From Dimorphilus gyrociliatus (lineage: Eukaryota; Animalia; Annelida): a DNA stretch of 64,000 nucleotides. How positions within the stretch are numbered: the stretch's first letter is position 1; each line of letters starts with the position of its first letter. This document shows, in pieces, positions 1 through 64,000 of the stretch. Location of the stretch: positions 1,113,643 to 1,177,642 of the forward strand of contig CAJFCJ010000014.1 of the NCBI GenBank assembly GCA_904063045.1, given 5' to 3'. The position numbers and the translations under genes were made by a program. The notes beneath the pieces were generated by a model. That model did no database searches, had not been told where the DNA came from, and was given only the letters and a program-made list of their open reading frames with translations.

Positions 1-2588
1 CTTGATCTGATGGAAGACGGGTATATAGTTTTACAGCGTCGGCTCCCTTTGTCCTTTGAGCGGAAGCTAGTCTGTTGATACGCAAGAAAAACAACTTAAG
101 CGACAAGAGCATAGTATTGATAGAGCTGTCGTTTAGATTCATAAAGACAGAAAAAAGCTCCTAGTGTAAAGTAAAAAGCGTTATACATAGCAAAATAATG
201 AAATTAGAAGATGAAGCTATATTAATTAATCTAGACGGCGTAATTGTGTAAGCATCCCAAGAGATTTTAATTACTAATGTCATATAAAAGACTAAAATGG
301 GTGCGGTTGTTATTTTATCCGATGGTTTATTTTTGATTATGTAATATCGGATTAGTGATTTTTAGTACATCCGGCGACAAACCTTTTCAATGTTGACAAG
401 ATCGTCATAACTTTTTTACACCTTTTTAAATCCTTTTCAATACTATCTGGTTCGTCCGTGATGAACCTGATAAGATTCGACTAGCAAGGTCAAGAGTCTG
501 GTTTATTAAACGAAGGTAAGAATGACTTACTTTTCTGCTCGGACTATAGTTTGAAGTTCGTCAGTCATCGCTTCTTTCAATCGATTTTCCACATCAGGCA
601 TACCTATCTTCATTTCGGCCATCCGCTTACTAATACCGCTCAATCCAATCGCCAATTTACTGACTTCCGTCAAATTAACCCGGCATTTATGCTTGAGAAC
701 GTCGGAGCGAATTTCTTCTACGCAAAGCTCTAAATCCGTTAAATCTTTTTCTAAAGATATTTTATCAGTGCACAGTTTATCGACGATCTTCTCAACTTCA
801 GATTTCCGACATTGGTGTTCGCCGAGCACGGTTTGTATCTTATTGAAAGAGTCCCTGAACAGATCGTGCATAGATCGTACGTTTGTCAAGTGTTTTTCTT
901 TTAGCTGCTCTTGCTCACTTTTTAATAATTGTATTTCTTTTTGAACGCTCATCAAGTGATTCAAGTACACGGAAGTAGGCTGAATTTCAGAATCAGAAAT
1001 CATCGAACTGCAATTACTCGACGGCCTATCCGGTTTTACGGCGGTTTGCACCCAAGCTGTCAGATGTGCCAATTGAGCTTCCATTGAAGCCATTCTAGCT
1101 TGAGTTTCTGGATCACGAGGAGTTGGCGTTGTAGACCCGGAATTGCCTTGCGGCTGAGAGAGGATACCTAATTCAGATGGAGTTGCATAGATTCCGTAAT
1201 TAGGCGATGTGCTCTGGCGGTATTTGTGTGGAACAGAGTAAATTGGCTCATTCATAGGATAACTTTCCCCAGGTTCAACTTCAACTACTTTTAAAACTGA
1301 TCTGTCGTGAATATCATGAACATTTTCCAATTCGTAATAAACGTTTGTTGTATGGTCTAAAATATATATTCTCTTATTTTGCCAGCCATTGCTGGACATT
1401 GAGAGTATTGAAGGAAAGGAGCGGACGAACAAAGCTCGAACAGTGTCCATGGAAGTGACTTCATTGGGCAAAGTGGCTCTTTTTGTTTCATTTCGGCAAG
1501 TCAATAAAACCAATCCTGATTTATTGGAATGTTATAGAATGGTCCCGATGGGTAGGCGTGAGCAAACACGCTAACTTACCTAAAGGCCTCTCTAGGGTCT
1601 TATTGGTAGATTTCACAACTGGAAGACTGCAACGAGCTCTACTATTTCTGCGGAATTCTTCTTCGTCCGTAAGATTTCGCACCTGATGATCATTCTAAAA
1701 GGCCCAAAGAAAAGAATAAACTAGAATTTCTTTTGAACCATTTTTACAGTTTGCACTGCCTAACAAACATAAACATTGGCGAATGCCAGCAGATTGCTAA
1801 TATATATTTTTCTATGAAAACACGTACACGCCTATTTTGCCTTACCTTTTTTACATAAGCTCCGTAGATAGCTTCAGAGTGAGCGGGGAAAGCAGACGCC
1901 AGATGCTCATATACACTACGCTTATCGCATACGCTCTACAATTGGGAAAAAAATATTATCTAATTGGGTGATAAGCGACGAAAAAGAAATGGATAAAGGG
2001 ATATTCTCTTACGCTGCAACTAGTGCTATTTGACTTTATGGATTCGACATCGGAAGAAGAGACTGTAACTGTATGGCGTCGATGTTCCTCATGGGACGAG
2101 CCGTTTACGCGTCTCTGCACGTCGTCGAAGGACGCCTTCAATCCGTGCTTTCTCCCCTCAACATTCGCTCCTGCAGAAAAGCGATTATTCGATTAGCTCT
2201 TACAGTAATACTACATTTGCTTATTTTATTTTATGGTGCTGCGCGTAGAAAATTCGTGCCAAAGCAAAAATGAGAATAAAGAGCAGCATTGTTCTCTGGC
2301 AATCCGACTCTCACACAAAGTATTCGAATATTTTTAAGCAGAAGACATTATTTTCGCCTCTAACATTATTGTTTGTCGACCGATTAGTTGGAGAGATACG
2401 CTCCAGTTCTTACATAATATTGTCAGTGTATTCGAGTTAAGCCCCCTTTGTTTGCCTCAAGTAAACTTACGTGATGCGCTGTTGGCCCTTTCATTTCTAG
2501 TTCTAGTCCATCGGTGTCTGGGCGGCGTCTCCTGAGCAGATTCCAAATTCGAGGGCGGTGTTACGGATTTACTTCGTCTTTTCACCAT
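1..2588 (-). CDS. SRCIN1: SRCIN1/KIAA1217 (p140Cap/SKT, AIP3-domain coiled-coil scaffold) homologue, 5' part; continues past the left window edge
   Basis: Phase-compatible GT-AG exons: 2471-2588 (ATG), 2013-2170, about 1843-1933 (VYEHLASAFPAHSEAI), about 1575-1695 (RCSLPVVKSTNKTLERPLG), 531-1515 (ETKRATLPNEVTSMDTVRALFVRSF...NVYYELENVHDIHDRSVLKV plus coiled coil), 383-466 (FITDEPDSIEKDLKR) and 1-71. These motifs match recalled KIAA1217/SRCIN1 blocks (RSSLPVVRSTNQTKERSLG; ETKQLRMPNEITSADTIRALF). Which paralogue it is cannot be resolved. Confidence 0.85.
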
Positions 2589-2614
2589 ATCTGAGGAAGA
2601 TAAACGCTTTATTA

Positions 2615-2745
2615 TGACGTCATTCCTCGTCTGACGTCATTCTCTAGTCGAGGAATGACGCCTCTTTATGACCGTCTAACACCGTCGCCGTCTAGCGGAC
2701 GCCAACCGTTTCCGTGGAAACGGTCGAGTTTTCTCTATGGAAAAC
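2615..2745. promoter_or_regulatory. Motif cluster upstream of the SRCIN1-like exon at 2588: two CRE palindromes, a CTCF-like motif and an RFX X-box-like palindrome
   Basis: TGACGTCA at 2615-2622 and 2632-2639; CCGCTAGACGGCGA (minus strand) at 2685-2698; ACCGTTTCC-GT-GGAAACGGT inverted repeat at 2705-2724. Confidence 0.5.
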
Positions 2746-3259
2746 AAACGCCGTTGTAAATATAGATATAGATATACAGTATATAATTCGGTCGCGCAAG
2801 GCGCGTACGAGGCTCTATTTACAAACGTCAATGCCAAGGTCAAATTTCTAGCGGCGTCTATTTATACTAGTATAAAACCTAGCTCGTGGCATATAAGCTA
2901 ACGTATTTATATATGCAATGTATATGTACACACAACTGACGTGCTGGTTATTTGATTTCATTACATGATCGAAAATTCCAAGCCGAAACAGCGGGAAGCG
3001 TCGGGTGACATTTTAGACGCCTAATTGACTAGCGCTGTCCCTGTTCTGCTTTCTTGCCAATCATTTAGAGAAACGCTGACGGCGTTTGCGAATCAATTAA
3101 CTTCTTATCTATAGGCTTACGAAAATAGTCTAAAGCAGTTGATATTTTATATATGAAGTCGTTAATTCAATTAGGAGAGGCTTAATCGCATATGGTTAGT
3201 ATCGAATAAACTATAAACGGAGTTCTTAATGAGTGCAAAAAACTGAAACAACACCACGT

Positions 3260-3507
3260 GACGAACCTTCGGCACGAATATGGCGAACCGTATATTTTGG
3301 AGTTGAACAATCTTCCGTCGCCGTATCTGAATCAGAATCAAGCCTTTTCAACGTCGATTGGGAATAATCCGATAATCCTCCGTCACTGGCGTCGTCTTCC
3401 ATTTTCTGGTTATTTGTCTTCTGCTCATCTTTCTTCGCCTTCTTTATAAAGTTCAACTTGAACTTTTGACGAGGCTCCTTCGACTTTGGCTTAGTACTAT
3501 CCTTCAT
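3260..3507 (-). CDS. Candidate alternative first coding exon of the SRCIN1-like gene (MKDSTKPKSKEPRQKFKL...)
   Basis: ATG-initiated open frame 3507-3226 with charged low-complexity sequence. Phase-1 GT donors near 3256-3260 are compatible with the phase-1 acceptor at 2170. The donors are weak. Confidence 0.4.
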
Positions 3508-4540
3508 GTAGCGCGAATAAAATTAGGTCGGCAACTGCAAGAATTCCGTAATGTAAACAATAAACTCTCGAGCGCTTCTTTCTAGAAAACGCCGGTTTTT
3601 GCGCATGTCTCTTCCATCTTAAATCTTCAATGTTCGCAGGTGAAGCGGCCAACGCTTTCTGGTGTAGATTTATTATTGCTCTGCACCCAGTCCGGTCCGA
3701 TAGGCTAGTCTACTGATAAACAACTTCGATACGGCTAGCCTTTCTGACAAATTTTTTAACACGGGACGTGCTCTTTAATATGGTTTCACTGCCTTTAATA
3801 GCAATATGGCACTTTTTTATAACTGTCGAGAGGTCGAGGGTTCGTCGGTAGAGGTCGCTTGGGATAGTTGTTCGATGACTATGGCGGCACCTAATGTTTC
3901 CCGCCATAAATAATTCGCTAGGCATTATATTACATCTTCGACTTCTTCGATGTTGGTCGATGCCAATTAGCACCTATTATCAAAAAAATAGGGAAAAGAG
4001 AAGAGGAAGTGTAATTTGATCACCGATAAAAGCGTTCTATTAGAGTTAATCAGAATATTAGCTGGGTATTGGTTAGGTTCCCAATTCCCGTTAAAGAAAA
4101 CTTAAGATGATGTACGTTTCCCTAACTAAAAAAGACGAAAACGTCCCAAAGCGCATCAATAAGCTTTTTACACGAAACCGAAGATTTTTAATATAATTAC
4201 TCAAGAGACGACATTTGCCTATTTCATGTTTCTAAAACATTCGCGTTTACAGCAAAGCAAGTTGGTATCAAGTGTTAGCTAAGGTTAAAAAGTCAGTTTT
4301 GTGTATTCTTTTCTGTGGATTTGAAGGCCCACTGCTATTTTCATTGCAGCTGTTTCGGTGCAAATGAAATGTTAAGATGCAGATCGTCATACAACTATAT
4401 TCAACAATGACGGCTATCACCCGTATTAGTCCCATGAGGTGTATTTAGAAAGCCATAAATCGTGTATATTTTCTAGAATTCCACTTTTTTTTTATAGAAA
4501 TTGTTTATAATAAGAAATAGAAATCAGTATGGAGATAGCA

Positions 4541-5037
4541 TCAAGAATTTTCTATTTCCTGGAATCTGTAGGAGAAAGTAATGTTAATGCATATAGAAAG
4601 TTTTGAATTATTAAGGAGGTCAAAAACTTACTTGCACTGAGGACAACTGTAAAATATTGTTTGACCTTCGTCAGCTGATCTCGTTTGTCTTGTTGCGTAT
4701 GTCATACCGTCGTGACCACATTGAGAGCATTGACGATCAACTACAGGCCCAGAAAAATCTTCTGAGTGCAATCCTTCAGATTTAGCTTCTACCGTATTAA
4801 ACACTATCGTTGTTTTAATTTCTATATTATTAAATTCTGTGAGTTGCGTGTGGGAAAAATGAAAAGAATATTAACATCATTAAGATATTTCGTATAATAA
4901 GCACGTGTACCTGCAACATCGACTTCTGTCTTACATCTGTAACACTTTACTGTGGGATCTCGGCCAGGTAAGGGTAGGATTGTTCCACAAGTCGAACAGA
5001 AGTCAATTTCGGTTTTAAATAGCTTATTATCAGTCAT
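4541..5037 (-). CDS. POLR1H: DNA-directed RNA polymerase I subunit RPA12 (ZNRD1)
   Basis: Three exons: 4911-5037, 4632-4821, 4541-4565. N-terminal Zn ribbon [10 protein letters not shown]...KCYRC and TFIIS-like C-terminal ribbon [40 protein letters not shown]. Confidence 0.96.
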
Positions 5038-5095
5038 TTCTACGATTATTTCTTACTGCGAGCGATAATAAGCAAGCATTGCCCAATAATAATTA

Positions 5096-5109
5096 GCGCC
5101 ATCTAGTGT
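5096..5109 (-). promoter_or_regulatory. CTCF-like motif about 60 bp upstream of the POLR1H ATG
   Basis: Minus strand reads ACACTAGATGGCGC versus consensus CCASYAGRKGGCRS (13/14). Confidence 0.5.
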
Positions 5110-6094
5110 GAAGTTTTCTTTATAAGAAATAATAGGTAATTGCAAGGAAGAATGGAGCGAGACCGAGTGCAGTCAATCGGAAGCGATAGAAAGGTCATTC
5201 TTGTACTTTTACCACCAACTTCAATAGGGTAAACCAACTAAACGAGACTCTTTTAACCCGTCATTCACCATAGATTTCCCGTTTATATACAATCACTATT
5301 ATTTCAATATAGGCTTACTGTTACAATACAATTTTGTTTATTACAGTACTACAAAGACAATTAATTACGTCTAAGAGGCAGAGAGAGAGAGAAAAAAAAC
5401 AGCAGAGTATTAATGCTTTATTGATGAAGCTATCAAGTTGCTATCGACGAATAGATGAACAAATTCCTTTTTACATTCTTTTTTATTCCCTTTCATCGGA
5501 AAAAGACCGATTCAGCAAGCTCATAAATAAGAGAAATGTAATGCATCACATTAACTTGACGTTTTTTAATTGACATTTAAATGAAATAAATGTGCTGTCT
5601 GCCGTATATAACGTCTAAACCAATAGCCTAATCAAAGAATACACCGATAACGGCACTGACAGATTTAGTGATAAAAATTGAGAGACAATTAAATATCAAG
5701 GGACCAATAAGAAAACAGAGTAAAAGATATCTATTAAGGTTTTAGGAAGAATATTGTATATTTTCTTAGTTGAAATACGAACGAAGGAGGAAAAGAGGGA
5801 ATAAGAGTATTTAATCACAAACTGATTTGTTATGCAGCTTATCTAAACAAGAGAAGAAAATTAGTATCAGGTCTGAAGAAGTTCGAATGGGATCCAGATG
5901 AAAGCATATTGATTTTCTTAAAAGGAACCTTATCTTATTAATTTCTCAAGAATATACTTCACTAAATTTATCTACCGTCTATAGAAACAAGATGGATTTG
6001 ATAAATAGAATTTTATTAGGGAAAATCTAAAAGAATAATTGACTACAGAAACAAAAAATGGCCGTTAAAAACAAACGTTTTTTTAATAGGGGTG

Positions 6095-9000
6095 TCACTC
6101 ATCGAATTCAAAGTCGTCGAAAGCTCCGGCTGATTTACCGTATAATTTGATAAGTTCATCAGATGTTTTACTTCCGGTCATTCTCCTAGAAATGTACGAT
6201 TCTTCAAAATTTCTTAAACGGTCTGTAGTAAATATAGTAGACCGCCTCTGTTGGATTAACTGTGGACTGAGTTGTAGCCATCTATGCTCAAGGCATTCTT
6301 CGGTTGTTATTCTATTTCTATATTGATAAAAATGATAATAAAAGGATTAACGTTCCACACTTCGTATGAAATTAGTTTCATATTACTTTGGTTTCCGCTT
6401 GAAAATCTGATAGATAAACTTCAAGCCATATTTCGTTACGTTATGATAAATTTCGTGGGCATTGTATCGAACATGCTTAATATTGGAGAATGTCTCCCTT
6501 TCATCTTCACCTCTGAATGGCGATACACCGCTAAGCCTGTTTACAGGATGAAGATTACATTATTAGATGAGTAAGAAGCGAAAGAATGCGAAAATGTAAA
6601 TATTTACAGAACAAAAGCGAGAACTCCGGCTCCCCAAATATCCGCCGGCACCCCAACATAGTCGTTGATGACCTTCTCGGGAGCTGAATAGAATATGAAT
6701 TAATAATTAAAGACTATGTAACCCTAACATTAGGTTCATACCCATAAATTCTGCCGTGCCCTCTCGCATTACTTTAATACCCTCGTAGCTTGTAATCTTT
6801 CTCGATCGACCGAAATCTATTAATTTTATATCGTATCTTCTCGGCGATACCGTAATTACGTTGTCGGGCTGGATATTAAATTTTTTCCAATGAATAATTC
6901 ATTATGTAATATTGAATAGTTACTTGTAAATTTAGATGTACAATGCCTCTGTGATGTAAGAATTGTAAGGCGTCTAAGACTTGTTTCATTACGCTTGTTA
7001 CGTGATATTCTGTGTATTTATTACGTAACGACAAAGTTCTAGCAATGTTTTCACCAGATAACTTTTCCAAAACTAGAAATAGGAAGTCTTTGTATAAATA
7101 AGCTTCAAAGAGTCTGACGATATGCTCTTGGCGAACGGCCTATTAGGATAAAATACACATTACGATGATTTATAGAATACACCGGAAGTCTTTAAATATA
7201 ATTCCTCACCTTTAGCATTTCATATTCCCTTAGGCAATCTTCGTGCTTCCACTCGTCGTAACTTACGATTTTAACAACTCTTTTATCATTTTGCGAGCCT
7301 GTTTTATTGCTGCAATCTCTTATTAAAGAGTATCTTCCTCTGAAAATTAGATTATTTTGTAATATGTCACTTTTGACCCAAAACTTTCAAAATTGCTTAT
7401 GATTGATACGGTAATTTAAATTCTTACCTCCAAACTTCACTGCCAAACTTCAAATACTTTTCAGGGTCAACCTTTTCCTGCAAAAACACTTCCTGTTCAA
7501 CAAAGCCTTCGCCTTCTACACTCTTGACCTTTTCTCGTTCAACAGAAGTCTCTCTAGACGGTGTAGGTGTAGCTTCCGGCGAAGGTTGGCAGGTGGCTTG
7601 TCTAGACCTTAGCAATATCTTTTTCGTTGTTGAGTCAATATTAATAGAAGGCGCACCCTGATAAAAATAGTTAAAGGTTTATTATTCTTTATATTTGATA
7701 AGGAATTCCGTTACTTACTTTTGCCTTTGTTTTAACTTCAATTGAAGCCCAACTGTAAGGACTAATACCAAATTTATTTAACGCTGACACTCTAAAGCGA
7801 TAAGTCGTGTCTCTTCGTAAACCTTTCACTAATGCGCATTCATCAATAGAGTAAGTTGCTGTGGTCCAACGTTTATCCCCTTTTAGGAATAACAAATAAT
7901 TTTTTAGTTTTATAAATTTCCCAAATGATTCGTATTGTTTAAAATACTTATTAAATTTTATAAATTACCTAATTTAATATAATCGATTCTGTACGATAGA
8001 ATATATGAATTTCCATCCTGTTCGGGTTCTTCCCATATTAAGAAGGCTTCTATATCTGATATACTAGTTACGTGAGGTCGACCAGGTCTAGATGGATGAT
8101 CTAAAAACAATTAAAAATGAAAAAATTCTCTATTAGTTCCCCTGTTGAATATTAATAAGTACTAAGTGGATTTTATTTACCTCCCAATAACATTCTTGCT
8201 CTGCACGTTACTTTACCATATTTATTTCTAGCGATACACTTAAAGACTCCAAAATCGTTTGGTTTAGTCTGATATATACATATAGATAGATAGAAATTAT
8301 ATTATAATTAGTTTTAGACATCTGTAATCGGGCAATATTAATTGATAAAACCTGCAAGATTGTTAGCGTATGTCGACCTTTACCATCATCCCAAGTTCTT
8401 ACTCTTCCACCTTGAGTTAAAATTTCGTCGTTTCTGTGGGAAAAAGTTTGGATTAAACAGCTATAGTATCAATCGGAGTGTGCGCTTATACAGATCGCAT
8501 GTTTATTCAAGGTAATCAAGAACCTCACCTATACCAACTAACTGTAGGACTTGGATTTCCAATGACATAAACAGAAACAGTACACGGTTCTCCAACGTTG
8601 TATGCCTTATCATTTATTTTTGTTTTAAATATTGGCGGTAAGGCTGAAGGGAAAAAAATTACATGTAATTATTTTAACATCCGCAAAGGTTTACATTATT
8701 AACATGACCGTTATTAGTAATTTTATTTAATAAATGTTACATTTTTAATATTGCAGACAATATTTTTATTATTAATTAAGGGAATTGGAAATTTAGACAA
8801 CATTTTGACTTTTCTTTAAAGATCAGAAAGCTATGCTCCATATCTAACCGAAAACTTTCTTAAATATTGTAATGGGGCTCTTTTTAAAGATTCGTTTGAT
8901 GCTTGGAATTTGCTTAGAGGGACTGAATCGTCTCGAGAGTATTTGCCACTTCGAATAGACTTAAACAGAATGGGCGTTCTGTGCTATAATTTAGTGTATT

Positions 9001-12000
9001 CTACTCTATGAAAAGCTTATTGAACTGATCTAATTTCTTCCATCTTACTGCTTACTTTCATGGTACATTTCCTTGTTGGAATTGACTTGATACTTGGTTA
9101 CATTTTACCAGTTAAAAGGAGTGTTAAATATTAATAATTTCTTTTCATATCTCTAGAAAAGATCTATTCCCTTTGGAGGGTTTTTTTTAGATCTTTAGGA
9201 AATAGAAGAAACTCGCTTGTATTACATTGAGGAAAATAATTACCTTCTTGCGTATCGGCTGAGTTTTTAAGATGCCACAAGGAAGTCTTCTTCGGTTTCC
9301 TTTCCACAACTGCATTATCTTCGGCCTCTCTCTCTAAATCTCGTAAGTCTTGTCTTTCTCTTCGGGACCGACTTCTAACTGATGTTTTCGAAGATGCTCT
9401 TCTATATCTTGCCATTCGTACGTTAAATTTAACATCCTCTGCAGGGAGGAGTTGAGCTTCGGGTCCCGATTGATAAGCGGCTGACCATTCGTACCAAGTA
9501 TCTTCATCCTCGTACTCTTTTTCCCAATCGGAAGATGATCCACTACCAATTGTGGAAGGAGCTGCGCTCGTTATCATGGACGGAGGACCCATAATTTCGA
9601 GCATTCCAGCAGCTCCAGCCTCTTGAAAATCTGTGGCACATGAGAAAACTGACGAAGCTCTTGTTCTTGGTGGTGAAAAGAATCCATCGGGTTCGCTTAT
9701 TTCCGGAAGCTGCAAATTGATTTTTTCAATTATCATTATAAATCATTCTATAAAAAGAATTCGAGAAAAACAGTCGGCTGTGAATAGTTAATTAAAAAAG
9801 TTGAGCTATGATAAACAGGTGGTAAAGTATATAACTGGGGCAAAGATGTGCGAAGTATATCCTCTTTTTATATTATTTCTTGGCATTAACTGTGTCCTAA
9901 TTTCCTACCTGAAGAGCTGGAACAGTCATTGGACCGTTAATGATATCGTTAATCGATCTAGGTTCCACCATGGTTTTAATGGATCGTAAACCGCGTTGAC
10001 ATTTTCGTCGAAAGATATATGATTTATGCCTTTCCAAATTTATTTTGTCCCCTAAACCTCTTCGATTAGATAGATCAATGAAAGGATGGTCAATAGCTTG
10101 GCTAGCGGTTATTCTTTTCCTGTAAAGATTAGCGATAATCTTAAATTTTTATGAACTCTACATTTAAGGATTTTGAAAGATTTACCTAGGGTCTTTAACT
10201 AGTAAACGAGATATAAAATCTTTTGCTTCGCCTGAAACTGTGGAGAAGCTATCGTTAAAATTCCAATCAGCTTTGGCAACATTCAAAAGAGCATCTCTAT
10301 CAGATTCATTAGCAAAAGGTGAAGATCCGGATAGTCTGCAAATCATTAGGAAAAGAAGAATAAATAGAATTGAGAGGTAAAAATCTTAAATAAAAAACTA
10401 ACAAAATATATGCGATAATTCCTACGTTCCACATATCAGCCGAAGTACTTATTGGTTGATTATCAGCAACTTCCGGAGCAGCAAACTCAGGTGTACAATA
10501 CTTGGCATGTAGCTAAAAAGATAATTAAACGTTATAAATAGCCCAAATCAAAATTCCCAAATGGAAATACCAACTGGCAATCTTGGATTTAATTTTCTAG
10601 CAAAACCAAAATCTATGAGTTTTATTTCTTCAGATGAAGAATTTGTTAGCAATAAATTCTCTGGCTGTAAAATATTATTCAATAAACTATCCAACGCTCT
10701 CTAAAAGACACGTTATTTCAAATGGTTTGTTTTGTAATATACCTTTAAATCAAGATGAACTATGTTCTTTGAATGAATATGCTCTACGGCTAATAGTAAT
10801 TGCTTTAGATAATGGGCTGCTTCACTTTCTGTGAATGAATCGTCCTTTACAATTTTTGGTAATAATTCTCCTCCCGTTAATCTATTATGAAAGATTTTTA
10901 TAAAATGGCTGATTTTATAAAACTCTATGTAAATTATTACATTTCTGTAACAATAACAAGTCTTTTCTTATCATCATAACCATCTTGTAATTGCGCAATA
11001 TTATGATGATCTAGGTATGTCATAACTTCCAATTCGGTTGTTAATTCTTCTCTAAGAGCTGGATCGGAGTATCTTAAAAATTTTGCCGCGTACTGATAAC
11101 CTGAATTCTTTTCTATAACCCTTCTAACCACACCGTAAGAACCCCGACCAATCTCGTCTATAACATGAAAATAGTCTTCTATGTGACAGGGGTTGAATTT
11201 CAAATCTCTGATATAATTCGCTTTAACTAATTGAAAGGAAATTACATTTTTAATTAGTCATTGACAAATATTGCAGTAGTTATTAATAGCCAACCTGAAA
11301 CTTTAACGTTTGCAGTACAATAAACTTTGCCAGCAACGTTACTAAGAACGCACTCGTAAACACCCTCGTCCAGTCTAATGGCATTATCAACACTTAGAGT
11401 CCAATGGTCATATTCTTCCCGTCGAATCTTAACTCTATGAGAGTCTGCTATTACTCTCCAATCTTTCTTAAATTCAACGTCAGGGTATGGAATACCGAAA
11501 ACCCGGCATTCTAATTTTCCGGTTGATCTCAAATTGAAAATTTGATCCTTCATGGGTTCCAAGAAAGTTGGTGGATCTGAATTACGGAAAAGGAATAATG
11601 ATAAGGAGGATTTCAAGTAATACTATCAATGTTTTACCGGCCATGTCAACTTTAATATCTTGATTTGCGGAACCAACTTCATTTTCAACGTGTATTTTAT
11701 ATTCACCAACGTCAGACCAACTAAAGTTATTTATTTCTAGGATAAGTTCACCGGAAGCCGCTAAACTAGAACTGTTTTGTTTTTTAAAGAAAAAAAACAA
11801 GTCAAACTATTTGCTTTTTTTTTACCTAAATTACAAACAAACCAGTATTTTTCCCCCATATAAAGTTTCTCCTTGTTAAAATACCAGATAATTTTAGGAT
11901 CTGGATAAGCTTTTATAGCCGTTCGTATTTTCATTATCTTTGTTTCAACACCGTATTGTGTATCGTCCATTTGACCGATAAATTCTGGGGCTATTCCTAG

Positions 12001-15000
12001 TTTTACATTGATAATACAAGGTTAAAATTTAATATCTATAAATGATAGTTTTTTATACTTAAATGTTCAGGGATTTTTTTAGTTCTAGCTTCATTTTCTT
12101 TATCTTGTTTAGACTTTTTCGGTTTTTCAATTTGTTCCTCGTCTTTCACTAATTAAATTTAAATTTTTTATAATTACATTAAAGGGAAAACGTTTCTAAT
12201 TATTTTTTTCTTTTTACCCTCTTTTCTTTTTAACATTGCCGGCATTGACGGTTCACTAATTCCGAACTGATTTGCGGCTTTAACCCTATAATAAACGTCC
12301 TTATTTCTATCCACTTTTGTAATCTATGAAGAGATCAATTAATCGATTAGAAAAGTGAAATATAATCTTAGTTTTTGGAATGCAAACATTATAGGTGGTC
12401 TCTTTTGTATCAGAAACTACTTCGATCCAATCTTTCCCTGGAGGGACTCGCTTTTCAACGATGTACCATATAGGTACCTGCATAGCGTATGCTGGGAGTG
12501 AAGAGGCTTTCCATTTCAAAGCAAGAGAATTGTCAGTCACGTCTGATATTGTAGGTTTTTCCCAAATTGTCCTAGGTTTAACCTTAGATTTTATTGTCTC
12601 TTCTAATTTCTTTTGTTCCTTCTTTTCGGCTTCAGCTGTTTAATTTAACGCAATTGTTTGTGGTTGGTGTGATTAAAACACAAAGTAATTTAATAAGATC
12701 TAATTTTGTTGGATAGTTACGTGGTTTGGCAAACACTTGAGTTGACATGGAAGGATCACTAGTTCCATATTTGTTAAAAGCTTTTACTCGGAACAAATAG
12801 TCTTTTTCTGGTTTATAACCCTTAAATGTATATGTTGCTTCCTTAAGATCGGTGACGAGTTCTATCCAGTTTTTACTTGGTGGACATCTTCTTTCGATTG
12901 TATATAAGATTTCCGTCTGAAAATTAGCATGTAGAGTAAAAGATAGTACTTTATTCGATAATCTTGCATTTGATGAATTACCGTAACGGCTTGGCTTGGT
13001 ACCGTAGCCTCATCCCATTCCAACTTCAAAGAGTCTGCAGTAACATCTGAAACTTGAGGGGCATTCCACGGAGCTCTTGGAGGTAATTTGGCTTTATGCT
13101 TGTCAAAATCAACTTTCTCTTTTGGTTTTTCAACAATTTTTGCAAAATAGGTCAAAGATAGCGTTGGTTCACTAAACCCTGCTGTGTTTTGAGCTTTAAC
13201 ACGGTACATGTAATCTCTATCAATTTCATAATCATCAATTAGTAAATAAGTTTCTTTGATGTCTTTTTTTGCTTCCGTCCAATCACCAGACGGTAACTCC
13301 CTCCTTTCAACTGCATAAGTAACTTCTGACACTGCCACGTTTGGACCTAAAAGAAAGAGTCAAAAATCATCAGAAACTAATAGGAAGGTTGGCAAGAATA
13401 TCTTTTAAACCGTATGTTGCCTCCGGCCAAGACATTTTAAAGGACTTTTCCTTAACATCTGTCATATCCGGTTTGACTAAAGGCATAGTTGGAGGTAGCT
13501 GGAAGATTGCGTGCTTTTTCGGCTTTTTCAGCTTCTTTGGGGCTACAAGCGTAAGAAATAAATTGAATAGAGAATTTAATAAATCTCCAAAAGAAACAGC
13601 AATAATAACCTTCAACAAACAATTTTGCAGTTGAGGAAATCGAACCAAAGCTATTCTCTAGAATAACTTCGTATTCACCATAATCATCCACTTCAGCATC
13701 TTCGATTATTAATTGATAAGAGTTGTTTACTCTAACTGTTCTAATTCTTAGAGTCTCTTCAATAACGACACCATCTTTTTTCCTAATTAACAAAGAAGAA
13801 TTAAAAATATAGACTCTATTCGCATATTTTAATCATTTAATATACCAAATAGCTGTAGGCTTTGGTTCACCGAGAGCTTTACATTCAAATTTCGCTGTCA
13901 TACCAACAATAATGTCTTGTGTAGATAGTTTTTTTGATAAGGTTGGCTTATAACCCATGTCATTATTATCCTCAACAATTTTTCTAAGAAAGAATTACAC
14001 GAAATAAGGTTAATTTCAACTTTTGAACTCTATAAAGTGTTTTTGGGCGAATAAGAATTGCTTACTCTTCATCATCAATAATACTTAAATAGGCTGAAGT
14101 TCGACTTTGGCCTGCAGCATTTGAAATTTTGCAAGAGTAATCTCCAGCATCCATTTTCATACATTTAGAAATGATGAGTGAACATCGGTTTTCAACTGCT
14201 TCGGTTCTTATTCTCTCAGTTTCCTAGATGAATAACAAAGATGGTAGTTATTTTATGTGAAATTGGCAATAGTATTTACTCTAAAACTATATTTCAACTT
14301 ACATAGATTGGTCTACTATTATAGAACCACTCAACTTCCGGTTTTGGAGTACCAGAAACAACAGCATTAAACATATATGTGTACCCTCTGCGAATCTCTG
14401 CGTCTTGCAAGGCGGTTTCAAATATTGGTTTAGTACTTCTTTTTATTTCATCTTCTTCTATTCTTACTTTGCAATTACTTTCAGAGGAACCTCCTTCGTT
14501 CTCCAATACCAAGGTATAAGTTCCCGTATCTTCTAGAACAGTTTTTTCGATTATTAAAGAGGCTGAACCTAAACGATTTTTGTAATGATAGCGATCCGAT
14601 TTAATTATTTCTTGCCCATCTTTCATCCAGGTGGTCTTGGCAGGTTCATCGGCGGTATATTTACAAGAGAGTTTAATTTGAAAGTCCTCGGTTGTTTTCA
14701 AGTCCTTAAGATGTGTATCAATTAATGGTGGGAAAATGGGTTCTACTGATTTCTTCTTTTTCTTATCGGATTTAACCTTCTTTTCATCGCCATCAACCTC
14801 ATCCTTTTTACTTTTCTTTTTCTTATCGCTATCATCGGATATAATAGAGTCCTTTGATGATTTTCGTTTCTTTTCTTTATCTTTTTCGGCTTCCGCATCC
14901 GGGGATTTTTTACTCCTTTTAACTTCTCCATTTTCTTTCTTCTTTTTCTTACTACTCTCTTCGGATGTGATTGAATCCTTCGATTCTCGTCTATTTTTCG

Positions 15001-18000
15001 TCTTCCTCTCATCAGTATCGTCTTTTCCTTTCTTCTTTTCAGTTTTATCTTTAGTTTTTGCCTCGTCTTTCTTCTTTTTAGCTTTAGAACTGTTATCAGA
15101 ATCTTTCGATCCCCTTCTTCCCTTTGATTTCTTACCGTCTTCATCATCCTTTAATTTCTTTTTCTTTCCCTCTTCAACTTCTATATCCTTCTTATTCTCT
15201 GCATTCTCTTCATCATTATCCTGCTTTTTCTTTTCTTTTTCATCTTTCTCTTCCTTCGTTTTCTTTATTCCATTTTCTAGTTGATTCTGAATCGATTGTT
15301 CAGGTTCGACGGTTTTTTCATCAATTTTGTCCTCAACAATCTCCTTAACTAATTCCAAACCAAAAGTTCCTGTCTTCTCCTTGTTTAGACATTTAACAAA
15401 GATCTCGTAAGTACCAATTTCTTCAGTTGATACTTTCTTTACTTTTACAGTTATAGTTTCTTTTTCGTATTTAATCGAATATTTCTCGTTTTTAGTTATT
15501 TCTTTTCCATCTTTCAATCTAAAAACGATTTAATATGAAAACTTAAAAACATTAAACAGAACAAAGACTATTTATACAAACAATCTAATAATTGGTTTAG
15601 GTTTTGATGAAACTTTTACACCAAATTTAATATCTTCTCCCGATTTAACCTCAAAATTTTTCAAATTTGAAAAGTCACAGTTCAGAACAACTATAAGGAA
15701 TTGAATAATGTAAAAATTATACATATGAATGAAACGAGTTTGGTTTACCTTCTTTAACAATCAACTCGCAACTATCTTCAATTTTACCATTTTTATTGCT
15801 AACGGTTACTTTTATTGTTCCTTCAATTGATTTATTTGTATTCAATATTTTAAGAGAATCTTTATTGATTTCGTGTTCAAGATCGCTATCTTTTATTAGC
15901 TTATCGTTTAACGACCACTCAACATCAACTTCAGGTAATCCTGAAGTTTTTATTGTAAATTCTGCGGATTCGCTTTCGAATATCTCTACTTTCTTTAATT
16001 TAGATTCAATTTTTGGTAGGGTAGTACCATCTTCGAAAACACCTTCTGGTCTAATGACAACCTTGCACTCATCTTCAATAGATCCATTCTTATTCTCTAA
16101 TCGAACTTTAAGAGAGCCGCTCATTTCCGGTACGGTTCTTAGTAAATGTAATTCAAAGTTATCGGAACTACTATTGATTTTACAATGCTTCGATGATTTT
16201 AAAGGCTTATCATTCAGAAACCAAATACATGTCGGATATGGTATGGATGAGGCTTTGATTACGAAATTTACTTCCTTCCCCACTAAAGATTAAAAGACGT
16301 TTCCGGGTTTTAAAGCTTAATGATAAAAATATTTACGAAAATATTATACACACTTTCAACGTTAACTGATTGAAGGTTTGACAGTAGCTTTGGTTTGCTT
16401 GTACCATCTTCTAGCAATCCTGAATAATATAAGTAAAATATATATATATATATATAATATACGTATATATATATCTGCTTAAATTATTTAAAAGTATAAG
16501 ATAATGCTTTACCTCTCTTACATAATAATTTCTTAATATCATCACACCAAGCCTTCTTTATAAATTCATTTTTTGCTTCGAAAGTCCATCTACCTTTCTT
16601 ATTATTTACGAAAGGTAAAGCGAACCTAGTTGGTTCGTCTAAATGCTCGTCCAACCATATATCTTCAATCTTAATAGTTTGTAAGAATAAACAATTACAA
16701 TTGGTTAAATTTAAATATTATAATAGTACCATAATTTCAGATTGAAAATCAAAGATGGGAAGATCGTTTTCGTCCTTTCTCATCTTTGTTATTAGTAGAC
16801 GATCTTCAAAAAGGAAAACTTTCCTTTCTTTTCCTTTAGCAGAAGGTTTTGGTGTATCTGACCATACGGTTAACGTATCCTATTAACAAAGATAGAGATA
16901 CATATCATATTTAGTCTTGTATGATTTAGCATTGTTTTTTTTTCTATATTCTTACATATCTATCAAATAAACAGAGATCCTTTAGATTGTCGTAGTTTTT
17001 GATACTGTTTAATAAATTAAACTTTTCAGCTTGTATCTTTAGATCGAGTAGCATCTATGAATTAATAAATGAAGAGATGATAAATCATGTATATGTTTCT
17101 TGTTTTAAGGTCAACATACTTTAACAGCGTCATCTAATTTAGTTACAGTTTGTCCCGCTCTTGTATTATACTTAATCAAATCACGCAAAACTTTAACGTA
17201 ATCGTCTAATCGATTGAATGGAAGTTGTAGTCCGTTAACTAAGTTTGGCTTCTTAGAATCTTGAGATTGTACTTCCTAATTAACAAGAAAGTGGGTATTA
17301 GTTAACATTCCGAGGCAGAATTCAATTAGGTTCACCTTTAGAAAATTTTCTGCATCCTCCAAAGCCAAGAGGTCCTTAACAGACTTTCTATCCACAAGAT
17401 AGGGTATGTATCGGCTAAATTGAAGGGCCTGTTTGTGAATTTTAATGAATTAAACTCTCAGAAAAAGGTAATAAGTTCTTTTACATGATCAATAAAAGCT
17501 TGTCCTATGCTATCACCCTCAGTGGTTGTCTGATATAAAGATTCCAAGAATTCACTATAACAATTGAAATAGTTATGTAGGTTGAAGAAAGGTAATAAAT
17601 CTTTAATATAATTACTCTTTGTGAAATTTAAATATTTCTGGTAAAGGCCCAAAAGCAAAATTTTGTTTATCTTTTAAACATTCAGGAACCTCATCGGATT
17701 TAAGAAGATTATAATATCCGTCGAGAACTCTTTCTAATTCTCTGATATAATCTCTCTCGGATTCTATTAACTCTGTTAGAGCGTATCTCCTCTTAACCAT
17801 GGCTTCTTGATCTTTGTCTTTAATTTGAATAACGTCATCTCTAAACACCTCTCTAGGAGACCTTGTATCTAATTTTTCCTCTTTAGGTTGAACAAGATAG
17901 CTTGGTGGAACCCATCCAGTCTTTAAACTATCCTTACAAAGCCATCTGTAAAGTTGGGTCATTTACAATCACTTAATAAGTTGAAATGTATTTAACATCG

Positions 18001-21000
18001 TTTTTCTTACTTTTCAGGATTATTAGAGTCTAATACTTCGACTTCTTGACCTTCTACAAGAGCTAGTCCATCCGTGTCTGTGGGATTATAATCAGTTAAA
18101 GCTTTAAAGTACTTCTTAGCTTCTTTTCCATCATCTGAGAAGATTTCTTCTGAGGTTTCCTTTTCTGTTGATGGAACTTCTAAAGCCTCTTGGCTATCTC
18201 TTTGTTTAGACGAATCCTCATCGTCACCTGTTCAATTTATGGTTGATACAGAATTAAACCTTGAAAGTGACGTTATCTTACTTTCACTACATTCAATAAC
18301 GTTAACTGTTACGGCGCTTTGACAAGTACCAGCATTATTTGAGGCCCTAATGGAATATATTCCTCCATCCTCAGCTTGAATTTCCTCAAACCGCACGGAG
18401 ACAAAATCGTCTTTGACATGAATTTGGACTTTATCTCCTGTTTTAATTTCTTTACCATCTTTAAGAACACTAACAACAGATTCCTCCAAGCCTATTTATA
18501 AGATTGGGTAAGAAATTATTAGTGCCTTAATAAGTAAGAAAGGAATGGGATATGTTGTGGGCTTTTAAATTAAAACCTTGAATTTTAGTGGAGAAGGATA
18601 AGCTTTCAAATTCGTTAATATTTAAGCTGTCTTCCAGTTGCTCAAGAATTTTAGGAGCCTCAAGGGTTTCCCTTCAGGATAAGAAGATAATGTTAAAAGT
18701 GTTAAAATTCTCAAATAAATAACAAATAAGCTGTTTACTTAAGTTTTTCCGAGGCTGTATCCTCAGATAAAGTTTCTACAGTAGACTCTGTGCAGCTGCT
18801 CTCTTCTACTTGTTTTTCTTGAACTTTACCTTAGTTTACACAAAAAAAAATATTTAACTTTGAAAATATATCAAATAAATAGAAAATATTTAAATTACTT
18901 TCTATGACTTCTATTTTAGTAGAACATAAACAACTTCCTTCTGTATTTGTTGCTTTAATTGAGTATTCACCGCTATCAATCAATTCAACTTGATTAAACT
19001 GTACAGTTATCATGTCTTCTTCCACGCGAATTTCTAATCTGTCTTTAGGGACGTCTTTTCCGTCTTTTTGTACTGTAAGATTTGATTCTTCTAGACCTAT
19101 ATTTTTTTAAAAGAGAATTGTTATATTGGCCAAAAATACATATGGGAAAGATATCGCATACCTTGAATTCTTGCTTTAATGCAGGCATCTTGGAATTGAT
19201 TTACTTTCAAGTGCTCTTCCGGTTTATCAACAATTTCTGGAGCTTTCTTGACAATTTCAGCTTCACTATAATCATATTACACATTCTGTGTATGCAAAAG
19301 CTAAAACTTTTTAAAACAATCTTACTTTGAAATTTCTACTTCCGGTACAATTTCCTCAGCTACTTCAGAGATTTCTTGTTCTTTTTTCTCTTCGGATTGA
19401 CCTATTTTTTTATAAGTTCGTCAGTAAAATAGATGCTTTTAATGGCAAGATAATTGTTACTTTGTATAACGGCAATTTTAGCTGAACAGAGACAACTGCC
19501 CTGTGAATTTGTAGCTTTGATAGCATATTCACCACTATCAATTACTTTAACTTCATCAAATTTTAAGGATACAGTATTATCTTGAACAAGGACTTGAATG
19601 TTATCTTTTTGAATTTCGTTACCATCCTTAAGAATACTAATCTCACATTCATTCAATCCTTTGAACAGTAAAATTAAGAATTACTATAAAACTCCAATTT
19701 TATTTATCTTTACCTTCTATCTTAGCAGCTATGGAAACTGATTCCTGCTCTTGAATTGTAATACTTTCTTCTGGTTTTTCAAGGATTTCTGGTGCTTTCT
19801 TTTCGGGTTTCACCTCTTTCCTATAAGATATATATGGATGCGTCATTTACTATGTTGCAATTTGATTAATTAATTTTAAAATCATACTCTTTCTTCTTTT
19901 CAACAGATAATTGAAAATTACTGGTGACCTTTCCACCTTTGTTTGTTGCAACAATTGTATATTCACCGCTGTCTTCTACGTGAGCATTTTTTATTTTTAA
20001 TACAACTCCACCTTCCGTTTCTGATAGTTTAAATCGCTTTTTGCTCTTAACATCTTTACCACTCTTAGTCCAGGAGATTTCTGGCCGAGGTTTCCCTGTA
20101 CAAATTGACAGAAAGTCGTTAATTAAATGGTTCCTTGTTAATTGGATGGTATAGAGGAGAAAGGTAATTATGGATTGTTGTAAAGGAGTTTTGTTAAGGT
20201 GGATAAACAAGATTTAGAGAATAGAAATATTAAAATGAAAAATTATAGGTCCGGTTCGTGAAAAAAGAGGTCAACTCCTGCTTGCCTGATACTAGAATAT
20301 TTAGTTCAAAGTTCTTCGCTTCTTCTAAAGTAAAATCAGTATTTTCAATCTCTATACTTGGGTTCTCCACAATCTCAACTACGTTAACACTAAAATTATG
20401 AACTATGCTATCATCGTCAGTGGTAGCTTGTATGCTATATTGTCCAGAATCGGATGGTTTGCAATCACAAATAAGTAAAGTGTATTCATCGGTTTCAACT
20501 TCCCAAGACTGTTTAGTATTTTTAAAAGCCATTTTCTTTGTATTTATTACAACGTTGGATTTCAACCATTTTACGTCTATGTCGGCAGAGGCTGTACAGG
20601 GGTCATTATATATGCACAAGAATCAGTGCATATATAAAACTAATACTTTTTACTAAATGCTTTATCTTACCGTTTACTTTACATTTAAGTTTAATTGTTT
20701 CTCCTGGAGATGCTGTTACGTCCTCTGGAAGAAGAACAAACTCTGGCTTATTCTCTTCGGATTCATCACTTTCTTCTGAAGTTTTTTCGCTGCTGATAAA
20801 TTTAAATTCATTTCTATTATGGTCCAATGTTCAATTCATTGATTGTTTTTACCTGCTGGCCGCTTCGCTAGAAGTTTCACTAGAATCTTGAACAACAGGC
20901 TTTTCGGTAATTTTCACTGAGAATGGCTGTTCAAGTTTCTGATCTGTTTAAAATGGTTAGTTTTTCAAGAATTTCATTGAAAAAATTTTTCTGAACAATA

Positions 21001-24000
21001 CCTTCAGAAGAGACAACTAGTTGATATTCTCCTGCATCTTCTTTATTAATTTTTGGAATTTTTAAGGAGTATTCATCATTTTTAGAGTCTAGTAGTATTC
21101 TTGAATTTCCTGCAAGCTTTTTACCATCTTTCATCCAAACCACTTTTACTTCGTTTCCTCCCACAATAGCACAAGACAATATGAGTTCTTCGCCTTCTTC
21201 TACACTTAGATTGTTATCTTTGTTCAACAGTTTTATTTTTATTTCTGGCATTGGTTTAGGCTTAGGAGACGATTCTTTTTTCTTTTCTGAAGCTGAAACT
21301 TTTTCAGACTTTTCCGATTCGGTTTCTGTGCTCTCTTCGGAGCTATCACTTTCCTCTGAACTTGTTTCTTCTGAAGAAGTCTCAGAACCCGTGCTACTTT
21401 CTGTTGATTCTGATTTCATGTCCTCAACTTTTTCTGTTTCTGAGGGTTTCTGTTCTTTGTTTTCTTGCTTTTCAACCTTCTCTGGTTCTTCTTTTATCTT
21501 TTCCTGCTTTTCAACTATTTCTGGTTCTTCTATTATCTTTTCCTGCTTTTCAACTATTTCTGGTTTTTCCATAGATGCTTCTTCTATCTTTTCTTGCTTT
21601 TCCACTTTCTCTGGTTCTTTTACTTTGACTTCTTCAGATTTTGGTTGACTTTGAAGATCTTCATTTTCGCTTTTAGATATGGTAGCAGTTTCTTCAACAG
21701 GTGTCGGCTGAATTTCTTCAATTTTTTTGTCTTTGTCTTTTTCAGCTTCTGGTTTTTTCTCTGCTTCAACTGTTCCTTCTTTTAGTTTTGTAGAAGGCTT
21801 TTCTGCGACAGAAGATTCGCTTTTACTTGCTGATTCTTCTTCGCTCGATGTTTCTTCTTCACTGGAAGATTCCTCGCTGCTACTTTCTGTTTCAGATTCA
21901 GACGAAGTTTCCTCTTCCGAAGACGATTCCTCAGATGATTCCTCACTTTTTGAAGACTCAGATTTCGGTTGTTTTTTCTTGTATTTTTCTTCATCTTTTA
22001 TAACATCAGGAGCTTTCTCAGTAGCGACTTTTTCAGGCTCAACTGAAGCTTCTTCCAAAGATTTAGCCGAGTGGTCAGGAGTTTCCTTCAACTCTTCTAC
22101 ATTCTCAGCAACGACCTCTTCCTTTATTTCATTTACCTCTTTTTCCAGCTTTTTAGGTTCTTCGATATCAACTTTTATGGATTTTTCAATTTTTCCAAAT
22201 TCATTTTCAGATAATATTACATAGTCGCCAGAATCAGAAAGTATGGCATCTTTTATTATTAATGAATACTGTCCATTATCCATATTCCAGTCTATTTTAA
22301 TCCGAGAATCTTTTTTTGGTTTCAACTGTTTAGAATCTTTCATAAATTTAATTTCTGGTTCGGGGTCACCTAAAAAACGAAGATTACAGATAAGATTACC
22401 AAAGTTTAGGAAGAGAAATGATAGTGTTATCTAACCTTGACTTTTAAATGAAATTTCAATTGGTTTTCCAGTTTCTAAGTTAATTTTCTCTGGAAGGTTA
22501 ACAATCTTTGGCTTTCTCTTTTCAATTTCTTCCGCCTTTTTCAGTTTATCCTCTTCAGTATTCTTTTTCTCCTCAATAATTTGGACTTTTACTTCTTTTT
22601 CAGCCTTTCCAAATTTATTTTCTGCCTTGATTAAGTATGTACCACTGTCTTCGGTAGAAACTTCCTTAATTGATAAAGTATGAATATTATTTTCCATATC
22701 CCAATCTAATTTCATTCGTTCATTTTTCTTTACTTTAATTGTTTTTCCATCTTTAACAAACTTAATTTCTGGTTCCGGTTCACCTTCTAAATGACATGAT
22801 ATTTTCATTGTTTCACCCGTCTTTAGAGAGAAGTTATCTTGAACATCTTTAATTTTCGGTATGTTTTCTTCTAAGCTTGATTTTGGTTCCTCTTCTTTGG
22901 ATGATGGCTCTTTTTCTTTCGGTTTCTCCTCAATACTTACTTTAACAGTCTTCTCTAATGTACCAAGATTATTTTCAGCAGTTATTTTATATTCTCCGCT
23001 ATCTTTACAAGTACAATCAGATATTTTCAATTTGTAAACATTAGTTTTCATATCCCAATCAATTTTAATACGCTTATCCTTCTTAGGCTTGATGGTTTTA
23101 CCATTTTTCAAAAATTGCACTTCAGGCTCAGGTTCACCTTTTATAAATTGTTGAAATGAAAATATTTTCAAAGGACTTAATACGAAAACATAATTAACTA
23201 TTTATATTTACCAGAAACTCTACAAGAGATTTCAATTACATCGCCCGGATGCTGATGAATTTCATCTGGTAATTCAGCAACTTCCGGAACTTTTCCTTTC
23301 ACTTCAGGTTTCTATAGTTTTTTGAGTAAAGTATTTATAAAGATTTTACAAATCTATTATATGTTAATGGCTTCTTTCGATACCTCTTCTGCAACAGGTG
23401 TTGTATTAACTTCGACAATTTGAGGGGAAGAGAGCTGTCCATCGGAACCCTTGGAAACTATTGCTATTTCATATGGTTTGTTTTCTTTCAACTGACAAGA
23501 TGAATAAACAAATGAAATTCAAATTATAAATATTTTGTATTATTTCATTACCTTGTCTAATGTATATCCTGTTTCGTTTGAAGATATTACAGCTGCTTCT
23601 TTCCATTCCTTTTTCCCTTGTTCTCTATATTCAACAACAATGGCTTCTAAATTATCAAAATTTTCCGGTTTCTGCCATTCAATCGATATAGATTTGCTAT
23701 TAGCCTCTTTAACTTTCAATTCCTCCATTGGTTTAGGTTTTTCTTTCAATTCACTTTCATTTGCCAATTGTTTCTCTTCATCAATAGAGATTTTAATTAG
23801 TTTTTCCTGTTTACCATGTTCATTTTCCGCCACAACTTTATACTCTCCCGAATCATCCGGATTAGCTTCTTTAATTGTCAAAGTATATTTATCGGCATCC
23901 ATATCCCAATCAACTTTAATTCGTTTATCACTCTTCTTTGTTTTAATTTTCTTGTCGTTTTTATAGAAACTAATCTCTGGTCCAGGTGTTCCTATTGAAT

Positions 24001-27000
24001 TTCATTGATAAGAATTAGTTGGTTGTTTAGCATACTGAAAAGCTAAAATATGCAAATTTTACCAGTTGATTTGCAGGATAACAGAAGATCATCGCCAGCT
24101 TTAATTTTAATATCATCTGGTAAATTTTCTAACTTCGGTAATTTATCATTAGGAGACTAAAAAAATTAGCAAGGATTATAAGAATTGAATGATGCTAAAG
24201 CTCATTTATTCTACCTTTTCAGAAACAATTGTCTTAGCTTTAATAGTATCACTTGAAATTAAATCACCAGATGAAAGTTTAGCAGCAACAGAAATTTCAT
24301 AAACTTTGTCTTCGTCCAACTAAAAAATTATTGAAATTATTTAATTAGTTTGTCAAAATCTTTCTAAAAATGTAATTATTTCTATAATCTTACATTTGTT
24401 AAATGTACGAGGGAATCTTGAAGATCAACAACAACTCCTTCTTTCCATTTCTTCTTTCCTTCTTTTTTATATTGTACAATAAATGATTCAACCTTATCAA
24501 GAGATTCAGGTTTATCCCATTCAACTGTAATTTCGTTACTCTTTGTCTCCTTTAATCGTAGGTTCAAAGGCGGTTCCGTAACTGTAGCTACTTCCTTCAC
24601 TTCTTCTGTATCTTTAACGATAGCCTTAGTACAGACAGGTTCGTCAAGAACTGCTGCATTTTCGCTGCTACTTGTTTCGTTGACAGATTTCACTTGGAAA
24701 ATGTATTTTTCATTTGGAGAGAGATTCTCTATAATAGCGGAAGGCTTGTCTGTTTTCTTTACTAATTGAAATTCCGTTTCAGTTGTTTTCCTTCCTTCAA
24801 CAATATATTGAAGATTTTTCGATTCGTCAGGTTCGATCCATTCCAGCGTCAGAGCCGATTCGGTAACATTCTTTACTGATACACTCTTTGGCGCATCTAA
24901 AATGTCTGTTAAATAATTTTTTACTAATTCAATTCAATTCAATGGTAATCATTATTATAAAAAAAATTACCGGAAGTCAGTTCCTCTAACAGTCTTACGC
25001 TTTCAGCCAGTTGAATAGGTTTACTTTTGCCAGCTTTATTCTGAGCGTAGATTCTAAATTGCAGATCGTATTGGCTTCGTAAATTTGATACATTAAATTT
25101 TGCTTGATCGGATGGAATTTCTGAATTATTCAAAAGATTCTTAATGATGTTAACTTTGTCAGATATTTATAAATTGTTACCATCTACATATTCCCATCTT
25201 CCGTTATTTCTACTTAATTCAATAACAAAAGTATCTGGACGATTCGAGTCATTTGAAATGACATCCCAACTTAAAACCACTTCTTTTACTGTCGGCACAG
25301 CGGTAAAATTTGTTGGAGTGGAAGGTCTTGATATAGGCTTAACTAGGTAAGAAGGCTCGTTGAGTTCTATTACGGGACCTTGACCTTGAGGATTTTTTGC
25401 AGATATTCTAAATTTATAGCCAGTGTTTACCTTAGAAAATTACAACTAATGTTAAACTGATAAAATCATTCAAATAAAGAAATACTTGTAAATTTTCAAA
25501 ATCGTAAAAGTTCTTGAAAGCTGGGACATCAGCAGCAACTGTAAATTCTCCCCCATCTTCAGATATTTCAAGAATGTATCCTAAAATGTGGTTTCCGCCG
25601 TCTGTTTCTGGCTCATCCCACGCTAAGCTTATTCTCTTTTCGTCGGCTCTTTGAACCTGTAAATTTCGCACTGCTGAGGGCGCGGTGGGGGGTCTTCTAG
25701 CGCAAACAGGTTTTTCAAGCTCACAGTACTCTCCGACTCCTGCTTCATTCTTAGCTGAGACTCTTACGAAATATCTTTCATTCGGTTGTAGAGTGTCAAT
25801 TTCGACGTTATTTTCGTCTGCCGATGTAGTTTTAACCTAAAATTGATAATCGCGATATTATAACAGGTAATCTGGATAGTAATAAAATAGGAGTGACAAA
25901 CCCAACCTTGCGATATTCTAAATTTGCAAATTCGCATACTTCTATGACATATCCCAAAATTTCTGATCCCCCATCCTTCTCTGATTTTTCCCAGTTTACC
26001 GAAATTTTGCCTGGTCCAAGTTCATTGGCAGAAATAGACGCTGGTTTCGAAGGCTTATCTATTTTGATTAAAAGTATGGAAAATTACTAAAAATTCTATT
26101 AGAAAGTAAATCTTATCGTTTATTATCTTACCAAACGGTAATTTGGTTCTAATTCCATCTATTTGAGCGGGTCGGGTTGATGCTCCTGCATCATTAACAG
26201 CAAACAAACGAAAATCGTATTCTCTATTCTCCTTTAGGTTTTTCACAACAAAACTATTTATATTAGCATCTAGTTTGCATAAACGTTTGAAAGACACTTC
26301 TAATCCATCCTTCATCTCAAGAATATAGCCAGTAACTTTAGACCCGCCATCTTCCGAAGGAGATTCCCATTGCAGTTCAATATAATCTTTCCATATCTTT
26401 GTTTTAGTAAAATTTTGCGGCGAAGCAGGCTTATCTGTTTATTTTCAATGTTTTATTGCATAAATGTGTGTTTTCTTTAGAATATAATCATACCGAAAGG
26501 CAACTTAGCCGTGACTGGATCCTCATTTTCCAAGTAAACACTTCTTCCAGCTTTATTTTCTGCAGCTATTCTAAAAAGATAACTTTCCCCTTCAAATAAA
26601 TTATCCAAGGTAAACGTTGTTACATTAGCCGGCACTGCACCAGACTGTTTATCAAATAGATCAAGATAAAACCTTAAATTATCAACTAATTAGCTCTTAA
26701 ACTTTACCTGTAGCCATATAGGTCTCGATATTTCACGTTTCTCAATGACGAAACGTTCAATGGGAGAACCACCATCATCCTCGGGTTTCTCCCATTCAAT
26801 CTTAATTTTATCAACATTATAGCTAACAACGTGAAAGTTACTTGGTGCTTGCGGTACATCTGCAAATGTTGGGAAATATAAATAATCTATTCGAGATTGC
26901 GTGTAACAGTAATTACTAAATGGTAAACGGGGTTGTATAGGTTCGAAAATTTCGGCGCTGGTTTTACTAAGTCCAACTTCATTCTCAGCAAATATTCGGA

Positions 27001-30000
27001 AAAAGTACGATGTACGTTGAAAGAGATTATCAACTTTAAATTCGTGAGTAGCACTATTAACTCGACCACATTTCATCCATGTTGGAAGAGAATTTTCTTT
27101 CTTTTCAATTATGAAATTAGTAATAGGTGAACCTCCGTCAAAATCTATTAATAAAAGATGAATATTTCTGTTGAAATATTAAAGAATTAAAAACATTGTC
27201 TTTATGACCTGGATTATCCCATTCAAGGACAACATAATCGCTCCATGTCTCCTTGACTTTTAAATTTTTCGGTGCATTTGGTTCATCTAAAAAAAATATC
27301 AAGGTATCATTATTAATATTCAATTAAAACTATCAAATTCTTTTCAAACCATATGGTAGTCTAGCCAAAATAGGTTTTTCCATTTCAAAGGGTTCGCTTG
27401 TACCTGCCTCATTTTCAGCGTATATTCTAAAAAAATATTCATTTCCTTCAAATAGTCTTGTTGCTTTGTACTTGGATTCTCGAGCTGGTAAATCAACTAT
27501 AAATATCCATCTAAAAACATTGTTCTAATTGAAAGATGTAATCATATGACAGATTTTAAATGTTTAATAACCCTGGTCTTTTAGCATCCCTCTTTTCAAT
27601 GACATAGTTTGTAATTTCATTACCACCGTCGGACTCGGGTTTATCCCATTCTAAGTAGACAGAATCTCTGTTTATTTCAATAGGACGTAGATTTAGAGGA
27701 GGAGATGGTTTATCTAGAAAAAGAAAATTGAGTATGTTAACTGTTTTGAGAAACTTTTCCATTTACCGAATGGTAGTTTTGTAGTAATAGGTTCTTTAGT
27801 TTGTAATGGTTTACTAGGTCCGACTCTATTTTCGGCAGTTATTCTAAAGTTATACGAATTACCCTATAATTGAATAATAATCAACTGTGTTGAAATCTTT
27901 CAGTAAATAAAAATAGTTTGCTCTACAAACCAAAAATAGTTTATCAACTTTTAAACGTCGTTCCGTAGGTTTTAGCGTTTCGACAATATTCCAAGAATTA
28001 CTAAATTGGTAAATATTTATGATATATACATTATCATATCACCATATTGTATACCTACCTATATCTTATTACTTCCGACTTTTCAACAATGTATTGAGTA
28101 ATCTCCGAGCCACCGTCACATTCTGGTTGATCCCATTTAAGAATTACAAAATCTTTATTAATCTCTTCAAACTCTAAATTTTGGGGAGGGCCAGGAGCGT
28201 CTATTATATTTGAAATAGTCAATAAATTTTCTATCAAGTAGAGCTTAATTATGTTATTTAAAACGAACCAAATGGTAGTTTAACTGTAATACTTTCAGCG
28301 AGTTCTATAAATTCACTTAATCCAATTCTATTTTCGCAAGCAACTCTAAATAGATATTCAGAATATTCGAATAGTCTGGAAGCCTTATATTTTTTAACAG
28401 AACTATCGACGTAACCAGCATTAACCCAAGTTTTCGTTGGTGAAGCTGTTAATAACTTGTCAATCTAGAAAAGTAATCAATTTGAATAGGTAATTAGAGA
28501 AAAGATATAATTGTATCTAAATAAAAACAAACATGATATCCAGTTATCTTTTCATCTCCATCATTTTCAGGCTCTTCCCATTGCAGTACAACGTAATCTC
28601 TAGAAACCTCAATAGCTTGCAAGTTTCTTGGACTAGATGGTACGGCTGAGAAATTATATTTTTATGAAAAATAGAGCCGTCTGGCAAAGTCGGTTAAGTA
28701 TTAAAATACTGACTTCTTATTTTTACAGAGAACTCGGCAGTGTCCCTGCCGTGTGAATTTTCAGCGAGTAATTTATATATTCCAGAATGAACGCCTTGAA
28801 CGTTACTTAACTTTAAAAATGCGTAATTATCATCGTATTGAAGAAAAATATTGCTCGATGTAGTTAGCTAATTAAGAGAAGTTTTGTTTTCTATAAAAAA
28901 TATCTTTTCATTAAAATCTTATTACCTTTTGATCTTTAAAGAACCAATTTATCTTAGGCCTAGGATAACCTGTTACTTGAGCCTCTATGTAAACAAGAGA
29001 GCCCTGCTTAGTCCTCTTAAGTTCTTCTAGAAGTTCTTCGGGATAAGTGATTTTAGGAGCTAAATGACAAAGGCAACGACATATATATCTAGATGACTTT
29101 CTGTCTATTGAAAGAAACCTTCTTTCTTTTCTTCAATACTTTCTTCTTCGAATTCTTCTACTCTGGTAATATACTCCTCAATAACAGCAGCCTTATCAGT
29201 TTTAGTGACCTGAATCTGAGAAGTTTCCTCTTCAGTAGATCTCTCATAAGTGAGAGGAGTATAACCGTCATTACCTATCAGCATCGTCAATATATATTTA
29301 AACAGTTATCAATCACATTAAAATGTTAACCTCTAACAACAAGAAAAGCTGTCGTAGTAGCAACACCTTCCGAATTCTCAGCTCTGCATGTATAACATCC
29401 TTCGTCGTGGGAACTTACATTCTTAACAAGTAGAGTAACAATTCCACTCTCTTCATCGTGCCTTATATTATATCTTTCGTTATCTGTTGTTTTATATCTC
29501 TATTATTATTTTATTCATTATGATATTTGTATTCAAATCACTGAAAAACATTGTAACATTTTCACTATTTATGATAGAAAGTATATAAATATAGAAAGCG
29601 ATTTGATAAAGTCAAAAAAACAAAGCCCGCCTTAAAAGTAACTTTCTTTTATAATATATTTCATAAAGCTATGTAAATAGGGATATTCTTATTAGGCCTG
29701 TTTAGTTAATTTAACAGTTTTATATGAAAGAACTTTACTAATAATTATATGATTAAAAGTACTGTTAAACCCTCATTTTACTATAATAATTAATCATAAT
29801 TTATTATCTTTTATTACTCTTCGGTTATTAAGAAAGTATATAAAGCAAACTTAACTACTCTTTGAGTTTAGGAAGAGAGCAATATCCTGTCCGAAATCTA
29901 GAACTTTTAAATCATTCGTACTTCACATACGGTCTAAAGAATGCAGCTTTTTAACGTATAGTCATTAAAAAGTTACTTCACGAATCTTGTTTTACTTAAA

Positions 30001-31212
30001 TACGAATTGAGAAAAATGTATGTTGTTCTCCTTTTACTGATGAACTTTAACCTTTGACTCATTAGAAATAGGAGAAATTTGAAGAAACGGAAGAAACTAT
30101 TTAGGGTTTTATCTCTTTTTTGAATGTAAATTAGTTAGTATGTTTATTAGGAATTGGATTTTCCTCGAAAAACATTATGCAATACTTAATTAATAGAATC
30201 TATTTATTCAGGTTTAAAATAAATAGTTATGAGTTAAATTTTATTCTCCCCGACCACTTTACACATTTCACTCCTGCGAACTTTAATATTTTTATACACA
30301 GATGGTTTTTTTTATATATCAGACGTTTCTAACGAAAATAAACGAAATATTCGAATATTTAACCGACTTTTTGACAAGAAATGAGGGATTTTTATGAATA
30401 AATATTCTACATTTTTGTGTTTCTTGGTAAGAAAAAATCTGCACAGTAAAAGGAACAAGTGAAAAATCTAAATATATCTTGATATTTTTTATTGAGAAGT
30501 TGTAATTTCTCTTCTTTCTATCATTCTCTCTCTCTCTTTCTCTTGCTATATAGTTGAAGAACATCTTCGTATTTTGATTATGTATAAAAAAATATCAGTA
30601 AGCAATATACCAGGAATATAGCAATGTTTAGAAATAGTAAAAGTTTTCCTTCCACCTTCTCTACCTATCTATCTCTTTTTCACTCTTGTTTCTCTCCCTT
30701 CCTCTCTCTCTCTCTCTCTCTCTCAGACAGACGCACACACGTACAAAATATTCCCATTCTCATCGTTTTCTCTACAATCATTTCAAAAGTTATCTTTAAT
30801 AAATAAAGAAGATTTTCGTTTGCTTGAAATTACGCAATATGATTCATTAAAGAAAAAAAAGTAAAGGTAAATAGAATAGTAATGTGCACCAATTAGAATA
30901 AATTTTATAATCAGTTAAATGAAATTGTTTTTTTTACTTATTTTTGAATGGAAAGGATGAAAGAAATCTTGTAAAATATATAAGCGTATCATCAAAAGTT
31001 CTCTTGTTGAAAAAGTTTGCTAACAATTAGTAGGCTATAAAAATTGGGCCTACATTTACGTTTTCTGACTTTACCAACCGGCTAAAAATTTAATACTACT
31101 GACAAGTAATATCCACATCGTCCTTAAACCAAGTTATTCTAGGAACCGGAAATCCAACAACTTGACACTCAAATCTTTGAGTTTCACCGTAGGGTAGAAT
31201 GTCTTCGCTCAT
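6095..31212 (-). CDS. OBSCN: Giant obscurin/UNC-89-like sarcomeric protein (Ig, Fn3, SH3-DH-PH RhoGEF, two C-terminal kinase domains); many exons, order of 6,000 aa by hand estimate
   Basis: Probable start MSEDILPYGETQRFECQVVGFPVPRITWFKD at 31212; stop TGA at 6097-6095 after AFDDFEFDE. Dense run of Ig (W..KDG, D.GEY) and Fn3 (P..P.NL, W..PE.DGG..I..Y) exons joined by short GT-AG introns, plus SH3, DH, PH and two kinases. The junction from the last upstream Ig into the SH3 exon (intron about 18229-18281) is phase-compatible. Confidence 0.9.
6260..7460 (-). other. Obscurin kinase domain 2 (probable pseudokinase)
   Basis: WRGRYSLI, VVKI, HLNLQPDN (Asn codon 6930-6932 at the catalytic Asp position), DFG, GTAEFMAPE, DIWGAG, LSGVSPF. 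Confidence 0.85.
10080..11180 (-). other. Obscurin kinase domain 1 (canonical catalytic motifs)
   Basis: IGRGSYGVV, AAKF, HLDLKPEN (Asp codon 10749-10751), DFG, TPEFAAPE, DMWNVG. Confidence 0.9.
16439..16456. repeat. (TA)9 microsatellite in an obscurin intron
   Basis: Direct read of the sequence. Confidence 0.9.
16510..18130 (-). other. SH3-DH-PH RhoGEF module of the obscurin-like gene
   Basis: ALTDYNPTDTDGLALVEGQEVEVLD...WLC...GWVPPSYL (SH3); RYALTELIESERDYIRELERVL and QLPFNRLDDY (DH); downstream PH-type exons (KVFLFEDRLL...). Confidence 0.88.
21460..21620 (-). repeat. Coding tandem repeat, 39-nt unit (13 aa, EPEIVEKQEKI.E), 4 copies
   Basis: Anchor tgcttttc recurs at 21466, 21505, 21544 and 21595 (spacing 39, 39, 51). 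Confidence 0.85.
24420..28645 (-). other. Array of about 11 tandem fibronectin type III domains in the N-terminal part of the obscurin-like gene
   Basis: Eleven successive Fn3 N-terminal motifs (e.g. PSSPRNL, PGPPQNL, PSPPLNL, PNAPKNL, PQAPSNF, PASPQNF), each followed by W..P..DGG-type motifs, with no interleaved Ig. Confidence 0.75.
30702..30724. repeat. (CT)n microsatellite in the 1.6-kb first intron of the obscurin-like gene
   Basis: Direct read of the sequence. Confidence 0.9.
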
Positions 31213-31301
31213 TGTTTCATACTTTTCTCAGAGAATTTGTCGAAAAACCACTCCTAAGCGCCGAAAAGCGAAAAACTGCAATAGTCTACCATACCGCATG
31301 C

Positions 31302-31422
31302 TTTGCAGCTGCAAAACAGCCGCAACGCATCGTTTAAAAATAGCAGGGCAAAAAATTTTTTTTCTGCCCTACATTCATTTTGTACTAGTACGTTTCATTT
31401 TTCCTTAATAAGCTATATATAA
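31302..31422. promoter_or_regulatory. Candidate muscle promoter: palindromic E-box and MEF2-like site upstream of the obscurin ATG
   Basis: TTTGCAGCTGCAAA perfect 14-bp palindrome (CAGCTG core) at 31302-31315; CTATATATAA (YTAWWWWTAR) at 31413-31422. Confidence 0.35.
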
Positions 31423-33511
31423 ACTAGCATATACTAAGCAAAGGTAAGCTTGTAATTAAAAATCATAATTATTCATTAGCTTAAATGACAATCAGTAACT
31501 TCAAATAAACAACTCAGTAGAGGAACAAAAAAAAGAGAAAACAAAATACTAAAACTGTAATTACATTAAGATAAATTCTTAATTTATTCAACAAGTTTAG
31601 CGGCTAAGATAGAATTTTCATTCTAACTTGACGAACTTTTTTTCAACGACAGCCAGAGGGTTACAAATAATATTTTACTCAATATTTGTAATATTTAAAC
31701 CCAATAATCAAGTTCAAAGGCAAGAGGATAGAGAGAAGAAGACATTATAAAGTTAAATAATGTTTAATCATTTTACGTATATGTTTAAACGTTTTCCCAA
31801 CGATGTAATAAATTTATTCTGCAATGATATGCCTAAATATTATCATCGATCTCTAAAATCCACTTGAAATAGCCATAATATCTAACCTTAAGGCAATATA
31901 TGCTATATAACATAATGACTAACTGTAGTTTTAATCTTTATACAAGTATTATAAGAGAGATATATTCTGCATATATTCGAATGTTGTCTTTAAGTCGAAG
32001 GCTCAATACCATTAGTTAAATCTGGAGAAGGAAATTAATAGAATCATCAAGTCTTTATCATCCTTCTCCTTAATCTCCTGTAAAGATCTTCTTCTAAATA
32101 GAAAATAAAAATTCTCATTTGATCATTGCATCTGAACATTTCTCTATCTCTCTTTTCTTATGTATATATATATATTGCATATTTTTAGAATAATCCAACA
32201 GGTAGAAGAATCTATTTTATTAGAGATTTCTACTAAAATATTTCCATTATATACCTTTTTTTACATTATTTTAACTTAATCTTCAGCCTCTTTTGTATTT
32301 TTTTTTTAAAAAACAAAAGTATTTACAGTAAAAAAAAATATTTTTCTTTTGTTTCTTCAAATTTAGGTTGTTTTTTTTTTTTGGTTTTTTTACAGCAGAC
32401 TATAAATGTACTCTGACCTGTCTACTCTATCATATTATAGGCCTAAGTATATGTACTTTTGTTCGTTATTTTTTTAATTGAGTACTTAGTCTAATTCTAA
32501 CAGTTTAAAAGACATAGAGAGCTTTTGCATACAGTCTATAGAGGCATATAAAGAAACTAATTGCGAAGACAGTAAAACTTTAAAACAGTTGTTTAAAAGT
32601 GTAAAATTGCTCTACATTTGCTATATTTTGTTAATTCGGATTTCTTAAATAAGTAATTTATCAAGGTTTGTAAATATTTTAAACGATTCATTTTAATTAC
32701 CTTCTATTTAGCATATTTTCATATAATAACCATTAAAGAAACTGTTTTAAGGAATTATTATTAAATATTTATATAGTTTAATTGACAACATTTCTTTATT
32801 TTTTTTTATTTAATGATATGAATGAAGTCGTAGAAGAGTACTCTTAAAAGTTAAATTAGTGATAAAAAGATAGGATATAATCGTTTACAAAACTATAGAT
32901 ATATATACTTTTTTCTTGTAATTTATTATTGATATTTTGTATTTATTTTAGTCTATCTGGTCAAGGCTCACTTGTATAACTATACATGTGGTTTTATATA
33001 GACAGTACGGAAAAATGTTTTTACAGGGATAGCATTCGTCTGAGAGAAAAGCTTATTGAAATAATTATAAGACTTTTGCTTGTATGTTTTTGCTCAGAAT
33101 CATATCAATTAATAGTGAATACTTCCGAACTTGGTTTTTATTAGTGTTTTAAATATAAAAAAATGTCAGCCCTGGGCTATTGACGTCATGATAGTTACGT
33201 AATTTCTAAGAAATACCAAACTTAAATAATTAACTTATAATTATTTAGTCCATTGCATTGAGATACAAAAATATATTGACTTCGTAAATTAAAGTCGGAT
33301 AAATTAAAGAAAGCAAAGTAAAAGGAACCTCAGCGAAAGCTATTAAATTGTTAAGGAAATTGAATAGGAACCACTCTACCAGTCGCTATTTCAAATTGAG
33401 TCCGCCAAAACCACGGACATTGTAAATAGTGAATAATTTTCGTTTTTATATCCCATAGATCATTTCACTCCTCTCGGACTTCCTGTGACGGTTGTTGTGT
33501 GCGGGCTAGGT

Positions 33512-36500
33512 ATGTCGACAGTTACTCCCAATAAAGAATCTGTTCAGAAGAAAATTGCGAGTATTCTTACACCTCTGAAAGATGAGAATGAGGTAAGTAC
33601 CTTTTTCAGCGAATTTCTTTACTCAAATTTAAACTACTGTGTCGGCACCACGTTTTCCATGCGTCGTTGATACGTTTTACCGCGCAATATTTCATTAAAT
33701 AAAGTGAAGTACAATAAAATATCTACTTAGGGGAATGTCATATGCTTCCTTTTATATATCTTAATCTTCATTCAACAGAGAAGACTCAGAGGATTTCAGA
33801 TTGCTAAAATGTGTTTTATGGAAGGAATGCTGGATGAAGCAAACAAGTAATATCAAAACTTGTGAATAATATATGGCTAAACTTACTTTTATTTTTTAGA
33901 TATATAAAGGATTTTTTAACAGTACATACATCAGCCGCTGCTTACAAATTACAAGGTGAAATTCTAGAGCAGCTTAAAGAGGGAACAAAAGCTTTGGAAT
34001 CATATAAGAGAGCATTTGAAATTGATGAAGCAGATAATGTCGGAGTGTTGAATAAAAGTATGCAGTTTTCCATAAATGAATATTTAAAAAATATTATTCT
34101 TACGTTAAATAATTCTAAATTTTCTATATACTCAGTTTGTGAATTGGGTGCTGCTAATAAAATGGATGAAAATGTACAACAAGTAAGTCATCTTAACACC
34201 ATAAAATAGCAAATATAAAAACTTTTTCTTTTAGTTTTATAGAGAGAAAGCAGAAGAAAAGGAGAAACATAATTCGTTGTTCAGACTCAAGGTTGAAATT
34301 AAATTTTTTCTAAACAATACAAAGCTTAGGTTTCGTTTTCGTTTCTAAACAGAATCGATCAATGGTAACGCCCCCTACTCCATCAACACATTTGTTTTCA
34401 ACATCGACGCCAACAAGAACCACTTTTCAGGCACGTAACAATGCCCAACCATCTCCTCAAAATATTAGTGCTGTTTCAATGACCCAACCGGTGAATTCAG
34501 CTCCTCCATCGGCTCCCACTCCAGCTCCGATAAAGGATACATCAAACGTTTTAGAGCATTTAGTTAACGTCCTTATTGATCAGAACAAGTCGTTGATGGA
34601 TACTATTAAAGAGGTAATAAATATTAATTACACTTAAATTTTCTTTATTATTATTCTTAATAATATTCATAGACTGTTGACTATGCTGTTAAAGAGATGC
34701 GTGAAAGTCATGTAAAGGTTAATCAGACAGTTGAGAAACTTCGTGAAAATAACACTAATGTTAATAAGAATATAGATGAATTATCAGATATGATTGTGAG
34801 TATTTAAGTAGTTTTTTTGTTGCATGAATTATTAATGTCGTCCATAATTCATAATTGTTGTGCAGAATTCGCTACGTGATCTTAAGGTAGCCCCATCTCA
34901 AGTAAAATCTGATGAAAATACACCGAAACCGAGTCCCCCAAGACCTCCTGCTCCCACTCCAGTTGTTATAGAACAGCAAAATATTCAACCGGCAAGCACA
35001 TTATCGCAAATAAATCCACTGGCTCAATACGCACTTCAGGTTATTACTTTAGCATGGTTTTTAGCGTTTTTTAAATTGAATTTCCTTATGATGTTCATTA
35101 AAAAAATAGAGTTTTTTGAATATGACACATAGTAATATTATTTTTCTAAAATGTTATTGAATATTTGTAGATGCAAATACAATCTGCAATTCAGCAACAG
35201 GCCACAAAACAAAATTTAATGTATCCTCCTCCATTTCAAAATCCAACTGGACTACCGGAATATAGAAATTTGATGTACTACCCAAATCATGGAGGATCTT
35301 CTATGTGTGGAGGTTCTACTGTACCCACTCAAGCTCCACCAGTCTCCAATTATCAGTTTGGACCGAATATGGATAATCAGGCTGAAAATGCCGCTAACAG
35401 TTTGGCAGCATTGTCACAAATGGCAAGAAATCAACAGCCATTATCGAATCCTCAGTCCCGACCTTTGGCTCCAAGAGAACCCGTTCCATTGAATTTTACA
35501 AAAACAAACACAGGCGAAGGGTTTAAGCCAAATTTGGGTGAACCTTTTAAACCCAATACACAAAATGCTTTTAAACCAAATCAAACTGAAACTGGAACTG
35601 TCAGTCAACAATCGCTATTCAAGACAAATGCAGAGGATACTAGCAAACTCAACAACACAACTCTGGATAGTCTTAAGGGACAAGATTTAAGCACAATTAA
35701 ATCTCCTGAAAAGGATGAGCATGAAGACTTTGAACCAACAGTTTCCTTCAAGCCTATATGTGAACTCCCTAGTAATATAGTGATCAAAACAGGAGAAGAA
35801 GAAGAGAAAAGTTTGTTTTGTCATCGTGGCAAGTTGTATAGGTACGAATCTAAAACCAACGAATGGAAAGAGAGAGGACTGGGTGATATTAAAATCTTAC
35901 AGCACAAAGTAAATGGAAAAAGTCGAATAATATGTCGCAGAGAACAAATTTACAAATTAGCTTGCAATCATTATATAACATCTGATATGCATATTTCTAA
36001 ATTGAGCACCGCAGAAAATTCATGGTGCTGGATTGCTCAAGATTTCGCCGATGAAGAGTTAAAAACAGAAAACTTTGCTGTAAGATTTAAGCTTGCAGCT
36101 ACGGCTGAAGAGTTTAAGACCATATTCGAACGATGTGCGGCTTCGGATAAATCTACCTCTACAGCTAGTCCACCAAAACCAAAGGAGGTTCCTCAGTCCT
36201 CTAGCTGTTCGGCGCAATCTGCCTTCGATAATCTTATGAAAGGAAAGGAGGGAGAATGGGAGTGTAACACATGTCTTGTCCGGAATCCAAAGGAAAAAAC
36301 CGAGTGTGTCTCTTGTTCTGAGCCGAAGCCAGGACATGAGAAAGCTAAAGGGAAAAAAAGCTCTGGCGGATCATTCACTCCTGGATTTTTAGGAAATCAA
36401 GGAGCTTTGAACCTATCAGCAAAAGATCCTGCTCAAAAGGGTTTTGCTTTTGGCTCACCTGCAGCCGTTACTACGAGCAAAGCTACTACTCAAGCTAGTT

Positions 36501-39293
36501 CTACTGACACTGCAGTGAAACCGCTAGGCTTGACAACTACAACTTCAACAACACCTGCTTCAGCTCCCTTCAAATTCAGTTTTGGTTCCATTGAAAAGGG
36601 TGGATTTGTCTTCAATAAAACTGCAAGCACCCCAACTACAACATTTACAACACCTCAGAAACTGCAATCAGAAATTTTTTCAGCCAATAGTCCAGCAGCT
36701 ACAGAAAATCAGAGTTACCTAAATTCTTCATCTGAAAATCCCGAAGAGCACGAGTCTAGTGCTTACTTTGAGCCGATAGTTAAATTAGATCCCGTTGAAA
36801 TTGTTACTGGAGAAGAAAACGAGAAAGTCCTTTATAAATCTAGAGCAAAACTTTATCGATTTGTAGATGGTGAATGGAAAGAGAGAGGTATTGGTGACGT
36901 AAAGATACTACAAAATAAAAACAACAGGAAATGCCGCATCTTAATGAGGAGAGATCAAATTCACAAAATATGTTTAAATCATGCTTTAACATCTGATTTA
37001 ACTTTATCTGAGATGGCAAATTCTCAGGGGAAAGCTTGGATATGGCAAGCTGATGATTTTGCAGATGAAGAAATAAAGCACGAACGCTTTGCTATTCGAT
37101 TTAAAACTCCCGAAATAGCAAACAGCTTCCAAGATACTTTCGATAAGGCAAAGAACAGTAAAGACAAACCTGTGGATTGCGAAGTTATAATTAGCCCTCC
37201 AAGACGAGAGTCCGTAACTAACAGTGGTAAAGTCACTTCCCCGAAGCCAGCCACTCCAAAAGAAGGCAGTGAAAAGAAAACGACCCTATTTTCTTTTACA
37301 ACTCCTACACCTTCCACACATAGATTCTCTTTTGAGGCACCTCCAAAAAATACAAATGAAATTAAATTTAACTTTACTGATTCGCCAAAGTTTGCTTTTA
37401 ATAACAAACCTGAAGAGAAAGCTAAGCCTGTACAACAAAGTAATAGCAATAGTATGCTTCACCAGTTGCTTGCAGGCTCTGAAGATGGTAATATAATGTT
37501 TTTATAATACTATAAACAGCGAAATAAAATTCGTTATTTTCAGCTCTGAAGACAACTGATGAAGCAGAGATAAAGGATGTCATATTTTTGGAGACAAAAT
37601 TACCGATCAAGCAAAAAATTGAACTGGCTTTGAAATACAAACTACCAGAATCTTTCTTTAATTATGAAAACAAGAAAAGTTGCTCAGGATGTGTAGGTTG
37701 TAACTCAGAATTTTTTGATTTTTCAACCATTGGAAAGAAAATTGAACCTAAATCAGGTAAGTCTGAAAGCTATGAGGTAGTTAATGATAAATTGAGATTT
37801 TTATCAATAGATATTAGTAAAAAAGAAACGGTTCAATCATCCGAAGAAGAGAAACCACCAGTTCAACAGAATTTATTTGGTAATTTTTATGATACCAATA
37901 CTCCAGATAGAAACAAATCCTTAAATTTTTCGTTTTGTAATAGGCAATACATCATCCTTCTCATCGTTTGCGTCACTGGCATCAAACAATAACTCTGTGC
38001 CAAGTTGGTCAACAAAAACCGAAGGATTTAAGTTTTCTGGAACCGGAAATCAACTATTCCAGAGTCCAAAGCCTCAAGAGGACGATGACGAAGCTCCTGC
38101 TAACAATGACATACACTTTGAACCTATTGTCAAACTTGAAGAAGTGGATGTGAAAACAGGCAAGTTTATGCCATAACCTTCTCAAATACATTTTATACGT
38201 TGAACTTATTAGGTGAGGAAGACGAAGATATAATTTTCAACGAAAGAGCCAAATTATATCGTTTTGTCGATGACCAATGGAAAGAAAGAGGAGTAGGTCA
38301 AATGAAAATATTGAAAAATAAAGCAGGTTAGAATCATTGAAACTAAAGTTATGGATATGAATAATTAATATAAATACACCTTTCTTTAGGCAAATATCGT
38401 ATTTTGTTGCGAAGAGAGCAAGTTTTAAAATTGGCTTGTAATCATCGTATAACTCCATTTATGACAATGGATCCACTGCTGACATCAGAAACAGCTTTAT
38501 GTTGGTCTGCAAATGATTACTCGGAATCGGATAATGGTGTGTTTGAAAAATTCTCTGTTCGATTCAAAGTAAGTTAAAGTGACTTTATTTATATCGTTAA
38601 CTAATGATTATTCATTTCATTTAGTCAAAAGAGCTAACTGTAAAGTTTAAAAATGTGTTCGAAGAATGCAAGAAAATGATCCAAAACGAAGAGAAAAAAT
38701 CTACATCTAACAGCACACCGCTGCTCACACATGAAAATGATGAAAATGACGTAATGACATATTGAACTGTTGTTAACCTTTCATATAGCCGTATTGTTAC
38801 TATTTCAGGATGAAGAATACGAAACTGAGGATGAGACAGAGTTAGCTTTTGAGAAACGTGTTACTCTCGGTTATGTTGGAAGTGACGGGCGAATCACAGA
38901 AAGTCATTTAGGAGATTTGACAGTTCACTTGGATGATGATATAAACGCATATAGATTACAAATGGTGAACGATAATTCGGTTTTGGTTTGCAATCATGTT
39001 ATTTGTCAAGAGCACATGTTATATAAGTAAGTAAGATCTATAAATGATGATAAATTTAAAAACAGCATTATTACAGGAGTCAATCTAAACCTATATATGT
39101 TGAGTGGACTGCCGAAGATTTCTCTATTGATGAATCTGTGAAGAGGCGATTTCGAGTAACTTTTTCATCACAGCAGTCAATGAATGAATTCGAAAAGATA
39201 TTTACAGAGGGGATTGAATTAGCAAGAGAAGATAACGTATCCCAAAGAGGACAGTCAGTGGAGATGATGAAGCCGTGTGTGTACAGTTCTTGA
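33512..39293 (+). CDS. RANBP2: RanBP2/Nup358 nucleoporin (reduced form, about 1,500 aa by hand estimate)
   Basis: N-terminal TPR ([10 protein letters not shown]...[12 protein letters not shown]...[10 protein letters not shown]), coiled coil, three canonical Ran-binding domains (KLYR...WKERG.G..KIL...R...RREQI/V.K...NH), one RanBP2 zinc finger ([26 protein letters not shown]), FG/FxF repeats, an IR-like repeat (KLPESFFNY), a degenerate fourth RBD, and stop TGA at 39291-39293. Confidence 0.93.
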
Positions 39294-39484
39294 AAAGACA
39301 TTTTATCTTAGGCATTTGTTTTAACGTAAATTACTTTATTGTCCTGTTAACAAAAAATTAAGTCATGTTTTTTTGTGCGTGATTGATCGTATGAACTATA
39401 AGATAAGTCTTAAAGTTTCGCAAAAAAAATTATTATCTACTGTATTCATCCATTGAACATTCCTAAGTCCTGAAAAGTTAAACA

Positions 39485-41689
39485 TTAATTGTTATTAGTT
39501 TGTTGAGAAGACGTAGAAGCAGAACACATGCCTGGAACATGAAAGATTTTTACGCAAAAGTGTCCATTTTGTCCCAAACCCGCTGAATTAGATTCGACCA
39601 AAACTAATCTATCACTATCTGTTTGTAAATTTAAATGAGACGGGTACTTAATACCGTCGTGCCGAGTCAATACGTTCTTTATGAATTTTCCATCGGTTGA
39701 AAACATAGCTACGCGATGATTGTCGCGATCTGCTACGAGAATATTTCCGTCGGTCGTTGAACATATTCCATGAGGCCGTCTCAAGTGCCCGTATGGTCCG
39801 CCTGTAAAATTGAAAGAGGATCTCACCGTACCATTTTCACTATCAATAATTTTCACATGATCATCACTACTGTCAGAAACTATTATAAGATCGGAATACA
39901 CAGCAACTGAATAGGGAAAGCTCAGTTGGCAGCAAGAAAAATGACGAAGAATAGTTCCATCTGATAAGGCATGCACAGTAACACATCGCCTTTCTGTATC
40001 TGTTATGATAGCGTGACCGCAGGATGTCACAGCAATACCCGCTGGTCCAGCGAACGAACCCCATATGCTGAGTATATCACCTGAGGACGGAGCCATTACT
40101 TTAACGCAGAGATCTTTCTTACATGTTATAACAAGATTGTGATCAATTGACGACAGGGCAAGACCTGCTGGTTGAATTTTGCCCCATGCCAGTATCCTTT
40201 TGCTTTGTTTGGTTGTGGCATCGAATACCTGAAGACGATTTTGTTCAGCTACGACTAGCTCCCTGCTTGGAAGAAAGATTGCGGCACATGGTTGACTGAT
40301 TCTACCAGGCCAACCACCCTGTTCGCGAATGGTCAAGAGAACCGTTGCTCTTTCAGTACTTTCAGGCTTAACTTCCTCCGATGAGGTTGGTCTAGTTGGG
40401 GACGATGGAGGTGAAGGAGTCGTTGATGAAGTTTTCGATGGAGAGGAAACAGTCGCTCCAGATGTGGAAGTAGCAACTGGAGTATTAGGAAAAGTCAACT
40501 CATGATGACCTTTCAACCTTTTGTGTTTTGTTTTACTGGGTGAGAGAGCAGAGAGAATGGACGAAACACGTTTTGTCGAAGGCTCACTCATTTCAATGTC
40601 ACCATCACCGCGTATTTCTGATAAACATCCAATGTTCATTTCGTCTGAGGTGGGTTCAAATCTGAGGGAAATCATCGGTGGTGTTCGTACTGGACCGGGA
40701 AGTGTATGTTCAGTAACGGTTTTTGCTTTTTGCAAAAGATCACCGTGAGACAGAACAGTAGAATATGAAGGAGCAGATAATACTTGGCGAATTTCGCTTT
40801 GTAACGCTTCTATTCTTACCCTTTCGACATGTAATTCACCGTCTTGATGAACGTGCAATTCCATCTTCTTAGCAGCTTCAGAAAGAAGCTTGTTTTCTGT
40901 CTCACGAACCATTGAGATTATAGAGGAGCACTTTTCTCTTATTGCACTCTGTACCGAATTTAAGTTTGATTGTTGCTGTTGCCTGATTGTAGTCAATAAT
41001 TTCTCTCTATTTATAATTTCGTTTAGGCGCATATTCAATACTTTAGATATTTCCTTTAATTCTTTGCGCCTTCCTTCAACCATAGATCTGTCTATCTCTA
41101 TAAGGGAGTGTCTCGAATCATGCTCCAGAACACATACTGTGCAAAGTGCAGCCGAACACGGTTGGCAGACGTAACGAATCGGGTAAAGCTTATGACGGCA
41201 GCATAAATCTGACAATTCAGATGATGATTTTAAACTGACAACTTGGTGTGAAGCTAACTGAGTATTCGATGAATGTCTTTCGTGACATTCTGTGCATAAA
41301 TAAAGTGCGCAATGGACGCAGTGAAATTCCGCTGTTGTATTATTTGATCTGGCCATGCAATAATCGCAGTTTTTCTCTGATAAGTCTGAATTTGTTGATT
41401 GTCTCATTAGAACTTCTCGAAATTGCTCCAGCTTGAAATCATTCGGTAAACTAGACACTCCAGGACTTGGTACTAGTGTCACCTTTTTACAGATTGGACA
41501 AGATATGTGTCGTCTGGACGGTCCCAGCTTTGTCATACTCTCTAAACAAGTAAAGCAAAACGAGTGCAGACAGGATAGGACGCGTGGATCCGAGTAATTT
41601 TCCAGGCACACTGCGCACCTTAGTACATCGTCCATACTGTCCGATGATGCAGAACTTGGAGAAGGGGGGTACCATTGCGACGATGCCAT
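39485..41689 (-). CDS. TRIM-NHL E3 ubiquitin ligase (RING, two B-boxes, coiled coil, S/T/P linker, NHL repeats; TRIM2/3/71-like); single coding exon, 734 aa
   Basis: CAVCLENYSDPRVLSCLHSFCFTCL...CPIC RING; CDYC...C..C...LC..C...H and C..H...C..C...LC..C...H B-boxes; NHL motifs (PAGIAV, PYSVAV, LRRPHGICSTTDGNILVADRDNHRV). The true ATG is at 41689; the ORF track starts at a TTG. Confidence 0.93.
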   Translation of the reverse strand: MASSQWYPPSPSSASSDSMDDVLRCAVCLENYSDPRVLSCLHSFCFTCLESMTKLGPSRRHISCPICKKVTLVPSPGVSSLPNDFKLEQFREVLMRQSTNSDLSEKNCDYCMARSNNTTAEFHCVHCALYLCTECHERHSSNTQLASHQVVSLKSSSELSDLCCRHKLYPIRYVCQPCSAALCTVCVLEHDSRHSLIEIDRSMVEGRRKELKEISKVLNMRLNEIINREKLLTTIRQQQQSNLNSVQSAIREKCSSIISMVRETENKLLSEAAKKMELHVHQDGELHVERVRIEALQSEIRQVLSAPSYSTVLSHGDLLQKAKTVTEHTLPGPVRTPPMISLRFEPTSDEMNIGCLSEIRGDGDIEMSEPSTKRVSSILSALSPSKTKHKRLKGHHELTFPNTPVATSTSGATVSSPSKTSSTTPSPPSSPTRPTSSEEVKPESTERATVLLTIREQGGWPGRISQPCAAIFLPSRELVVAEQNRLQVFDATTKQSKRILAWGKIQPAGLALSSIDHNLVITCKKDLCVKVMAPSSGDILSIWGSFAGPAGIAVTSCGHAIITDTERRCVTVHALSDGTILRHFSCCQLSFPYSVAVYSDLIIVSDSSDDHVKIIDSENGTVRSSFNFTGGPYGHLRRPHGICSTTDGNILVADRDNHRVAMFSTDGKFIKNVLTRHDGIKYPSHLNLQTDSDRLVLVESNSAGLGQNGHFCVKIFHVPGMCSASTSSQQTNNN

Positions 41690-41915
41690 CTGTTTGTACA
41701 ATTTATGAACTTAGGCCTAGTTGCAGAAGAATAATCAGTTAAATTTGTTCAATTACTTCGCTCTAGCGAAGGCAAATTCTCATATCTTAGGTTGGTAAGC
41801 CAATAGTCCGTCGGTTAGCATTTCCAGCTCTTGTCTTTGAAAGGGTGGATCGCTTATTGACAATTCAATAACTGACTAAGCTTGGGCTAAAGGATTCTAC
41901 TTTGTTTATGTTTCT

Positions 41916-42036
41916 TACGCATGCGTAGTAGAGTTAGTGAGGAAAGTAATCCCACTCTTTTTGCTGGGTAATATGTAAAAAGATTCGTTGTTGTGAATAC
42001 CGGTTCTCGCAGTCACGTGACAGTTGCCGCGGAAAC
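41916..42036. promoter_or_regulatory. Bidirectional promoter motifs between TRIM-NHL and PPP1R36
   Basis: TACGCATGCGTA 12-bp palindrome at 41916-41927; GTCACGTGAC at 42012-42021; X-box-like GTTGCCGCGGAAAC at 42023-42036. The two start codons are about 460 bp apart. Confidence 0.5.
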
Positions 42037-42147
42037 TCAAAATGTCCTCGTAATGATACTTTTGCGAAATAGTTAATATCAGGAGATTATAAATTGAACT
42101 TGTAGTATACATTTCATAGGCAAAATATATCAATAATTATAAAATCA

Positions 42148-44585
42148 ATGTCTAAAGTACTTTATCACGATTCCTTACCGAAAAGCGAGGTAAATTACTA
42201 ATTTTTAGCAAATATTTATATCCAATATATACGTAATTGAATTGATAGCTTCCAGAGCCAAAAAGTGGAAAATGGGAATGGCGGGAAGACACAAATACTT
42301 TGGAATTCACTAAGTCTATAGATCACATTTAAAAAAACTCATAAACCTTGTAAGAAAAAAAAATCCTTTTTTTAACAGTTTTCAAACAAAAAAAGATGCC
42401 AAGAGAAAAGCAGCTGCAGATAAACATAAAAGTGTTGATAGAGGGTAAAAATTTTACTTGTTTTTATCCAATATTATATGCTTTATCATTTCGTTGTTTA
42501 GTGCTACTCCAAGTAGAGCAAATAAAAAATCAATTCCAACTTGGATACCAAAAAAGAAAGATAAGGACGAAGGACCTAGCCATATAAATCTCGTACATAT
42601 AAAAGGTGAATTTCCAATTGAAACAAATGATTTAGGTTCATCTAAACATATAAATAATAGAAAGCGCATTAAGCTATCTTACCGAACACTATGAAGAAAA
42701 AGACGATACAGAAGATATGGACAAATTTAAGGCTTTCGAAGCTGGAGTCTACCAGTATGAAATAATTGATAAAACGCCGTCATTCTTACTTAATATTCTT
42801 AATTTATTCGTTTCCTTTTCCAGCACAAAACAATTGGATGAATTTTTAATGTTTCTATTGAAGTATTTTGAATTATTCTTTGAAAAATTCAATCTCGATA
42901 ACAAACCTAATCCTATGAATATGTAAGATTAAATATAGAAAAAAACAAGGCAATTCTATATATCTTGTGCTTATATACTTTTCATTTTCATCTAGTGAAC
43001 CTAGTCAAGCAGAAGTTGCATATTATCACAAAGTATGTGATAAATTATTAGCAGCTCAAAAATTAGTTGGATACGCGTATGGGATATTGATTCTTGGCGA
43101 TGGTATGTCGACACATCACCATATGTCATGTGGAGTGTAAGTTATTGTTTAAAATTGGGGCTATTATAATCTTTCATATATTATTATTATATATATAGAT
43201 CGAGAGTGTCAAACACCTACAAGGATCGAAATATGTTTGAATGTCTTTATAAATTCTGTTCAGTTGTTGTTGAGAAAACTTTTGTTAAACGTAATGATGA
43301 AGCTGTTAGAACTGAAGTTAATAGAATGATGAGATCCCATACATTCAATCCAGCTTTAAGAATTAAATTAGCTCCAGACGCAGGTTTAAAATATATATAA
43401 TAGACCAAATTTATCCTTGTACTACTTTCTATATATATACATATATATACAAATGCAGAAAAGAATACAGATGAAGTAAAATTAACTCCTGCCGAATATA
43501 GAAGGCAACACGGGTAAGTTCTTTAATTAGGTTGATGGTAATGTGCACTATTATTTCAATTAACTGTTCTTTTTTTATTCAGGAATAGGCCTGCAATAAA
43601 GAGTATTATAACGTATGATTATTTTAATATATTAGTATACGAGGAAATAATTGTTTCAATGCTTATATTTAGGCAAAAATCTCCTGCTCTTATATCAATT
43701 TTACCATCGTCCAAAGAAGGAGCAACCTATCTATTTCAAAGAAAACAAGCATTATCTGCAGCAGGAATTTCAGATAATAAGAGCGCTGATGAGATAATTA
43801 GCGATGATTCTATTGAGAGTGTGACAGAAACCCTGAGCTTAGAAACATTAAAGTATTAATAACAACGATAATAATACATATAAATTTATAAAATATGAAT
43901 TCTAACAGAGTTGGAATTATTGGAGAATCATCTAAAGATTACGATTTAAAAACACTGATACCACATAGAGGAGGTGAAGGGGACGATCCTTCAAGAGATG
44001 AAAAGGAACGATTATCAAGCAGAAGGGCGTAAGTTTATTATCTTTTACTATCCTTCTTATCTCAATGTCAATAGATATCAAGTATTTTGTTTATCACTAA
44101 TTTTTTAAATGATGTACCCTTTTCTTTTGTTAATTATTTTTAGGAAGTATTTTAACCTATAAAAACATAGGTCTATAAACTTCAGTTTTGCACACAGACA
44201 ACAAATTCAAGATTTAAGAATGTTGTGGACGGATAATCTGGTGTGTCAAATAGTAGCTGATAATTCTAATGCAAAAACATTGCGTTGATTTTGTCGCTTT
44301 AGCTTTTCTGATTTGTTTTTTATTGTATATATATTAATTATATATATATAATTATATATTTAAGATTTTTTCCCTGCAAAATGCATTGCCCTTATCATTC
44401 TTAAAGCTATTTTTTTATATGTATAGACTATAACTGGGAAATAATCCTTTCTTTCTTTTATTAATTTATTTAGATCACTGCAGACGTCTGATGAGCAAGC
44501 AGCTTCGAAAAATAGAGATGAATCTCCAACGCTATCGAGGAGAGAAACTACTGCTACATCAGTTGTTACTCAAAATGAGCAATAG
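42148..44585 (+). CDS. PPP1R36: Protein phosphatase 1 regulatory subunit 36 homologue
   Basis: Spliced peptides GKWEWREDTNTLEF, KQLDEFLMFLLKYFELFFEK, YGILILGDGMSTHHHMSCG, KDRNMFECLYKFC, EVNRMMRSHTFN, RPAIKS, QKSPALISILPS and VGIIGE match recalled PPP1R36/C14orf50 blocks. Stop TAG at 44583-44585. Confidence 0.82.
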
Positions 44586-44791
44586 AACTCATTTTGTAAC
44601 TTTTTTTATCACTTCTTAAATACTAGTTAACTGGTATAATTGAGTAAATGAATAATAAACATCTTTAACTATTTCCAATTGGTCCTTAATTTCTGTACCT
44701 AAATACAAATTTATCATTTATTTATTGTTTAAATTCGACTTTTAATCAAATAGACATATTGTATAAGCCCCAGTGCTTTTTTTTCTTTGCA

Positions 44792-44803
44792 TGCGCATGC
44801 GCT
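44792..44803. promoter_or_regulatory. NRF1/Ewg-type GCGCATGCGC palindrome near the CDC26 5' end
   Basis: TGCGCATGCGCT about 95 bp upstream of the ATG, in an otherwise very AT-rich stretch. Confidence 0.5.
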
Positions 44804-44894
44804 GTAAGAATTTTAACATTTAAATTTAACCTACCAATTATCGCTCATATTTGTGAAGATTTTCTTATAAAATATCACTAAATTCAAGGAAAAT

Positions 44895-45137
44895 ATGCTT
44901 AAAAGGCCTTGTACAAGAATCGAATTGAATAATAAAGATATTGAAGAGTTTGATAGACTGCAAAAAGAGAAACAAGAAAAGCAACACGTCCAAATGCTAC
45001 AGGCTCAAACCTCAACACCGACGATGGATACATTTGACCCACAAACTCGAGCAAAATCAATTAATGAGAGAATTGGACTAATCCAGTATCAAAGGCTAAG
45101 TAAGAATTTAGCAAGTCCAAGAATAGGATTTCGTTGA
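44895..45137 (+). CDS. CDC26: Anaphase-promoting complex subunit CDC26 (APC12)
   Basis: MLKRPCTRIELNNKDIEEF N-terminus and INERIG match the CDC26 signature (MLRRKPTRLELKLDDIEEF...INDRIG); 80 aa. Confidence 0.92.
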   Translation: MLKRPCTRIELNNKDIEEFDRLQKEKQEKQHVQMLQAQTSTPTMDTFDPQTRAKSINERIGLIQYQRLSKNLASPRIGFR

Positions 45138-45191
45138 TAGCACAAAAACTAACGTTACACAAGTACAACTATAGTCTTCATTCGGATTATT

Positions 45192-45211
45192 TATATATAT
45201 ATATATATATA
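45192..45211. repeat. (TA)10 microsatellite between the convergent CDC26 and HRC-like stops
   Basis: Direct read of the sequence. Confidence 0.9.
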
Positions 45212-45271
45212 CTTTTATTGAATTTGATATTTCATATGACAATGAGATTTACAAATACAGACGTGTCAATC

Positions 45272-45908
45272 TTACAATTCTCTTCTCATACGTTTCTTAA
45301 CTCTTTTAATGTCTTTGTCCATATTTTGCAAATAATTTTTACTTTTCGATATCTTTCTGCAAATAATAACAAATCAGAATTCTATATTAAATTCTAAATG
45401 TATTTAACCAACTGTAATAATAATCTATCCCCATCATCAGGCTCGTTTCCCTTGCAGATTCTCACACAAAACCGGCATAACTTACAATATTTGCAATTCT
45501 GTAGAGATATAAAGTATACAATCAATTCACCTTCAAATACACCAGATGGCGTTGACTATATAAATCTCTTAATTATCCTAAAATTGGATGAAGATCAAAA
45601 AAAGTCTGTTTATACCTGACAGTTTAAGCAGTTTATATGATTAGGATCATCCTCTTGACAGGGGCATTCTGTTTTACATCCACGACATCCCTGCACAATA
45701 TAAAGAAACAATGAGACTTTTCAACAAAGTATTTTACAGGGCTACCTACTTTGCATAATTTACAGTATTTGCACATATACATTGTGACTTGTTCAGTCAG
45801 ATTTGATTCAACAATAGCATCGTCTTTATAGTCGTCTTCCTCTTGACTAATCGCGATGAAAGGTATTGAAAAAAGTGCCAATAAAAGGTAGAAGCGGTTA
45901 AACATCAT
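45272..45908 (-). CDS. Small signal-peptide, 14-cysteine protein resembling the C-terminal Cys-rich domain of sarcoplasmic reticulum histidine-rich Ca-binding protein (HRC); 134 aa ending RREL
   Basis: Four phase-compatible exons: 45750-45908, 45616-45690, 45413-45498, 45272-45356. Hydrophobic N-terminus, short acidic patch QEEDDYKDD, then CKYCKLCKGCRGCKTECPC...CLNCQNCKYCKLCRFCVRIC. Confidence 0.75.
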
Positions 45909-47868
45909 TATTTTGACTTGGAGTTAGATGTTAAATATTAATATTAGTATTTAAAGTTAATTTATTGTATATATATTTTTAATATCAATATATCGTGTTA
46001 AAGATAGTTAATTTAATATAGGCCTAAGGGCGAATGTAACTTTGTCCGACAGCACGTTCATAAATCGTAATTTACGTCACGAACTAGGAAAGTTTTTGAG
46101 CCGGAGGCGGCGGAGGTGCAATCGGTCGTAAAGCGTCGGTAATAAAAGCGTCTCAAACTTTCACCTTCAGAGTCACGACCAACGTAAACGTGACATTCAT
46201 AACCGGTTATTATTTTTCTATTGAGGGCTCGTTTTTGAAGAATAGGTCTCAGGGGGGCTCGGATGTGGAAGTTAAAAGTGTGACGTAGAGAGGAAGAAGA
46301 GAAGGGAGGGAGGGAGGGGGGAGGTAAGAGAAAGTATGGAGAATTTCTTTAATAATCATAGAAAAAATAATAAAATAAAAGTATGTAATTACATACTGGG
46401 ATAAACTTGGAAATATTCTTGTCAAAAATCAAGCGTTGCTGTAATTTAAAACTGTGAGAAAGAACCATCCGTTTTTAATATTTGAATACCTAATTAGCAG
46501 ACAAAGAAAGCTCTGAGAAACTGCATTTTCTCTTTCTTTCATTCTCCTCTTTGGACGAAAAACATGTGCTCAGTCTCTATCTTCTTTAACATCTGCTTTT
46601 TAAGGGCAAATAGAAATATTAAAAAAGGGGACTAATTAGATGGATTACTCTGAAAATTGTGTTGTCCGGCGGCTAATTAAGAGGTAATTAGAGCCGTTTG
46701 GACGGTAGACGGAAAGTGTAATTGGATACGGTCGTTTTTGTTCCTCGCAGGTGTTTACAGCTGCATCGAACTTACCTCCTCCGATGCAGAAGTTTCACTT
46801 TAATTAGCACGACTTTAATCACTTTTTTCGCCTGCATAGACATTCTTTGAGATTTTTATATCTTCCTCTTTTCCTATTCTTCCCAGTGTCGACCTCGTCC
46901 TTTATTTCTCACTCCCGCTAAGACAGTTTCCATTTCTGAATTCAATCCAATATAGATCTGTCATCGCTCAATCGAATAATGTATTATTCTGGTCAGTTTG
47001 ACGCTTTTTTCAACCAAGTAGCTTTTGACAAATGACAATTTCATCTATAATTCCGCTCTCCCGCGAAGGAACCTAAAAAGGCGGGAGAAGATCTCCCGTT
47101 ACCTTTTCAAATAGTTGACTGAAATGAAAAATATTTTGGTGTTCTTTTTTTGGCCCCTTGCTGTTTTTATTCATTCCACTTGCCCTCTCCTCTACGCCCT
47201 CCAATCCACTAACTTAAACTTCCTCTCCAATATTCAACTTCTCAGTCTTTCAGATGACTATCGAACGCCTCCCATAGTACCGGTCAGTTTAGAAAGGACG
47301 CTTAAGCAAGCAGCTGACCGTGAGAGTGGACACGTGTTTCCTAAAGATTTCAATACTAGTATATATGCACGTGCGCTTAAACTGATAATGATCGATTATA
47401 ATTGCATTCTAATTCAGTTTTAACCAGCTTTGTTCGATTTTTTTAGTTATCTATGAATCATTGACAATAAAAAAGAGAGAAATTTGCATATATAGCTTCT
47501 CTTGACTAGAGGCTTATTTTTTTTCTTTATTCAAAGATCTATATACATAATAAGTTTAACAAAACATATGTATAATACGCTCATTAATATTCATGATTCT
47601 TTTTTTTTCTTTTCTCTCTTTTAAAGCGTAGTTATACATAACTATACATATTTATCTTTATAATATTAATAATAAAGAATACATAATGCATATTTATATA
47701 CATACAATTGCAAAAAAAATAAAAATCAATAAAAAAGCGTATTCAATCGTATAAAAGGAAACACCGTGAAATAATTGAACACAGTTTTGAAAGAGTTTTA
47801 TCACAGTCGTCCGCGCATTGAATGACAACGTCACCGTTGTAAATTAATCGCATAAAAAAAAGAAGGTA

Positions 47869-50800
47869 TCACACGTGGCTAGCTTTACATAATTCACTAT
47901 CGTCCCATCGTCTACCATTCAATCGGTTTTGATTGGCCGATTCGATCCGATTAAGCTTACTATCTGAAGCGCCACCATACGACGATGAAGATGTTGATTG
48001 AACGACGTTTAAACCTCTGTGAATCCGAGCCGTTTGTATGCTTTTACCTTTGAAAAAAAGAGACAACATAAGGGAGAATTTATGAAATTCAATACATAAA
48101 AATATATATTCAAGGGCTTTATACTAAGATAAATTTACAGGCAATATGTTATGTATTATCTTTTTTCCCTATGAAAGACAATACTCTTCTTTTATAAGAG
48201 AGACTTACCCTTATTTCGGACATTCAACTTTAGCATTAGCTCCTCTTCATTATCATTTGAGCCCCTTCCGCTATCGCTATCCGCTGACAGAACGCTATCA
48301 TCGTAATTACAGGGAGACTTAAATTGGTCTCCACTCGCCGGAGTGGCTCCAACAACAGAATAGAAGGGCTATTAGAGAATAAAGAAAGAATTAAAAATAA
48401 AATTGACCTATTATTCAATTTTTTTATTATAAGAAAAAACTGCTCTAGTCAGTAGGAGAGTAAATCGCAACTTAAAAAAAGTATAATCTAACATCAACCT
48501 TTATCAATCCCTTCTTTTACCCTTCCTACCCCCTCCTTCTTCTACTTTATCTACTCCTATTCCCCTTTACCCCTGGGCAGGAGAAGGACATAAAAAAGAG
48601 AGAAAAGGAATTTAAATAAAAGAAATAAAGAAAACGGGGATAAAATACTGTTGGAAAAATTTTTTCGTTACTGATAAGGATCAATCACATTCGTTTCGAC
48701 TGAATGAAGGAGACCCCTAGATTCTTTATTCTACCCCTTTCTTGCTTTTAAGTAATAAAGCGTGAACAGTTACAAACCGACTGTATGTATTAATTTATTA
48801 GGGAAGAAAAAGAAAGGAAAATAGTGTAAAGGCGACCGTATCCCGTTGTGATGAACTTTCTGTTTCGAATGGGGATATTTCTCTTTTTTATTGCGGATAA
48901 ACGTCGCGCTTAATTACGCCGTTACAATGCTATTAGCATTAAACTGCGCTTTATGAACGTTCCATTAAGGCGAGAGTCGGTCATAAAAAAAAAGCTGGGG
49001 TTTCTATTTATAATAACTAAGCCAATTTTCAGTGGCCACGGCCAAAAAAAACTATAGCCTGAGGTTATCGTATATATCTCCTCGAGCGAATATTTTCTAC
49101 TTCTCTCCTCCCTCCCCAAAAAAATCTGCTGGATATTGAATGAAAAGAGAAAATATTAGAGTAGGTGAACGAGTGAACACGAGAGGGAGAGAGAGAGAGA
49201 GGGGGGTGGAGAAGAGAAAGAGTAGAATTGAATTGTGAGTACAGTTGAAGCTGTAGCGTCGCACGCACCGATTACGCAATCAGTCGAATTACGTAAACAT
49301 AATGAAATTGTCGTTTATAAGACAGCTGCGAACGTGAGTAGGAATTTATATTTATATGTATATTACACTTAAACGACCGAACAAATATATGCTTGTTTTT
49401 TCTTCATTTTAACCCTTTTTTTGTATGTACACAAACGAAATTTATTGAACAAAATAAAGGAGGTGGGGATGGGAGGGACTAAGGAAGAGAAAAAGGTTAA
49501 GGGGAAGTACAAAAGAAAAGGTGATATAGCGTCTCTTTATTCCTTTATGCAACTTTTTTTTCCTTCCTCTACATATTGTTAAAAACAGATGGAATTGTAT
49601 AAAAACTTAGAGACGCCTTACGGTTTTGAGAAACCATTGCAAAAGAAAAAAAGATCCCTATGTCATTAAGGTTAGCTTACAACAAAACGCGGATTAGACT
49701 GATTTGTTTATTTTGAAAGCTTTGTACTGCGTTTTCTACACCTGCCGGGACTTTGAATAATATCTACGAGCGTATATAATCTATATACGGCGGCAGTCCA
49801 TTAACTTTATTAGAGGTGAAGGCCGTATGTGAAAATTCTTTGACCGTGTAAATTGCATGCATGTGTACACGTAGACGCCGCAAGATGCTGGTAGGGGGTT
49901 GAATATGGTAATATATAAAGTGAAATGCCGCTTTATTATTAACCTTATATAACTTATTCATCATTATATATAGTGAAAGTTGCAAAGACTGGAGGGAGGC
50001 GCATGCAAGCGAGTATCATCTCGGCTGGTTACCCCTTTGATCACAGTTTACGAGGCGAATCCCATTAAATCAGTGTTTTTTGAGCGCGTTCAACAAATGT
50101 TTCTCTCTACTACGTAATTAATACTTAGTCATGCGAAATTCACCACCCCTTTTCTAGATTAATCCTATTGAAATAAGAAGAAAAAAAACCTGTCCCTTTT
50201 TTAGTGATTATAAAAAAATCATGACTTCTCTGAGATGTCTACATGAAACAGAGACGCCAGCCGACGCCTTTCTTGTCTTGACAAACTCCTACTATATTAT
50301 GTATTCGTTTTTATTGTCCGGTATGGGGAGCGAATCGATTCCGGTTGAGGGCAGTACGGAATGCGTTTTTGTTCCATAATTAGCCGAACGATATGCGGGG
50401 CGTCGTTTATAAACGGTTTCTGACGTTTCTTATTCAAAAATATTTGCCAGTTGAAAATATATGCAGATAAAAATATTGACAGGTATTTTCTACCCCCTAC
50501 AGAGTCAGCCTAGCTGAATACAAGTGGCGTAACAGACAAGACCAAGTCGATTTTAAAAAGCTCATGTGTCTCATTCAAAAGATAAAGGGGGGAGAAGGAA
50601 AAAGTTGGTTTTGGGGGCGGCGTGGCGGCGGCTGTTAGGTGGGAGGCTGACTACCTTAGAAAAGAATTGAACGAGCCCCTAGTTTAGGCGATGATTGATT
50701 ATGCCGAGACATTTGGCAGGTAATTATTATACGTTTTCATATAGACGTATATGTTTATAATACGTTGACCAGTTGGAAAATATGCGATCAAACGCGTTAC

Positions 50801-53800
50801 TAATTACTATACGAACGTCAATACTAATAGGGACATTGCGCAATAAGCGACGCCAACTAGAGGTAAATGACGTTCGCGGACGTCACTATAATGCGGTGTG
50901 CAGGTGTATACACGTTTAGAAGACTCTTTGAAGTGACCGGCAATTTGGATCAAGGGAGAGCCACGGTAGACGTCTCTACCCACCCGCCTCGCCTTTTCGA
51001 TTAAAGCTAATGAAGCGAGCTATGTCTGTTTGGAAGAGTCTCTTTGAAAAACTTGAACATAATAGGAAAAAAGAGTGAGAGGAGATAAACGTAAACAACA
51101 TGGAACAGCATCTGTTGCTTAGCCGCGAAACGCCAAAAACAACGTTTATCTTCAAAACAAATCGGATCGAACCCCGACAGATCTTAGCAGGGGTGTGGTT
51201 CTTTTAATACGTAAGGTGTTAGTTAATTAACTAGCCTTATACAAATAATCGAAAGGGAACGGGCTTCCTAAAGGGCTACCATTTGTTTATAAAGTAATCG
51301 GACCGGGAAAAAGAAAGGGAAAGGCAGATGCCCAATGAAGGGGCCTCAGATGAAAGCGGTATGCGCGTTCTCGGCTGGACGTCCCTAGGTACCCTACCTA
51401 CTTTGCCCGCCCAATTTTTTTTGTTCGTGGAAATTTCAACGCGTGCGACTAGGCGAAAAATGGAAAACCCTCGGCGCTCGCCGCGAAAGGTCTCTGAGGG
51501 GTCGGTAGCGCTTCGAAACGGAAAGTGGACGCTAATTGCCCACCCGAGCATGCTATTATATTTTGCGGTTGAGATTACCGATCCGAACCTCCTCTTAACC
51601 CCTTTGTTTACCCGATTGTCATGGTAACTCTAACTGACGCGAATTGCTCTCCTTTTTACTCTTATGTATGGCTAATTAGACGTACCTGATGCGGTTCGTT
51701 ATCCACGGTTTGCGTCTGTAATCCAGCTGATGATGAGAAGACACTCTTCTGATGTCCTAAACGAGAAGCGTACTGCAAATTATTACGATTGTCGCATTTA
51801 ATGAGATAGAAGATAGCAGCAATGAGAATGGCAGCAAGGACACCAGTAATGCTTGTTATAACTATGATAATTATCATATTTGAATTAGACGTAGTTGTCC
51901 CTCTCTTTTGATTGGAGAAAGGTAAAGATTTATCAATAATTATAGTCACATTAGAAGTTACAGAAAGAGGAGTAGGAGAGCCATGATCTCTCACTTCGAC
52001 CGTTAATATATAGCTAACGTATTCAATATCGGAGAATTCTACGGAAGTCTTTAGCCAACCATCTTCCGATAGCTTGAATTTGTTATTATTATTCTTTAGA
52101 AAATAAGATAATTGACCATTTTCTCCATCATCTGGATCTTTTGCTCTTATTCTTACTATCGGATATCCAACTTCAACGTACGATGAAATGCTAACCGTAT
52201 TATTATAATACACCGGAAATATAAATTTTGGTTGATTGTCATTGACATCTCTAATGCGTATCTTCGCCCTACATTTGCCGATTAATTGCTTTCCAGTATC
52301 CCCCTTAGCTAGGATAATAAGATCGTATTCACTCCTATCTTCCCTGTCTAACCGTCTATTTGAATATATTTTGCCGTTGTACTGGTTGATAAAAAATAAA
52401 AAATTGGGATTGTTAGCTTGATCTTTTTGAATTTCATATTGAAATTCACTAAAAGCAGGTGAGTCCTTGTCAGAAGCCTTAACTTCTCCGATTTCCTCTC
52501 CGATATCACCCTTCTGTTCTTCATCAACTTCAAAAATGTAAAGGCTCTTTTCGAAGACTGGTGCGTTGTCATCTACGTCAAGTATCTCGACTATGAGATC
52601 GACACTAGAATTCCTTGGGGGACTCCCATTATCCCAAGCTAGAACGGTTATTTTGTAAAAATCTCTGTCTTCTCTATCGAACTTATAATTAGCTGTCACT
52701 TGACCAGTCCTTGTATTAATCTTGAAGTATTCTGAGAACTCGCCACTCAACGAGTACGTTACCCTACCATAATCTGAGTCCAAATCGGTAGCATTAACGA
52801 TAATTATAGGGTGCCCTAAGTCGTTTTCTTCATAGAGCGACGTTTCATACCTAGGTAGCTTGAACTTTGGTGAATTATCGTTGATGTCAACAATAGATGC
52901 TTGTACTTCTTTCCGCGAGAGGAGCGGCGGGGAACCCTTATCCTGACAGGTAATATTAAACCTAACGGACGCCATCTCTTCTCTATTGAAATTTGTTACT
53001 GTTGTTATTTTATAGTTTTTCTCATTACCCTCATCAAAGAACGGATCTAATAAAAATCGGGAATCGCTTATTTTACAAGAGAAAATTCCTGCATTTCCAT
53101 CGTCCTTATCGCTAACTCGAACTTGAGCAAACAGTTGATTTTCACCAGCCTCTTCTTCAATTTCTATACGAGAGCCAACAGTAACGACACTTATTTCCGG
53201 CCGTTCATCGTTCACGTCTGAAACGTCGATAAGGGCTTGGCAAGTTGTCTGTTTACTGTTAGTAGCCTTATCTGTGACCGTAACTTGAAAGCGTAAGCTT
53301 TTTTCCATCTCGTAGTCTAGCTTAGCGTCAGGTTTAAGGTAAATATTACCGTCGCTGTTTATTCTTATTAAGTCTCCGTACTTTTGTTGAGATTCAGCTG
53401 ATAACGAATATATTAGTTGACTGTTCGGCCCATCGTCGTCCTTGTCTCCCGCCTCGATCTTTATCAAGAGCTCACCGGGATTAAGATTCTCCGGAACGGT
53501 GTTAGTAAACAAGTCTTTCAAACAATGAGGCGGATTGTCGTTGACATCCGTGATCTTAACATTGAAAGTGAAATTTGAAGATCTGGCTCCTTTATCGACG
53601 CAAGTAAGGATAAAGTTTTTGTAAGCAGCGTTCGTTTCACGATCTAGATCATTTGTAATTATTAAAGTAACCTTATTCGGATTGAATCCGAAAGGACTAC
53701 CCGGCGGCGTTTGTAAACGGTAGTTGGAAATTCCATTCTTCGGGCTATCGTAGTCGACCGCCTTTGGCAAACTGAATTCATCGCCTATTTTAGCATCCTC

Positions 53801-54196
53801 AGGAATATCCACAGTTGTTTTTCGCGTTTCCCAAACCGGGGAATTATCGTTTTTATCATTAATGTTAATTCGAACTTTTACAGATTGGATAGCTGTTCCA
53901 ATCGTTTTTGTAACATGTAAGTCAAAAAAGCACTCTACCTTTCCTCGGCACACGTCGACAGCGTCTCTATCGATAACCTTTGTTGTTGTTAATACACCAG
54001 CAGGGCTTAAGTTAAATAATCCAGAGCCTTGATTGAAAGATAGAAAAATTGGCGGAGTCGAACTAGTCGACTTTTTAGTCCTTGATAAATCACCTATTAA
54101 GCTACCGGCTTTTAAACCTTCGAAGACAGAGTAGTTAGCCACCTCTTGAGTTTTGACTACTGCAAATAGGCAGACAAAAGCTGTAATGCAAAACAT
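47869..54196 (-). CDS. Delta-type protocadherin (7 EC repeats, TM, cytoplasmic DSGRGS motif, C-terminal SHV)
   Basis: Exon 1 (51686-54196) encodes the signal peptide, 7 cadherin repeats (DRE/DYE and DxNDNxP motifs, CRGKVEC C-x5-C in EC1) and the TM segment. Exon 2 is 48209-48368 (SADSDSGRGS). Exon 3 is 47869-48047 and ends KASHV*. Splice phases (0, then 1) match. Confidence 0.92.
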
Positions 54197-57100
54197 GTTT
54201 GCGTTGTAAACGTCCAATCCGGAAAAGGGCGTCGAATATATAGGTAGATAGATAGATATTCTATATAAAACTTCAGTCTATCCGCTTAGAATTCAGTTTA
54301 CTTTAACAATATCGATCATATTCTCTTTCTAATTCACTGCGGCTGGCTGCCGTCGTCGAATGACGGCCGATTGTAAAGATAGTCGATAGTCACGTGACCG
54401 TCCTGAATGATGATTGGTTGTTGTTCTGTCAGCTTCTTGAATATTCATCGAATGGTAGTACGAGGATTGAGGCAACGAGCCGGACAATAAACAATCAATA
54501 AAAACAACACTTGAGGTAATCGAGACATATTTTCCTTGTCGTTAGAATATTGGAAGATGAAACACAGAGCGTTCTCGCTCTAATTCCTAGCGACGCGCTC
54601 CTAATAAGATAGGCCTAAGGCAGAATAAAAGGTGAGAATGGAAGGTAGAGAATTGTGCGTGCGAATTTCTATAATACAGTCGATGTTAACCTTCGTAAAA
54701 AAGTCAATAAGATCTGAAAGGTGCTAAAGTAAACTCATAACTCTCAAATAATAGATCATTTTTCCTGAGGTCAAAATCCAAGAAAAAAGCGACGGTCCGA
54801 CATTTATTTACTGCTTAAATCTTGAAGGTATTCAACTCGACACGTCTATCAACACAATCCTAATCCGATGACATGTGTTCACTGCCTATATTCAGTCTAG
54901 TTCCGTATAAAAACTTTGCAGTCTACCATTAAAAACCATCTAGTTCTACCAAAGCCGATATGTATGTATATATTAGTATATGTGTGTTTGTGTGCGTGTG
55001 TTTTTTTTTAAAAAAAAAATTGATTTATTATAAATGAAATACAATAATAATGTATAAATGTTTTAAATATATACAGACTATATGGCGTATAGGTAGATTC
55101 TATTTATATATATAAATGTATGTGTAAATTGTATGCAGATAGAAGAAAAACGGAAGGCGTCTATGACATTCTATGTAGAGAATAACCGTCCGTTGGACCG
55201 TCTCGGATGTCAACTGCGAATAATTACCGATTTTTGTGACTATGCATTTGCCATACCCCCCACAGTACTTTATATATATAATAAATACATTATCCGAGCA
55301 CGAACATACGGGGGTTTCAACCACGTCTATGGATCAAATTATACGAGTTAAAGTATGTATACTATACACTTAAATATAAATAGTATATTCATAAGACATG
55401 GGTAAACAAATAGAGTGTAATAGCTTAAAATATATATATAGATATTTAATATATATATCCAACTACTTTATATGCTATAACACCTAATAATGAAAAGAAG
55501 GAAATCTATAGATACGTAACTAGTTTTCAAGTTTACTAATACTACAGGAAAAGCGAAAGAAAAATACGATTAATCATATATCTCGGAGACTATATAAATA
55601 CGGTAAGATCAAAAAGAGAGATCTTATAAATACGCTTATTCAACTAAAGAATATAAAGTCATAACCGAAAACAACTTCGATAAAGGCCGATTCACGTCTG
55701 ATTTGAGCCGTTCAACAATTAACAATGAGTCTTTTATGGATCGCGTCGGTTTCGAAGGAATACGAACAACTCTCGAATGTCACGGCAAAATTAGCCTATT
55801 ACTGCGACAATAATCATAATAATAATAATGCGTTAGATAATTAATTTTTCATACTATACATCATACATCGTTGATGCCTTAAATGAATAAGACATTTATT
55901 CCTCATCCATTCTAATTTTAATATAAATATACACCTTTCTTTCTCTTCCTTTTATTACCATTATCATTAATACATTAGCGAAGGCCTATAAAAACGGTAG
56001 AAGATCTCGCTTAGTAAAAACGGTAACAGGTTTCTAAGCCGTCCCCTAAAACGATAGTCAACATTGGAAAAATAAGAAGTACGTATCGAGTAGGAATTGT
56101 TTATCGAACCTTTTTTCGAAATAAGTCTTCTGCATACAAGTGCACATAGAAGAGGGTTTGTGACGGAGAGTATAAGTTTGTTTGACTAAGAGATAATTCA
56201 ACATTTTTTATTCTATACCCTATCCTCGAAACCTGCGCAGTTCAATATTAAGGAAAAAGACAGCAGGCATGTTACCTAATCAAGCCATCTTCTTCAATCT
56301 ATTAAAAGCTTTAACCATAAACTTCAATCTTTACAATTTTAACCATGCGAAATGAAGTAGTTTAACGGAAGAGGCACTCTTTCAATGACAAAATTGACGG
56401 AGGCAATAAGGGTTTAGGAATAGAAAGCTCCTCGATATCTGTCACGTGACAAACGACGGTGAAAATGAGTGCATTACATCATAATAACTAGACATTCGAC
56501 ACCCCCGCATGCGTCAAGAGGTGTGACGGCTGCGTTTTTCTCTTTATTTTATTTACTGGCGATGCTAGCTTCGAAACCCATTTACCTACCTTTCGACGTT
56601 TTCCTATAATTCTCCGCATACATATTTAGGGAGTTTGAAAGATCCTTTTTATCCGATCACGTCCACCTATTTGGAATGTTGTTATAATGTTTGGCGACTT
56701 GAAGACTCAGATTCGAATTTATATTTACCGTCTTGTTCAAGTTGACCTTTTTCTTGCCGACGCCTATGGAACAGGTGCGGTCAGTCACGAACAGCAGTAA
56801 TATAATTCCGTATACAATCACGATTTATACGTTTTTGTGTCGCATTCCATATGATAAATATTAAAAATTCAAACAATAACTGTTGGAATGGATGCAATAA
56901 AGGGAAAACCGCAACATCCTTTTTTGAAAAATTCTTATCATAGCTTTACTCTGAATTGTTAGCATTATCATTCTTGGAATCTGAATTTTCCCTGATCTAT
57001 TCCGCCCTCCCCCTATCTTCCTTCTTATACGCCTCGTTAGACTCAAAATATAAGCCAAATAAAGAGGTTAAGAAATGTGGGCGGGATGGACGTTTCGCCC

Positions 57101-58960
57101 TAACAATTTTAAACCCAATTTTTCCCATCATTCATTCAATTCTTGACGCGTCTAGCGGCTACTTACTAAGCGCTACATAAAATATAAAAGGATACGAAAA
57201 CATATTCCGATTCGACAATTCTACATCAAAAGGCCGCCTTCAAAGAGAGGCGAAATTAGAAATCGCCGCCGTTCAAGTATTCAAAAATAGAGGGAAGGCG
57301 GAGAGCGAAAAGAAGAGAGGAGACAGTGCGACAGGCTATGAATTTTACAACGCCTCTCCTATACATTATGTAATTATACGATTCTTCGCAGCGTTCAATA
57401 AAAGAATCTTTCCCCTTAATCGAATCGGTCAAAGGTCGTAAGCAAGCGGGCGACAGAAGCGTCACCTCTTCCTCCCCATCTTCTTCGTTAAGTAAAATAG
57501 GGTTGAGGTTAGACGTTGCTCGGAGCAATAAACGATGGGGATTTTTTCATTGACACAGACCTTTCCCGCCCACCACTTTGTACCAAGTTTTCCGGCCTTA
57601 ATAGCAATACGAAACCGAAACTAACGATAACCCAAACGGATAACGTTTCGGCTAAAAGCGCAACTGATCTCGAAACATATTTCGAGTGCTAGACAAGCTG
57701 TTTTAAAGTGGAAATTCGATACGATCTACACTTTACGGACACATTCCTTTCATAAAAAAAGAAAGGTAGAAGAGCGACTAGTAGAGTTTCATAGTAGCAA
57801 TGTATTGAAAATATACTAAACGATGTTTAAAAGAAACTTTAAAGAAACTCGTAAAAATTTCATTTATTTTTCACACGATACTATAAAACCTTACTATTCG
57901 GAATAAAAAGGTGGAAAAAAATGTATTTAGGTGCAAAAACTGAATGGATGAAAGGAGAATTCAGGAATCTAGGATATTTTTTAAGTAAAAAATAAAAAAA
58001 TAAAAATAAAGTATAAATCGCACAGATGTGCTTTCGTATCTTATAACGCCTCGTTGAACACGCGAGTCATTGTAAAGGCGAGGGAAAAGAGGTAAACATA
58101 TTTTTTTCACATTCCAAAACCACCTCCTCTAACAAAAATAAATAAGGCAGATACATAAACTATTGGGAATAGACCGCTTTTTTCCTTTCTACACTTCTTA
58201 TCTTATTACGTAATATTTTACGGTTTCTTATCATGATAAAATGCAATCAAAACTCTATTGCTCTAGCAACCTAACTAGCATCCGATGGCCGAATTAGTGT
58301 TTGATTAAGAGATTTGGGCAACTAGTGAGAATAAGACTTTGTTTATAGTCTTACGTACCGATTTATCAGTATGGGAAATACGATGATAAAGCGTCGTATA
58401 ACGATTGTTGTTTAGTCGGTGGAATTAACAAAAAAGAAAGGGATTTAAAAAGTGGGTGGAGACGCCTTTTTGTCTGTTAGAATAGACTCTTTAAAGCAAC
58501 AGGTGACGTATTCCACGTTGCCCTTTGAAAAGACTAACAGAAATTAGTTGCTTTTTAATGATAATAGACAGAATCACGACTAAAACGAAAAGCTAATTAT
58601 TGAATCCGATAAAGGGTGGGAGCGTCGATTATTACGTGACTAGGGGAGAAGGGTGGGGTCGGCATTCCCTCTTCCTTCCTATTTGTACCCTCTCATCAAG
58701 AGGAGAAAAGCTCTGTCAGCCGTGCTGTTCTAATGAAAACATTATATAACTTACGTAAAAAGCGTCTAGTTTTCAAGTAACTCACTAGTACTTACTAGTT
58801 CTTTGGCTACTTTATGCTCTCAAAAAAAATCCCGTTTCCTACTTAATTAAATCATTACATAACATTATATAATAGTATGTTATGAACAGTAGAATTTTAT
58901 TACAAATAACTTAATAACATGCCATTATAAAGGGAAAAGGAAGAAGACAAGACGGAAGGA

Positions 58961-58966
<6 letters not shown>

Positions 58967-59010
<44 letters not shown>
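58967..59010. repeat. (AG)22 microsatellite
   Basis: Direct read of the sequence. Confidence 0.95.
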
Positions 59011-59013
<3 letters not shown>

Positions 59014-62000
59014 GAGGGAGGAAAGAGAATGAATAATAACCATAAAAAAATAAAAAGTTAAATTAAACTATTAACCCAATTTCTCTTTATAAAGTTACAA
59101 AGTTAACGCTGTTTCTCCCTTTTTCCCTTTTATTAAAAAGAATAATAAATAATTTTGAACAAATAAAAATCCAGAAGTAAAACTATCAACCTTTCAAAAA
59201 ATAGACGTCTCATAAAAATTGAATATTGAACACGTTTTTTTTATTATGAAACTTTTAAAAAGAGGGTTCAAAGTTTCACAATCTTTTAAAAATGTCAACG
59301 GCAAAAATGGTAGTTCATGTAATTCAAAACTACGACTTCTTCCCCTTTTTGTATATGTCTAAATAAGAAATCGTTTAATAGAACAACAAGGGGCTTCTTT
59401 AAAGCAATGCGCACCGTTTAATGCTTCCTTTTATCTCTTTTAAAAAGAAAGCAGAGAAGTATAGAGAGGGCAGGGGGTATGGAAGAGTATACGGAAAGGG
59501 AATTGAATTGAAAGGAAAATCGGTACCAGTTCGGCACGCGTTTGGGTCGTATCCTATGAAGGAATCTCGTCTATCTGGAAATCTAAGGTAGTTTATCTTA
59601 AGAAAATTAACCGAGATAAGTCTTTATCGTAAAGGAACAATGCATTTAGAAAAATGGCAGGTGTGCACTAGTTGATTCTAATTTGTCTTTGTACCTTTTC
59701 GTAATTATTTCCTTTCTTTCAACGCCTTTTTGCAATATCTAACCATCGGATAGTTTGGAATTTCTTGCCGTTATAAATACTTGAATAAATTCCTAAATTA
59801 GCCTCCCACCGACTCTCGCTCGTTAATTCCCTTGATTTTATTATAGGATTGGGCGCATTCCTAAGCCGTATCTAGTCTTGAAGAAGAGGGTGGGAAGGAA
59901 TCAAGTGCAAAATATTGAGAAAACGTGCCTTTTAACATCCGTGCATATTAGTAAAGAGAATAGGAACTTTCGCGTACCGGAAGTAATACATAGGTGAGAC
60001 GGAAGACTAAAAGGGATAGAAAGCTAAAAATGTATACAAATGTATAATCCGAGCCGGTGCACCGAGAATAAACCCACCCTTCTCTGTTCTCCTTTCTTCC
60101 CTGAAAAAATAAAAAAATAAATAGAAACGGTACACCGCCTTTATCCAACATCAAATAGGAAACCCGGCCCACCGACGTTCAAAAAGGTAAAGTAAGAATA
60201 GACTGGTATCTAGGGCAACAAACGAACGGAAAAACAAAAAAAAGAGAGAGGCAATGAGTAAGAAGGAAAGATGAACATAAAAAGGAATAGAGAAGAATTT
60301 TTAATCCTTTGTTTTAAAACCGACAGTATTAAATACTTTTTGATAGAAAAAAAAGGTATTCGTACTGTTTATACTTTTATAGTCTCTCATTTCTCTTATC
60401 TTACTTTCTATTTCTCCCATTTCCATTCTGTCATTCCCTATCTATCTTTTTTTGTTGCGTATTTTTAACCTTTCGTCTAGTATTTCAGACCAAAAACTTT
60501 TACGGGAGGGGTGACATTTTGTTAAAAGAGGGTTTTATCACTTTTTATGTAGATATACGGATCTATTCCGGAAAGGCGATAGTCCCTATTGCCCGTAAGC
60601 GAACTTTGAAAATCCTCTGAACAAATAGTATGCTCTTTAACGCGTTTTTTTTCCTCAATTTTATTCAATCCCTTGAATAAGACCCGGTTTAAAAAATAAC
60701 AGCCTTATCCCTACTCACACCTATTCCTCTTTTCCTTCCTATTCGTTTCAAGTTTCTCTTAAATTTTCGAGTTTAAAACATAGTCCCCGCCCAACCCATC
60801 AAATTTCTTTACTAAAAATTCTAGTATAGTGTTACTATTATTGTTATTTTGTATATTTCTAAAAAATTTTTATAGAGCATTAAAATGTAATTAAAATAGA
60901 ACCCCTGTGAATTTTTGTAATTAACCTCTCTGAGGTAAACATACAATATAGTGTACACACTTTTACATACATGTGTTGATTCTAAAATAATCGTTTTATT
61001 TAATAGTTTTCTGTATTTGAAAACATTAGAGGGAGTCTAGTATACTATTGGTAAAACTATTAATATACCCGGCTACGAACCGATTAGAATCTCAAATATA
61101 GTTACTTATTTCTCTTTTTTATGTAAAATTCGCCCGAAAAACTTTAAAATACAAATTTACGATATGCGTTAAATAGTTGCATATATGTTTATAGCATGTT
61201 TATAGTCTATAGTTTTTTTAGCATCGTTCAATACTATAATAATAAATATACTGCGATAAATTGTAAATTATATATATTACTCCGTGAAATATTCAAGGGA
61301 AAATTTAATCTTGTTTCATTCTCTCTCTTCTCTCTCTGTCTCTCTCTCTTTCTCTCTCTTTGTCAATCGCTAACTAAAATCTACTTTATCAAATGAAAGA
61401 AAATATGAATTGATTGAAATATTTGACAATTTTTCAGGCCGATCTAATAACGCTAGTGTTAATCATACTGGAGAGGATAACAAATGCAACTTTAAATAGA
61501 CGCATTTGAGCGCTATTCTTCGGTCAAATAGACTGAATTGGCATAATTTTTTTTTCACTACAACAACTACTATAAATTAAACTCGAAATAGCAATATAAA
61601 CACAAGTATAATGTATTAACTGAACTATAACGAAAATTTTTGTATTGGCGAGTTTTCGTTTGGTCTCAAATAACTTATAAGTATATTGTATTTATTTATA
61701 TAAGAGGTAACAGATGAGAGAGAGAGGGGGGGAGAGAGAGTGAGAGAGAGACAGACAGATAGACAGACTATGAAACAGAGAGTCTTAAGAGAGGGAGAGA
61801 CACGGAATAAAAAAGAGAAAAGTAAAGACAACATACAAAGTAGGCATAAGAGAGAAGGAGTGCGGGAGAGGGAGAAAAAAAAAAGAGAGAGAGAGAGATG
61901 GTATCAACCAGAAAAAAATAAAGGCCAATAAAACTAACCCTAAAACTTCTTTCAAGTAAATTTTTTTTAAGTTGTTACTGTTTAAACTAATATTCATCAA

Positions 62001-62312
62001 ATCAACTTTTCCATTAAATATATAATGTTTTGTAACTTTTTATTATTTAATCCGACTTCTTTTTATATATATATGTATATAAAAAACTAGTCCCAAACGA
62101 TTAATATAATCGTTTCTGACAAATAAGACAAACATTTTATTATAAATAATGCTTTCATATGGGAAGTTTATCAATTATTCCCTCTTTTCTTTCTGAAATT
62201 CGATGGTGTAGATAAAAAAAAGGCGGGTTATTTAAGTGATGATGAAGAGAAAATGGCGGTAGCTTTTGAAGAGAATTAACCCATTTGCTTCTAATTCAAA
62301 ACTCCTTTGATG

Positions 62313-64000
62313 TTACTGTAAAAGTAGTTTATATGCTAGTGGTACAAGAAATTAGTTGTATTACTTACATGCCTAATTGGGCCTTCTATGAAAGGATCGT
62401 ATACATCTTCAGGAAGATCGGTCAAATTTTTCAGATCAACTTCACTATTCATACCGTTTAAAACGTTTCGAATATGCTTCCTAATGAGCTCAGGATCGTA
62501 TCTTCCTGAATTAACGACATTCGAACAGCGTGGTAATTGATTAAAAGCCGAACAATCTATATTCTTATTTTGTTTATATTGTACAAGGTCAATGTAATTG
62601 CCTTTCGTTTCTGGCCCTTCTTCAAGTTCTTTTCGAGTGCAAGGATGGGATCCCATTTCACTTTTTTTCCGACAAATTAACCTTCTAATTTGCTTTTCAC
62701 TAAATCGATCTCCCGGACTGTAAAGGAATATTTAAACAATACAAACTCATAACTGAGAACGCATACAGGTATTTAAAAATATACAAATATTACTATGGCA
62801 TGCTTTATTTACTTAAAACAATCTTTATCGGCAGGAATCCAACATTCGTCGGTAGATTCCCAACTAGACCATTGGGGAATTACTCCGGTATATCTATTAC
62901 ATGTCCTACCACTGTAATCCGGATTACAAGAGCAATTAAAAGAAGATATCGTATTGATGCATACACCTTGATAGCTACAAGTCGGAGAATCCCTTCCGTC
63001 TGTTGAACTCGTACCTGAGCAATTTAATCCATTCTTTTCGCAAGTTTCTTCCGGTTGGCATTCATTAACATCCTCACAAGATGGATTCAAATTCCAAGCG
63101 TTACCCTAAAAAAAACAAACTGATAAAATTAAATGTTTACCAATTACATTCTCCTTAAAAATTGGTGTTTTTTTAAACTAGTAAAATCACTTGAAGTAGG
63201 CTTAATTTTAGTTAAAAAAAGAAAAGAGACAAATTTGTCTGTTGACATTTCTCAATAGCTATATCTACTGAAATTAAATATTTATAAAATTATATAGCAC
63301 TCACAGCAGTCCTTCTGGTAATCATACCGTCTTTACCATTACATATACAACGAAACCCGAATCTGGACTGAACGAAATGTTGACATTGACCATATTGGCA
63401 TTTAAGATTATGAAACTGATGACTAGGTTTTTCAATTTCGGAGCAAATATCAATTTTCGTTTCGCAAAACTTGCCGGTGTATGAAGCATGACAAACGCAC
63501 TCAGGTTTATCGTTCACCATTTGGCACTTGCCACCTAATCCACATCCATCATCAATGCCATCTCCTTTGTCAGGACGCTTGCAACCTTTCGTCGCTTGTA
63601 TTTTTTCATCTGTTTTTTATCATAAATTTGTTAACGATCACAGTAGGGGGGTGGGGCAGCCCTTGAGCAAAAAAATTAGATAGACGAGCATAACCCTGTT
63701 TTCTTCTGAAAGGCCTAGTATTGCAACAACTTTGCTCTAAATTGACCATTCTTTACCAGCAGGTACGCCCCGAAAAACATATACAAAAGACTTATTGTAA
63801 TTGAAAAAAAAGTAATACCTGGAAAGCAAACAGTCCGTTTGTATTGGCTTATTTCTTTGTAGCCAAATTTGCACATACAAAACACTTGTTTGTCAAACAA
63901 CGTAACCTCAGTTTTATTATCAATAATAAAGAATTTTGAATGATAATCTCTAAAAAAAATAGCTATAAGATTTTCTGTTCAATTTTAAAAGATCATAAGG
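62313..64000 (-). CDS. 3' end of an extracellular EGF-repeat / thrombospondin type-1 domain protein (identity unknown); starts beyond the right edge
   Basis: Exons at about 63819-63950, about 63305-63611, 62813-63105 and 62369-62717. EGF motifs (CVCHASYTGKFCE; DVNEC; CINTISSFNCSCNPDYSGRTC) and TSP1-like WSSW...C...QIRRLIC. Stop is either spliced TAA at 62313-62315 or unspliced TAG at 62336. Confidence 0.78.

What the first reader, a model, noticed from the sequence alone, without database searches (positions are those of the whole stretch)
6095..31212. Hybrid giant muscle protein: titin/twitchin-like Fn3-Ig N-terminal half fused to a centrally placed obscurin SH3-DH-PH and dual-kinase core
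Seen: one apparently continuous spliced frame runs Ig2 - Fn3x11 - Ig - Fn3 - about 9 Ig with acidic linkers - SH3-DH-PH - about 6 Ig with a K/D/E linker - Fn3x3 - Ig2 - kinase1 - linker - Ig - Fn3 - kinase2. The critical Ig-to-SH3 junction (intron about 18229-18281, phase 1) is intact. Established: in C. elegans UNC-89 and Drosophila obscurin the SH3-DH-PH sits at the N-terminus. In vertebrate obscurin it follows an Ig-dominated array with very few Fn3. Inference: a long Fn3-rich, thick-filament-type N-terminal extension in front of the RhoGEF may be a distinct lophotrochozoan architecture that combines twitchin-like filament binding with M-band signalling.
Basis: partly seen in the sequence, partly recalled or inferred. 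Interest (0 to 1): 0.75.

Follow-up and report, generated by a model that had tools for sequence, protein, structure and literature searches.

The report
Worm obscurin with extra Fn3 head
This is one expressed giant muscle gene, the worm's counterpart of obscurin/UNC-89, and its only unusual feature is a run of eleven titin-type Fn3 domains inserted near its front end, which the octopus, brachiopod and another annelid counterparts I could examine do not have there.

Summary
A single minus-strand gene (ATG 31212, stop 6095-6097, about 87 exons, about 5,600 aa) encodes Ig2-Fn3x11-Ig-Fn3-Ig9-SH3-DH-PH-Ig6-Fn3x3-Ig2-kinase1-linker-Ig-Fn3-kinase2.

Transcript contigs of a public run skip 15 GT..AG introns here. 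One is the 54-nt Ig-to-SH3 intron (18228-18281). The contigs chain the Fn3-side exons to the RhoGEF/kinase side, so the two-gene alternative is unlikely.

It is an obscurin/UNC-89 orthologue. It has the SH3-DH-PH cassette and the Ig-Ig-PK1...Ig-Fn3-PK2 tail. Its best relatives are Owenia, Lingula and Octopus proteins (the latter two labelled 'titin-like'), amphioxus obscurin-like and crinoid unc-89-like.

The claim of a 'lophotrochozoan architecture' is not supported. Owenia, Lingula and Octopus start with the same Ig1 (63-71% identical) but have only Ig domains or disorder before SH3. Trematodes carry the RhoGEF near the N-terminus; a rotifer has three Ig before it.

The Fn3x11 block resembles titin A-band, MyBP-C and myomesin Fn3, not the Fn3 domains of those orthologues. 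It looks like a lineage-specific insertion at an expansion-prone site. Its function is untested.

Verdict: a new variant of a known family, of moderate interest. Earlier scan notes do not cover this gene.

The parts
6095..31212 (-). Whole coding region of the obscurin/UNC-89 orthologue. ATG at 31212, stop at 6097-6095, about 87 exons, about 5,600 aa.
   Evidence: Open-segment map. My own splice-aware exon chain. Pfam hits. RNA contigs.
31104..31212 (-). Exon 1: start codon and the N-terminal half of Ig1, the conserved N-terminus of spiralian obscurins.
   Evidence: 63-71% identical to the first Ig of Octopus, Lingula and Owenia proteins.
29484..31103 (-). Intron 1: 1,620 nt, phase 1, splitting Ig1. 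It is by far the largest intron in the gene.
   Evidence: GT..AG ends and the residue-for-residue fit to orthologues (DIT|YNERY).
28727..29483 (-). C-terminal half of Ig1, an acidic linker, and Ig2.
   Evidence: Ig profile hits and tblastn.
24215..28645 (-). Eleven consecutive Fn3 domains (Fn3 1-11). Most are split into two exons, with KLPFG/DKPxxP linkers.
   Evidence: Pfam fn3. Fn3 profile halves in register. No Ig hit in this range.
23384..24156 (-). Ig3 followed by Fn3-12. Fn3-11/Ig3 and Fn3-12/Ig4 look like a duplicated pair.
   Evidence: I-set plus fn3 in one exon. (Fn3-11 vs Fn3-12, 42% identical).
18282..23311 (-). Ig4-Ig12 array with acidic and PEVK-like linkers. Includes the 1,368-nt exon 21002-22369.
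   Evidence: Introns confirmed in RNA.
20286..20591 (-). Cassette exon of 306 nt holding the C-half of Ig8 and the N-half of Ig9. It has a GC donor. Skipping it joins 20671 to 20095 in frame.
   Evidence: RNA joint 20670->20094 and a separate contig over 20285-20591. Sequence and frame check.
18228..18281 (-). The critical Ig12-to-SH3 intron: 54 nt, phase 1.
   Evidence: Sequence. Skipped in the 10,378-nt RNA contig.
17890..18115 (-). SH3 domain, in two exons.
   Evidence: SH3_2 1.4e-4 on the first half. The second half, WLCKDSLKTGWVPPSYL, is read.
16956..17779 (-). DH (RhoGEF) domain, spread over five exons.
   Evidence: PF00621 profile 2-53 and 123-169. tblastn to the DH of Octopus, Lingula and Owenia, 31-33% identity, E 1e-29 to 1e-32.
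16513..16879 (-). PH domain, in two exons.
   Evidence: SOS1_NGEF_PH profile 11-56 and 60-105.
13610..16282 (-). Ig13-Ig18 with a K/D/E/S-rich linker (about 14730-15390).
12218..13542 (-). Fn3 13-15, the ancestral obscurin Fn3 domains.
   Evidence: They are 44-52% identical to the post-PH Fn3 of Lingula, and score 50-60 bits against Lingula and Octopus.
9909..11990 (-). Ig19-Ig20 and kinase 1, with canonical HLDLKPEN, DFG and APE motifs.
   Evidence: The best PDB hit is obscurin PK1, entry 8ak2.
8643..9709 (-). Interkinase linker region. The coding part is 9244-9709 (no Pfam domain, S/R/E-rich), followed by a 600-nt intron.
6095..8643 (-). Ig21, Fn3-16 and kinase 2, which reads HLNLQPDN with DFG and APE kept.

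Best explanation
The stretch is one transcription unit: the annelid orthologue of the giant sarcomeric scaffold obscurin/UNC-89.

Shown:
- The exons are contiguous and in frame.
- RNA contigs carry the splice junctions, including the junction from the Ig array into SH3.
- The family-defining modules are present: SH3-DH-PH, then Ig-Ig-kinase1, a linker, and Ig-Fn3-kinase2.
- The first Ig is the conserved N-terminus of spiralian obscurins.

Inferred from comparison: the segment between the conserved Ig1-Ig2 head and the SH3-DH-PH cassette is a site that different lineages have expanded independently. Lingula and a rotifer have one Ig there, Octopus 17-23 Ig plus disorder, and vertebrates about 50 Ig. 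In this worm's lineage the site received a block of 11(+1) Fn3 domains of the titin A-band / MyBP-C / myomesin class, plus nine Ig with spring-like acidic linkers.

Inferred mechanism, not tested:
- The protein anchors in the sarcomere through its Ig1-Ig2 head.
- The rigid Fn3 rod, about 11 x 4 nm and so roughly one 43-nm thick-filament repeat, lies along the thick filament.
- The disordered linkers act as springs.
- The RhoGEF and the canonical kinase 1 signal locally.
- Kinase 2 (HLN in place of HRD) serves as a scaffold pseudokinase.
For: One gene:
- Short in-frame GT..AG introns run throughout.
- Contigs of run X1 skip 15 introns, so the run is RNA.
- Record 1 (10,378 nt) runs from 20096 through the Ig12/SH3 junction to 17616. 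It has 8,543 nt more, against 7,711 nt of modelled exons down to the stop.
- Record 4 (6,421 nt) ends at 21536 and has 4,887 nt upstream of 23137, against 4,672 nt of modelled exons up to the ATG.
- Record 3 and the 20670->20094 joint link the two.
- The published genome of the species that the scan's notes name for this genome reports no spliced leaders and a median intron of 66 bp (PMC7854359). The RNA-confirmed introns here are mostly 54-85 nt.
- The flanking genes are unrelated: RanBP2-like on the plus strand from about 33.5 kb, and another gene below 5.1 kb.

Orthology:
- The best hits of the SH3-DH exon are Owenia (51% identical), amphioxus obscurin-like and crinoid unc-89-like.
- The best PDB hit of PK1 is obscurin.
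- Ig1 is 63-71% identical to the first Ig of Owenia, Lingula and Octopus.

Insertion:
- Those orthologues lack Fn3 before SH3.
- Fn3 1-12 are 30-60% identical to one another but only 22-38% to the orthologues' Fn3. Fn3-6 scores at most 16 bits (phmmer) and 28-35 bits (blastp) against them, but 46-59 bits against single titin, MyBP-C and myomesin Fn3 domains.
- Fn3 13-15 behave as orthologous to the post-PH Fn3 of Lingula and Octopus.
Against: - No single molecule was seen from end to end. The contigs are de Bruijn contigs. One 12-nt stretch (21524-21535), inside a repetitive exon, is not covered by the listed pieces. The 20670->20094 joint has only 28 letters on its short side.
- Where the unseen parts of records 1 and 4 lie is inferred from their lengths only.
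- Contig depth is about 6 times lower for the 5' part (17 vs 102). This could mean that most transcripts lack the Fn3 head.
- Lineage-specificity rests on three orthologues that retain their N-terminal region. One is partial and all are gene predictions. No close relative of the worm could be examined.
- Thick-filament binding, localisation, GEF activity and kinase activity were not tested.
Confidence: 0.72

Rival explanations
1. The Fn3-rich head belongs mainly to a minor long isoform. The dominant products start downstream, from an internal promoter or alternative first exon feeding the exon at 20095. They would be RhoGEF-kinase isoforms, like the shorter UNC-89 and obscurin isoforms. This rival is compatible with a single gene.
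For: Mean contig depth is 102 for the 3' contig, against 17-30 for the 5' contigs. The 3' contig starts exactly at the exon boundary 20096, which is a branch point. C. elegans unc-89 uses three promoters (review PMC12812942).
Against: Depth falls steadily with distance from the 3' end, as expected from 3' bias on a roughly 17-kb mRNA. The open frame just upstream of exon 20095 has no ATG. No alternative first exon was seen, although 4 joints were not listed.
Confidence: 0.3
2. The N-terminal Fn3 block is ancestral, at least to annelids. It was lost in Owenia, Lingula and Octopus, or their gene models miss it.
For: The Owenia model is flagged partial and has 570 residues with no domain after Ig1. 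The Octopus and Lingula models lack the kinase end, so they are imperfect. Fn3 1-12 are only 30-60% identical to one another, so the block is old.
Against: Three independent predictions in three phyla go from the conserved Ig1 to SH3 without any Fn3. Missing about 22 well-conserved exons three times over is unlikely. A rotifer has Ig1-Ig-Ig-SH3 as well.
Confidence: 0.17
3. These are two adjacent genes: an Ig/Fn3 filament protein and a separate RhoGEF-kinase gene. The apparent continuity would be chance or an artefact of contig assembly.
For: No single record spans the whole stretch. One small gap (21524-21535) is unbridged. The depths of the two halves differ.
Against: The unbridged gap lies inside one 1,368-nt open exon. 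Spliced joints connect every exon from 23311 down to 17616. No intergenic space, stop codon or start context exists between the halves. No operons or spliced leaders are reported for this species.
Confidence: 0.06
4. A genome mis-assembly joined a piece of a twitchin- or titin-like gene to the obscurin gene.
For: The Fn3 block is of the titin class. According to the scan's notes, the genome holds separate titin-like and twitchin genes.
Against: The conserved obscurin Ig1-Ig2 head lies upstream of the block and the obscurin body downstream, so two precise in-frame joins would be needed. An independent RNA contig of the right length covers the 5' part. Fn3-11/Ig3 and Fn3-12/Ig4 interlock with the Ig array.
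Confidence: 0.03

Closest known systems
Vertebrate obscurin (giant kinase-bearing isoform, OBSCN)
   Same: Both have a central SH3-DH-PH preceded by a long domain array and followed by Ig-Ig-kinase, an interkinase linker and Ig-Fn3-kinase. Both are giant modular sarcomeric proteins (review PMC12812942).
   Different: The vertebrate pre-RhoGEF array is almost all Ig (about 50), with very few Fn3 and an IQ motif. Here it is Ig2-Fn3x11-Ig-Fn3-Ig9. The pattern of kinase catalytic residues also differs.
C. elegans UNC-89 / Drosophila Unc-89 (ecdysozoan obscurin)
   Same: Both carry the same modules and the same C-terminal two-kinase arrangement with an elastic interkinase region. The best PDB hit of PK1 is obscurin PK1, entry 8ak2.
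   Different: In ecdysozoans the RhoGEF is at the N-terminus and dozens of Ig lie between PH and the kinases. Here only 6 Ig, 3 Fn3 and 2 Ig lie between them, and about 3,000 residues precede SH3.
Predicted lophotrochozoan obscurins labelled 'titin-like': Octopus vulgaris (5,978-6,595 aa) and Lingula anatina (2,933 aa), plus an unnamed partial Owenia fusiformis protein
   Same: Ig1 at the N-terminus is orthologous (63-71% identical). SH3-DH-PH is 31-35% identical by tblastn. The Ig and Fn3 domains after PH are orthologous to Fn3 13-15 here.
   Different: None has Fn3 in front of SH3. Octopus has 12 Fn3 and Lingula 6-7 Fn3 after PH-Ig4/5, against three here. The models lack the kinase end.
Titin A-band, twitchin, projectin, MyBP-C and myomesin (thick-filament Ig/Fn3 proteins)
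   Same: Fn3 1-8 carry the W..P..DGGS.I..Y.vE signature and PF-G/P..P linkers. They score 46-59 bits against single titin, MyBP-C and myomesin Fn3 domains. The Ig2-Fn3n-Ign order recalls myomesin.
   Different: There is no Ig/Fn3 super-repeat, since all 11 Fn3 are consecutive. There is no Fn3-kinase-Ig module of the twitchin type at that end. The scan's notes place separate titin-like and twitchin genes elsewhere in this genome (not tested).
SPEG
   Same: Both have the Ig-Ig-kinase...Ig-Fn3-kinase tail.
   Different: SPEG has no SH3-DH-PH and no long N-terminal array.

Membership tests
Obscurin/UNC-89 family | An SH3-DH-PH (RhoGEF) cassette in one polypeptide with Ig/Fn3 arrays | tested here: met
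   SH3_2, RhoGEF and SOS1_NGEF_PH on consecutive exons. Spliced to Ig12 in RNA.
Obscurin/UNC-89 family | A C-terminal tandem of two kinase domains arranged Ig-Ig-PK1, disordered linker, Ig-Fn3-PK2 | tested here: met
   Pkinase hits at 11157-9909 and 7318-6095, with Ig19-20, Ig21 and Fn3-16 in the expected places.
Obscurin/UNC-89 family | Closest relatives are obscurin/UNC-89 proteins rather than Trio/Kalirin or twitchin | tested here: met
   The top hit is an Owenia protein with Ig...DH-PH-Ig-Ig. Amphioxus 'obscurin-like' and crinoid 'unc-89-like' are also among the hits. Trio/Kalirin-type proteins (two DH domains) also appear, but at 28-33% identity. The best PDB hit of PK1 is obscurin.
Obscurin/UNC-89 family | Localised to the sarcomere (M-line or A-band) and expressed in muscle | not testable with these tools
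   Only presence in one RNA-derived contig set is shown. The tissue is unknown.
Twitchin/projectin/titin family | Regular Ig/Fn3 super-repeats and a single kinase flanked Fn3-kinase-Ig | tested here: not met
   Eleven Fn3 run in a row with no Ig between them. The pairwise identities show no super-repeat period. There are two kinases, in the obscurin arrangement.
   Octopus, Lingula and Owenia have Ig or disorder only before SH3. Trematodes have the DH near the N-terminus.

The most novel reading that the evidence does not exclude
A miniature annelid has grafted a titin/MyBP-C/myomesin-class Fn3 rod onto the head of obscurin. The rod is eleven domains long, about the length of one 43-nm thick-filament repeat. 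One molecule would then both measure or bind the thick filament and carry the M-line RhoGEF/kinase signalling module. That would be a fusion of jobs that vertebrates divide among titin, myomesin, MyBP-C and obscurin.
Probability: 0.18. Interest if true: 0.6.

Novelty: new variant of a known kind. Interest (0 to 1): 0.4.

Why it matters
[quoted passage not shown] It says nothing about spiralians.

The comparison made here suggests a different picture. A conserved Ig1-Ig2 head and a conserved RhoGEF/kinase body are separated by a site that each lineage has filled differently:
- three Ig in all before the SH3 in Lingula and a rotifer;
- many Ig in Octopus and vertebrates;
- a titin-type Fn3 rod in this worm.

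If the Fn3 rod binds thick filaments, it would be a natural experiment in how sarcomere rulers and signalling scaffolds can be combined. The host has a very compact, tractable genome.

On its own, though, this is a domain-architecture variant of a well-known family, without functional data.

Tried and rejected
They went through long 'carrier' proteins, because exon-sized queries cannot reach giant proteins. They yielded Lingula and Octopus orthologues but no further annelid or any close relative of the worm. The third search mostly returned nematode UNC-89 and bird titin.
- The representative search with the SH3-DH exon returned no protein of the window's own species. I therefore could not see how the public annotation models this gene.
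- The look-up of encoding contigs on the Owenia protein found nothing.
- Two metagenome contigs that carry SH3-DH exons 52-58% identical to this one (L001, L002) have long introns and show no Ig or Fn3 exon in the available upstream flank. They are uninformative.
- PDB searches with the Ig1 half-domain and with Fn3-13 did not discriminate obscurin from titin or contactin.
- My first exon-chain model over-split the gene. The second is still wrong in places. It puts two spurious micro-exons in intron 1. It misses an exon near 28000-27931. It truncates the second half of Ig2. It breaks up exons of kinase 2. It also cannot see the GC donor at 20285. I used it only for coordinates and length estimates.
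- I considered and rejected the idea that the N-terminal Fn3 block is the Octopus post-PH Fn3x12 block moved to the front. The two sets are not alike.
Every search was exon by exon, by reference. As a result, whole-protein Pfam architecture, structure prediction of split domains and full-length phylogeny were left out.


Full report
**What is there**

All long open segments between 6.1 and 31.2 kb lie on the minus strand.

Pfam scans of stop-free exon pieces, given by reference, found:
- fn3, down to 2e-18;
- I-set, down to 2e-35;
- the first half of an SH3 (SH3_2, 1.4e-4);
- RhoGEF profile positions 2-53 (1.9e-6) and 123-169 (weak);
- both halves of a SOS1/NGEF-type PH domain (9.5e-9 and 2.3e-4);
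- two protein-kinase domains (2.6e-13 and 1.7e-12).

Because many domains are split across two exons, I counted them by the register of their halves. The result is:
- Ig1-Ig2;
- eleven consecutive Fn3 (28645-24215) with no Ig between them;
- Ig3;
- Fn3-12;
- Ig4-Ig12;
- SH3-DH-PH;
- Ig13-Ig18;
- Fn3 13-15;
- Ig19-Ig20;
- kinase 1;
- a domain-free linker;
- Ig21;
- Fn3-16;
- kinase 2.

A splice-aware exon chain of my own gives about 87 exons and about 5,600 codons. It is imperfect in several places, and I used it only for coordinates and lengths.

**Is it one gene?**

The Ig12-to-SH3 intron is 18228-18281: 54 nt, GTAAGA...ACAG, phase 1.

One public run holds the stretch. Its contigs skip 15 segments with CT..AC ends on the plus strand, which are GT..AG introns of the minus strand, so the run is RNA-derived. 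These introns are 54-85 nt, apart from one of 575 nt.

- Record 1 (10,378 nt) runs from 20096 across the Ig12/SH3 junction to 17616. It has 8,543 nt more. My model has 7,711 exonic nt from there to the stop, so the record probably reaches the 3' UTR.
- Record 4 (6,421 nt) ends at 21536 and has 4,887 nt upstream of 23137. My model has 4,672 nt up to the ATG, so it probably begins in a 5' UTR of about 100-200 nt.
- Record 3, and a joint from 20670 to 20094, connect the two.

The only stretch not covered by the listed pieces is 21524-21535. It lies inside a repetitive exon of 1,368 nt that is open throughout.

The scan's earlier notes name the genome as Dimorphilus gyrociliatus. I did not verify the species. 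The best protein hit is annelid. The intron sizes fit the published median of 66 bp, and the same paper reports no spliced leaders, which argues against operon-like packing (PMC7854359).

The neighbouring genes are unrelated. A RanBP2-like gene lies on the plus strand from about 33.5 kb, and another gene lies below 5.1 kb.

I conclude that this is a single gene. Two reservations remain. No single molecule was seen end to end. The 5' contigs also have about six-fold lower mean depth (17-30 against 102). That fits 3' bias on a roughly 17-kb mRNA, but it could also mean shorter isoforms are more abundant, as is known for unc-89.

**What family?**

The SH3-DH exon was searched against 1.84 billion representative proteins. 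The best hit was an Owenia fusiformis protein (51% identical over this exon). Amphioxus 'obscurin-like', crinoid 'unc-89-like', a rotifer protein and trematode proteins were also among the hits. Trio/Kalirin-type proteins scored in the same range or higher, at 28-33% identity.

The best solved relative of kinase 1 is obscurin PK1, followed by twitchin, DAPK and MLCK. Together with the Ig-Ig-PK1...Ig-Fn3-PK2 tail, this meets every sequence-level criterion for obscurin/UNC-89.

Kinase 1 has HLDLKPEN, DFG and APE. Kinase 2 reads HLNLQPDN but keeps DFG and APE. That pattern is the subject of another note of this scan.

**Is the Fn3 head a lophotrochozoan feature?**

Further searches through long carrier proteins recovered Lingula anatina 'titin-like' (2,933 aa) and Octopus vulgaris 'titin-like' (5,978-6,595 aa). 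Their architectures, by my profiles and by Pfam, are:
- Lingula: Ig3-SH3-DH-PH-Ig4-Fn3x3...Fn3x4.
- Octopus: Ig17-23, then about 1,600 disordered residues, then DH-PH-Ig5-Fn3x12.
- Owenia: Ig1, then 570 residues with no domain, then Ig-Ig-DH-PH-Ig-Ig.
- Rotifer: Ig3-SH3-DH followed by more than 30 Ig.
- Trematodes: the DH lies within the first 150-420 residues.

The first Ig of the worm gene matches the first Ig of Lingula, Octopus and Owenia at 63-71% identity in its first half and 44-53% in its second. It also matches the first Ig of the rotifer protein. The ATG at 31212 is therefore the conserved obscurin N-terminus. That alignment also defines intron 1, 1,620 nt inside Ig1.

None of these orthologues has Fn3 between the head and SH3. 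What is special here is an insertion into a segment that other lineages filled with Ig domains.

**Where does the block come from?**

Fn3 1-12 are 30-60% identical to one another, so the duplications are old. Fn3-11/Ig3 and Fn3-12/Ig4 look like a duplicated pair.

Against the Fn3 domains of the Octopus, Lingula and trematode orthologues they reach only 22-38% identity. Fn3-6 scores at most 16 bits by phmmer and 28-35 bits by blastp. Yet Fn3-6 scores 46-59 bits against single Fn3 domains of vertebrate titin A-band, cardiac MyBP-C and myomesin-1.

By contrast, a half-domain of Fn3-14 alone scores 51-60 bits against the post-PH Fn3 of Lingula and Octopus, and Fn3 13-15 are 44-52% identical to those of Lingula.

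So the three Fn3 domains after PH are the ancestral obscurin ones. The N-terminal block is a different class, the thick-filament type. I could not identify a donor gene. The scan's notes mention separate twitchin and titin-like genes in this genome, which I could not read.

**How it probably works**

By analogy with characterised obscurins (review PMC12812942), the protein is a sarcomeric scaffold. Its parts would work as follows:
- a conserved Ig head for docking;
- spring-like acidic, PEVK-like and K/D/E linkers;
- a Rho-family GEF;
- one canonical kinase and one probable pseudokinase.

The Fn3 rod is inferred to lie on or bind the thick filament, because its closest relatives all do. Eleven domains of about 4 nm roughly equal one 43-nm myosin repeat. 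This is suggestive and no more. None of it was tested.

**Novelty and score**

No paper in the library describes spiralian obscurin architecture. The 2026 review lists only ecdysozoan and chordate types. Fn3-rich lophotrochozoan obscurins are already in databases under the name 'titin-like'. I saw the Fn3 head in front of the RhoGEF only here.

This is a new variant of a known family and is well supported as an observation. It has no functional evidence, and its phylogenetic breadth is unresolved. Interest 0.4.

**Limits**

Every search was exon by exon, by reference. The read-laying tool could be used only once, on 17600-23599. The Fn3 block itself and the kinase end are therefore covered by RNA only by inference from contig lengths.

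Noticed in passing
window 20286-20591 (-): A 306-nt cassette exon encodes the C-half of Ig8 and the N-half of Ig9. RNA shows both inclusion and skipping (joint 20670->20094). Skipping keeps the frame and would make a hybrid Ig from Ig8-N and Ig9-C. The included form appears to use a GC-AG intron (20285-20096).
   Followed up: partly
window 6924-6948 and 10743-10760 (-): The catalytic loop of kinase 2 reads HLNLQPDN (Asp to Asn, Lys to Gln) with DFG and APE kept. Kinase 1 reads HLDLKPEN. This agrees with the scan's note s1-084264.
   Followed up: partly
window 17600-23599, RNA contigs: The 3' contig has a mean depth of 102, against 17-30 for the 5' contigs, with the step at the exon boundary 20095/20096. 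This is either 3' bias or an abundant shorter isoform. It is unresolved.
   Followed up: no
window 29484-31103 (-): The first intron (1,620 nt) is about 25 times the typical intron and contains (GA/GAGA)n-type simple repeats. In this species large introns are reported to hold open-chromatin peaks (PMC7854359), so it may hold regulatory elements.
   Followed up: no
window 21400-21700 (-), inside exon 21002-22369: There are tandem imperfect repeats of an EKQEKI(E/K)EEPE(I/K)V-type unit within a long acidic, serine-rich linker. The linker looks PEVK-like and is a candidate spring. The RNA contigs break here.
   Followed up: no
window 22603-23078, RNA loose ends: One contig fits 22603-23078 but carries about 255 unmatched letters on each side. 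This may be an alternative junction among the near-duplicate Ig4-Ig6 units, or a paralogous transcript.
   Followed up: no
window 35171-37504 (+), 39488-41710 (-), 51665-54277 (-), 530-1531 (-): The neighbours have long intron-poor ORFs. They are a RanBP2/Nup358-like protein (two RanBP1 domains and a Zn ribbon), a RING-B-box-NHL (TRIM-NHL) protein, a cadherin with six or more repeats, and an AIP3 (actin-interacting protein 3) domain protein.
   Followed up: partly
L001 16269-17156: The metagenome contig that carries an obscurin-like SH3-DH-PH (animal DNA in an environmental assembly) has a reverse-transcriptase ORF inside the DH-PH intron region.
   Followed up: no
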